Assembly: GCA_963924565.1 (NCBI GenBank)
Contig: OZ004613.1
Coordinates: 21,514,001 to 21,578,000 of the forward strand
DNA from: Ascidiella aspersa
Lineage: Eukaryota
Length of the DNA stretch: 64,000 nucleotides
Direction of reading: 5' to 3'
Shown here piece after piece: positions 1 through 64,000 of this stretch (the stretch's first letter is position 1; each line of letters begins with the position of its first letter). Position numbers and translations under genes: made by a program. The notes under the pieces are model-generated. The model saw only the letters and a list, made by a program, of their open reading frames with translations. It did no database searches and was not told the origin of the DNA.

Positions 1-250
1 ACCGTCACGGTCTGATTCAGACACCTCTATTGACCAGTGAACCCGATCGCACAGTGTTTATGACCTTTAGACATTGTTTTATTTTATTGTTGTCACAACA
101 GTTCAGGTAGTGAAAAAATATAAAAAACAACTGCTAAAGATAAAAAACAAATGCTAGTAAGTTTATTAAAATAACATCACATTAGTTTGGATTTTATTTA
201 ATTTTTTTGTATGTTTTGCAGTGGTACAGCTTCTTTGGACATAGTCAACT

Positions 251-583
251 CAGGGTTGCCAGATAGTCAAAAAAAAAATGCATGTAAAAAATGCAATAAA
301 TGGTCATGCTGGTACATGGAATTTCTCTTTTGTGGCAATTTTTCTCAAGTTTTTTTTTTTTAATGTTTCTTGGCAATTTTTCGCATTTTGATATTTTTTT
401 GTCAGGTTTTCCGTTTTTCTGTAAGTTTAATATAACACTTTAGTTTAATATAACAACCCAAAAAAGCCTAACAAAACCAAAGTTCATTTCGACTTTTTTT
501 TTGAAAAAATAAAATAAAAAAAGGGGTTCAAAAAAGCCCAAATTTTCAAATTTGGCTTTTAAAAATCCTAACTGGCAACCCTG
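251..583. mobile_element. hAT-type MITE (TIR CAGGGTTGCCAG), unit A copy
   Basis: Ends CAGGGTTGCCAG...CTGGCAACCCTG, flanked by 8-bp TSD AGTCAACT/AGTCAACA. Confidence 0.85.
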
Positions 584-1592
584 AGTCAACACACTAAGCT
601 GAAATAGAAATGTGTAATGATGTAAATTGTATAATTATGCAAACGTGTTTTCGGATCATACGGGGTACATAAGGTATTGTATGTAATAATCTTTGCAAAA
701 TAGTGATAATGTGTGCTTGACAGAGTTGACATTTCGTAGCAAAAACCTATAATGGCAATTGTAAATTGGATTGAGGTATTTACCTCTTTTAAAACTATCC
801 CTATTGTTGAAACAGGAAATTAAGTAGTTTTGTGATGCCGTTATTTAAAAAAAATGTTCACTAATTGATAGTTGTTTTCTCACATTTAATACTGACTTAA
901 TTGGGCTTTACAAGCACAAAAAACAATTAGGGTTGACGCAAATTTCCCCGGTACTTTGCTCCAAATTTCCCTGGTACTTGTTTCCAGAGTTTGACTAATA
1001 ATGATTTTCTTAGGAAAGTAACTCAGAATTTTGTGATGTTGGCACACCCACCCTGAATTAGACAATAGCGCACGGTTTTTGACCCCCGTTGTATGTCTTC
1101 AATGCAAAAATAGTAAACGCCAAAAAGGGAGATATTGCCAACTTTGAACCACTGGTCTAAACTGTTTTTCTGCCTCTTACATAAGGCATTAGTCAAGCAA
1201 ATGTCCTACCTACCATGATGAATTAAAAAATGTAACAAGTTTAGCGGACCACTTTTGAAGCTTTGGTTGGCTGCATATGGCATATATAGGTGAACTTTAT
1301 ATAGTGGTAACCAGTCGATGTTAACTACAGAACAACAAAAAACTAAACAAAATATAGTACCCGCGTATGCCAATTTTACAAACAGAGTGTCAATATTTTG
1401 ATTTTTGATACGACGCTCGGCTTCTTACGTGTGCCTGTATGCTTTCATTCTTGCTATGCACAAGTAATACTAAAAAATAAACTATAGGTGTGTTATTTTC
1501 TTAATTTAATGGTTGTTTTAATGCAGTATTTGCAAAAGATTTGACTGTAATTTCCGAAAAGTTTGTTAAATTCTGTAGTTTTTCAAAGATTC

Positions 1593-1604
1593 TGTGACGT
1601 CACA
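1593..1604. promoter_or_regulatory. Palindromic CRE-like site TGTGACGTCACA about 100 bp upstream of the ATG
   Basis: Perfect 12-bp palindrome containing TGACGTCA, kept in all three units (also ~12907 and ~26906). The motif is frequent elsewhere in this window, so significance is uncertain. Confidence 0.3.
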
Positions 1605-1701
1605 AGCGACTTGAAACAATGGATTTTCGCCAGGGCAAAGTTTTTGTTTACATTTTTTGTCATATTCGTTCAATGTCTTTTGTCGGGAACGACAGAAATT
1701 T

Positions 1702-4700
1702 ATGGCAGAAGCGAAAGCTATGATTTTTATTCGAATCGACTCGAAACTGTTAGCGCCCTTCAATGGGTTGTTCGGCATTACGTTCGAACCAGAACAGCCT
1801 GCGAATGATTTCCAGGCTTTGCAGAAATGCTTCTATTCAATGGTCCCTGACTCATTGGAGAAACTAAAGACCAACCCGGCTTTTAACATCGCTATGTTGT
1901 TGGTCAGTGTGATAATGTTTATCGCACTTTTCGAGGGTGGATGTGTTCTCGTGGAAAGGTAAATATGTTTCCAATTAACAAACTTTATATTTACTGAATT
2001 GTTTTTGTTTCGATAGTTATGTAATTTAACATAATCCACACTTGAGTTTTAACAGCTATCTTACAACGTTGTTTTTTTTTTGCAACGTTGTTTAGGTTTG
2101 TATCCTTTCTACGAAGAATTGTGCGTTCGAGGAACGCTGCACTTGAAAAAGGCTTGAAGGTAAAGCATAGGTTACACCAGTATTTCAGTTGTTTGATCGG
2201 AATAGCTCCATTAATTTAAGTTTTCTTAAAAAAAAGTAAAAACAAAATTCTAAAGTTGTAGGATGCGGCTGAACTTTTGAATGCGATGTTTGCTAGCTAG
2301 CCTACTGAAAATAAACCTTATCTATACTAGGACAGTGGTCGGCAAACAGTGGGCCACGGCCCAAATGTGGACCGCAGGCCGCGAGCTATGTTTTATTGTT
2401 TTATCCTGTAGTTGTGGGCCGCGTGAATGCTGTGCATATATTGTATTGTATTTGGCTACGTGTTACTAAGATTTATTATATTGTCTCACCGTGGTTCAGG
2501 CCCGCGTGGTAAACAAGGCACTGTGAGGGCCCGTCAAATATATTTTTCAACTTGAACTATATGTAATCGCAAATTTTGTTTGTGATTCGTGCGTATATTA
2601 TCGTTTTATAGTAGGTTTTATACATTATGACATTATTTTCGGCATCAAGGCGCCATGTAATATTTCACCTTTTCTTGGTGTCCACAACCATAACGCTGTG
2701 TGGACTTACACTCCCTACAAAATACAATTTCTACCAACATTTATCTAGTTAATGTATTTTTTTTATTTAACATTGTAATATTGCTATTGTATCGTGAGTA
2801 ACATTTATCCAGCTTTCACTACATGATTAACATAATGTATTCCTTTTATGTGTTTCGTTCGAACTTTTACGTGATTGCGGCTGCCGCCATTCCGCTGTGG
2901 AAATGCTATAGTTTTAATCTTTTATGCATTATTACGTCTAAGGCAGTGGTTCTCAACCTTTTTTCTTTCGTGGCCCATTTACGTTGCAAATAAATTCTGT
3001 GGCCCAATAGATTTTTTTGGCAGAAAAAACTGTAAAAGAGGTTTAGAACAAAACACAGCAGAACATATTTCACAACAGATTATTAATTCAACCTTGCATT
3101 AGTGAGATACTTGCGGCTGTTATTTTGCATTACTTTTTAATGCCTTCCCAAGCCATTATTCCTGTAAAATTAAATATAGTGACACCAAAGAAACTAAATC
3201 TAACTTTTCTAAATTGGTCTGTTGCCCACCTCAAATGTTCTTATGGCCCACTGGTTGAAAACCGCTGGTCTAAGGTAAACGTTTCGCCACCTGGATTTAG
3301 CTTCATATTTGCGAACGAGTTCGTTCAATACAACAGGTGTTTCTAAGAACAATTGTTTCGTGGCATAACTTTGTGACGTCATTTTAATGCCTCCAACTCA
3401 AAACAAATATCCTGTATTCGCCGTTTTGTAGTTGTTTTACGTATCGGGCCTTCAATAGCTTTAAAAAGAGTATTTTGGGCCGCGACGAATAAATTTACCG
3501 ACCACTGTGCTAGGATATACGACTGTTTTAACCTGTGAGCCTCATTTCATATAAGGTATTGCAATACAATACTGCACAAAACTTCAAGCAAAATCATAAC
3601 GTCGGCTTGTAAAAAGTGGTGGAAAAAATGTAACGTCGCCCTTCTGTCTCAAATACCTCTACATATTGTAATAGTCTTGGTTTTAATGACAGAATTTTCT
3701 GCGAATTAACATGCTTAATTGGGAAAATGCTACATTTATAAACCAAGCAAACATTCATTTTAATTTTAAAGAATTATAACCCTTAGTAATGCCCTTTTTT
3801 ACGTTTTTGCGTAAGCCGTTGCTATGACTAAGCTTTCAATGTATGAATACCATTTTTTGTTACCTGTAAGTACCTATTTCTAAGTTTGTTAATTTGTGCA
3901 TGCAATATATTTTTACAAAGATTTCAAACAACCCAAACAACGATAAGTTGCTGACAATTTGCATTCCGGCAAGAAAGAAATTCGAAAATATAGGATTGCG
4001 AGGTAATTGCTGTGGGATTTTATATTGATTGTTGCCTTGGGCTTGGTTGTACACCTTTTCAACCCATCTTTGTGTATTTATAGGTCTACCAAATGTCGCC
4101 GTGAAGTCCATTGCGAAACCTTCTCTCAAATTACCATTCGAACCGCTCCTGTTACCTGCTGATATGGTTGTGTTTCTTCAAACAGGGTTTCCGACCAATA
4201 GACCACGCGTACATTTTATCATCACCTCCGACATGTTTGAAATATTCCTTGCTCACTTGGAAAGGAATGTCTTGACCAAGTCTGAAGCTCTTCTGACTAA
4301 ATTGAAGCAGAGTAGGGTACAGGATTTCTTAACCACATCGTATGTAGGTTCACCGATTCTCACCTTATGCTCAGCACAGAGCAGCCCAACTATACAGGCC
4401 GTGTCTAAATCACCGCAGCAGGTCTTCATTTATTGCACGATTCAACCGGCCAAATCCTCTGTAAAACGCCCAATTACTCAAACCTGCTCAACCCAGACGA
4501 TTAACTCAGTAAGAGCACAATCCCTATCCGTCGGAAGCCAAACCTTTCAGTTTGTCACAACGCCAATTCCAACACAGACCATCAAAAAATGCTTCATGCC
4601 CGCCCGTATCCAAACGGTTAATCCGATCCTCAAGTCAGTTCCAACCCAGACTTCCCAATCTGTTGGCAAACCAGCATCCACACAGACCTCTATTTCGACA

Positions 4701-6648
4701 ACCGCCCCTGTTTTCACTCAAACTATTGGACATGACTCGAAAAGTTCACTTGCTGTGTCGACTTCAACTCAGACCTTCCAACGTCCCATGCTCTCAGCGT
4801 CAATGTCTAGTCAGACTTCCAAAACTGCTGGTATCACTCTTTCCACCCAGACTGTACCAGTCGTTAGTTCGCCTGTAAGCACACAAACAACTCAAACTCA
4901 ACCGGATAATGTACTACCATCGGACATTGGAACCCTACAAAAACGACAAAGCACAACCACATTCACCCAAACTATTTTTGGAACTGTTCGAATGTTGCCG
5001 GCGCTAAAACCCAGATCAAAGTTCAACAAAGGAACACAAACTACTACTCTTCCTGCGAGGGCTGGTACTTCGAAGAAAGTAAATAAAACTGACAAATCTT
5101 CCGTAGTGGCAAAAATACTGCGCCCAGTACTTAGTAAGTCCCATGTTGTCGTCACAAGCTATCCAGGATCTGATGAACTGGGAGGATTCCTTGATCCTGA
5201 ACATGAATATTGGCTTCAGAAATGGTCCAAAAGGAAGCACCCTTTTGTAAAAATTCCAAAATTCAGCAATAACGATATCATAAAGGCAATTAACAAATTG
5301 CCCAATGAAGAAAGCGTTGGAACAACTCCCACCGAACAAGATTGGGAGAGGTATTACCAAGAGGAGTTGGCGGAACAGGCAAAAGAAGACGCACAGCGAA
5401 TGGCACAGAAGGCATATTGCAAAAGACAGGACATAAATTCCTTCCGTAATCTCAGAGATACAACGAGCAAAGATACACTTCTTGTAGTTGAAGACATTAT
5501 GAAAGCCATTAATCAACTACCAAAGAAAAAACACGTTCGCCAGGCCCCCACAGAAGAAGACTGGGAGCGTTACTACCAAGAGGAGTTAGCAGAGCAGGAG
5601 AAAGAAGACGCACAGCGGCTGGCGATGAAGGCAAGATCCAAAAAATCAACAAAATATAGGTCTTCCTTTCCGTCAAATCTTGGGGAGACACCTAAGACAA
5701 AAAAATCTACTGCTGCTGGATGTCACTCCAAATTGCGCACACCAAGCACAATCAAGACAGCGATAAAAGTAAGCACTTCTCAGTTGACAGCTGCACCCAC
5801 CTCTCGAAAAGCACCCGAAGGTTCTCCTTCTAAACTTTGTCCACCTACAAAACTTAAGGCACCACACAAAGTTGATTCTTCCTCGAAACTCCGTGCGCCG
5901 ATCAATCACAAGGCTCAAATTGTGGTAAAGAACCAGTCAAAGCTGCGACAGCCAAGCAAGTTAGAACGACCGGTGCCCAAGCGTTGTGGATCCAATCATC
6001 AGATTACACCGAAAGACTTGAGTGATGCGCTTAAAATGATGCCCAAGATTAAGTCGTCTCCGATTTCCGAGTCTCCAACTTTTCATGATGCACAAAAAAT
6101 CGATGAGAAAAAAGAGAAAGATTGGATGGCAAACATGCAGAGAGCCTTGACAAGGGAGAAGTTGTTCAGGATTCAAGATGACCCAGAGCATCGCTGCACC
6201 TCATCCTCGGTCGTCGGCAAGATGAGAAAGCCAACTAGGATGAGAAGAAGAATTTTGGAAAAGGTGGATTTCCTGGATGAAATAAAGGAACTGGCGGAAC
6301 CTTTCAACCTCGTCCCATGCGTTTCCGGTGGTGCACGGCGGTTAGGAAAAATAAACGTAAAACATGTTCATTGATTAGTTCTTATTCAATATTTTGTATG
6401 ATGTTAAACTCTTACGTGATTTACAGCCAGACGATGCCAGCTTTTTCGATCTGGAACCACAACTGCTGGATTTCGTTGACGGATTTACCGACGACCTGCC
6501 ACTGATTACAAACGAAGATATCCGCCATTTGTGCGATCGAACCCCGCACCTATACAATATGACTGACGCAGAAGAACAGGAGGTGGAAGTTTGGCTGCAC
6601 ACTTGCAATATCCCTAGTCAAATGCAAGTCGATCCACTCATGTTTTGA
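1702..6648 (+). CDS. Uncharacterised single-pass membrane protein with multivalent TQT (LC8/DYNLL-type) motif array, copy A, ~965 aa; join(1702..1958,2096..2159,3921..4002,4084..6356,6427..6648)
   Basis: All introns are GT-AG and the phases join in frame (2,0,1,0): ...VLVE/R FVSFLRRIVRSRNAALEKGLK/ISNNPNNDKLLTICIPARKKFENIGLR/G LPNVAVK...GKIN/PDDASFF...PLMF*. Splice sites and frame are kept in all three copies. AATAAA at 6754-6759. Confidence 0.8.
2333..3507. mobile_element. hAT-type non-autonomous element in intron 2 (TIR CAGTGGTCGGCAAA)
   Basis: CAGTGGTCGGCAAA...TTTACCGACCACTG, TSD TACTAGGA/TGCTAGGA (right TSD is a perfect TACTAGGA in unit B). Confidence 0.8.
2944..3267. mobile_element. Nested hAT/Charlie-like MITE (TIR CAGTGGTTCTCAACC)
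   Basis: CAGTGGTTCTCAACC...GGTTGAAAACCGCTG with perfect 8-bp TSD GTCTAAGG. Also present in unit B (~15216-15539) and unit C (28252-28575). Confidence 0.85.
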
Positions 6649-8283
6649 GTGATATATTTCTCTAAAGACAATGTGATTTCACGGATCACAACCATTCGGC
6701 CGGCGCCGAAAAGACGCTTAAATGTTTATTATTTTGTATTTCATGACTTTTTTAATAAATTTTATGTATATATTTATGTCGGTATAGGTTATTTATTAGA
6801 GAATTAGAGAGACGACGAAAAACAAGCATTTGTCATTCGATTTTATTTAAAGTTCAGACCGCAGACTGTTGTGTTACTCTTATTGTGATATTTTAGTTAC
6901 AAAATATAGCATTTGTATCTACGTTTGGTGCGTAAACCTCAAACTAAGTGCAACAGAATTTTTTGGTTGATACTTAATACATCACGGGAAAAGTGCCAGA
7001 AAATCCCCCAAAAACGACGAGAAAACACACAAGGTGTTTTACACGTCATCCACATTTGGTAAGGCCTTAAAAATTACGCCCAAAATTGCTCTTATATTAA
7101 CGAGTATACTGAATATAAGAAAAAAGACTAAATACGTCCAAGGCGATAAATTGAGTTGATGAAAGCATTAGAGCGTTATTAACAAAATAAATGGTATATA
7201 TATCGTTAATTTTGTGATTTAGCGTTGTTCTCGGTCAAACTCGTGCAAAAATAGGGAGCTGAAATCCAAAAAATGCGTAAATTTCGTTTAAATTGGCAAA
7301 AAAGGAAGGTCGAACGTGCAATTATTTATATAGCGCCTTTGGTTAAATAGATTTGCATAAAACAAGCAAAACGTACTGATATAAGTGATAGAAATAAGTT
7401 AGAAAGCATTAACTTGGTAACTAAATAATACAATGAGGAAAGTCGCTATGAAACAACTATTTATACTTACATAGAATAATTGAGGTTACAGTCGTACTAG
7501 TCATGCACCAGTCGAATTTGCTTACATGTATGGCACGAGTTGTAGACAACCTTGAGTTAGTAATCATAACGCTAAAGTGTAGGTCTACTTAATACTTAAA
7601 CCGTGTTTATTCCGAAAACAGGTTTGTCTTTTTACATAATTTAAAGCCTTTAATGACGAAAATTATACTGGAAGGGGATGGATCAGTGGTTCTCATAAAC
7701 AAGTGTCTAGTTTATGCAAATTAAATAACAGAATCAAACGAAACTTTTACACGTTGGTTTTAAAGGCTTTGTTTGTAAAAGAAAATAACTTTTTTTTTAA
7801 GTTTTTAAAATTTTATATTTATTTTTGAAAATATCCCTCGGCATCCCGATTGGTATCCATCACTGTAACTATTATACTTTATTAGGTTATCCGAAAAAAT
7901 GCCTCTGCTAACCGTAAAGCCTCTAAGAAAACTTGGTTCTAACGCACTTATATTTTAACAGACTTACAAATAAATGTGTATGAGTGTGTGCGTATGTGCG
8001 TGCTTGCTTGTGCATATGTCTCTTTCCGTGCGCGCGCGTGTGTGTGTTCGTGGTAAGGTAAAAACCGTGGTCGCCAGAAAGGTCAAAAATACGAACGCGC
8101 GTTACTCTTGGAGTGATAACAGTTCATATTGTATGTGATAACAGAACACGACAATTTCTTGTCGAGATCTCCCCGCAACAACAAGCTTTCACAATTTCCA
8201 TCGGTAACACGCCAGTTAAAAAAGCCTGCCAAAATGGTAACTTTTCGTTTTTTTTCTAAGGGCTCTGACGTGCTCTTACATCC

Positions 8284-8400
8284 AATGAACCGTCTCACAG
8301 GGATAACCAATGTGATTTATTTGTGGCTTTCACGAAATTCAATGAGCCATAAATCTATCGCCAATAAATTAAAATACAAACTTAAATGATAACATAAACA
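8284..8400 (-). pseudogene. 7SK promoter-only remnant
   Basis: A short piece of 7SK 5' sequence (aatgaaccgtctcac), then TATTTGTGGC (8318-8327) and the upstream flank shared with intact copies. The gene body is missing. Confidence 0.6.
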
Positions 8401-8897
8401 TATATTTTTTTAAATATTTGCTTGATTTTGTTGTCAGATATTAAATGGACATACTAAATGTTAATCAATAAATTTATCTCGCCCGTCGGTGACACCACAC
8501 CAGAACTTGACAACTAAACTTTAGCTCCCTTCGAATAACACGTAAAAATGGTGCAAGCGATTTTTTTCGCTGTTATCGCGGAAAAAGTAGAGAGCTATAG
8601 GACAATCCATATTTAAAACAGCAATATGTTTTTCAATATAGTTTTATTTGCACTTTAACTACAGTAAACTGTAATTCTCGACAAATATAGTGACAAAACA
8701 AAAAGACTGATCAGATAATTCAATTCGGTTGTTAGTTAGATAACTGATAAAAGTAAATATTTTTTAACATTTTAAAAAAATGTTTTCTTTTTATTTTGTG
8801 AATTAATAATTTTGAAGCAGTTATTTGTTACCTGGTCCATATAAAAGATACCCTATACTCTTTCATAGATAGTAACTAAAGAAACAACTATCGAAAT

Positions 8898-9199
8898 AAA
8901 ACAATGGCATACTGCCACGTGCAGTGCCCATTCGGATGTATTTGAAGGCGTCTCGAGACACTTTTAAGGAAGGTGCCGTACGCTATTCCTATCCATAACG
9001 CTCGCTCTATCCATCGCGTCTACAAGAGAACATTTCGGGGTGGGGGGTTGGCTCTCGACCGAGCGCGAAGCATCGGGAAAGCATATGTGGACGTGCGTTG
9101 TGACGTAACTCCGTCTTGCGCGTGCGTAGATTCACCTATCGAAGTAGATCCGCCAATCAGCTATCGAACACCGGACAGAATGAACCATCTCACACATCC
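8898..9199 (-). ncRNA. RN7SK: 7SK snRNA copy 1 (first GAUC changed to GAUA)
   Basis: Reverse strand reads GGATGTG...TCCCGATGCTTCGCGCTCGGTCGAGAG...TACATCCGAATGGGCACTGCACGTGGCAGTATGCC-ATTGTTTT. This matches human 7SK landmarks: 5' GGAUGUG, UCCCGAAGCUGCGCGCUCGGUCG, and 3' ACAUCCAAAUGAGGCGCUGCAUGUGGCAGUCUGCC-U tract. Confidence 0.88.
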
Positions 9200-9843
9200 A
9201 CTGGAAACATCTGTATGGATGTCTTTATGCCGAGGCAATACGTATTTAGTTTTATTTGTGGCTTTTACGAAATCTAATGAGCCATAAATTCGCCACCAAT
9301 AAACTGAATTGCAAACTTTCATGATAAAATAAAATACTCATCCTTTAAAATATCAGCGAGATTTGTTTGCCAGTTTTTAAATGGACATACTAAATGTTAA
9401 TCAATTAATTTATTTCGCCCGTCGCTGACACCATATTAAAACTCGAAAATTGAACTTTCTTCTCCTTCGAACAACATGTAAAAATGGTGAAAGCTTATTA
9501 TTTTTATGTTACCGTGGAAATTGTAGATAGCGAAAGGACCGTCAATATTTAGAACAACAATTTTTTTTTCAATATAGTGTTTTTTATACCCTTCAACTGC
9601 AGTAAACTGTAATGCTCTACAAAAATTTTTACATAAAAAAAGAATAAAACTAATGTACTGATCAGATAATTTGGTTGTTAGTTGGATAAACAACAACAGT
9701 AAATTAGTTTTTCGCCATTGTTATAAACTTTTACCTTTATATAATGTGAAATAATAGTTTTGAAGCAGACATCCGTTAACTGGTCATAATGTAAGATAGC
9801 CTACTATTTCAGAAAAAGAAAATAACGAAGCAATTATCGAAAC

Positions 9844-10147
9844 AAAACAAGGACATATACTGCCACGTGCAGTGCCCATTCGGATGTGTTTGAAGGCGTC
9901 TCGAGACACTTTTAAGGAAGGGGCCGTACGCTATTCCTATCGATAACGCTCGCTCTATCCATCGCGTCTACAAGAGAACATTTCGGGGAGGGGGGTTGGC
10001 TCTCGACCGAGCGCGAAGCATCGGGAAAGCATATGTGGACGTGCGTTGTGACGTAACTCCGTCTTGCGCGTGTGTAGATTCACCTATCGAAGTAGATCCG
10101 CCAATCAGCGATCGAATACCGGACAGAATGAACCATCTCACACATCC
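9844..10147 (-). ncRNA. RN7SK: 7SK snRNA copy 2 (both GAUC motifs intact)
   Basis: Same landmarks as copy 1. 5' GGATGTG can pair with 3' CACATCC, and GATC-GCTGATTGGCG-GATC forms the apical helix. The 3' hairpin has a larger bulge and is followed by TTTT. Confidence 0.9.
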
Positions 10148-10919
10148 ACTGGGAACACCTGTATGAATGTCTTTATCCCGAGGTAGTTGCAATATAATTT
10201 TATTTGTGGCTTGTACGAAATTCAATGAGCCATAAATCCCCATAATTCCCACCTATGCCAAATGACGTGGTAAGGTTGCTGAACACTTACAAATATTCAA
10301 CTCATATATTACTCAAAAAAGCTTTTCTGGTAATTGCAATTGTTCTCTTTGCGATTTTTTAAAATATTGGTGTATTTGTTGTTCTAAATGCCTTTTAAAG
10401 TTTTGTCCGATAATACCGTATCGTAACCAATACCCGACGCGTGATAATTTCGCAACTTGATTTCACCTTAGAAGGTGAATTTATCGAAAAAATAGTAGGT
10501 TAGCAATTGACAGTAGACAACTTTCTCTGGGCTTAAAGACTTTTTGTCACGTCAAAAAACAAATACAGTAGAGATGATCAGGTCAACGACATAAAAACAA
10601 ATGAATTGAAACTGACGTCACGTGATCAAATTTACGTATGCGCCGTCACGGTCTGATTCAGACACCTACTATTGACCAGTGAACCCGATCGCACATTGTT
10701 AATGACCTTTAGACTTTTTTATTTCATTGTTGTGACAACAGTTCAGGTAGTGAAAAAAGATAAAAAACAACAAGACAACTGCTAGTAAGTTTATTGAAAA
10801 AACATTACATTAGTTTGGATTTTATTTTATTTTTTTGTATGTTTTGCAGTGGTACAGCTTCAGTACAGCCACTTGGTTTGCCAACAATAAATGTAAGCCT
10901 AATGTTTTTGCGCAGAACA

Positions 10920-11115
10920 ATGCCAAGTATTTGCATCCCTTTTTGCAAGAATAGGCCACCAACAAATACCATGTTTGCTGTGCCGAATAAAAAAATGTCA
11001 TGGAACGAAGAATGGGCAAAAAAATTTGAAAAAGTTATCCTAAGTCAGCGTGATGATAAAAATATCAAACAACCTTACCAAAAGCACTTCACAAAAGAGG
11101 ATATTATCAAAAGTT
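10920..11115 (+). pseudogene. Degenerate THAP zinc-finger coding relic (unit B)
   Basis: MPSICIPFCKNRPP...FAVP...W...PYQKHFTKEDI resembles the THAP C2CH pattern (MP..C..C...FP...W...CxxHF), but the third Cys is Tyr. Confidence 0.55.
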
Positions 11116-11526
11116 TGTATAAGCTATATATATATTTTCAATCAAGAGATTATTTTATATTATTTGCTATTGTTACCATAGTCTTTCTCAGTGGTATTCT
11201 CTTTATTTGTCGTTGATCAGGTGTAATGCGAAGTTCTATAAATTTTATGAATGTATAGCACAAAAACTGAACAAAAATAGAATGCAAAGTAGTTTTACGC
11301 CTAATATTTTATCACTTCTTCTTTAAATTCGTATATTCACTATGCCAGAAGCTAATACGCAATATATGCAAATTGAGCACATGGGCATTCTGCAGTGTCC
11401 TTGGAAGACCATTGATTTGCTTTACTTTCTTAAAAAGGGTGTTGTTACCCTACCATTATCCTCACCGTTGTACTCACACAAACCAAGAGATAGCTCGAAA
11501 GAAATGCGGATTGGACATAGTCAACT

Positions 11527-11940
11527 CAGGGTTGCCAGATAGTCAAAAAAAAAAAAAAAAAAAAAACTTGCCTCAAAAAGAGACAAAAAAAGCCAAATTT
11601 AATAAAAACCCTAACAAGCCTCTGCTTGTAAAAATGCAATAAATGGTCATGCTTACATTGATGTTCTCTTTTTGTGGCAATTTTTCTCAAGTTTTTTTTT
11701 AAGTTTTTTTGGCAAATTTTTTTTTTGGCAACTTTATGCGTTTTGAGATTTTTTTGTCAGGTTTTCCGTTTTTCTGTTAGTTTAATATAACGCTTACGAA
11801 ATTTTTGAATGAAACCCAAAAAGTCCTAACAAAGCCAAAGTTCATTTCGATTTTTCAAAAAAAAAAAATAAAATCCAAAGGGTTTCAAAAAAGCCCAAAT
11901 TTTCAAATTTGGCTGTAAAAAATCCTAACTGGCAATCCTG
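11527..11940. mobile_element. hAT-type MITE (TIR CAGGGTTGCCAG), unit B copy
   Basis: Same TIRs as 251-583, perfect TSD AGTCAACT. Confidence 0.85.
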
Positions 11941-13015
11941 AGTCAACTCACTAAGCTGAAATAGAAATATGTAATGATGTAAATTGTATAATTATGCAAA
12001 CGTGTTTGGAAACATTTCGGATCATACGCTTATAGCAAAAACCTTTAATGGTAATGGTAAATTGGATTGAGGTATTTACCTCTTTTAAACTATCCTTATT
12101 GTTGAAACAGGAAATTAAGTAGTTTTGTGATGCCGTTATTTGAAAAAAACTGTTCACTAATTGATAGTTGTTTTCTCTGTGATGCCGTTATTTAAAAAAA
12201 ACTGTTCACTAATTGATAGTTGTTTTCTATTTAATACTTGACTTAATTGGGCTTTACAAAGCACAAAGAACAATTAGGGTTGATGCAAATTTCCCTGGTA
12301 CTTTGCTCCAAGTTTCCCTGGTACTTGTTTCCAGACTTTGACTAATAATGATTTTTTTAGGGAAGTAACTCAGAATTATGTGATGTTGACACACCCGTTG
12401 TATTTCTTCAATGCAAAAAAGGGAGATATTGTCAACTTTGAACCACTGGTCGAAACTGTTTTTCTGCCTCTTACATAGGGCATTAGTCAAGCAAATGTTT
12501 ATAGCAAATAATTGCTGCTGTCCTACCTACCATTATAAATTAAAAAATGTAAGTTTAGCGGACCACTTTTGAAGCTTTGGTTGGCTGCATATGGCATATA
12601 TAGGTGTACTTTATATCGTGGTAACCAGTCGGTGTTAACTACAGAACAACAAAAAACTAAACAAAATATAATACCCGCGTATGCCAATTTTACAAACAGA
12701 GTGTCAATATTTTGATTTTTGATACGACGCTCGGCTTCTTACGTGTGTCTGTATGCTTTTATTCTTCCTATGCACAAGTAACACTAAAAAAATAAACTAT
12801 AGGTGTGTTTTTTTCTTAATTTAATGGTTGTTTTAATGCAATATTTGTAAAAGATTGACTGTAATTTCCGAAAAATTTGTTAAATTCAGTAGTTTTTCGA
12901 AGATTCTGTGACGTCACAAGCGACTTGAAACAATGGATTTTCGCCAGGGCAAAGTTTTTTTTTACATTTTTTGTCATATTCGTTCAATGTCTTTTGTCGG
13001 GAACGACAGAAATTT

Positions 13016-16000
13016 ATGGCAGAAACGAAAGCTATGATTTTTATTCGAATCGACTCGAAACTGTTAGCGCCCTTCAATGGGTTGTTCGGCATTACGTTCG
13101 AACCAGAGCAGCCTGCGAATGATTTCGAGGCTTTGCAGAAATGCTTCTATTCAATGGTCCCTGACTCATTGGAGAAACTAAAGACCAACCCGGCTTTTAA
13201 CATCGCTATGTTGTTGGTCAGTGTGATAATGTTTATCGCACTCTTCGAGGGTGGATGTGTTCTCGTAGAAAGGTAAATATGTTTCCAATTAACAAACTTT
13301 ATATTTCTTTAAATGTTTTTGTTTCAAAAGTCATGTAATTTACCATAATCCACACTTGAGTTTTAACAGCTATATTACAACGTTTTTTTTTTTTTTGAAA
13401 CGTTGTTTAGGTTTGTGTCCTTTCTACGAAGAATTGTGCGTTCGAGGAAAGCTGCACTTGAAAAGGGCTTTAAGGTAAAGCACAGGTTACACCAGTATTT
13501 CAGTTGTTTGATCGGAATAGCTGCATTAATTTAAGTTTTCTTAAAAAAAAGTAAAAACATAATTCTGAAGTTGTAGGATGCGGCTAAACTTTTGAATGCG
13601 ATGTTTGCTAGCTAGTAGGCCTACCATATGTCCTCTTTTAGGAGGGTTTGTCCTCTTTTTACAAGAAAAGTAAATGGTCCTCCGAGGACGCTCAAAAATG
13701 CCCAAATGTCCTCTTTTTTCGCATTTCGAGTTAGTTGATATAGTTTCAAATTTCAACTTGACTTTTATAGGCGAGACGTTGTATTTATTTCCAACAAATT
13801 ACTGTAGCCATGAAACATGCTAAATTGCTGGTTTAAAGCAGGTTTTCCAACAAATTGCCCTATCAGCCCCCACATTAAAAACTTTACATTTTGCGCGGGA
13901 AGACGATTTTGCTGCTTGAAATTGCGGGGCTGTAATAACGTTATTTGCAAAATTTGCACGGCTGAAAATGGAGTACTATACTGAAAACTGTTAGCGCGAC
14001 AAAAGTTTTGCGCGGTTGACTACGCACTGTAACTGGATTTTACATGAAATGCGCGGCTATGACCGCGGCCTCAGTGTTACTGTATGGCAGGCTATGTTCT
14101 TATTTCTTACAGAAGCTTGTCTAATTAGTCTATAGCAGGGGTCGACAACCTTCGGCCCGCGGGCCGGATACGGCCCGCCGTCTATTTAACAAACTAGACA
14201 CGAGTCCATTTCACATACTTTTTGACTATTTAACTACGTAAGTGCAAAAATTTTCGCGCTACGCGCGAATTATCTTTATACATTCAGTTAGTTTACGTCC
14301 GTGGAAGGCAAACGGAATACGTATTCTAAATTTTTTGACATATATATCGCCCGGTCTTAAAACGTTACCAGATACTGAATTAGGTTAAGCAACAAAGTTA
14401 TCGCGTTTCTTCAAAGTAATTTTCTTACACTTTTAATTAGTAGTATAGATGACAACGTGTGGACTCGAATTTTACACCAGACAAACGCTTTTTTTCGCGC
14501 TTAGCGCCAACACTTTACTGCCTCCTTAAATGTAATTAAACACGTCTTTAAGCGCAAAAAAGTCCGAGACTTGATTGATTCACACAGCGGTTTTACCATT
14601 TTAATAACACTATTTTTAGTTAACTTTTTGTGCGGTCCGCAGAGACCTTTCTGAGTTTGGTTTTGGCCCGCCACTAAAAAAAGGTTGCCGACCCCTGCTC
14701 TATATAGCATACATTTAATTTCAATGATATTTTGTGTAAACAATTTCATGATCTCGTTAAAATGATCATTCCTCATTGGCTAAAGTTAAAGGAACCGCAA
14801 AGTATTCATGGGATGAATCTGAAAAATAAATTTGTTTGTTGTTTTGGAAAGTTTTGACTGCAGCTACCAAGGAAATGTAAAGCATCAGCAAACTTAAACT
14901 TAACAATTCTACTTCCGTTTTACTTGCCAGAAAAAATGTCCTCTGTTTTATCATGTAGTTGTGGGCCGCGTGAATGCTCTGCATATATTGTATACAATTT
15001 CTACCAACATTTATCTAGTTAATGTATTTTTTTTATTTACCATTATAATATTGCTATTGTATCGTGAGTAACATTTATCCAGCTTTCACTACAAGATTAA
15101 CATAATGTATTCATGTTATGTGTTTCGTTCGAACTTTTACGTGATTGCGGCTGCCGCCATTCCGCTGTGAAAATGCTATGTAGTTTTAATCTTTTATGCA
15201 TTAATACGTCTAAGGCAGTGGTTCTCAACCTTTTTTCTTTCGTGGCCCATTTACGTTGCAAATAAAGTCTGTGGCCCAAAACATTTTTTTGACAGAAAAA
15301 GCTGTATAATAGGTTTAGAACAAAACACAGCAGAACATATTTCAAAACAGATTATTATTTCAATCCTGCATTAGTGAGACACTTGCGGCTGGAATTTTGC
15401 ATTACTTTTTAATGCCTTCCCAAGCCATTATTCCTGTAAAATTAAATATAGTGACACCAAAGAAACTAAATCTAACTTTTCTAAATTGGTCTGTTGCCCA
15501 CCTCAAATGTTCTTATGGCCCACTGGTTGAGAACCGCTGGTCTAAGGTAAACGTTTCGCCACCTGGATTTAGCTTCATATTTGCCAACGAGTTCGTTTAA
15601 TACAAAAGGTGTTTCTAAGAACAATTGTTTCATGGCATAACTTTGTGACGTCATTTTAATGCCTCCAACTCAAAACAAATATCCTGGATTCGCCGTTTTG
15701 TAGTTGTTTTACGTAGCGGGCCTTCAATAGCTTTAAAAGTGTATTTTGGGCCGCGACAAATAAATTTGCCGACCACTGTACTAGGATATACGACTGTTTT
15801 AACCTGTGAGCTTCATTTCATAAAAGGTATTGCAATACAATACTTCACAAAACTACAAGCAAAATCATAACGTCGGCTTGTAAAAGTGGTGGAAAAAATG
15901 TAACGTCGCCCTTCTGTCTCAAATACCTCTACATATTGTAATAGTCTTGTTTTTAATGACAGAATTTTCTGCGAATTATCATGCTTTATTCGAAAAATGC

Positions 16001-18912
16001 TACATTTATAAACCAAGCAAACATTCATTTTAATTTTAAAGAACTATAACCCTTAGTAATGCCCTTTTTTACGTTTTTGCGTAAGCCGTTATGACTAAGC
16101 TTTCAATGTATGAATACCATTTTTTGTTACCTGTAATTGTCTATTTCTAAGTTTGTTAATTTGTGCATGCAATATTTTTTCACAAAGATTTCAAACAACC
16201 CAAACAACGATAAGTTGCTGACAATTTGCATTCCGGCAAGAAAGAAATTCGAAAATATAGGATTGCGAGGTAATTGCTGTGGGATTTTATATTGATTGCT
16301 GCCTTGGGCTTAGTTGTACACATTTTCAACCCATCTTTGTGTATTTATAGGTCTACCAAATGTCGCCGTGAAGTCCAATGCGAAACCTTCTCTCAAATTA
16401 CCATTCGAACCGTTCCTGTTACCTGCTGATATGGTCGTGTTTCTTCAAACAGGGTTTCCGACCAATGGACCACGCGTACATTTTATCATCACCTCCGACA
16501 TGTTTGAAATATTCCTTGCTCACTTGGAAAGGAATGTCTTGACCAAGTCTGAAGCTCTTCTGACTAAATTAAAGCAGAGTAGGGTACAGGATTTCTTAAC
16601 CCCATCGCCTGTAGGTTCACCGATTCTCCCCCTATGCTCAGCACAGAGCAGCCCAACTATCCAGGCCGTGTCTAAATCACCGCAGCAGGTCTTCATTTAT
16701 TGCACGATTCAACCTGCCAAATCCTCTGTAAAACGCCCAATTACTCAAACCTGCTCAACCCAGACGATTAACTCAGTAAGAGCACAATCCTTATCGGTCG
16801 GAAGCCAAACCTTTCAGTTTGTCACAACGCCAATTCCAACACAGACCATCAAAAAATGCTTCATGCCTGCCCGTATCCAAACGGTTAATCCGATCCTCAA
16901 GTCAGTTCCAACCCAGACTTCCCAATCTGTTGGCAAATCCGCATCCACACAGACCTCTATTTCGACAACCGCCCCTGTTTTCACTCAAACTATTGGACAT
17001 GACTCGAAAAGTTCACTTGCTGTGTCGACTTCAACTCAGACCTTCCAACGTCCCATGCTCTCAGCGTCAATGTCTAGTCAGACTTCCAAAACTGTTGGTA
17101 TCACTCTTTCCACCCAGACTGTACCAGTCGTTAGTTCGCCTGTAAGCACACAAACAACTCAAACTAAACCGGATAATGTACTACCATCGGACATTGGAAC
17201 CCTACAAAAACGACAAAGCACAACCACATTCACCCAAACTATTTTTGGAACTGTTCGAATGTTGCCGGCGCTAAAACCCAGATCAAAGTTCAACAAAGGA
17301 ACACAAACTACTACTCTTCCTGCGAGGGCTGGTACTTCGAAGAAAGTAAATAAAACTGACAAATCTTCCGTAGTGGCAAAAATACTGCGCCCAGTACTTA
17401 GTAAGTCCCATGTTGTCGTCACAAGCTATCCAGGATCTGATGAACTGGGAGGATTCCTTGATCCTGAACATGAATATTGGCTTCAGAAATGGTCCAAAAG
17501 GAAGCACCCTTTTGTAAAAATTCCAAAATTCAGCAATAACGATATCATAAAGGCAATTAACAAATTGCCCAATGAAGAAAGCGTTGGAACAACTCCCACC
17601 GAACAAGATTGGGAGAGGTATTACCAAGAGGAGTTGGCGGAACAGGCAAAAGAAGACGCACAGCGAATGGCACAGAAGGCATATTGCAAAAGACAGGACA
17701 TAAATTCCTTCCGTAATCTCAGAGATACAACGAGAAAAGATACACTTCTTGTAGTTGAAGACATTATGAAAGCCATTAATCAACTACCAAAGAAAAAACA
17801 CGTTCGCCAGGCCCCCACAGAAGAAGACTGGGAGCGTTACTACCAAGAGGAGTTGGCAGAGCAGGAGAAAGAAGACGCACAGCGGCTGGCGATGAAGGCA
17901 AGATCCAAAAAATCAACAAAATATAGGTCTTCCTTTCCGTCAAATCTTGGGGAGACACCTAAGACAAAAAAACCTACTGCTGCTGGATGTCACTCCAAAT
18001 TGCGCACACCAAGCACAATCAAGACAGCGATAAAAGTAAGCACTTCTCAGTTGACAGCTGCACCCACCTCTCGAAAAGCACCCAAAGGTTCTCCTTTTAA
18101 ACTTTGTCCACCAACAAGACTTAAGGAACCACAAAAAGTCGATTCTTCCTCGAAACTCCGTGCACCGATTAATCACAAGGCTCAAATTGTGGTAACGAAC
18201 CAGTCAAAGCTGCGACAGCCAAGCAAGTTAGAACGACCGGTGTCCAAGCGTTGTGGATCCAATCATCAGATTACACCGAAAGACTTGAGTGATGCGCTTA
18301 AAATGATGCCCAAGATTAAGTCGTCTCCGATTTCCGAGTCTCCAACTTTTCATGATGCACAAAAAATCGATGAGAAAAAAGAAGATTGGATGGCAAACAT
18401 GCAGAGAGCCTTGACAAGGGAGAAGTTGTTCAGGATTCAAGATGACCCAGAGCATCGCTGCACCTCATCCTCGGTCGTCGGCAAGATGAGAAAGCCAACT
18501 AGGATGAGAAGAATAATTTTGGAAGAGGTGGATTTCCTGGATGAAATAAAGGAACTGGCGGAACCTTTCAACCTCGTTCCATGCGTTTCCGGTGGTGCAC
18601 GGCGGTTAGGAAAAATAAAGGTAAAACATTTTTATTGATTAGTTCTTATTCAATATTTTGCATAGTGTTAAACTCTTACTTGATTTACAGCCAGACGATG
18701 CCAGCTTTTTCGATCTGGAACCACAACTGATGGATTTTGTTGACGAGTTTACCGACGACCTGCCACTGATTACAAACGAAGATATCCGCCAGCTGTGCGA
18801 TCGAACCCCGCACCTATACAGGATGACTGACGCAGAAGAACAGGAGGTGGAAGCTTGGCTGCACACTTGCAACATCCCCAGTCAAATGCAAGTCGATCCA
18901 CTCATGTTTTGA
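13016..18912 (+). CDS. TQT-array membrane protein, copy B, ~964 aa; join(13016..13272,13411..13474,16188..16269,16351..18620,18691..18912)
   Basis: Same exon structure as copy A, GT-AG sites intact (AAG|gtaaaa...tttacag|CCA). One in-frame codon deletion (EKKED). Confidence 0.8.
13616..14944. mobile_element. Unit-B-specific truncated hAT (Blackjack-like end) insertion replacing part of intron 2
   Basis: Begins TAGGCCTACCATATGTCC with subterminal GTCCTC repeats. Absent from units A and C. The right end is lost together with the left end of the resident MITE. Confidence 0.55.
14136..14697. mobile_element. hAT-type MITE (TIR CAGGGGTCG[A/G]CAACC) nested in the unit-B insertion
   Basis: CAGGGGTCGACAACC...GGTTGCCGACCCCTG, imperfect TSD GTCTATAG/CTCTATAT. 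A related end occurs at 44937. Confidence 0.75.
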
Positions 18913-19232
18913 GTGATATGGAGATATTTCTCTAAAGACAATGTGATCGCACGGATCACAACCATTCGGCCGGCGCCGAAAAGACGCCTAAATGTTTATT
19001 ATTTTGTATTTCATGACTTTTTTAATAAATTTTATATATATATTTATGTCGGTATAGGTCCTTTATTAGAGAATTAGGGAAACTACGAAAAACAAGCATT
19101 TGTCATTTGATTTTATTTAAAGTTCAGACCGCAGACTATTGCGTTACTCTTATTGTGATATTTTAGTTTCAAAATATAGCATTTGTATGTACGTTTGGTG
19201 GGTAAACCTCAAACTAACTGCAACATAATGTT

Positions 19233-20160
19233 TTGGTTGATACTTATTACATCACGGGAAAAGTGCCAGAAAATCCCCCAAAAAACGACGTGAAAACACA
19301 CAAGGTGTTTTACACGTCATCCACATTTGGTAAGGCCTTAAAAATTACACTCAAAATTGGTCTTATATTAACGAGTATACTGAATATAAGAAAAAAGACT
19401 AAATACGTCCAAGGCGATAAATTGAGTTGATGAAAGCATTGGAGCGTTATTAACAAAATAAATGGTATATTTATATATCGTTAATTTGGTGATCTATCGT
19501 TGTTCTCGGTCAAACTCGTGCACAAATAGGGAGCTGAAATCTAAAAAAATGCGTAAATTTAGTTTAAATTGGCAAATAAGGAAGGCCGAACGTGCAATTA
19601 TTTATATAGCGCCTTTGGTTAAATAAATATGTTTTAGCGGTAAAATTGATCCGGCGGTTTTCTGTTCGCATTTCGCTGCCATAGGATCAATAAGTCAAGA
19701 CATTAAGCAGTGTTTCTTCCCACAGTTCCGCTCAATCATCGTCATCCGTTGCGAGTTTTTTGGTTTTTTTCGCTCTTCGCTCCGCCACGAAAATTAGGTT
19801 TCGTCAGGTGAAACTCACCTCCACTGTCACGAACCATTTGTCTGTTCCAGACGATCCATATTAGAACTGTCGATAATGTAAGTCATGGGTTTCGTGTTAG
19901 CTGTTATAAAACAAGACTGTTCCAAGGGTTTTACTGGCGGTTTTCGAAACTGTAGAATCTCCGTTTTTCAAGCCAATTTTTTTCATTTTTGACACTGTCT
20001 TGAATGCGGAAATGAACCACTTGCTTGTGCAATTTAATTATTCAATGTCAACGTCAGAATACAACCGAAACTTGACTAAAACTATGAGTCGGAATGCGAC
20101 CTGAATCCGTTAGAATGATGGGTAAATGCCAGAATAAGATTTATCATGTTATCTAACCAA
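19233..20160 (+). pseudogene. Decayed hAT transposase relic (possible BED finger and C-terminal dimerisation remnants)
   Basis: ~20090-20155 (and ~33125-33190 in unit C) translates ECDLNPLE*WVN(A/G)RIRFIMLS, like the hAT dimerisation motif PLxWW...RFPxLS. ~19290-19380 KVFYTSSTFGKALKIT...LTS could be a BED finger with Cys lost. Confidence 0.4.
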
Positions 20161-22097
20161 CCAATACCTGTCTTAACCAAACTTGAAACCCAAACAATGC
20201 ACATACAGTCCAGAAAGGCCGGTGCCTAAACTGCGGCTCCCCATCGTCCCATATCTTATATCCCTACCAATTATTTAGGCAATTTAAAACTTATTCCGAA
20301 GTGCTTTTGACTTATGTCTATAGGTGAAAGACTTATTCTGTCGGGTTAAGGTCTTATTTCTTCATAAATATTATTGCTCATTTATTTTATTATATGTCGT
20401 TAATCCTAATACTATTGTGTTATATAAAATCCCACTGTAGACATTGTTGTTTTATAGTGTTTATTTAGACTCGCGTTGTCAATTCGAGGTTAATATTTTT
20501 GCACTCGACCGCTCACCTACTGCAATAGAGTACAATTGGCTTCGGTCGAGTACTGAGTAACATCTACTTGATAAAGCAAAAATGGGTTATGTTCGTCAGA
20601 CCACTGGGCACAATTTGTTGATTTGCGATAAATGATCTTAAAAGCCAAAGATTGCAGACTAATTTTTAATTTGCCCCTTTTTTTTCAGCGTAAGTAATTT
20701 GCCTAATGTTGCTGCTATCTACCGTAGAAACGTTCACTTGAAATAATTTGTCGAAATACATGTTTTACCTCGAATGTGATCGTGAGACTAACACATGGTA
20801 TTGTAAAGAACGACCTTACTTAGCATAACGACTTAAAATATAGGCTATATTGTCTAAGGTGCCATTTTTTAGATCTGCTTTAACCGTACATTTTTGTACT
20901 TACTTAATCTAACGCCATTTTCCTATCACCTTCGCCGCACGCAACTCTATTCCATTGTTAAAGCGATGTCATATTTTACCTTTTGTGACAACTTATTTTC
21001 ATCAAAATAAATTTTGAAATTGCTACCCGCGTCTAGAATACTAGCAACTAAATTACTTTTTTGTGGTAAACGTTGCCCACCTGCGTTTTGACTTAAATTG
21101 AGTTCGCTTTCTAGAAGATATTTAATTTTTTAAGCGACTGTTTTATAATAAAACGATTGTTGGTATTATTTATAGAAAAACATACTTATTAACTACTGTC
21201 TAGCTTTAATTCAACATAAATAACAACACGCTTTCCTAAACAACTTTTTTTAACGTTCTGTTATGATTCCTAGAACAAAATATATGAGCTTTTTGTCGAA
21301 GATTAAAACCTCTACATTTTACGTGCGTTTTCTTCTATAAGCCTGGATTCCTAGAAGGTACAACACTTCAGCTTATCGAAAACTACCCTTACCTAATTAA
21401 ATTTATTTTACTTGGTGTAATCATAAAAAATAATACAACTTAAAACTTACAAAGAGTTTCTTTTGCACGAGGTTGACCGGAATGAAAAACGCTTTTATAA
21501 AATGTCAACAATATAATTAATCATATATAACATTTTCCGTTAACGCCACTCTTGGTTATATGATTTGCAATTCTGCTTTAGGAGGACTACTTTTTAACTC
21601 AAAGCTTGCGTCAACTTTTTGTTTTGTATAACTATAAGAAGAAAAAAAATGCAACTATATTGTGGAGTTTAACCTCTTGGTTACAAAGTTGTAAAATTAC
21701 CTCAAAACAATACGTATAATACGCTGCTTTCCATAAAGGTCTTTTCTATTTATTCTATGATTTGAAAAATATTCCTGGAAACTCTGGGTTCACGCACAGA
21801 CGGTACACTTGAGTATCGTACTAAGCAGCTCATTAGAAATTTCGGTCTCGTATAGGTAATAAAAAAAGTCATTTTATTTATGAAATATCAAGAATAATAA
21901 TGTTATTAGGCGTGGCAAAAAAGGTAGTTCGTATATATATATTTACCTGTAATCCTTAAAATTTTAGTAATTTATGATAATAGTTATATAGCGATTCCAC
22001 TAATCCAGCTTTTTAAAATAATTATGATACTGCATAATTATAAATTACAAAATTGTTTTAACCTCTACCTATTTTGTTTTGCTTTCATTTGTGAGTG

Positions 22098-22200
22098 CAC
22101 ACATGCTGAGGGATTACAAATATAATTTTATTTGTGGCTTTCACGAAACTTAGTGATCCATAAATCCGCCCACAATAAACTAAATGCAAACTTACACGAT
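22098..22200 (-). pseudogene. 7SK promoter-only remnant
   Basis: TATTTGTGGC at 22129-22138 plus the shared upstream flank; no gene body. Confidence 0.55.
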
Positions 22201-22540
22201 AACATGAACGGACCCTTTTTAAACTATTAGCTGCATTTTTATAGTCAGTAAACTAACTTGAACTGTAGTAAACTTTACTTAAACTGTAGTAAACTTGAAT
22301 GCCCGGCAATTATATTGGCATAAAGTCAGGACAAAACGAAAATGCTGATCAAACAATTCCGTTATTAGTTAGATGTTAGATAATAACCAATATAAGAAAA
22401 TTATTTTTTCGCCATTGTTATTAAATGTTTTCTTTTTATGTTGTGAAGTAACAGATTCTAGGTTGACATCCGTTGCCTTGTCCAAATATAAGATAGCCTA
22501 CAATTATAGAGATAGTAAATAACGAAACAAGTATCGAAAT

Positions 22541-22830
22541 AAAACAATGGCATACTGCCACGTGCAGTGCCCATTCGGATGTGTTTGAAGGCGTCTCGAG
22601 ACACTTTTAAGGAAGGGGCCGTACGCTATTCCTATCCATAACGCTCGCTCTATCCATCGCGTCTACAAGAGAACATTTCGGGGTGGGGGGTTGGCTCTCG
22701 ACCGAGCGCGAAGCATCGGGAAAGCATATGTGGACGTAACTCCGTCTTGCGCGTGTGTAGATTCACCTATCGAAGTAAATCCGCCAATCAGCGATCGAAT
22801 ACCGGACAGAATGAGCCGTCTCACACATTC
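22541..22830 (-). ncRNA. RN7SK: 7SK copy 3 (5' GAATGTG, second GAUC changed to GAUU, 12-nt internal deletion; probably impaired)
   Basis: Aligns end to end with the other copies; 3' hairpin and TTTT intact. Confidence 0.8.
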
Positions 22831-23005
22831 ACTGGAAACATCTGTATGGATGTATTTATGCCATGGCAATAGCAATATAGTTTTATTTGTGGCTTTTACG
22901 AAACCTAATGAGCCTTAAATCCACCAAAAATAAACTCGGGTAGTTTTACGAGGTCTTACTCGAGTCCCGAGTCCGACTTCGCAGCCTTGTTTAGAACAAT
23001 AATTT

Positions 23006-23087
23006 GCTCTCGACCGAGCGGGAAGCATCGGGAAAGCAAATGTGGACGAGCGTTGTGACGTAACTCCGTCTTGCGCGCCTGTAGATT
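23006..23087 (-). pseudogene. 7SK internal fragment
   Basis: gctctcgaccgagcgggaagcatcgggaaagc...gtagatt matches the central third of 7SK. Confidence 0.8.
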
Positions 23088-23782
23088 TGTTTGGCCAAAA
23101 ATACTGGATCCTCTACTTGACGGCCTGTCGGATGCCTGAACATTACACGAGGCGTCTACTATAAATGTATTAAATGCAGTCAACGTAAATAAGAAATTTT
23201 AAAGGCGAAAACGGTATGCGGCCAGCGACACAAGATGAATCATGAATCCGCCACCAATAAACTGAAATACAAACTTAATTGATAACGTAGACAGACTTTC
23301 TTTGAAAGAATTGCTGGTTTTGTCTGCAGTCGTTAATAGACATACAAAATGTCAATCTATGAATTTATCCCGCCCGTAGCTGACACCTCATTAAATCTCG
23401 GCATCTAAATTTTCGCTCCCTCGAACAACATGTAAAAATACTGCAAGCGATTTTCTTTTTTACTGTAATCGCGGACAATGTAGACAGATAAAGGGAAATC
23501 CATATTTAGAATTAGAACAGCAATTTGTTTTTCAATATAGTTTTTCGTTGTAGTTTAACAACTGAAGTACACTCTAATGCTCTACAAAATTTTTGACAGA
23601 AAAGCAGGATAAAACGAAAATATGGAACAGACAATTTGGTTGTTAGTTAGTTAACCAATTACACCAAATTATTTTTTCGCCATTGATATAAAATGTTACC
23701 TTTTTGTGTTTTGAATTAATAGTTTTGAGGTAGACATACGTCACCTGGTTCAAATATAAGATAGCCTACTACTATTTTCAAT

Positions 23783-24076
23783 AAAACCATGCCATACTGC
23801 CACGTGCAGTCCCCATTCGGATGTGTTTGAAGGCGTCTCGAGACACTTTTAAGGAAGGGGTCGTACGCAATTCCTATCCATAACGCTCGCTCTATCCATC
23901 GCGTCTACAAGAGAACAATTCAGGGGGTTGGCTCTCGACCGAGCGCGAAGCATCGGGAAAGCATATGTGGACGTGCGTTGTGACGTAACTCCGTCTTGCG
24001 CGTGTGTAGATAAACCTATAGAAGATCCGCCAATCAGCGATCGAACACCCGACAGAATGAACCATCTCACACATCC
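23783..24076 (-). ncRNA. RN7SK: 7SK copy 4 (base of the 3' hairpin disrupted, small deletions)
   Basis: End-to-end match. The 3' end reads GGGGACTGCACGTGGCAGTATGGC instead of GGGCACTGCACGTGGCAGTATGCC. Confidence 0.8.
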
Positions 24077-24676
24077 ACTGGAAACATCTGTATGAATGTC
24101 TTTATCCCGAGGTAGTTGCAATATAATTTCATTTGTGGCTTGTACGAAATTCAATGAGCCATAAATCCCCACAATTCCCACCTATGGCTAAGATGTGGTA
24201 AGGTTGCTGAACACTTACAAATATTCAACTCATATATTAGTCAAATCAGCTTCTCTGTTAATTGTAATAGTTAACCAACGTTTCTCTTTGTGATTTTTCA
24301 AAATATTGGTGTATTTGTTGTTCTAAATGTGTTTTAAAGTTTTGTCCGATAATACCGTATCGGAACCAATACCCTACGCGTGATAATATCGCAACTTGAT
24401 TTCACCTTAGAAGGTAAATTTATCGAAAAAATAGTAGGTTAGCAATTGACGGTAGACAACTTTCTCTGGGCTTGAGGACTTTTTGTAACGTGACAAAACC
24501 AATACAGTAGTGATGTTCAGGCCAGCGTCATAAAAATAAAGGATAGAAACTCACGTCACGCGATCAAATTTACGTGTGCACCGTCGCGGTCTGATTCAGA
24601 CACCTACTATTGACCAGTGAACCCGAACGCACATTGTTTATGACCTTTAGACTTTGTTTTATTTCATTGTTGCGAC

Positions 24677-24831
24677 CAGTGTTTTTTTTAAGGTTAGGTT
24701 TGGGTGACCGCTAAGTAGTTTTAAGAGACCGCAAGTGTTTCATTTAAATACCAAAATGTTGTCCAAAATTTAGGAAACCGCTGGAGAAATTTGACCGTTT
24801 CGGTCCCCCAAAACACATTAAAAAAACACTG
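24677..24831. mobile_element. Unit-C-specific 155-bp hAT-type MITE
   Basis: CAGTGTTTTTTT...AAAAAAACACTG with perfect TSD GTTGCGAC. Empty sites in unit A (~88-97) and unit B (~10729-10737). Confidence 0.85.
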
Positions 24832-25023
24832 GTTGCGACATCAGTTCAGGTAGGTAAAAAAGATAAAAAAACAACAAGACAACTGCTAGTAAGTTTATTA
24901 AAAAAACATTACATTAGTTTGGATTTTATTTAATTTTTTTGAATGTTTTGCAGTGGTACAGGTTTAGTACAGCTACTTGGTTTACCAACAATAAATGTAA
25001 GCCTAATGTTTTTGCGCCGAACA

Positions 25024-25206
25024 ATGCCAAGTATTTGCTGCATCCCTTTTTGCCAGAATAGGCCACCAACACATACCATGTTTGCTGAACCGAATAAAAA
25101 AATGTCATGGAACGAAGAATGGGCAGAAAATTTAAGTCAGCGTGATGATAAAAATATCAAACAACCTTACCAAAAGCACTTTACAAAAGAGGAAATTATC
25201 AAATGT
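25024..25206 (+). pseudogene. Degenerate THAP zinc-finger coding relic (unit C)
   Basis: MPSICCIPFCQNRPP...FAEP...W...PYQKHFTKEEI, with an internal deletion relative to unit B. Confidence 0.55.
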
Positions 25207-25627
25207 TTGTATAAGCTATATATATATTTTCAATCAGAAGGTTATTTTATATCATTTGCTATTGTTATCATAGTCTTTCTCTGTGGTATTCTGTTTATAT
25301 GTCGTTGATCAGGTGTAATGCGAAGCTTTATAAATAAATTTTAGGAATGTGTTGCACAAAAAATGAACAAAAATAGAATGCAAGTAGTTTTCCGCCTAAT
25401 ATTTTATCACTTCTTCTTTAAATTCGTATATTCACTATGCCAGAAGCTAATAACACAAAATATGCAAATTGAGCTTATGGGCATTCTGCAGTGTCCTTGG
25501 AAGTCCATTGATTTGCCTTACTTTCTTAAAAGGGTACGTGTTGTTACCCTACCATTATCCTCACCGTTGTACTAACACAAACCACAAGAGATAGCTCTAA
25601 AGAAATGCGGATTGGACATAGTCAACT

Positions 25628-25958
25628 CAGGGTTGCCAGACAGTCAAAAAAAAAAGCAGGTAAAAAATGCAATAAATGGTGATGCTGGTACATGAAATTT
25701 CCTTTTTTCTGGCAATTTTTCTCAAGTTTTTTTTTAATTTTTCTTGGCAATTTTTCGCTTTTTGATATTTTTTGGTCAGTTTTTCCGTTTTTCTGTTAGT
25801 TTAATATAACACTTTAGTTTAATATAACAACCCAAAAAAGCCTAACAAAGCTAAAGTTCATTTCGATTTGTTTTTTTTTGAAAAAATAAAATCCAAAGGG
25901 GTTCAAAAAAGCCCAAATTTTCAAATTTGGCTTTAAAAAATCCTAACTGGCAACCCTG
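25628..25958. mobile_element. hAT-type MITE (TIR CAGGGTTGCCAG), unit C copy
   Basis: TIRs and perfect TSD AGTCAACT. Confidence 0.85.
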
Positions 25959-27014
25959 AGTCAACTCACTAAGCTGAAATAGAAATGTGTAATGATGTAA
26001 ATTGTATAATTATGCAAACGTGTTTTCGGATCATACGGGGTACAAAAGGGGTACAAGGGGTACATAAGGTATTATATGTAATAATCTTTGCAAAATAGTG
26101 ATAATGTGTGCTTGACATTAAAGAGTTGACATTTCGTAGAAAAACCTATAATGGCAATTGTAAATTGGATTGAGGTATTTACCTCTTTTAAAACTATCCC
26201 TATTGTTGAAACAGGAAATAAAGCAGTAAAAAAACAATTAGGGTTGATGCAAATTTCCCCGGTACTTTGCTCCAAATTTCCCTAATACTTGTTTCCAAAC
26301 TTTGACTAATAATGATTTTTTTAGGAAAGTAACTCAGAATTTTGTGATGTTGGCACACCCACCCTGAATTAGACAATAGCGCACGGTTTTTCGACCCCCG
26401 TTGTATGTCTTCAATGCAAAAATAGTAAACGCAAAAAAGGGAGATATTGCCAACTTTGAACCACTGGTCTAAACTGTTTTTCTGCCTCTTACATAAGGCA
26501 TTAGTCAAGCAAATGTCCTACCTACCATGATGAATTAAAAAATGTAACAAGTTTAGCGGACCACTTTTGAAGATTTGGTTGGCTGCATATGGCATATATA
26601 GGTGTACTTTATATAGTGGTAACCAGTCGGTGTTAACTACAGAACAAGAAAAAACTAAACAAAATATAGTACCCGCGTATGCCAATTTTACAAACAGAGT
26701 GCCAATATTTTGATTTTTGATACGACGCTCGGTTTCTTACGTGTGCCTGTATGCTTTTAATCTTGCTATGCACAAGTAACACTAAAAAAATAAACTATAG
26801 GTGTGTTATTTTCTTAATTTAATGGTTGTTTTAATGCAGTATTTGCAAAAGATTTGACTGTAATTTCCGAAAAGTTTGTTAAATTCTGTAGTTTTTCAAA
26901 GATTCTGTGACGTCACAAGCGACTTGAAACAATGGATTTTCGCCAGGGCAAAGTTTTTGTTTACATTTTTTGTCATATTCGTTCAATGTCTTTTGTCGGG
27001 AACGACAGAAATTT

Positions 27015-30000
27015 ATGGCAGAAGCGAAAGCTATGATTTTTATTCGAATCGACTCTAAACTGTTAGCGCCCTTCAATGGGTTGTTCGGCATTACGTTCGA
27101 ACCAGAGCAGCCTGCGAATGATTTCCAGGCTTTGCAGAAATGCTTCTATTCAATGGTCCCTGACTCATTGGAGAAACTAAAGACCAACCCGGCTTTTAAC
27201 ATCGCTATGTTGTTGGTCAGTGTGGTAATGTTTATCGCACTTTTCGAGGGTGGATGTGTTCTCGTGGAAAGGTAAATATGTTTCCAATTAACAAACTTTA
27301 TATTTATTGAATTGTTTTCGTTTCGATAGCCATGTAATTTAACATAATCCACACTTGAGTTTTAACAGCTATCCTACAACGTTTTTTTTTCAACGTTGTT
27401 TAGGTTTGTATCCTTTCTACGAAGAATTGTGCGTTCGAGGAACGCTGCACTTGAAAAAGGCTTGAAGGTAAAGCATAGGTTACACCAGTATTTCAGTTGA
27501 TTGATCGGAATAGCTGCATTAATTTAAGTTTTCTTTAAAAAAAGTAAAAATAAAATTCTGAAGTTGTAGGATGCGGCTGAACTGCTGAATGCGATGTTTG
27601 CTAGCTAGCCTACTGAAAATAAACCTTATCTATACTAGGACAGTGGTCGGCAAACAGTGGGCCACGGCCCAAATGTGGACCGCAGGCCGCGAGCTATGTT
27701 TTATTGTTTTATCATGTAATTGTGGGCCGCGTGAATGCTGTGCATATATTGTATTGTATTTGGCTACGTGTTACTAAGATTTATTATATTGTCTCACCGT
27801 GGTTCAGGCCCGCGTGGTAAATAAGGCACTGTGAGGGCCCGTCAAATATATTTTTCAACTTTAACTATATGTAATCGCAAATTTTGTTTGTGATTCGTGC
27901 GTATATTATCGTTTTATAGTAGGTTTTATACATTATGACATTATTTTCGGCATCAATGCGCCATGTAATATTTTACCTTTTCTTGGTGTCCACAACCATA
28001 ACGCTGTGTGGACTAACACTCCCTACAAACAACAATTTCTACCAACATTTATCTAGTTAATGTATTTTTTTTATTTAACATTGTAATATTGCTATTGTAT
28101 CGTGAGTAACATTTATCCAGCTTTCACTACATGGTTAACATAATGTATTCATTTTATGTGTTTCGTTCGAACTTTTACGTGATTGCGGCTGCCGCCATTC
28201 CGCTGTGGAAATGCAATAGTTTTAATCTTTTATGCATTATTACGTCTAAGGCAGTGGTTCTCAACCTTTTTTCTTTCGTGGCCCATTTACGTTGCAAATA
28301 AATTCTGTGGCCCAATAGATTTTTTTGGCAGAAAAAACTGTAAAAGAGGTTTAGAACAAAACACAGCAGAACATATTTCACAACAGATTATTAACTCAAC
28401 CCTGCATTAGTGAGATACTTGCGGCTGTAATTTTGCATTACTTTTTAATGCCTTCCTAAGCCATTATTCCTGTAAAATTAAATATAGTGACACCAAAGAA
28501 ACTAAATCTAACTTTTCTAAATTGGTCTGTTGCCCACCTCAAATGTTCTTATGGCCCACTGGTTGATAACCGCTGGTCTAAGGTAAACGTTTCGCCACCT
28601 GGATTTTAGCTTCATATTTGCGAACGAGTTCGTTCAATACAACAGGTGTTTCTAAGAACAATTGTTTCATGGCATAACTTTGTGACGTCATTTTAATGCC
28701 TCCAACTCAAAACAAATATCCTGGATTCGCCGTTTTGTAGTTGTTTTACGTAGCGGGCCTTCAATAGCTTTAAAAAAGGGTATTTTGGGCCGCGACAAAT
28801 AAATTTGCCGACCACTGTACTAGAATATACGACTGTTTTAACCTGTGAGCCTCATTTCATATAAGGTATGACAATACAATACTGCACAAAACTACAAGCA
28901 AAATCATAACGTCGGCTTGTAAAAAGTGGTGGAAAAAATGTAACGTCGCCCTTCTGTCTCAAATACCTCTACATATTGTAATAGTCTTGTTTTTAATGAC
29001 AGAATTTTCTGCGAATTATCATGCTTTATTCGAAAAATGCTACATTTATAAACCAAGCAAACATTCATTTTAATTTTAAAGAACTATAACTCTTAGTAAT
29101 GCCCTTTTTTACGTTTTTGCGTAAGCCGTTGCTATGACTAAGCTTTCAATGTATGAATACCATTTTTTGTTACCTGTAAGTGTCTATTTCTAAGTTTGTT
29201 AATTTGTGCATGCAATATTTTTTCACAAAGATTTCAAGCAACCCAAACAACGATAAGTTGCTGACAATTTGCATTCCGGCAAGAAAGAAATTCGAAAATA
29301 TAGGATTGCGAGGTAATTGCTGTGGGATTTTATATTGATTGCTGCCTTGGGCTTAGTTGTACACCTTTTCAACCCATATTTGTGCATTTATAGGTCTACA
29401 AAATGTCGCCGTGAAGTCCATTGCGAAACCTTCTCTCAAATTACCATTCGAACCGTTCCTGTTACCTGATGATATGGTTGTGTTCCTTCAAACAGGGTTT
29501 CCGACCAATGGACCACGCGTACATTTCATAATCACCTCCGACATGTTTGAAATATTCCTTGCTCACTTAGAAAGGAATGTCTTGACCAAGGCTAAAGCTC
29601 TTCTGACTAAATTAAAGCAGAGTAGGGTACAGGATTTCTTAACCCCATCGTATGTAGGTTCACCGATTCTCCCCCTATGCTCACCACAGAGCAGCCCAAC
29701 TATCCAGGCCGTGTCTAAATCACCGCAGCAGGTCTTCATTTATTGCACGATTCAACCTGCCAAATCCTCTGTAAAACGCCCAATTACTCAAACCTGCTCA
29801 ACCCAGACGATTAACTCAGTAAGAGCACAATCCCTATCAGTCGGAAGCCAAACCTTTCAGTTTGTCACAACGCCAATTCCTACACAGACCATCAAAAAAT
29901 GCTTCATGCCCGCCCGTATCCAAACGGTTAATCCGATCCTCAAGTCAGTTCCAACCCAGACTTCCCAATCTGTTGGCAAACCCGCATCCACACAGACCTC

Positions 30001-31944
30001 TATTTCGACAACCGCCCCTGTTTTCACTCAAACTATTGGACATGACTCGAAAAGTTCACTTGCTGTGTCGACTTCAACTCAGACCTTCCAACGACCCATG
30101 CTCTCAGCGTCAATGTCTAGTCAGACTTCCAAAACTGTTGGTATCACTCTTTCCACCCAGACTGTAGCAGTCGTTAGTTCGCCTGTAAGCACACAAACAA
30201 CTCAAACTCAACCGGATAATGTACTACCATCGGACAATGGAACCCTACAAAAACGACAAAGCACAACCACATTCACCCAAACTATTTTTGGAACTGTTCG
30301 AATGTTGCCGGCGCTAAAACCCAGATCAAAGTTCAACAAAGGAACACAAACTACTACTCTTCCTGCGAGGGCTGGTACTTCGAAGAAAGTAAATAAAACT
30401 GACAAATCTTCCGTAGTGGCAAAAATACTGCGCCCAGTAGTTAGTAAGTCCCATGTTGTTGTCACAAGCTATCCAGGATCAGATGAACTGGGAGGATTCC
30501 TTGATCCTGAACATGAATATTGGCTTCAGAAATGGTCCAAAAGGAAGCACCCTTTTGTAAAAATTCCAAAATTCACCAATAACGATATCATAAAGGCAAT
30601 TAACAAATTGCCCAATGAAGAAAGCGTTGGAACAGCTCCCACCGAAGAAGATTGGGAGAGGTATTACCAAGAAGAGTTGGTGGAACAGGCAAAAGAAGAC
30701 GCACAGCGAATGGCACAGAAGGCATATTGCAAAAGACAGGACATAAATTCCTTCCGTAATCTCAGAGATACAACGAGCAAAGATACACTTCTTGTAGTTG
30801 AAGACATTATGAAAGCCATTAATCAACTACCAAAGAAAAAACACGTTCGCCAGGCCCCCACAGAAGAAGACTGGGAGCGTTACTACCAAGAGGAGTTGGC
30901 AGAGCAGGAGAAAGAAGACGCACAGCGGCTGGCGATGAAGGCAAGATCCAAAAAATCAACAAAATATAGGTCTTCCTTTCCGTCAAATCTTGGGGAGACA
31001 CCTAAGACAAAAAAACCTACTGCTGCTGGATGTCACTCCAAATTGCGCACACCAAGCACAATCAAGACAGCGATAAAAGTAAGCACTTCTCAGTTGACAG
31101 CTGCACCCACCTCTCGAAAAGCACCCGAAGGTTTTCCTTCTAAACTTTGTCCACCTACAAAACTTAAGGCACCACACAAAGTTGATTCTTCCTCGAAACT
31201 CCGTGCGCCGATCAATCACAAGGCTCAAATTGTGGTAACGAACCAGTCAAAGCTGCGACAGCCAAGCAAGTTAGAACGACCGGTGTCCAAGCGTTGTGGA
31301 TCCAATCATCAGATTACACCGAAAGACTTGAGTGATGTGCTTAAAATGATGCCCAAGATTGAGTCGTCTCCGATTTCCGAGTCTCCAACTTTTCATGATG
31401 CACCAAAAATCGATGAGAAAAAAGAGAAAGATTGGATGGCAAACATGCAGAGAGCCTTGACAAGGGAGAAGTTGTTCAGGATTCAAGATGATCCTGAGCA
31501 TCGCTGCACTTCGTCCTCGGTCGTCGGCAAGATGAGAAAGCCAACTAGGATGAGAAGAATAATTTTTGAAGAGGTGGATTTCCTGGATGAAATAAAGGAA
31601 CTGGCGGAACCTTTCAACCTCGTCCCATGCGTTTCCGGTGGTGCACGGCGGTTAGGAAAAATAAAGGTAAAACATTTTCACACAATATTTTGTATGATGT
31701 TAAACTCTTACTTGATTTACAGCCATACGATGCCAGCTTTTTTGATCTGGAAACACAACTGCTGGATTTCGTTGACGAGTTTACCGACGACCTGCCACTG
31801 ATTACAAACGAAGATATCCGCCATTTCTGCGATCGAACCCCGCACCTATACAATATGACTGACGCAGAAGAACAGGAGGTGGAAGCTTGGCTGCACACTT
31901 GCAACATTCCCAGTCAAATGCAAGTCGATCCACTCATGTTTTGA
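27015..31944 (+). CDS. TQT-array membrane protein, copy C, ~965 aa; join(27015..27271,27404..27467,29231..29312,29394..31666,31723..31944)
   Basis: Same exon structure and open frame. The last intron is shortened to 56 nt but donor and acceptor are intact. Confidence 0.78.
27641..28817. mobile_element. hAT-type element in intron 2 of copy C, with nested MITE at 28252-28575
   Basis: CAGTGGTCGGCAAA...TTTGCCGACCACTG, TSD TACTAGGA/TACTAGAA. Confidence 0.8.
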
Positions 31945-34900
31945 GTGCTATGGAGATATTTCTCTAAAGACAATGTGATCGCACGGATCACAACCATTCG
32001 ACCGGCGCCGAAAAGACGCTTAAATGTTTATTATTTTGTATTTCATGACTTTTTTAATAAATTTTATATATATATATGTATATATATATGTCGGTATAGG
32101 TTCTTTATTAGAGAATAAGGGAGACGACGAAAAACAAGCATTTGTCATTTTATTTTATTTAAAGTTTAGACCGCAGACTATTGCGTTACTTTTATTGTGA
32201 TATTTTAGTTTCAAAATATAGCATTTGTATGTACGTTTGGTGCGTAAACCTCAAACTAAGTGCAACATAATTTTTTGGTTGATACTTAATACATTATGGG
32301 AAAAGTGCCAGAAAATCCCCCCGAAAAACGACGAGAAAACACACAAGGTGTTTTACACGTCATCCACATTTGGTAAGGCCTTAAAAATTACGCTCAAAAT
32401 TGCTCTTGTATTAACGAGTATACTGAATATAAGAAAAAATACTAAATACATCCAAGGCGATAAATTGAGTTGATGAAAGCATTGGAGCATTTTTAACAAA
32501 ATAAATGGTATATTTATATATCGTTAATTTGGTGATCTATAGTTGTTCTCGGTCAAACTCGTGCAAAAATAGGGAGCTGAAATCCAAAACAATGCGTAAA
32601 TTTAGTTTAAATTGGCAAATAAGGAAGTCCGAACGTGCAATTATTTATATAGCGCCTTTGGTTAAATAAATATGATTTAGCGGTAAAATTGATCCGGTGG
32701 TTTTCTGTTCGGATTTCGCTGCCAGAGGATCAATGTGTCAAGACATTAAGCAGTGTTTCTTCCGACAATTCCGCTCAACCAGTGTCAGCCGTTGCGAGTT
32801 TTTTGGGCTTTTCGCTCAGCCACAAAAATTAGGTTTCGTCAGGTGAAACTTACCTCCACTGTCACAAACTATTTGTCTGTTCCAGACGATTCATACTAGA
32901 ACTGTCGATAATGTAAGTCATGGGGTTCGTGTTAGCTGTTATAAACAGGACTGTCCCAAGGGTTTTTCTGGCGGTTTTCGAAACTGTAGAATCTCCGTTT
33001 TTCACGCCAATTGTTTTAAATTTTGACACTGTCTTGAATGCGGAAACGAACCACTTGCCTGTGTAATTTAATTATTTAATGTCAACGTCGGAATATAACC
33101 GAAACTTGACTAAAACTATGAGTCGGAATGCGACCTCAATCCGTTAGAATGATGGGTAAATGGCAGAATAAGATTTATCATGTTATCTAACCAACCAATA
33201 CCTGTCTTAACCAAACTTGAAACCCAAACAATGCACATACAGTCCAGAAAGGCCGGTGCCTAAACTGCGGCTCCCCATCGTCCCATATCTTATATCCCTA
33301 CCAATTATTTAGGCAATTTAAAACTTATTCCGAAGTGCTTTTGACCTATGTCTATAAGTGAAAGACTTATTCTGTCGGGTTAAGGTCTTATTTCTTCATA
33401 AATATTATTGCTCATTTATTTTATTATATTTCGTTAATCCTAATACTATTGTATTATATAAAATGCCACTGTAGACATGGTTGTTTTATAGTGTTTTCTT
33501 CGACTCGTGTTGTCAATTCAAGGTTAATATTTTTGCACTCGCCCGCTCACCTACTGTAAATAGAGAACAATTGGCTTCGGGCGAGTACTGAGTGACACCT
33601 ACTTGATAAAGCAAAAATGAGTTATGTTCGTCAGACCACTGGGCGCAATTTGTTGATTTGCGACAAATGATCTTAAAAGCCAAAGATTACAGACTAATTA
33701 CTGCCTAGTACAGCGGCGGATGTTTTAAGAAACACATTATTTTTTTAATTTGCCCTTTTTTTTAAGCGTAAGTAATTTGCCTAATGTTGCTGCCATCTAA
33801 CGTAGAAACGTTCACTTGAAATAATTTGTCAAAATATATGTTTTACCTCGAACGTGATGGGCCCTTAGGAAATCGTGAGATTAACACATGGTATTGTAAG
33901 ATACGACCTTACTTAGCATAACGACTTAAAATATAGGCTATATTGTCTAAGGTGCCATTTTTTAGATCTGCTTTAACCGTACATTTTTGTACTTACTTAA
34001 TCTAACGCCATTTTCCTACCACCTTCGCCGAACGCAACTCTATTCCATTGTTAAAGCGATGTCATATTTTACCTTTTGTGACAACTTATTTTCATGAAAA
34101 TAAATTTTGAAATTGCTACCCGCGCCTAGAATACTAGAAATTAAATTACTTTTTTGTGGTAAACGTTGCCCACCTGCGTTTTGACTTAAATTGGGTTCGT
34201 TTTCGATAAGATATTTAATTTATTAAGCAACTGTTTTATAATAAAACGATTGTTGGTATTATTTATAGAAAAACATTTATAGAAAATACTTATCAACTGC
34301 TGTCTAGCTTTAGTTCAACATAAATAATAACACGCTTTTCTGAACAACTTTTTTTAACGTTCTGTTATGATTCCTAGAACAAAATATATGAGCTTTTTGT
34401 CGAAGCTTAAAACCTCTACATTTTACGTGCGTTTTCTTCTATAAGCCTAGATTCCTAGAAGGTACAAAACTTCAGCTTATCGAAAACTATACCCTTACCT
34501 ATAGTTAAATTTATTTTAATTGGTGTAATCATAAAAAATAATACAACTTAAAACTTACAAAGAGTTTCTTTTGCATGAGGTTGACCGGAATGAAAATCGC
34601 TTTTGTAAAATGCCAACAATATGATTAATCATATATAACATTTTCCGTTAACGCCACTGTTGGTTGTACGATTTGCAATTCTGCTTTAGGAGGACTAATA
34701 TTTAACTCAAAGCTTGCGTCAACTTTTTGTTTTGTATAACTATAAGAAGAAAAAAAATGCAACTATATTGTGGAGTTTAACCTCTTGGTTACAAAGTTGT
34801 AAAATTACCTCAAAACAATACGTATAATACGCTGCTTTCCATAAAGGTCTTTTTTATATGGTTTTATTCGCACTTAAACTGTACTAAACTTTAATGCTCG

Positions 34901-35125
34901 GCAATTATATTGCCACAAAGGCAGGATAAAACGAAAATACTGATCAGAGAATTCCGTTATTAGTTATGTTAGATAATTACCAATATCAGAATATTATTTT
35001 TTCGCCATTGTTATCAAATGTTTTCCTTTTTATGTTGTGAAGTAACAGATTCTAAGTTGACATCCGTTACCTTGTCCAAATATAAGATAGCCTACAATTA
35101 TATAGATAGTAAATAACGAAACGTT

Positions 35126-35329
35126 TAACGCTCGCTCTATCCATCGCGTCTGCAAGAGAACATTTTGGGGTGGGGTGTTGGCTCTCGATCGAACGCGAAG
35201 CATCGGGAAAGCATATGTGGACGTGCGTTGTGACGTAACTCCGTCTTGCGCGTGTGTAGATTCACCTATCGAAGTAGATCCGCCAATCAACGATCGAATT
35301 CTGGACAGAATGAACCATCTCACACATCC
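35126..35329 (-). pseudogene. 7SK, 3'-truncated (5' ~200 nt with promoter)
   Basis: Matches from the 5' GGATGTG to ...GAGCGTTA, then joins downstream spacer. The 3' hairpin is missing. Confidence 0.85.
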
Positions 35330-35496
35330 ACTACGAACATCCGTATGGATGTCTTTATGCTGAGGCAATACCAGTATGTTTTTATTTGTGGCTTGTAGGA
35401 AACTTAGTGAACCATAAATCCGCCAACAATAAACTGAATGCAAACTTACACAGTAACATAAACAGACAACTTTCAAACTATTAGCTGCATTTTGTT

Positions 35497-35734
35497 GTCT
35501 CGAGACACTTGTGAGGAAGGGGTCGTACGCTATTCCTATCCATAACGCTCGCTCTATCCATCGCGTCTACAAGAGAACATTTCGGGGTGGGGGGTTGGCT
35601 CTCGACCGAGCGCGAAGCATCGGGAAAGCATATGTGGACGTAACTCCGTCTTGCGCGTGTTTAGATTCACCTATCGAAGTAGATCCGCCAATCAGCGATG
35701 GAATACCGGACAGAATGAACCATCTCACACATCC
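35497..35734 (-). pseudogene. 7SK, 3'-truncated, with the same 12-nt deletion as copy 3
   Basis: Matches from the 5' end to ...CTCGAGAC. Lacks CACATCC and the 3' hairpin; first GATC is altered (CATC). Confidence 0.85.
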
Positions 35735-36374
35735 ACTGGAAACATCTGTATGAATGTCTTTATGCCGAGGCAATACTAGTGTGTTTTTATTTGTGGCTTG
35801 TATAGGAAACTTAGTGAACCATAAATCCGCCAACAATAAACTGAATGCTTACATTATAACATAAACAGACAACTTTTAAACTATTAGCTGCATTTTGTTG
35901 TCAGAAAACCAATGGACATATTAATTGTTAATCAATAAATTAAAAAAAATCATTCAATCAATTTATCTCAACTGTCTTTGACACCACATCAAAACTCGAC
36001 AACTAAACTTTAGCTCCCCTCGAACAACACGTAAAAATGGTACAAGCGATTTTTTTCGCTGTTATCGATGACAATGTAGAGAACCATAGGACAATCCATA
36101 TTTTGAACAGCAAAATGTTTTTCAATATAGTTTTATTCGCACTTAAACTGCAGTAAACTGTAATGCTTGACAATTATATTGACATAAAAGCAAGATAAAA
36201 CAAAAATACTGATCAGACAATTCCATTATTAGTTAAATGTTAGATTAATAACCAATATAAGTAAATTATTTTTTCGCCATTGATATAAAAATTTCCGTTT
36301 TATATTTTGAAGTAACAGTTTCTTGGTTGACATCCGTTACCTGGTACAAATATAAGATAGCCTACAATTATTTA

Positions 36375-36442
36375 TCACCTATCGAAGTAGATCCGCCAAT
36401 CAGCGATCGAATACCGGACAGAATGAACCATCTCACACATCC
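36375..36442 (-). pseudogene. 7SK 5' fragment (68 nt, GAUC hairpin) with promoter
   Basis: GGATGTGTGAG...GATCGCTGATTGGCGGATC...GATAGGTGA, then spacer. Confidence 0.8.
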
Positions 36443-37025
36443 ACTGCGAACATCTGTATGAATGTCTTTATGGCGAGGCAATAGCAATATAATTTTATTT
36501 GTGGCTTGTGCGAAATTCAATGAGCCATAAATCCACCACCAATAAACTGAATTACAAACTTGAATGATAACATAAACAGACATTCTTAAAATAATTGCTG
36601 GATTTTTTTTTTCAGTCGCTAATACACATACACAATGTTAATCAATACATTTATCTTGCCCGTCGCTAACGCCACACCAGAACTCGACAACTTAAATTCG
36701 CTCCCTTCGAACAACATGTAATAATACTGTAAGCGATTTTCCTTTTTTCGATGTTATCGTGAAAAATCTAGATAGCTAAAGGACAATCCATTTATGGAAC
36801 GGCAATTTGTGTTTTAATATAAAGTTTTTTCGCACTACTGAAGTAAACTCAAATGTTCTACTAGGCTATAATTTGAACGAAAAAACAGGATAAAACGAAA
36901 ACACCGATGAGAAAATTAGGTTGTTAGTTAGTTAGACAACCAATATCATTGAATTATATTTTCACCATTGTTGTGTCAGTTTTTTTCATTGAAACAAGAT
37001 TTTCAGAGATAGTAAATAACGAAAC

Positions 37026-37326
37026 AAAACAAGGGCATACTGCCACGTGCAGTGCCCATTCGGATGTGTTTGAAGGCGTCTCGAGACACTTTTAAGGAAG
37101 GGGCCGTACGCTATTCCTATCCATAACGCTCGCTCTATCCATCGCGTCTACAAGAGAACATTTCGGGGTGGGGGTTGGCTCTCGACCGAGCGCGAAGCAT
37201 CGGGAAAGCATATGTGGACGTGCGTTGTGACGTAACTCCGTCTTGCGCGTGTGTAGATTCACCTATCGAAGTAGATCTGCCAATCAGCGATCGAATACCG
37301 GACAGAATGAACAATCTCACACATCC
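37026..37326 (-). ncRNA. RN7SK: 7SK snRNA copy (all landmarks intact; alternative proximal flank)
   Basis: GGATGTG/CACATCC pair, two GATC motifs, central motif, 3' hairpin GGCACTGCACGTGGCAGTATGCC and TTTT. Confidence 0.9.
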
Positions 37327-38485
37327 ATTTGTAGAACCGACGCATACGTCTTTGTACAGAGCAAAATTCATTATGTTTGTATTTGTGGCGTGTAGGTAAC
37401 AAAAAACTAAAGATGTTAGCTATACTAGATTTGCTAAACAGCATGTAGAAATTTTCGATATTTTCGTTATTGATAAACACTAATGATTCTTTACATTGAT
37501 TTTTTTTCCATATTTGATAATTTCGTTACTGATTATTTGATAATTTCGTTACTGATAACACATATTCGCCAAAACGAACTGACAATTTGACCCAAGAGAT
37601 TTCCTTGAAAGATTCATTTTTTGCGTCACGTTTCGTAATTTTGCATAATGCTTAACGTATAGCCGTACATCGATGGATGTATGAGATGATTCGTTCTGTC
37701 TGGTATTTGACCTGGATTTATGTCGAGGGCGTAAAATATTTCACGCGTAGGATAAAAAGCCGTTTTAAATAGACACACATTTTAAGTTTGAAGCGAAATA
37801 ACTTAACGTCTCCTTATATTGGCAACCAAATTAGAAAAGTCTTGCAATGCCCATCTGTAACTCGTCAGCGCCCACAGGGGGGCGGTACCGGCCAAGATTG
37901 GAAGCACTGATATAACCGCAATATAACTATAATACCAACGTTGCCATATTTGAATACCCATAGTCCATGACTAACAGAATTATGGTTTTAATTATTAAAA
38001 TATAGACCATAAAAGTCAAAAAAACACGCCTTAACTTTTCAGAATTTTTGAGAAACCTGCTATTTAAATTTAACGAAACAGTGTACAAGCAATAAATCTG
38101 AAATTTTCGCACAGAGTTTGGAAATTATTTTTGACTGACGAAACAAAATACGATGTGACGTACCGAACCTTGAAGAGAAACTAAAATAAGGTTGTGATTT
38201 ATGAATTGAAGTTGTTCGCACAATTTTGAACGAATTTTCCGATTTACATGTACAAGAAATGGCATTTTTTATCGATATATTAAATCATGGATTGTAAAGC
38301 ACATTTTAGCGTTTTTCTCTAATGCAGATTTCAGCAATAAATTTTCGACATGCAGGGATTATCCTTGTTGATAGAAAGAAATTTACCGCCCATGGATTTA
38401 TGACTCATTGTTTTTTGTACAAGACACAAATAAAATTATTTTGCTATTGTCTCTGCATAAAGACCTTTATACAGATGTTTCCAGT

Positions 38486-38790
38486 GGATGTGTAAGATGG
38501 TTCATTTTGTCCGGTATTCGATCGCTGATTGGCGGATTTACTTCGATAGGTGAATCTACACACGCGCAAGACGGAGTTAGGTCACACCGCACGTCCACAT
38601 ATGCTTTCCCGATGCTTCGCGCTCGGTCGAGAGCCAACCCCCCACCCCGAAATGTTCTCTTGTAGACGCGGTGGATAGAGCGAGCGTTATGGATAGGAAT
38701 AGCGTACGGCCCCTTCCTTAAAAGTGTCTCGAGACGCCTTCAAACACATTCGAATGTGCACTGCACGTGGCAGTATGCCATCGTTCTTTT
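38486..38790 (+). ncRNA. RN7SK: 7SK copy, inverted orientation (second GAUC changed to GAUU; CACATTC; GTGCA in the 3' stem)
   Basis: GGATGTGTAAGATGG...GCACTGCACGTGGCAGTATGCCATCGTTCTTTTTT. Confidence 0.85.
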
Positions 38791-39390
38791 TCGTTATTTA
38801 CTATCTCTGAAAATATAGGCTTTGTTATATTTGGCCAAGGTAAGGTTGTCTGCTTCTTTAAAAACCTAACACAACAATGGCGAAAAAATAATTTAATGAT
38901 ATTGGTTATCTAACTAACTAATAACCTAATTTTCTCATCGGTGTTTTCGTTTTATTCTGTTTTTTGTAAAAATTATAGCCTAGTAGAACATTGGAGTTTA
39001 CTTCAGTAGTGCAAAAAAAACTATATATTTAAAAACAAATTGTAGTTTTAAATATCGATTGTTTTATAGCTATCTACAACTTCCACGATAGCGGTAAAAA
39101 AGAAAATCGCTTGCAGCATTTTTACGTGTTGTTCGAATTAGACGAATGCTTAGTTATAACGTTCTGCTGTGGTTTCTGCGACGCGCGAGACAGTATGTCC
39201 ATTTAATTTAGTTTACTAACAACAAAATACATCTGATATTTTAAAGAATGTCTGTTTATTTTAACATTTAAGTTTGCAATCCAGTTTATTGTTGGCGAAT
39301 TTATGGCTCATTAAGTTTCGTAAAAGCCACAAATAAAAACATAATGGTAAAGCCTCAGCATAAATACATTCATACAGATGATACCTACAC

Positions 39391-39429
39391 GCCACAAATA
39401 CAAACATAATGAATTTTGCTCTGTACAAA
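39391..39429 (+). promoter_or_regulatory. Candidate Pol III type-3 promoter: PSE-like GCCACAAATA (-63..-54) and TATA-like TACAAA (-30..-25)
   Basis: The same motif sits at the same distance from the 5' G in all ten 7SK copies that keep a 5' end. Confidence 0.7.
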
Positions 39430-39453
39430 GACGTTTGCTTAGGTTCTACAAAT

Positions 39454-39757
39454 GGATGTGTGAGATGGTTCATTCTATCCGGTATTCGATCGCTGATTGG
39501 CGGATCTACTTCGATAGGTGAATCTACACACGCGCAAGACGGAGTTACGTCACAACGCACGTCCACATATGCTTTCCCGATGCTTTGCGCTCGGTCGAGA
39601 GCCAACCCCCCACCCCGAAATGTTCTCTTGTATAGATGCGATGGATAGAGCGAGCGTTATGGATAGGAATAGCGTACGGCCCCTTCCTTAAAAGTGTCTC
39701 GAGACGCCTTCAAACACATCCGCATGGGCACTGCACGTGGCAGTTTGCCATGGTTTT
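39454..39757 (+). ncRNA. RN7SK: 7SK snRNA copy, inverted orientation (landmarks intact)
   Basis: GGATGTGTGAG...GATCGCTGATTGGCGGATC...CACATCCGCATGGGCACTGCACGTGGCAGTTTGCCATGGTTTT. Confidence 0.9.
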
Positions 39758-40103
39758 ATTTCGATAATTGTTTCGTTATTTACTATCTCTCTAATTGTAG
39801 GCTATCTTATATTTCGACCAGGTAAAGGATGTCAACCTAGAATCTGTTACTTTACAACATAAAAAGGAAACATTTTATGACAATGGCGAAAAAATAGTTT
39901 GCTGATATTGGTTATTGTCTAACATCTAATTAATAACGGAATTGTCTGATGAGTATTTTGTTTTATCCTACTTTTATGTCAATATAATTGACGAGCATTA
40001 CAGTTTACTGCAGTTTAAGTGCGAATAGATGTATATTGAAAAACATACTGCTGTTCTAAATATGGATTGTCCTATAGCTCTCTACACTTTTTAACTGAAC
40101 AAA

Positions 40104-40146
40104 AACATCCGAATGGACACTGCACGTGGCAGTATGCCATGATTTT
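40104..40146 (+). pseudogene. 7SK 3'-end fragment
   Basis: AACATCCGAATGGACACTGCACGTGGCAGTATGCCATGATTTT. Confidence 0.8.
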
Positions 40147-41010
40147 ATTATTAGCAATAAAGATTTTTAGAAATTTGGATATAAATATATATTTTATTTA
40201 CCGTTAGATGGTGGTAACAATTAAGAATTCTCTTAAGTATTCTTTAGCCCAAGCTTTTTAATCGGTGCGACGTGGGGCGTTTAGACTGGATTTTAATTGC
40301 ATATTTGCCAACAAGTTCGCTCAACAATGGCAGGTCTCATTTACGTTAATGGTTTTGTGAATTCACGTTACAACGTAACATTGTAAAGTATTTTTCAATT
40401 TTATGCCCCATCAAACAATACTCCTGGATCCGCCATTGTCTTATTGATTTAACGCATTGGGCAATTATTATAAGACATTATTTGTATTGCTTCCTTAATT
40501 TCGAAATTGAAAAATCTTTCTCAGAACCAATCTCAAATAATATAAACATGTGAGCTACTGCGGTCGGCGACCCAACCAAAGCAAACAGCGACCCAATTTT
40601 GGGTCGCGACCCATAGGTTGAGAAGCACTGGTGTAGACTGTAGACGACAAAATTTCAAGAACAACTGACTGGGTGTGCGGTTGCTGTATATTTTGCCAGT
40701 GGGATATAACGCGGTGCTACAACATTTTAGCAGGGAGCGGCATAGCGCAGTGCTGCTATATTTTACCAGAGTGGTATTAGGTAGTTACACGATATTCCTT
40801 CAACGGTTCTTATTTGTCAGTGTCCATATACCCCTAATCTTATTTTCCGTTTCGGTGCTTTAGCAGGCAAAAGCTGATGTGGCCTGAAATATCAGAGAAG
40901 TTCATTCAAATATAAATAGTGTCTAAATTTTTAATTAAATGTTGTTTTCCTAAAGAAGTTTATTCTATCAATAAAATCATAACCATTTTTAAATTGTTAA
41001 ACCCCTATAT

Positions 41011-41490
41011 CAGTGATTCCCGACCTTTTTGTTCTCGCGACTCCACAATTATAGTGTTTGACACATAAACCAGAGTCAATAAAAAACACATTTCAAAATT
41101 GGCAAAATTCAAATTGGGAAAAAAAAATCTAAACGGACTGTATCAAGATTTGGCTAAAATGTCTGGATTTAGGTATGCACAACTAGTTAAAGTTACGGTT
41201 TGAGCGTTCATTCATTTTTATTAGACATTGTTTGACTGAAGCTACGCTTGATTCATTATTTGAAAAGTGTATTTTTTTTTTATTTATTTATTTTTTTTTT
41301 AATGATAACGTCATAACACGATTAATTTACTGCAGCAAAAGATACATAAACACAAATATTACACTGGTGGTTGTTTTCGCTCCTTCTTTACTGCTAAACT
41401 TTTAATTCATATTGCTTATTTCTTATGATGTTTTTCTTCATCAAATAGCGCACGGCGACCCGACAATTCCTTGGGGGTCGCGACCCCTGT
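41011..41490. mobile_element. Degenerate Charlie-like MITE
   Basis: Left end CAGTGATTCCCGACC; right subterminal GGGGTCGCGACCCC. A related right end, GGTCGCGACCCATAGGTTGAGAAGCACTG, lies at ~40602-40630. Confidence 0.45.
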
Positions 41491-41980
41491 TGCTGTTAAG
41501 CTTTTTTAATTTTTTCATGCACTTAAAACAAACAAATGTTAACTATGTCATTGAAATTACCTAAAGTGTTGTGCAGTTTGAACCCCTTGAAAAGTATCAG
41601 AGGATGAGGTTCAAAATTAACAAAACGAATTCTTGCTAAAAATCACAAAACAAACAACTACAGTTTAACACCCTTTATGTGAACGCAATAATAACAAAGC
41701 ACATACTAAAGTAAGGTAAAAGTTGCAAGAATATTCCACGCGGAGCCTTCAGGAACAATGACAAAATGAGATTTTGCTTTTGCAATGTATTATTTGTCGC
41801 TAGATGGCGGTAACAAGTTCGAATTACTTGTATATTTTCAGACTAGAGCTTTTTATGCCGTACTCTGGTGGCCACTGGTTCACATAGAAGGTTGCCAGGT
41901 GCGCCGTAGAAACACATACTGTTATACCGTATTTTACTCATTAGCTAATGATCCAACAGTAGTTTAAAGATAGCCTATGC

Positions 41981-42332
41981 CAGTGCTTTTCAACCTTTAA
42001 AATTTCCATCCGCACTTTTTTATTTCGGAAAAATTCCATCCGCACGAAACAATCACAGTAAATTTGCAACCTTTAGTTTTATTTGTGAAATAATAATGAA
42101 AGGGTTTGTGTATTAAAACCGCGTGCCTAAGCCTTGACCGATATAAAATAGAATCACTGAGATTACTGTACCTGTAACGTATAAGTGGGCGCACCATCTT
42201 ATTTATTTACTGTATAACACATAATAAAAAATAATAATATGCACCATTTTCATCCGCACGACGTTAGTCATCCGCATTACAATTTTTTTCATCCGCACAT
42301 GTGCGTACCATTCCACGGGTTGAAAAGCAGTG
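41981..42332. mobile_element. hAT-type MITE (TIR CAGTGCTTTTCAACC)
   Basis: 15-bp TIR with one mismatch, perfect TSD GCCTATGC, repeated subterminal CATCCGCA motifs. Confidence 0.85.
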
Positions 42333-44936
42333 GCCTATGCAATTATGAAGCCTATGTAACATGTAACAAAAACTTGCATGCAAATCAAACGAAGCCCCAG
42401 CATATGGATAATAAATCTTCGAAAATATATTTCGCGCTTGCTTTGCTTGCCAGGCGAGCTATCACATTTCAGGAGGAATACAGGGGTGTTCTAAGGCCTA
42501 AGGCATAAAAGATTAAGAAATACTTCTTTGGACGATAAAATGTCACAAACAATAGTTTTAACAACTTGGTCACGAAATAAAATAATCCAAAAATTTAGAT
42601 TACCCCAAAATCACACTTAATTGAGTTGTGTGTTTAGCATGCTAACCAAATCCTAAAAAATGAAGAAATATTTTAAGAAACCTTCAATAATTGTCAAAAC
42701 AAATTACTTACCATTTGTTAACGAATAATTTTGTTAGGAAAATGTAATCATATGAACATTTTTATGCCTAAATGTCTCCAACATTTATGCCTAAATGTCT
42801 TCAAAGGCGCTTAACCATTATTGTGGGAATAAATCATAGATTAAAGATTTTATTGAAAAATATAGACATCCTGTTGATCATGGTGACGCAGCCCAAACGA
42901 CGCTAAAATCGGCTGAAAGATAAAAACGGGTAGAAGTTGATAAAAAAAAGATAATACTTTAAATTTTTGGTGTGATAGGCCTAGATTAGATAAAGGTTGT
43001 CTTACTGTTCAATATGATAAATCCTCTAATTCAAAATTGGCAACAAATAGATATTGCTGAAAAACTATTCTTTAAAGGTGCCTCTGCTTTTTGCTGTTCA
43101 AACAACCTAATTTAGTAATTTAAAAAAAATAACAAAGCCATATAATTTGATAAAACTGACAGAACTCGTGTTTTTGCCTAAAGCTCTAAAATAGCGAATT
43201 ATATCGAATGTTGTGCTTTTGTTAACCTTCATTAAACCCATATTTTTCTAACAAAAATTAAATTTTAACATGAAATATATGGGTACGAACTAAAGTTTTA
43301 TTTTTAGGTAGAGTGTATCGGTCGAATCTGTCCATAATGTTATTTATACAAATCTACGAAAGAGAAACGGATCATGAATAAAAACGCATAAAAGACGCTA
43401 ATGTCCAGGAAATACTTTTTGAAGTTTGAGACGCCTCGCTTACACAGATGCCTGTAATGTCGACGTCCGACAGGCAAAAAGATTGATCAATTAAGATCCC
43501 CTGCCAGACTTTGATCCTTGTTGTGATAGGGATGAAAATGACCCTGACGCTTTTCTGGCATCGGTAAAAAAACAAGGCTCGGCGGCAATTCCTCTGCGCC
43601 GGGCCGTGATGCCCCTATCTTGGAAATCTGTCGGGAAAAGTTATCTTCAGGTAATTTGATGGCGAACGAAGATTCCGAATATCGATGATCTTTATATTGG
43701 AAGATTAAAAGTCGACGATTTTTCTACTGTCCGATACCTATCTAAATCCGCCTAATGGAGAAAATCTTGTGTTACTCACGAGTGACAAGCTATAGGTTAA
43801 AAATGTTAGTCTTACAGCTCGCTTCGTAATCTCTTCACATGTCTCGTTTCGGATAAACAAATCTCAAGATTTTATAGGCAGTCGTTTTTCGTGGACAAAC
43901 TGGTAGTTAGGAAGAAATGCAAATAAAGCTTTTCATTTTATCGAACGTTTCATCTTGAGGTTTTAGATAGGGGTGTAAAAATGTAGCACATGTGCTTTAA
44001 ATTTCATTCAAATGCATTGCGAACGGAATTCGAGGAACATTAAATTTAAAACATGAAATTAGGTTCTAGAAATTAGTAGTAATCATATACGTTTTCGAAA
44101 CAATACCTTGTATATAAAATAAGATACAAAGTCGTACTTAGAAAAGATGTCCTGCAAAAATTGTTACCTACTACGCGTTCTCTTGTTTCACACCAGAAGG
44201 TGTCGCTAACATCTCGGTTGATACACAATATATCGGTTTCTACAGAAAAGCATTTTATTAATAAAATGGCCAAGTATGTGTTTAAAGTTTAAATGTTTTT
44301 CAGAAGTCTTAGTATCCTTCCTATACCCCCCGAGGTTTTACGTTTCTGGATTATCACCGCTACGAATGTCCGACTTGCATGAAATCTTGTCGCGAATTAC
44401 CAACATGGCTATAAGCTTCCATTTATCTTATCCTTATCAAGAGATAAAATAAGGATCTTCCCATAGCTGAGCTGGCCACATGTTCTTTCTCTTCCAGATC
44501 TGTTTCTTCTACGGAATTGCTTTTACCGCCATTTTGATTGTTCTCCGCTAGAATTATAAAATATTATTAAAGAAAATTGACCCAAAATTTATTTTAATTT
44601 TTTTAGACATGATTAATCAAAAAGTGAATGTCAATGGTAGGCTGTTGAGTTACTCAAACTGTGTTGCGCAGCACACTAGTGCATCTCTAGAGCAGTACTC
44701 TACAAGTTAGGCTAATCTCTCGAAGCACAAACAATGCACGTTTGTTTGGTTTCAATTTGAAAAACTTATACCCTAATGAAAAGGCAACTTAAAAATGTAA
44801 GCACGGCGCGTTTAGGCTGAAGTGATTTCCTTGAAATAGAGAAAACATACTACATTATCGAAAAAGACTATTTTGCATGTAGGTAGTTAAAATTAGCATT
44901 ACTGTCGGTGATTTACTGGAGCCAGAGCACGTAGAC

Positions 44937-45172
44937 CAGGGGTCGGCAACCTTTTTCTAGTCGCGGGCCAAAATCAAACTCAGAAAGGTCTCTGCGGGCC
45001 GCACAAAAAGTTAACTAATTAATTAATGTGTTATTACCAAGTTAGAACAACTTTTAATCAGGCGGGCCTTGGATCTTTTTTTGCACTTAAAAACGTGTTT
45101 AATTACATTTAAGGAGGCAGTAAAGTGTTGACGCAAAGCGCGAAAAAAACCGAAAAAGGTTAAGAACCCCTG
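44937..45172. mobile_element. hAT-type MITE, internally deleted or chimeric
   Basis: Starts CAGGGGTCGGCAACC and is the reverse complement of ~14490-14697. Ends GGTTAAGAACCCCTG. TSD is poor. Confidence 0.65.
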
Positions 45173-48100
45173 GAGTAGAGTAACTTTTTATTATTTACAA
45201 AACATTTTTTCTGTAATTTTGTGTTATGTAGTAAATATCTTACTGAAAATACTAGAGCCTTTACCCCCTTTGCCCCCCGTACGGGCGCCCATGAAGGTAT
45301 GTTCTTTATTTCTTTTCATTTTACATTTTTCACCCCTTTACTTTTTCACATGATCTTTTTGATTGTTTTACACCTTTAATATCAAAATCAATGTTGGATC
45401 TCGGGAGTCAGTATTGGGAGATTTGTTGACGCTTGTCTTGCCCTCCCGCTGATAATACATCCGCCAAATCGCCACTTTGTGCCAAGTAGGTCAATTCGTA
45501 GCATGAAGCAAATGTAATTCAGCTGATCGCTGCAAATTTAATAAACCCAATCCCACATTGGCAGCAAATCTGTGTTTAAATCAAGACCAAGCTTTGCAGG
45601 GTATTGCAGTTTTGACCGATTTCGAGTGGTATTAACCTATACAGTTTTAAAATCATTTGTCATATGTTATTCTTTAGTAAGTCGGTTCTAAACACGTGTT
45701 TGATTGAAACATAGGAGTTACCTTCTCTCTTAGAGCAATCCTGCCCAACATACGCACATATCTGTTGTATTTTGTTTTTGTCCATGCAATTTCTGTTAAA
45801 TATAAGTAGGCTATATAAATGCCATTATTTTTAAAAATATGCAAATTTCATCAACGTAGCCTACCTAATGTAGTGTTTTCAGGCTTTAATCGCGGCGACC
45901 GAAATAGTAAACATAAGTATAACAGCGAAAATTTGGATTCCCAATTCTCTTCGCTGAACTTTTTGTAAGCAAGCAAAACATAGGCCTAAGACATTAGCAT
46001 GAAGTTCGAATTCAACTAAAATGAGCCATGCTTCCCATCGGCAATTTTCTCGAACTTTAGCAAAATCTTGCTCAGAATCAATCTTAACACACCTTACTTT
46101 GCAGATGGAAACCTAACCACATCAAACGGCGACCCAATTTTGGCTGAGAAACACTGACCGAAGGCGCCACCTTTTAAATCAAACGTTTCTCAAGTTAAAC
46201 TAAAAAACACATTTTTTCGCGTTCGCTCGTGAACATTATATGTTTTTAGCTACTTGCGTTGCGATGTTATGTGTTATGGCGCAACGGCCCGCGAATTTAT
46301 TTTCGGCTGGTTTCAGCAGTTGCACCGCTTTAAGTTGTGCGGACCTGTCTTACGATCAATCACTCGATACACTTAAAACATGATTTTTAAAAGAAATTGT
46401 GATCAACCAGAGGGCGAAAAAAGTTTTCAGACATTCCAGAAATAAAATGCTGTAAAAAGCAGTACGTATTAAGAAATTTGTTGTAGTGTTATATTTTCTG
46501 TCTCACAAATATTATTTCTGTCTCACAAATAAGCATTGCAGCCTTTAGCAGACTGGACTATGCTATTTAGTGACCTGCTGATATCATACCCTTCAAAACA
46601 AAGGTGTGAAGATTGCGTGTAAGACTGCAAAGGAAATAGCTTAGATCGCTAACGAGCCTTTGAAATTTATTTACTCACTTGAGCCACGTTAAGTCATGCC
46701 GCGAAACTTGTTTATTAACCTTGGAGCCTACACTTTTTCAGGGAAGCATATAAAGAAGCACGCATTGTTAGGAGAAATACATTTGTCAGCAGAGTTCAGT
46801 TTGACACTTAGTGGTCATTTGTTGATATTTTTAAAGTGAGCCCATGTGTAAGCTAAAGTCCAGCAGCTCAATCAACTTAAACCAGTCACTAATACCCTGG
46901 TGTTGTCAGCGTGTGGTATCCAGATTGCATAAATAGCGGTTCAATGCCATAACCGGGCAACACTACAATGCTTTGTTAGTTAGAACATAATGCTTATTAT
47001 GTTAGAATAGAAATTGTTCAATTAAAATTGCTGTTTGTAACATTTTTTCGTGAAGTTTTAAGGTACGTTAGTAGCCAAGTAGGTAACCAACTGCTGACAG
47101 CGTTTTAAGTCATTAAATACAGTTGAAAGTAAGCAAGTAAAATACAGTTGCATGTTAGTAAAAGTTGACTGACCTTTGAGGTATAAACGGCGCCTGTTTG
47201 ACTAACACAGTTATTGCCTGGATTAGGACCGGACTATTGCTGACTTTTGACAGAGAACACTCCGGGACTGCTCTATACTGTAGGGTCATTTAAAGTCAAG
47301 CGGCTTTTCAACTGTCAATTAAACTAGCCTCCCCGCTGCGCCAAAGAATGAGAAAATTCTCAGCAAAGCATCTCATTCAGTAAAATGCTCGCTTTATTCT
47401 CTATTCATAAGCGCGAGCCTTGTCCAACATAATGTACTTAAAAGGACTAGACCAGAATTCTACCCATCATATTTTAATCTACTGTGAAAGTATGTTAGTT
47501 GTCAGTGACGTAACCCAACCGTATAGCTTACCTAACTAGCTGCCGCCTATATGTTAATAGAGTCACGCAATTAGATAGTAAGATATTGTGAAGTTTATGC
47601 TACCAGAAAAACACTTGAAATCAATAACTGCGATGGTTACAAAACTTTCAAAGTTGATGACGTCATTTTGGTATGACGCAACGTCGAGCAATTTTTATGG
47701 TCTAATTTCGTAAATACGGTTTATAGTACAAGTTCGCCTACTAACTTTAATGTTATTCAAGTTATTGATTTGCATGTGATGTTATTGTGCCTCATGACAT
47801 TATTACTGTGATATTATTTAATTTAAATGAGCCCGGAATCACCACAGCCCGCACCTAAAAGTTTTTTTCCAGGCCGAACAGCGCTCAATGGTTTGAGCAC
47901 GTAATTAGGGAGTAATCATTTGCTTCTGGAGCGGTGATTGCGCGTTAATTGCGAGACTGTAAATTCGCGAGGCGTCACTTATTTCTGGCGGGTCGACGCC
48001 AGCTTTTTTTCCTCGCCGCTGTAGCATTTTCTCGTCTGGCCAGCTCAGTCTCAGAAAGCAAGAGTCTTTGTAAGAAGGTGGACGTTAAAACGCGACTAGT

Positions 48101-48511
48101 CGAGTTAACACATGGCCATTGCGGTTTGGCATAGTTTACTTAGAAGTTTATCTCTTGGGTGCGTTGGCTCCCTTATCGTTTCTCTCGATAAGCATCTAAA
48201 TTCTAAACCACATCGATTTGCCTTTTTCAGTGGTTATAGCGCAAGCACTAAGTATCGGAGTTAGAGTTCATTTGCCACAGGATAAGAAGATGTTTTGGTG
48301 CTGGTATCCTTTGCGCTAATGCTGAAAAATATTAACTGATTTTTACAGAACTTGTCACAGAAGTTATTGCTGAAAACCTTTCGACTTGCGACTAATTGTA
48401 TTGGGTTACCCATTTGCCACACGCCACACCGGAGCTCAACTTACTGCTTGTTTCTGTGAATGGTTGTTGTCACTGCTAAAGTTCATTGATCGGTGAACAA
48501 AACCCTGCAAA

Positions 48512-51500
48512 ATGTGGCACTTACTTGAAAAGATATCGGAACAGGTAATTAAAAGCTTTCGTTTTTACCAAACACTACTAATGGGGTGTAGTAGACGCCT
48601 TTGTGAAATTTGATAACTTCTAGTTACCAGCGTTCAATTACTCAGTAGCCCTAAAGTCCAATTGGAATTAGTTGGTGATGGTTTATAATGAGTTTTGAAG
48701 CTCATTAAAAGTCATGTATTTAGAAGAATTTGGCGAACAGCTTGCTCAACAGGTTAAAACATCGATTTTTAGACCTTGAGTAACAATTACATTACATAAA
48801 TGTTTAGAGGAAATCAGGTTTTAAAGCAATTGCCCTTTTCAGGTTACAAGGTACGCCACTTTCCTGGGACAGCTCTGGTACATTTTGGTATTCGTCTTTC
48901 GTCTTATCGTTGTGGTAACCATCGGCGGTGCAGGTAATTTTGTTATTTTATTTGCCGCTATGTTTTGATAAACTTTTTGGGCAAACCTATCCCTTGTACC
49001 AGCGTCTAGAAATGATTTTCTACCAGACATGCAGAAAAATGGCACAAGACTGCTCTTTTTAGGAGTTTTGGAAATCGTTAATAAATGTAACACAAAAACT
49101 TATGAATGTACTTTACCAAGTGTTCAATTTTGTTGAATTTCTACCGCAAACCTATTTTCTCAGTTTTGTGTTTTTTGTAACCTACAGAAAAGTCGTAAAA
49201 TCACGCCAAAGACAATTTGAAATGCTACACCTAAGTATCGCGCGTGTGTGGCCTATATTCCAGTCGATTTGCTATCTGGCCAGGCGTGTAAATTACGTTG
49301 CGACGGTGTGTCTTTTTCGGCTTATATTTTGTCCGGGAAGTCGATCACGTCAATTTGCAGCCGAAAAAACGCCGCCGCCCGCGCGTGCGTCTGATCTCCT
49401 GCCGAAGCGGCAAATTGCTGCTTTGCGAAATGTGCGCCTGCCTAAACTCCTGTGGGAAATCCTTGAAAGCGCGCATTCCACAACGTTTTCGTTTAGCTTT
49501 ATTACGAGCTACACATTTGTGCGATTTTAACTGACAAAAGAGGAACACAAGTTTCGAGGCATTTTATTCGCCCGTGAAGCGTTATTTCGAAAACTTCTTA
49601 GTTTCATGATAAACATTGTCTATTGACTATTGGCAAATTTATGAGGGATTTAAATTGAAATTTGGCACACTATGCACGGATCTGTAATGTACCTTGATAA
49701 TATATTGCAAAGCCAAAAAGGTCGAGTAGATCGACATCATCTTCAGGTAATGTGCTTAATTGAAATTGTTTTGTGAGTTGGGCTTGTTCACTGTTTAGTC
49801 ATACCTAAGAGCGTTTTACTTGACAAATACCCCTATTCACACTTTTGTGAAAGCGCACACCCTTTACTTCTCAGTCGATCTTAAAAATTGCCATTCATTG
49901 TCGCTTGGAAATCTTTCCCATTCAGAGGTTCCCCAATTCCTGTTTAAACAAGATCCCTGATAGCGAGGCATTGCGGCGTGTCCGACGAGAGTTTGGATTG
50001 TCCGAAACTGGGTCAGTCACGCCCCGCGTCTAGCACATACGCCCTTTTCATCATTCCATTAATACAACAGATTGCCTCACCCCTGGTCCATTTCGTACCG
50101 ACCACTCTGGGATTTGAACGATAACAGTTCTTTTTGCCATATCGGTTTCCGGCATATTGCTTGATGCCCTGCCAGTTTGAAAGTCGAGGGCCCTCTATGA
50201 GAATACAAAGATCGAATTCGGGTCGTAGGCCGGGGTCAATCGTCCACCACTTATGTAAACAACCACCTTATATGCGATCGACTAATCTAAAGCGTTTGAC
50301 AGACGTTGTCGGTTCGGTTATGACGTCGAGGTTTAACATTACAAAAAACAAACTCTCTCGGCATTTGTAATGAAAAATGATAGTTTAATCACGGCCTCCC
50401 ATTTTAAATTTCCCCGATTTCCAATACGAATAAATAAATTGTTATTTGTGTAGTTTTGTAACAAATCATTCAAAAAGTCCAAAAATGGTTATTTAAATAG
50501 CTGTTTATGTTTATTGATAGGCAACAGTTTAGTAACTGAATTTGTTTATTAAACAAACTCATTCGCGTCGTGTTAATTCCGGTCATTCAAGCACACCCCA
50601 CAGCATTGAATTCTCGCCACTGTTGCCTTGTTGCTTCCGACACGGTTCGATTCCACCTGTATTTATTTGGGGCAGCGATGTCGCCCGTGTCTTCACAACA
50701 AGCGATTTGCCTATTTTCGCTACAAGCGCGATACGAACAACGAACAGCTCGAACTGCCATGTTAACTTACGGGCGATAAAACCGCGAAATCGTCACCGTA
50801 AATTCGGGCAGTTTTCTCCCTGGCTTTTTTGGATTTTCGCTAGAACCCGAAAGCCGCGACGCGAGCTAAGCCGATTAATTCTGGCGTCTGCGGGCAATGT
50901 GTTTTTAATTTTCGCCGTTTCCAAAACACGGCAAAGGATCGTCGTCATATTAATCCCAACATTTGTTAATGTTGTGCACTCCGTCCGAACATGGCCCTCA
51001 CACTAATACTCTCGCCGTTGCGTATTTCAACGACGCCAATATTATTACAACGAAAGCATTTTTCACGTATTCTTCCACTTCGTTAAAAGTCAAATACTTT
51101 ATTGAGTGTTAAACCTAACGAATGCTGTAAGTTGGCAGTAACTTGTGCTGATTATGCGCGAAAAACGATGCATTGGCGGAATGATCTGATCAATCAAACT
51201 AAAGTTTTCCACAATACCCTGTGAGGACATTTTTAAAATGAAGTATTTTCTTCTGGAGGCAAATACGCAAGCTCGGCAAAAACACAGTCCTAGCTTACAA
51301 AATGCCAAGTTAGAAACTGACTAAGCTTTTAATTCCAGTCACAGTGTGTATTCAAAACCTAAGTCATATAGTTTATGCAAACGTAATTCAGTGCTGTATA
51401 CTAGGCCTAAGAATGTGAGAGTTTTAAATATGTCTTGACGTTAAATCGTGCTCTTCGCAGTGTTTGTCTGGTGTTTAAAACCAAACTTCTCCGGTATTTC

Positions 51501-54500
51501 CGCCCTTCCGAGAATAATGGGGCCAGTCCTCGAATCCGCTTGTCAAGCGGTCTTGTAATTCCGTCGTCGCAGATTTAGCAAGTGCTGGGTAACAACGCGT
51601 GGTAGCTGCTCACATCGCTAGCTAGCCAACCACCACTCCCGGCGTCCTTCTGTATCCATGCGACGAGAGTTTTCTAGAAAGTTCTGAGAAGTGGTGCTTC
51701 AGATCGCGTTGTCCTCTAGCAAATCGAGGCCCGACTTGCGTAAGGCGTCAACAACCCCCAAGTCGCACTTTCTAGCCCATTGGCGCTCTCCATTCGCTTA
51801 CCGAAAAGCGATACAGGGGACTGTAGCGCGAATCTTGCATTGCGCAACATCGCCACTCCTGAAAATGTGTAAAAAGCAAAGCAAAACGAACATTGTTGTC
51901 CTACGTTCTGTATAAAAGCTCTTTCAACACAACACATTTAAAATCAAAAGTTAGCGCCCCATATAAGTCCATTTGCCCTTATATCCGCTTTACCGTCACC
52001 GTCACGGGTAAAGTAGGCTTTCCAACGTTTTTGCGCCTCTAAGTTTTGAGTCACCGCCGCCTTTCAGTGTGGCCAGAAAGTTGTTTTACCTAGCATCGTC
52101 CACTGTGACGTATGTTTTTCCATTGAGCACTCGAGCTTTCAAAAGTGTACCACGCCATAACAAAACACGACTCAGCTGGTGGACATTTGGCGAAACGGGA
52201 TATTTTCTCTTAATGCATAAATCGAGCTTTAAAAAAATTAAGTTCTCTTTTGCGTTTTGTGGTTTACAAACAGCTCCGGTTATATTCTACTCTATTAAGA
52301 ACTCCAACTTGTAAAGCTTGTCATTGGCCAAATATGTCTACCAGTGAGCGTTGATTCAGATTTGTGAGACGTGTGTGACCTTTTAAACTTCAACGGCTTT
52401 CTAAAAAGCGCCACCCCCTCTCAATCCGCCAAACCCCCGCGCAGTCGGACAGATGTATACCACTGCGTCACTATTTCGCGAACGTCCTCGACTGTTCTTG
52501 TATAGCGGCCGCGCAAATCGCATTACAGGCTCGTACACGGCCACTCTGCGCGATTTACCCAAAGGGCAAAACAACACGTCTTCCCGGTCGGACGCAACTC
52601 GCAAATTGCCCGTTTATTGTACGTGTGTGTGTGTATTGCCCGGTATTTACTCCCCGGTATTTACTCCCCTGTGACACTGCACAGACCCAGGGCCGCGTGC
52701 CTGCTACAACTTTAACGACGAAACTGTGCAAAATTTGAGGCCGTTTGGTTTTTGTCCAAACGCGTGCTTAAAGTTGAAATATTAAATTTTTCATGGCGTG
52801 CGGATTTTAAACGTGCTTCGTAAAAAAACGTCGTTTTGTTTGTAGTTGAGTGCCTGATGCGTTGCAAAGGCAGTCAGTTGGTTCAGCTGTTTAGCGGCGC
52901 AAATACGTCGCGGAACATACTGAAAATACAAAAGGTAACCACAGTTCAAAGGGAACCTTTCTTCAGAAGATTAGGCGCGTTACTCTACTATTAAGTCTCG
53001 TCATTTTGCAAAACAGCTTCGATTTGTGTGAATAGATCGCCGAAAAAAAAACACTCATTCGCGTGTAACCCGGTGTCAAGCCCCGTGTCACTTTCGAAAA
53101 TGTTTACGCCGACCTGATCTGGCCTGGGATGAAATCCGCGCCCAAGTGGAGTCGATTTATGTTGCCGTCGCCTAGCGCAGTCCCGACGTTTGCATGTAGC
53201 AATTACAATCGCCCATCCTACTTGACCCGACTCAAATCGAGAAGTTGACCCGGTACGCTTGGCAAAAAACAAACGCTCCGGCGTCGTATTCGAGGTGACA
53301 TACTCGAACTTATTTTCCGTTTTTGCCTTGCAGTGTACGGAGACGAACAGTCGGCGTTCAAGTGCTCCACGGACGTGGTGGGATGTCAGCACATATGCTA
53401 CAACGAGTTCGCCAAGGTGTCCCACATGAGATTCTGGGCCTTCCAGGTAATTTCGTCATGTGTTGTACAAGAAAGCCCAGGGCCGTTGTCGAGACATCGC
53501 CTGTCAATAAACGGGCGGGTATAATACACAGGAATGGGATTTTGAAAAAAGGATAGGCTGTAATCTGGTTGAAGATGCAAACTATATAAGAAAACTGTAT
53601 GTTCGTAGTCTATTATAACGGCGATACTCGATACATTGCTGGTTTGTAAACGTGAACCCCTGCTAAATTTGTATGAAAAATGTCACAAATCTGTCCGTTT
53701 TGGAGAGTTTAAAACCTCCTTTTCCAATTTTGTTGTGAACGCTCTCACCGTTCGCATTCCGTTCTCTTATTAACAAGAGATCAGTGACGCACGCCCGCGA
53801 TAATAATTACTGCGCTTTTCCAACAAAAGCTGTTATTAACAGTCGCCTCTTAACTCCTCGTCTGGCGTCTTAACCGCATTTAAAATCCGGATTAAACCGG
53901 TCAAAACGTGATTTCGCGTCAGGTTTGTTTTCATCGCCAAATCATACTCGCCTCTGCGTCACGCTAAGCGGATTGTCGTTAAACCGGCTGTGGCATTAAA
54001 TCCAGTTTGTAATAAACACGCCGTCGGAGAGCCTGCCAGTCGTTTAAATTGTTGCCGCTGTGAACGGCGTGGTCGACACAGTGCTGCCTTCGCCGTGTAA
54101 TTTCCCGACCTTTTGCCGTTTGTACAAAATAAACTGAACGGCTCCCGGAATACTGACCTCACAGGAATATCCCCGGTTCGCTGTAAAGCGGGGCTCAACA
54201 TAAACTTGGCCTCCGGCTGGTGCGAAATATTTAATCCGTTCGCGCTTGCTTGCAAATTTCCTTGTATTATCGTTTGTCAATTATTATATCAGTAAGCATT
54301 TGAACATGGGTTCAATGACTGCTTTGGATCAACAACGCCAACCAATGTGGCAAACAAAGCATTGATGACCCAATTGTATTGAAATTTTAAAAATAAGTTA
54401 AAAGTCCCGAAATGAAAAAAGTCATTAACAAAAGAATTTTTCACTTTTAGAAATATTACAGTTACACCAATGTGGGAAACAAAGCATGATGACCAGATGT

Positions 54501-57500
54501 ATTTTAAAATTTAAAAATGTTATGATCTTTATACTGTAATACAACCATTAAAAAATGAATAACAGTTGTTTTCACACTTTTACAAATAATACGGCTTTTG
54601 TTAACTGAATCTCAAAATATATTGTCAAAAATATCACGCTCAACAATGCAGAACATTCCGCATAGAAAATCTGCTTTCTGGGTGGTTCCATCTTTATGTT
54701 GCATCATGTGTGCTTGTTAACTCAGTAAACCAGTGGTCGCGCTTCACTGGAGTAATTCCGACTCTCACTTGACAACCAGTTATGCATGGCTGGTTGCAAT
54801 ATATGCAGGTTCTCCGTTTTTAATCTATATGCTTTGAAGCAGTGGTTCTCAACCGCCGGTCCGCCGAAATATATGACAAAAATATGTTACATTTTTATAT
54901 CTCAATTACAAAATGCAAGATGTTGAAGGCTTGTCTATCAAACTTAGAACTTCGTCTTTTCCGTAATTTGTAGCATTGTTACATAAAACGAGTTGATGGT
55001 CTACTTTAGACTTTATCATACGTCACAATGCTGCAACCTGAAAGTATTGTGCCCTAATGTTTAAAAGTGGGCTAAAGCTCGTTAAAGTTTTAAAATTTAA
55101 GACCAGTTGTATGTAGAAGGTAAGAAGGCTTTTAGTTGTATACTTGTCGAAATTACATTTTGGTTTGATTTTTCAAGGTCTACCGGTCCGCAAATTTGTT
55201 TTGAAATTTTACCGGTCCGTAAGCTAAAAAGGTTTAGAACCACTGCTGTGAAGTATAATGACTGGAGGTTGTAGTAAGACGTAATGAGAATATCAAAGTG
55301 CATACAGAAGTAGTTATCATTTTGAACGTTTTCGAATAACTCTTTATTCCTTTTTCAACTTTACCTACTTTTGTATGGACTTTGATAATCTTATTACGTA
55401 AATATATATGCGTTCGTTGGAACTGTACAGCATTGGGTCTATGTTCATCTTGCTGATTCTTGTATCCTTTGCCAGCTTCTTGCCGTTGCAACGCCCACCG
55501 TCTTCTTCCACTTCTACTCCCTGTACGTGTCCGGTGAGATCCAGAAGATCAAGAATGAGGAGGAGCGACTGAGGCAGCTGGAGGAGGGAGAGCATGAGCC
55601 CCTGATGGGAGTAAGTCTTTTTTTGATGTATTGTTATGCAAAGCTCACTTCATTATCTGAACTCTTAACCCGCGGTGATTTATTTATTGGAGTAAGTCTT
55701 TGTCTCCTGTGTACAACCCTCACCTAGTTATCTCCACCCTTGAACCGCGGTGACCGTTTGTTCCGATTTACTAATTTCACCATAATCACAAAACAAAGTT
55801 ATTTAAACAATTCGTTTTTCGTTGAAACTTGGATTTAAAAATCATTGCAAAACCAAAATATCCAGTCTCAATTGCTTAACTATAATTGACTGAGTAAAAT
55901 TAATTACGATTGCTTATTATTTTATTTGTTGCTGTTTTTTCAGAGCGAGCGTGAATTCCGTAAGATGTCGAGGCGCAAGAAGAGCGTCGGACACGTAAAA
56001 GTTCGCAAGATCATGTCCGGGAACGAACTCAAAGAGGTGATTACCGAAAACGGTCCTTTGCCCTTATGCCACTGGCAGATTCGACCGAGTTAGGCCGTTT
56101 TTTTTTTCTTCCGAAAACCGAAATTTTGCTGTGCGTGACTTTTGTGGCGTTTTCAATGGCTAGAAGAGCCACTTACAGTGCGGCGCCGAAGCCGTATGAC
56201 GCAAAAAAAGTTTTTGTGTATTTTCTCCTGTATGACGTGCCTGACAGCCAGGTGCGACCCACAATTTTCAGCAACGTGGATTTTTTAATGAATCGAAGAA
56301 GCTGCCGTCTGATTGTCGCCCTGTCAAGTGCCACAGTTTTGATGTAGCCCGAAAACACGCGCTGACAGACTAAACGCAGGTTGCCGTTTAAAAATCGGAA
56401 TGTTAATGTCGTCGTCTCTCGCACTGCGGTTCTCGTTCTTAGTAGGCATAAGGCTCCTGGAAAAGCGGAGAATGCGGTTTCACGGTTGTCTAATTGGAAC
56501 AGAAATTCGATGTAATTGCCACGAACTCTCGTTTGAAATATTTTCGAAAGGGGCGTGTGTGATATACGCCAATAGATAAAAAGAGCCCGCCCCGTTTATA
56601 AAATACAGTTAATAAACCCAATCAAAGGTGGATGTGTTGCTTGTATTCCTTGTATTGTCGGTCATTAACACGAAATTGATAAAAATGTTGTTGAAACAAA
56701 AGTAATGTGAACACTGGTCAAACTAGTGTTTAAAGTAGCGAATTCAAATAAATGAAACTTCGTTTTAAAAGCTAAACGGAAACTTCGTTTTTATAACAGT
56801 AAACCCATTTATGGCGCCTTTGGTATTTTACAACGTTTGCATACAAATTTGCCTTCAAGCCAAAGTTTTAAAATTTCGATGTAACCGTCGCGCGTGGCGG
56901 CGCTTATTTTTACTGTTGCAAGTCGTCACTTAACCACCAGTCTACGCACAACCAGCCATTGTGTGCAAAATCCAACAGGCCTGCGTTCCCGCAAATTTCG
57001 CACTAACCCGCCAAGTCTGGTTGGAAGCATGTAGCGCCTGCGTAAATCTGCCAACAACGTTAAGTGGTATACAACCTCGCACACAGCCGAAGTAAGTGGA
57101 TTAGATTGGCCTTTCCTGCCCCCCGTAACATGATCACCTTTGTACGCTCCAGTTACTGTGTTTGCGCCCCTTTGCCCAAGCGGGTCTGCACGTTTCGCAC
57201 GTGCCAGCTGGGAACTAGGATCCCTGCAGCGCACGTGTCTGCTTTTAAAGTGGATTGCGCCAGTCTAATCTCATTTGACACAATGTTGTTGCGGGATCTT
57301 TGAAGTCCCGATTTTTGGCGAGATGCAGGTGCGACGCATTGCTGGTGTGTGTCAGAGCGTCGGTTGTTGTTTGCGTTCCAGCTCTGCTGTTGTATTTTCT
57401 GGCTGTCGTGTCTCTTTCGCGGTAAGTTCTCCTGATTTTCTTTGTAAAATCGTGACTGTTTGCAACAAGTTGCAAAAAGTTATTTGTTGGCTTATCGTGC

Positions 57501-60500
57501 TAAATCCTTGCCCGCTACGCAACACGACACGGCGATAAGCTAACAGCGTGAAGTCTTTTAATCTACAAAAAAACTTTTACCATTTTTCCCCGTTACTTCA
57601 AAGTCTATTATTCGTCAGTAAATTAGGTTAAAGGCCATTTTCCAACCAATCCGCCAACTGTTGCGCTGTTGTCACCAGAACAATAAGGCAAGTTGTGGAC
57701 TATATTGAAGCTTCGAACCCGTTTCAACCCTAGCTTCTTCCACGCTAATCCCCACCCGCCGTGCTTTAGTTCACGCCCTGAATCTCCCCACGCCAATTTA
57801 GGATTTTGTTTTGTTCCATTATTGAATGTGCGCTGTTTGTTCGCAGTCTGAATGCTGATTGAGTGACTTGGCGTATAATGCGATTTCCAATCAGCAAACT
57901 TGCTTTTATTATGATCAATGTTCATACAAGAAATTTCTCGTTCGTTGGTCAGAAAGTACCCCCCATCGAGGGATATTTCTTACCAGACATAATAATTGAC
58001 CTGTGTTGTATTGGATCGGTAGAGGTCGTCTTTTAAACGCGATCAGCCTGCTATCCTGTTGATAAACGTAATATGCATGTTGCTACGAGTTTTGTGATTT
58101 AGAGCTTTTCCACCAATTCTCTTCCATCGGCTTCTCTCCTCAGTCCTAAATGAGCCTGCGATCCATTAATATTTTTTCTTGTTTCGCGCAGATTCCTTAC
58201 ACAAACAAGATCCACTACGCCTATTTCGTCAGCATCATTTTTCGACTCGTTGCCGAGGGTGTCTTCATCTACATCGGTTACATCCTTTTCAAGGAAATGG
58301 TGAGTGATCGTCCGACCTGGCCGCTGGAATTTATGCTATTCTCAAAAACTGCAGGCCTACACAGTGCGGCTTAAATTAAGATCGGGAGTTTTTTTAGGGT
58401 CTTAAAACTTACAGGCCGTGTTTTTGATATTCATTCGAAACTGTAGGTAGGACTTTCTTGTCGGTGTAATCCCTATTAGAGTGGCCCTTTTGACAGGTCC
58501 TTAACCAAAATTCAGGTTTTACAACGAAAAAAAAGCTTGCAGTCGAAACACGAGACGCAATGACCAAAGCTTGCGAAAACTGCAGTCCTGCTGTTTTTAT
58601 ACAAGCATCTCTAAATTTGTCTCTTAAATTTAGAATTTTTAAGTTATTGTAGGTTTAACAAGTTCTGCGCCGCGGCAGTTAGGCTACCAAATCTGGTACT
58701 TCACAGAATTTAAAAAAAAAAAAAACTCCACAGAATTTAACACAACTTGAATCACCAGGTTCCTCTTGACCCGACGTGCAAGGCTCACCCAGAGAGCGCT
58801 CTCTGTTCCAACAACGGACTCTACTTCCTCTGGATGAAGGTGCCCGCCTTCTACAAGTGCACCGGCGATAAGGGTTCGGATGTCTTCCACGCCTGCACCA
58901 TGCACATCTCACAGGGCGGATACGTTCCTTGCTTCGTCTCGAGACCTTTCGTGAGTTCCGCTTTATTTTCCCCGCTCATTTTTGTTGTGATTTTTAACTA
59001 AATTAATTTGAGCCAAGAGTTTCGCTCCTGTGTTGCTGGCTTTGGGAGTCCTGTTGTTTGGCCCGCCAGTTGCATTCTCACTGAAATTATAGCTTTTACC
59101 AAGGTTAATTACATGTCATTATTAGTGTCAAACTAGCCTTAGGCTACTAGGCCATACAAAAGCCTGCATAATATAATTTGTTTTTACGTTTCTCGGTAAT
59201 TATCCGATTTTTGAGTAAATTAAAGAATGTTCCCGTTTTGCAGCCCTGAAATTGTGTTTCAATTTTAAATGCTTTTCTTAAACTTGACCAATCATCAGAA
59301 CCTTAACGTGCGAATCGGTTCTCCAATGTGACTGTGACAATGTTTTCGCTTAATTAACTTGTTCTTAACTTTCCGGTAATTAGCGAAACATCAATAAATC
59401 AAACTAATGTAGAACGCTCAAGTGGCAGCCGTACTTCTAATTTTCAACTCCCAACAAAACTTTTAACAACTGACTTTCTAACATCATACCTCTGATTTAA
59501 AAATGTACAACTATTTTCGTTTTCTGGGAAGCCCAAATGTTTTTCGTTTAAATTTTGTGTACAATATAGTGGATTTGTTTTCTTTATTTATATTATCTTT
59601 TGATTGTCTATTTAAAAATCAGTCGATTTGATTTTAATGCAAAAATAAGGTTTTTAGTTTTAAAGTTACACCAAACGGCATAACTTCCTGTCGGGGTGCC
59701 GCAAATCTATTTCTCATTTTTAGGGGTACCGTGGGCCATAAAAGGTTAAAAATCACTGGGTTAATGCATGGTGTGGTATTTGACTTCACAGGAGAAAACC
59801 GTCTTCCTGTGCTACATGAGCATGCTCAGTGGGATTTGCTTCCTCCTTTCAGCCCTGGAACTGGTCGTGGTCATCATGCGACGATTCTACAAGAACCGAC
59901 CGAACAAACACAGGTGAGTTGACGTTGTGACGTCATCACGAAATTCGACTCGAAAGGCTATAGTTTCTCCTGTGGCAAGTAAATCCTTGTAACGTTTATT
60001 GACAAGCATATATGCTTGAATAGATTGAAGCCTTCTTGACCCTTGGGACTTTTACACTAATCGTTAAGCATTTAAACCAAAAGACGAATGAACTAAAAAG
60101 CGTTTTGTTATCAAATTTAACTAATTAGCGTGGCAAAACAAACGCTGAACGATTTTTTCTTACCCCCAATAACTTTTCAAAAATTATTTAGTCTTATAGT
60201 AAAGTTTTAAAAAGTCCCAAAGTCTCCGTGGTTTTCAAATTACGTCATGTCTTTCGAGGTAAACGGCGTCTCTGTTACGTTTCAGCTTTGCGACTAAATA
60301 AACCCGAAATTTTAGCTCACGTTCGTCTTTTCGCCGCTTATCCTGTAACCTTCGAATATAAAACGTCATTTTGGTGAATTGTCGACGGGGTCGCGTACTT
60401 GCCCTTCAAGAGCGCCTGCTGCCCTTGAAAACGGCCACGGCCAGAGCAATTTCGAGTAAATTCAACTGATGGACGATATAATTTGTTGGCGAATTTCCTC

Positions 60501-61889
60501 GTTTCATGCCCCCAGGGCATACGAATCTCGCCCGTCTCGCCATTATGTCGTTGTTTAAACGCTGACGCGCCTTTGCGGTTGCATAAAGTAAGCTGGCAAC
60601 GACTTCCAAATCGTGTATGTCATTTAAACCCGAATTAATTGTGTTTGTGCTGACATTTAGGAAAACAAACAAAAGCCTTGTTTTCGCGCACTGGATTAAT
60701 CCAGCATAAGCAGCGCGCTTTTTGTATCTTGTCCTCTATAGTTGGCTGCCGAACTCCATTACTTGCCGCCCTTGTTGCTCAGTAGCGCGTTTTTAATCGG
60801 GTGTCGCGATCTCGGTATTCAGTGTTTTTTATTTGTTTTCTTTCTTGGCGGAAAAATATAGATAAGATTTTAATCACAAAAGAGTATAATTTCGGCCGTT
60901 ACTATTGATATAAAAACGATGCCTAAGTAAAACGCTACGCAAAATAAAAATCGACTATAGGTTAATTTAAGAACCCGTTTTTTACACGACTTCATACGTT
61001 TTCTATCTTTGGTTTAGTGTTTACGCCATGATGGTCGCTATACAACAAAAAACACATTTACTGTGAAAATTAAATTTCTACCAGAAGTATATCGAATCGA
61101 AATTGTTTTTATCAAAAAAGTCACCTTACAGATGACAAAATTCGTATAAATCGCGTTGTTAGAAGTGTTTACTCGAAAAAAATAAATACTTCGGATCGAA
61201 GAATATTCAAAATCGTCATCAATTTTTTTAACTCAAGAAATTTAGCCAATCATGACGTCATAAAATATTAAAAAGGTTATCGGCGAGTATATAGGGCGCG
61301 ACACTCGTTATTGCTCTGCCTATGCCTTGTCTGGTATGAATGATTACAGGTGCTGAAAGATAACAACTGAGTTGTGCGTTGTCCTACCTCCCGAAACTTA
61401 AAAAATATACTTTTGGAAGTAAAATAAAAAACGTCATGAATTTTTTTAACTAAAGAAATTTAATCGATGGTGACGTCATAAAACATTAAAACGGTTATCG
61501 GCAAATTAAGGCGCGTCGCTCGTTATTCTTCAGCCTACAGTCTTGTATGATAACTAAATTTCCTATTTCTGCTAGTCTTAACCCCCTCCCGAAACTTTTC
61601 CAGGCACTTGTTCCGCGGAAACTCGCACCGTCATCCCCAGCACCAGCGCAACGGATCGGTCTTCTACGGCCCCACACCCACCGCCCCCAAGTACCTGGAG
61701 GATGACCCGGGAAACTTGGGCTTTTACCCCAGCCTCGCCGTCCCTGTTCGTATCGCCACTAGTGAGTATGTGACCCACAGCAGTTGCCTGTTGTCTGTCT
61801 TGTGTCTTAAGTCTTCTACTACCCCTGTGGTCGTCGCGACAGCTTCGTCCGCTTTGTTCTTTTTGCCAGCAAAGGTCGCGGCCTTCTAA
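48512..61889 (+). CDS. Connexin (gap junction protein), tunicate-type; join(48512..48544,48843..48933,53334..53446,55476..55610,55944..56036,58192..58299,58759..58950,59792..59913,61604..61889); 3' end uncertain (possible donor after 61761)
   Basis: Spliced translation: MWHLLEKISEQVTRYATFLGQLWYILVFVFRLIVVVTIGGAVYGDEQSAFKCSTDVVGCQHICYNEFAKVSHMRFWAFQLLAVATPTVFFHFY...YFVSIIFRLVAEGVFIYIGYILF...CFVSRPFEKTVFLCYM...ALELVVVI. Four TM segments, canonical E1 CX6CX3C, and DEQS.F.C, SH.RFW..Q and CFVSRP.EKT.F signatures. All introns are GT-AG and in phase. Confidence 0.93.
54340..54580. repeat. Diverged ~125-bp tandem duplication in connexin intron 3
   Basis: accaatgtggcaaacaaagcattgatgacc... recurs as accaatgtgggaaacaaagcatgatgacc... 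Confidence 0.6.
54840..55245. mobile_element. Charlie-like MITE in connexin intron 3
   Basis: CAGTGGTTCTCAACC...GGTTTAGAACCACTG, TSD CTTTGAAG/CTGTGAAG. Confidence 0.8.
61210..61600. repeat. Diverged ~220-bp tandem duplication directly upstream of connexin exon 9
   Basis: cgtcat.aattttttaact.aagaaattta...tgacgtcataaaa.attaaa..ggttatcggc...ctcccgaaactt occurs twice. Confidence 0.65.
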
Positions 61890-64000
61890 GCAGATTTGGC
61901 AGAAGTGGGACGCGCCCGCTTTTCAGGGACCTGTGGTTATGTTGTTCGGCAATCTGGTGTCTTGCTGTGTTTGCCTTTCAATCGGTAGCTTTTTATGCGC
62001 GCCTTATTTGACTACCTCACAAAGGTGATTCGGAAACTACGTTGCAATCGATTTAAGACTTTTGATTTGCATGTTGTAACTACAAACCTAACGTAACTGC
62101 AATATTTAAAAAGGTGTTTAAGCAAAACATTTATCATGTTCATTCGGTCAAATGGGGGAGTTTTCATGATATTATTTTCGCCTTACCGAATTTATTAAAA
62201 TGAAGAAAAAGTTTCATTTTTTTTGCATGCAAATATTATAACCTATTTTGTGTAAATAAGCATGGACGTTGGTGAAAGCGACGTATTGTGTTTTAACAGG
62301 GAGTTTTCATCGCTTTATCCAGCCACTTATGTGGCGCGACTCGCTTACTTATATGGTTAAACCTCGCACAGCAGAGATCTGGTTTTCCAAACCTCCCACC
62401 CGAATCGTCGAAGACAACTTAAAATATTGCCGTCGCGTTTTCGCATTTGCTTGAAATCGAAGAAAAAGCTCTCAAATCCACTCCCGAAATCCGAAACGTG
62501 TTATCCGAGCTTTCTTTGCGACCCGCGAGCGAATCAAAAGATCGGCGAGATCTGCTTGAGGAATGGCAAATTGCAGTTGCGCGTCATATACTTTAAACTT
62601 TCGAGCGACATTCCATGCTCGATAATTGGCCCCGCGATATCGCCAGGCGATACTTTAACGACCATGCTGCGGCCCTTTTTAGGGTTCGGCGGGACACGAG
62701 ATAGCAAATCTTCCGACGAGTGTTTTGTCGGATGTCTGCGAAACGCGTCGAACTTGCGACACAGATGTACAACACGTACGTAAATGTCGCCTTTGTGAGA
62801 TTGCGATCGAAAGGCGGCAGTGGGTCGGGGTAGTTGTCATTGCACGAAAACGCATAACAAAAGTTTGTTTGTTTTGATCTATCGTTGCTCAAACTAGAAT
62901 ATCAGAAAAAAGTGCATTAAACACTTACGAACTTTGACCATTGCGCGCCTTCAGTATTTATTAAGGTAGTTTTTTTTGTGAAAAAATACGATACCAGTGG
63001 CCTTTCTGAAGTACACACATGAACTCAATTAGGGCGAAATAAAATTCTGTCATTTTTCACACACAAACATTAGTTGCTTACGAATACCCTCGCAAGTCGT
63101 GAGCTTATCGTAGAAATTCAAATCGAGTCTTCTGCGCGTCCATTTTGGTTGTTGGTCGTGGCCCTAATGAAAAAAAAACAGGGGAGAAACACCCTTCGTT
63201 TCGTATCGTCCACCGCCGTCCTCCGGCCTGTTTATCGGAAGAAGACCAGAAAGCTCTTATCTCGAACGAGATGATGCTCTCTCCTGATACCGGTGGCGAT
63301 TCATATCCTTATCGTTCACGCGCTGCGCCCTTTGATCTTTCTCATCTAACGCCGTCGCCCGTTATTGCTGAAGCTTGTTGCTTCTTCGACTGTTTACAGC
63401 TCGGTTGACAAGCGGCCTCGTTTTGCTAAAGCGCCCCTTAAAAGCGAATGACGTCTATCGCACCTGCATCTTTGCGATGAAGCCGGAGTGAGATCTGCTA
63501 CTCACGTATCCCATCTAATTTTTTAACTAAATCACGGCATACAACCCTCTATTGTGTGCCAGCGCATAACACCAGTTTAATAGGTTTGATATTTTGCACG
63601 CCAAAAGCAAACTCTTTTATAAGTAGCTCGCATGTACGGAGGTGATGGCTTTTACTACTAGCTTGCTTTTATAACTGCTTTACAACAACTTACTTTCAAC
63701 GCAGCTGTGATGTTTTCATGTATGTGGCAAATCGGCAATTTAATATATACCATCTATAAAATTTATTAATACCAGTAAATACAAATTGATTAGCATATCC
63801 ACCGCTTTACTGTGAAAACAAACTTTTCCTGAAAAAATAATTAGAATCAACGCCAAATGGGGGCATAGTGTTCAAATCCTTTTTTAAACTTCGTTTTTCG
63901 GTTAAAGTCTTTTCCTAAACAGTTCGTAAGCTATTAATTCCAGTATATAGGCTTTCTTTATCTCACCCTAGCTTTTTGATTAATACGACCCCAAGCTTTA

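What the first reader, a model, noticed from the sequence alone, without database searches (positions are those of the whole stretch)
8898..40146. A promoter-bearing array of at least 12 7SK snRNA sequences (7 near-full-length) hidden behind spurious repeated ORFs
Seen: a ~300-nt element recurs 12 times, in sub-arrays of roughly 0.9-1.2 kb period. It starts GGATGTG and carries a GATC...GATC hairpin and TCCCGATGCTTCGCGCTCGGTCG. It ends CACATCC-GAATG-GGCACTGCACGTGGCAGTATGCC plus a T tract. Established: these are the 7SK elements for 5'-3' closure (M1), the HEXIM-binding GAUC helix, the central conserved motif and the LARP7-bound 3' hairpin. Vertebrates typically have one functional 7SK gene plus promoterless retrocopies. 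Here the copies keep upstream flanks, so they arose by DNA-level duplication. Inference: 7SK dosage, and so P-TEFb sequestration, may be amplified or diversified in this lineage. I recall multi-copy 7SK being reported in Ciona, so novelty needs a literature check.
Basis: partly seen in the sequence, partly recalled or inferred. Interest (0 to 1): 0.85.

Follow-up and report, generated by a model that had tools for sequence, protein, structure and literature searches.

The report
Clustered 7SK RNA gene family, ascidian
The window holds a real cluster of 7SK regulatory RNA genes that kept their own promoters when the DNA was duplicated, but most copies are collecting random damage, and the one flawless copy lies outside the window, so a higher 7SK dose is possible but not shown.

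Summary

The element is not a SINE. The 308-Mb genome has only 34 matches, of which 22 are near full-length. Nineteen of those lie in two mutually inverted clusters on one chromosome (about 54 kb and 82 kb, 168 kb apart). They ride in 11-13-kb repeat units together with a 780-codon TQT-rich reading frame.

Each copy carries a Pol III type-3 layout: CCACAAA at -62, a TATA-like box near -30, and a T4-5 terminator. The same upstream core stands before this genome's U1 and U6 genes. Among copies, the stretch from promoter to terminator is 72-98% alike; the far flanks are 15-55% alike.

The "amplified or diversified dosage" reading is not supported:
- Young duplicates diverge as fast as their flanks.
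- 102 substitutions fall evenly on conserved and variable blocks.
- Three of the seven full-length window copies have a damaged GAUC motif (a fourth keeps the GAUC letters but has lost the 3 bases beside the second motif), and only the copy at 37027-37326 passes every motif check.
- A singleton 0.94 Mb away, with unrelated flanks, equals the family consensus exactly and is probably the main gene.

Expression could not be tested.

The parts
37027..37326 (-). Full-length 7SK gene copy, the only one in the window with every checked motif intact (4 differences from the family consensus)
   Evidence: RF00100 at 53.6 bits; motif audit; differences G14T, G49A, C153del, A295C
37327..37426 (-). Proximal promoter of the 37027 copy (flank class 2): CCACAAATA at -62..-54 and GTACAAAGAC at about -31..-22
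   Evidence: Pattern hit at window 37348-37388; alignments
8899..9199 (-). Full-length 7SK copy with the first GAUC changed to GAUA (C38A) and C260T in the 3' strand of the closing helix
   Evidence: RF00100 at 48.4 bits; exact promoter module at 9221-9261
9845..10147 (-). Full-length 7SK copy with a 2-nt insertion and C293T in the 3' hairpin
   Evidence: RF00100 at 40.3 bits; exact promoter module at 10169-10209
22542..22830 (-). 7SK copy with a 12-nt internal deletion (positions 94-105), the second GAUC changed to GAUU, G2A, and a TATA-box variant
   Evidence: RF00100 at 49.3 bits, hit starts late in the sequence
23003..23087 (-). Internal 7SK fragment (positions 68-152), no promoter
   Evidence: blastn
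23784..24076 (-). Degenerate full-length 7SK copy: about 12 mutational events, a 3-nt deletion next to the second GAUC, and CCACAAATG in the upstream element
   Evidence: RF00100 at 36.1 bits, just over the cut-off
35126..35329 (-). 3'-truncated 7SK copy (positions 1-203) with an intact promoter module
   Evidence: blastn; promoter pattern at 35351-35391
35497..35734 (-). 3'-truncated 7SK copy (positions 1-249) with an intact promoter module
   Evidence: blastn; promoter pattern at 35756-35796; alignment A1
36375..36442 (-). 5' fragment of 7SK (positions 1-68) with a promoter module
   Evidence: blastn; promoter pattern at 36464-36504
38486..38786 (+). Full-length 7SK copy on the opposite strand (start of the inverted end of cluster A): upstream element ACACAAA, second GAUC changed to GAUU, 10 differences
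   Evidence: RF00100 at 43.8 bits
39454..39756 (+). Full-length 7SK copy on the + strand with the class-2 promoter; C133T in the central motif, A268C, a 2-nt insertion
   Evidence: RF00100 at 42.6 bits; promoter pattern at 39392-39432
40100..40149 (+). 3' fragment of 7SK (positions about 255-304)
   Evidence: blastn
235..38000 (.). Three tandem repeat units of about 13 kb (about 235-12409, 12410-25611, 25612-38000), 93-97% alike. Each carries one TQT-rich ORF and one 7SK sub-array in convergent orientation
   Evidence: Window self-comparison; region map
4029..6374 (+). Co-amplified reading frame of about 780 codons, rich in TQT motifs. Further copies at 16314-18638 and 29357-31801. No Pfam domain, but kept open with dN/dS 0.4-0.8, so probably a real coding exon

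Best explanation
The window holds the core of a genuine multigene family of 7SK snRNA genes in an ascidian genome.

Shown:
- Each unit is a self-contained Pol III type-3 gene. It has a proximal element with core CCACAAA at -62, a TATA-like box near -30, about 300 nt of 7SK, and a T4-5 terminator.
- The RNA has the 5'-3' closing helix, the GAUC/GAUC hairpin that binds HEXIM, the conserved central motif, and the 3' hairpin plus U tail that LARP7 binds.
- The family grew by DNA-level duplication. There are short sub-arrays, then amplification of an 11-13-kb unit that also carries a TQT-rich protein-coding exon, then an inverted duplication of the whole cluster.

Inferred:
- Over the long term, the stretch from promoter to terminator was kept alike in several lineages of copies while the flanks drifted. 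This could be through selection or through gene conversion limited to that stretch. Either way, the cluster's ancestors were working genes.
- Since the recent amplification the copies are redundant and evolve neutrally (birth and death). Some are truncated, have lost the promoter or have damaged GAUC motifs. A minority, such as 37027-37326, still look fit to be transcribed and assembled.
- The main, tightly constrained 7SK gene is probably the singleton at C7:20,571,650, outside the window. Its sequence equals the family consensus.
For: Identity as 7SK:
- Seven hits in the window and 17 in the genome lie above the RF00100 cut-off.
- The fold shows the closing helix 1-8/259-266, the GAUC helix and the 3' hairpin.
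- Short strings are shared with the published Didemnum vexillum 7SK (compared by eye).

Not a SINE: 34 matches in 308 Mb. Nineteen of the 22 near-full copies lie in C7:21.50-21.55 Mb and 21.72-21.80 Mb.

Promoter:
- 17 of the 18 genome-wide hits of CCACAAATA-N22-26-AYAAAGAC stand exactly at -62..-22 of 7SK copies.
- Three unrelated flank classes share only these two boxes.
- The same core stands at -57 of U1 and -61 of U6 in this genome. U6 and 7SK have a TATA-like box and U1 has none.

Conservation footprint: mean pairwise identity is 0.15-0.55 in the far flanks, 0.72-0.89 at -100..-1, 0.90-0.98 in the RNA, and falls again after +325. Old pairs have flanks 77-81% alike and RNA 96-98% alike.

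Relaxed constraint now:
- Young pairs have flanks 94-97% alike and RNA 97-98% alike. The neighbouring ORF has dS 0.03-0.048.
- 137 of 156 variant alignment columns are private to one copy.
- 42 of 102 substitutions fall in deeply conserved blocks, against 44 expected (p = 0.37).
- Lesions are listed.

Consensus copy: it has 0 differences and shares only 305 nt with the cluster.

Partner genes for HEXIM, a LARP7-type xRRM and MePCE/Bin3 are present.
Against: - No RNA evidence at all: the only public run holding the stretch is DNA. Which copies are transcribed is therefore unknown.
- A zero-difference copy could arise by chance or by recent gene conversion. With a mean of about 5 differences per copy, P(0) is roughly 1% per copy.
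- The even spread of substitutions has moderate power only. Weak selection on many redundant copies would look the same.
- The promoter elements are inferred from position and recurrence, not from binding data.
Confidence: 0.6

Rival explanations
1. Selected dosage amplification: most of the roughly 22 copies are active Pol III genes, and the cluster exists to raise 7SK output, much as the U1-U2-U6 array supplies spliceosomal RNAs.
For: Ten of the 12 window elements keep the promoter module. Terminators are kept in 20 of 21 copies. The promoter-to-terminator stretch is far better conserved than the flanks. Multi-copy snRNA arrays are the norm in this genome.
Against: All 44 U6 copies scored in the array have the identical top score, whereas 7SK copies range from 35 to 54 bits and differ by 1-26 alignment positions from the consensus. 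Young copies diverge at the neutral rate. Substitutions hit conserved blocks as often as variable ones. GAUC lesions, truncations and two copies that lost the upstream element are present.
Confidence: 0.2
2. Dead passengers: the cluster copies are silent duplicates carried along by amplification of the TQT-rich protein gene. Only the singleton at C7:20.57 Mb makes 7SK.
For: The singleton equals the consensus. The amplified unit carries an ORF that stays open under mild purifying selection, dN/dS 0.4-0.8. 7SK copies have evolved neutrally since the amplification.
Against: Flank classes that have diverged to 77-81% identity or beyond recognition still keep the two promoter boxes at fixed distances and a 96-98% identical RNA. 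Long-silent copies would not show this unless gene conversion covered exactly the promoter and the gene.
Confidence: 0.2
3. Functional diversification: variant copies (GAUA or GAUU in place of GAUC, changed 3' hairpins) make distinct 7SK particles with altered HEXIM or LARP7 binding, perhaps paired with the two HEXIM loci.
For: Two HEXIM-family loci exist, at C2:15.6 Mb and C5:31.09 Mb. The C53T variant (GAUU) occurs in two copies.
Against: Nearly all variants are private to one copy and spread at random. There is no conserved variant subfamily and no compensatory pattern: in the closing helix, 3 events keep pairing and 3 break it, as expected by chance.
Confidence: 0.05
4. Retroposed SINE-like element, or an assembly artefact such as duplicated haplotigs.
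For: In vertebrates 7SK gives rise to many retropseudogenes (established knowledge). Tandem units 93-97% alike can be mis-assembled.
Against: There are only 34 matches, and they are clustered. Copies have upstream promoters and shared flanks and no poly-A tails. An independent set of unitigs (run X1) covers unique flanks at about 30-40 and 7SK words at 250-770, roughly in line with about 20 copies, although that tool warns depth is not a copy number. Each copy carries its own private variants.
Confidence: 0.03

Closest known systems
7SK snRNA (Rfam RF00100), vertebrate RN7SK gene
   Same: Same RNA family. It has the GGAUGUG 5' end paired to CACAUCC near the 3' end, two GAUC motifs in the 5' hairpin, the central UCCCGA-GCU-CGCGCUCGGUCGA motif, a 3' hairpin with CUGCACGUGGCAG, and a U tail. 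The promoter is an external Pol III type with a proximal element and a TATA-like box.
   Different: Vertebrates have one working gene plus many promoterless retrocopies (established knowledge). Here about 22 near-full copies arose by DNA duplication and nearly all keep their promoters. The RNA is about 302 nt, with a shorter 5' hairpin and a divergent middle.
Didemnum vexillum 7SK (PMC5006418, supplementary sequence)
   Same: It is the closest published relative I could read. By eye it shares GGUAUU-GAUCGCUGAU, GAUCU-CUU-CGAUAGGUGA, UCCCGAUGCUUCGCGCUCGGUCGAG and GGCACUGCACGUGGCAGUAUGCCA. This fits the ascidian origin that other notes of this scan give for the genome.
   Different: That paper reports a single 7SK locus in a draft assembly. 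Here there are two clusters plus three dispersed copies.
Caenorhabditis elegans paired 7SK genes and the second Drosophila 7SK-like gene (as cited in PMC8406779)
   Same: These are cases of more than one promoter-bearing 7SK gene in an invertebrate genome. The near-identity of the two copies is ascribed to concerted evolution, and expression was detected from only one.
   Different: Those cases have two copies. Here there are about 22, in arrays, with visible decay.
Tandem snRNA gene arrays (this genome's 1193-bp U1-U2-U6 unit on C5)
   Same: The same core of the proximal element (CC[AG]CAAA) stands at about -57 to -62. U6 also has a TATA-like box. Both are multi-copy and tandem.
   Different: The U1-U2-U6 array is strictly periodic, and all 44 U6 copies scored in it are identical. 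The 7SK copies sit in irregular sub-arrays inside 11-13-kb units and are heterogeneous.

Membership tests
7SK snRNA (RF00100) | Score at or above the curated covariance-model cut-off (35 bits) | tested here: met
   Seven window copies at 36.1-53.6 bits; 17 genome-wide; singleton 50.1 bits
7SK snRNA (RF00100) | 5' hairpin with two GAUC motifs facing each other (HEXIM binding site) | tested here: met
   In the consensus, GAUC at 35-38 pairs with GAUC at 50-53 in the centroid fold. Among the 7 full-length window copies, both GAUC motifs are unchanged in 9845, 37027 and 39454. 8899 has C38A, 22542 and 38486 have C53T, and 23784 keeps the GAUC letters but has a 3-nt deletion next to the second motif.
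7SK snRNA (RF00100) | Closing helix between the 5' end (GGAUGUG) and CACAUCC near the 3' end | tested here: met
   MFE and centroid folds pair 1-8 with 259-266; the Rfam alignment agrees
7SK snRNA (RF00100) | 3' terminal hairpin followed by a U tract (LARP7 site and Pol III terminator) | tested here: met
   The Rfam alignment matches the hairpin at posterior probability 0.95 or more. T4-5 follows within 20 nt in 20 of 21 copies.
7SK snRNA (RF00100) | External Pol III type-3 promoter (proximal sequence element plus TATA box) | tested here: met
   CCACAAA at -62 and A[TC]AAAGA near -30 occur in three unrelated flank classes. The core is shared with this genome's U1 and U6 promoters. This rests on motifs and positions only, with no binding data.
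7SK snRNA (RF00100) | Transcribed, stable RNA bound by LARP7, MePCE and HEXIM, which sequesters P-TEFb | not testable with these tools
   No RNA run holds the stretch. Genes for HEXIM, an xRRM protein and Bin3/MePCE are present in the genome.
SINE or retropseudogene of 7SK | Hundreds to thousands of dispersed copies, no upstream promoter homology, A-rich tail, target-site duplications | tested here: not met
   34 matches, which are clustered. Flanks are shared between copies, and a promoter is present.

The most novel reading that the evidence does not exclude
This ascidian maintains an expressed multigene 7SK family. Variant copies (altered GAUC motifs or 3' hairpins) form distinct 7SK particles with different HEXIM or LARP7 affinity, perhaps matched to its two HEXIM loci. 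That would give graded or tissue-specific control of P-TEFb, which no other animal is known to have.
Probability: 0.06. Interest if true: 0.75.

Novelty: new member of a known kind. Interest (0 to 1): 0.4.

Why it matters
7SK is usually treated as a single-gene regulator of transcription elongation, and animal genomes with many promoter-bearing 7SK genes have hardly been described. This locus gives three things:
- A natural series of about 22 copies with defined lesions in the HEXIM, LARP7 and closing-helix elements.
- A clear definition of the ascidian snRNA-type Pol III promoter: core CC[AG]CAAA at about -60 plus a TATA-like box. That could be useful for small-RNA expression vectors in sea squirts.
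- A caution for annotation: Rfam hits above the cut-off here include truncated and decaying genes.

If even a few cluster copies are expressed, 7SK dosage in this lineage comes from several loci. The present evidence, however, points to ordinary birth-and-death evolution of duplicated genes, not to a new regulatory system.

Tried and rejected
- SINE or retrocopy reading: rejected on copy number, clustering and shared promoters.
- Assembly artefact: judged unlikely. Copies have private variants, and independent unitig depth is about 7-25 times that of the unique flanks. That tool warns depth is not a copy number.
- Expression test: the look-up of sequencing runs returned only one run, X1, which proved to be DNA unitigs. 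No statement on transcription is possible, and this says nothing about silence.
- Selection tests: the split between conserved blocks and the rest and the comparison with flank and synonymous divergence gave no sign of constraint on recent copies.
- Shared exact promoter in other genes: the two-box pattern hits only 7SK copies plus one unrelated site. U6 and U1 share only the core.
- Tandem Repeats Finder at score 200 or more, ARAGORN, and Pfam on ten ORFs at 49-63 kb and on the TQT ORFs found nothing, apart from one below-cut-off HypD match (18.8 bits against a cut-off of 25) on the third TQT ORF.
- The bacterial-type promoter and terminator scan is not meaningful here. It picked up only the 7SK 3' hairpins.
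Loci for the Bin3 hit could not be cut out.
- The key primary papers on invertebrate 7SK (Gruber 2008, Marz 2009, Yazbeck 2018) are not held.
I compared only short motifs by eye.
- Species identity was not established. "Ascidian" rests on other notes of this scan and on the similarity to D. vexillum 7SK.

Full report
**Observation.**
Rfam 15 scanned over the whole window gives seven matches to 7SK (RF00100) above the curated cut-off of 35 bits (36.1-53.6 bits, E 4e-11 to 6e-6), and no other RNA family. A blastn search with the best copy plus flanks finds exactly twelve pieces between 8886 and 40149:
- seven full-length copies: 8899, 9845, 22542, 23784 and 37027 on the minus strand, 38486 and 39454 on the plus strand;
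- two copies cut at the 3' end: 35126-35329 (positions 1-203) and 35497-35734 (positions 1-249);
- three fragments: 23003-23087, 36375-36442 and 40100-40149.

Folding the consensus copy pairs the 5' end 1-8 with 259-266, forms the GAUC/GAUC helix and forms the 3' hairpin. The only corrections are that spacing inside the sub-arrays is 0.37-1.24 kb, and that the sub-arrays lie in three tandem units of about 13 kb.

**Where the copies are.**
The window is C7:21,514,001-21,578,000 of a 308-Mb, 75-contig assembly. A DNA search of the whole genome with one 300-nt copy gives only 34 matches, 22 of them near full-length. I assembled 258 kb around the window from fetched loci. The map shows:
- **Cluster A**, C7:21,500,205-21,554,138. 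It has five units of 11-13 kb. Each has a sub-array of 7SK on the minus strand and a reading frame of about 780 codons on the plus strand. The cluster ends in a short inverted segment whose 7SK copies lie on the plus strand (window 38486-40149; inverted repeats).
- **A gap** of 168 kb without 7SK.
- **Cluster B**, C7:21,722,802-21,804,664. It has the opposite orientation of both 7SK and the reading frame, so it is a large inverted duplicate of A.
- **Three dispersed full-length copies**, at C7:20,571,650, C4:16,375,851 and C9:16,746,953.

The C9 copy shares more than 3 kb of flank with cluster B at about 91% identity. The C4 copy shares about 1.4 kb at about 76%. The C7:20.57 Mb copy shares only the 305-nt gene itself. 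This is DNA-level duplication, not retroposition, and the element is not a genome-wide SINE.

**Promoter and terminator.**
Alignment of 21 copies with flanks shows CCACAAA at -62..-56 and a TATA-like A[TC]AAAGA at about -30..-24. T4-5 follows within 20 nt of the 3' hairpin in 20 of 21 copies. The pattern CCACAAATA-N22-26-AYAAAGAC occurs 18 times in the genome, and 17 of those are at -62..-22 of a 7SK copy.

Three flank classes are otherwise hard or impossible to align: class 1, class 2 (copies 37027 and 39454), and the singleton. They share just these two boxes at the same distances.

This genome's U1, U2 and U6 genes sit in a 1193-bp tandem unit on C5. There, CCACAAAGA stands at -57 of U1 and CCGCAAAGA at -61 of U6. 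U6 has a TATA-like GATAAGG near -28, and U1 has none. That is the expected pattern for a shared SNAPc-type proximal element, with a TATA box marking the Pol III genes. It is a motif-and-position argument; no binding was tested. In the window, ten of the twelve elements carry the module, seven exactly and three with one substitution. This agrees with the scan's note s1-802527.

**Long-term conservation.**
Mean pairwise identity among 18 copies is 0.15-0.55 in the far flanks. It rises to 0.72-0.89 over -100..-1, peaking over the proximal element. It is 0.90-0.98 over the RNA, then falls to 0.75 and below 0.6 downstream. Copy pairs whose flanks are only 77-81% alike still have RNA regions 96-98% alike. 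The singleton, whose flanks are unrelated, is 96-99% alike to cluster copies over the gene.

So several lineages of copies kept promoter and gene while the surroundings drifted. This could be through purifying selection or through gene conversion limited to that stretch. Some variants are shared between neighbouring copies with divergent flanks, for example A235G/A236T in 21500198 and 21501172. That hints at gene conversion.

**Recent evolution looks neutral.**
- Pairs of copies from the recent unit amplification have flanks 94-97% alike and RNA regions 97-98% alike. The co-amplified reading frame has synonymous divergence 0.030-0.048 between the same units. The 7SK copies therefore diverge about as fast as neutral DNA.
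- Of 156 variant alignment columns, 137 are private to one copy.
- After collapsing shared variants and indels, there are 102 distinct substitutions. Of these, 42 fall in the 131 positions of the deeply conserved blocks (5' end, GAUC hairpin, central motif, 184-200, 3' end), against 44 expected (p = 0.37).
- In the closing helix, three events keep pairing (A3G, C260T, C265T) and three break it (G2A, G5A, G7A), as chance predicts (read).

A motif audit shows that only the 37027 copy keeps every checked element among the window's seven full-length copies:

| Copy | Lesions |
|---|---|
| 8899 | GAUC changed to GAUA; C260T |
| 9845 | 2-nt insertion and C293T in the 3' hairpin |
| 22542 | GAUU, a 12-nt deletion and G2A |
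| 23784 | about twelve events |
| 38486 | GAUU, C265T and a changed upstream element |
| 39454 | C133T in the central motif and A268C |

Two cluster-B copies have lost the proximal element through a deletion of about 60 nt. By contrast, all 44 U6 copies scored in the C5 array are identical.

**The consensus copy.**
The singleton at C7:20,571,650 (minus strand; L005:1501-1801) differs at none of 302 positions from the majority consensus of the 21 copies. Every other copy differs at 1-26 alignment positions. It has its own proximal element (CCACAAACG at -62), a TATA-like TACAAAT at -30, and a T5 terminator. An old, separate locus that has stayed at the family's ancestral sequence is best explained by strong constraint. 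I take it as the probable main 7SK gene. This is an inference. With about 5 differences per copy on average, a zero by chance is unlikely for any single copy but not impossible among 21.

**Context.**
- The genome encodes the partner proteins: two HEXIM-family loci (C2:15.6 Mb, confirmed as HEXIM-like by the protein atlas, and C5:31.09 Mb), one LARP7-type xRRM match (C5:31.13 Mb), and one Bin3/MePCE match (C7:24.78 Mb).
- The 780-codon TQT-rich frame has no Pfam domain. It stays open in five copies with dN/dS 0.4-0.8, so it is probably a real coding exon. The unit amplification may have been driven by it, by 7SK, or by neither.
- The only public run that holds the stretch is DNA. Its unitigs cover unique parts at about 30-40 and 7SK words at 250-770. 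This is roughly in line with about 20 copies, but the tool warns that depth is not a copy number.
- No RNA data were available, so expression is untested.

**Comparison with what is known.**
The RNA is an ordinary member of the 7SK family; every structural criterion I could test is met. By eye, the closest published sequence I could read is the single 7SK of the ascidian Didemnum vexillum. It shares the GAUC hairpin strings, the central motif and the 3' hairpin. That paper reports one locus.

Two nearly identical 7SK genes in C. elegans, with only one detectably expressed, and a second 7SK-like gene in Drosophila are on record. Ten full-text searches found no report of a large promoter-bearing 7SK cluster. 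However, the three primary papers on invertebrate 7SK are not held.

That the genome is an ascidian rests on other notes of this scan and on the D. vexillum similarity. I did not establish the species.

**Verdict.**
This is a real, correctly recognised 7SK gene cluster, made by DNA duplication and keeping its promoters. That is unusual in copy number for this RNA. The evidence points to birth-and-death evolution of redundant copies around a conserved main gene elsewhere, not to a selected amplification or diversification of P-TEFb control. Interest is moderate: it is a useful natural mutant series and a definition of the promoter, and it gives a testable question about which copies are expressed.

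Noticed in passing
window 4029-6374, 16314-18638, 29357-31801 (+); also C7:21507335-21509671 and 21726429-21728774: A 775-815-codon frame rich in TQT and S/T/Q, with no Pfam domain, is co-amplified with the 7SK sub-arrays. It stays open in five copies with dN/dS 0.4-0.8 and dS 0.03-0.05, so it is probably a real coding exon of a lineage-specific gene and not a spurious ORF.
   Followed up: partly
G000:C7:20571650-20571950 (-), locus L005:1501-1801: A singleton 7SK gene 0.94 Mb from the window. It is identical to the consensus of all 21 copies, has unrelated flanks, and has its own CCACAAA box, TATA-like box and T5 terminator. It is the probable main 7SK gene.
   Followed up: yes
G000:C5:29.506-29.588 Mb, loci L038-L049: A strictly periodic 1193-bp tandem unit carries U2 and U1 on one strand and U6 on the other. 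At least 44 U6 copies have identical scores. The U1 and U6 promoters share a CC[AG]CAAAGA element at -57 and -61.
   Followed up: partly
G000:C5:31093636-31096638 and C5:31134428-31134592: A second, split HEXIM-family match lies only about 40 kb from the genome's single LARP7-type xRRM (RRM_3) match. A separate intronless HEXIM ORF of 231 aa lies at C2:15.6 Mb (L050:1318-2013, minus strand). So there may be two HEXIM paralogues, one linked to the LARP7-like gene.
   Followed up: no
window 35126-36504 (-): Three truncated 7SK pieces (1-203, 1-249, 1-68) each keep an exact promoter module. If transcribed, they would give truncated or read-through chimeric Pol III RNAs lacking the LARP7 hairpin.
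   Followed up: no
G000:C6:17873415-17873526 and 17878836-17878947; C8:4093710-4093813; C5:17518212-17518257: Short 7SK fragments lie outside the clusters: two identical pieces of positions 6-117, 5.4 kb apart on C6, and a small inverted pair on C8. Their origin was not examined.
   Followed up: no
window 40200-64000: This stretch is richer in G+C (0.38-0.46) than the repeat region, and none of its ten ORFs of 90 aa or more has a Pfam match. Its content was not identified.
   Followed up: partly
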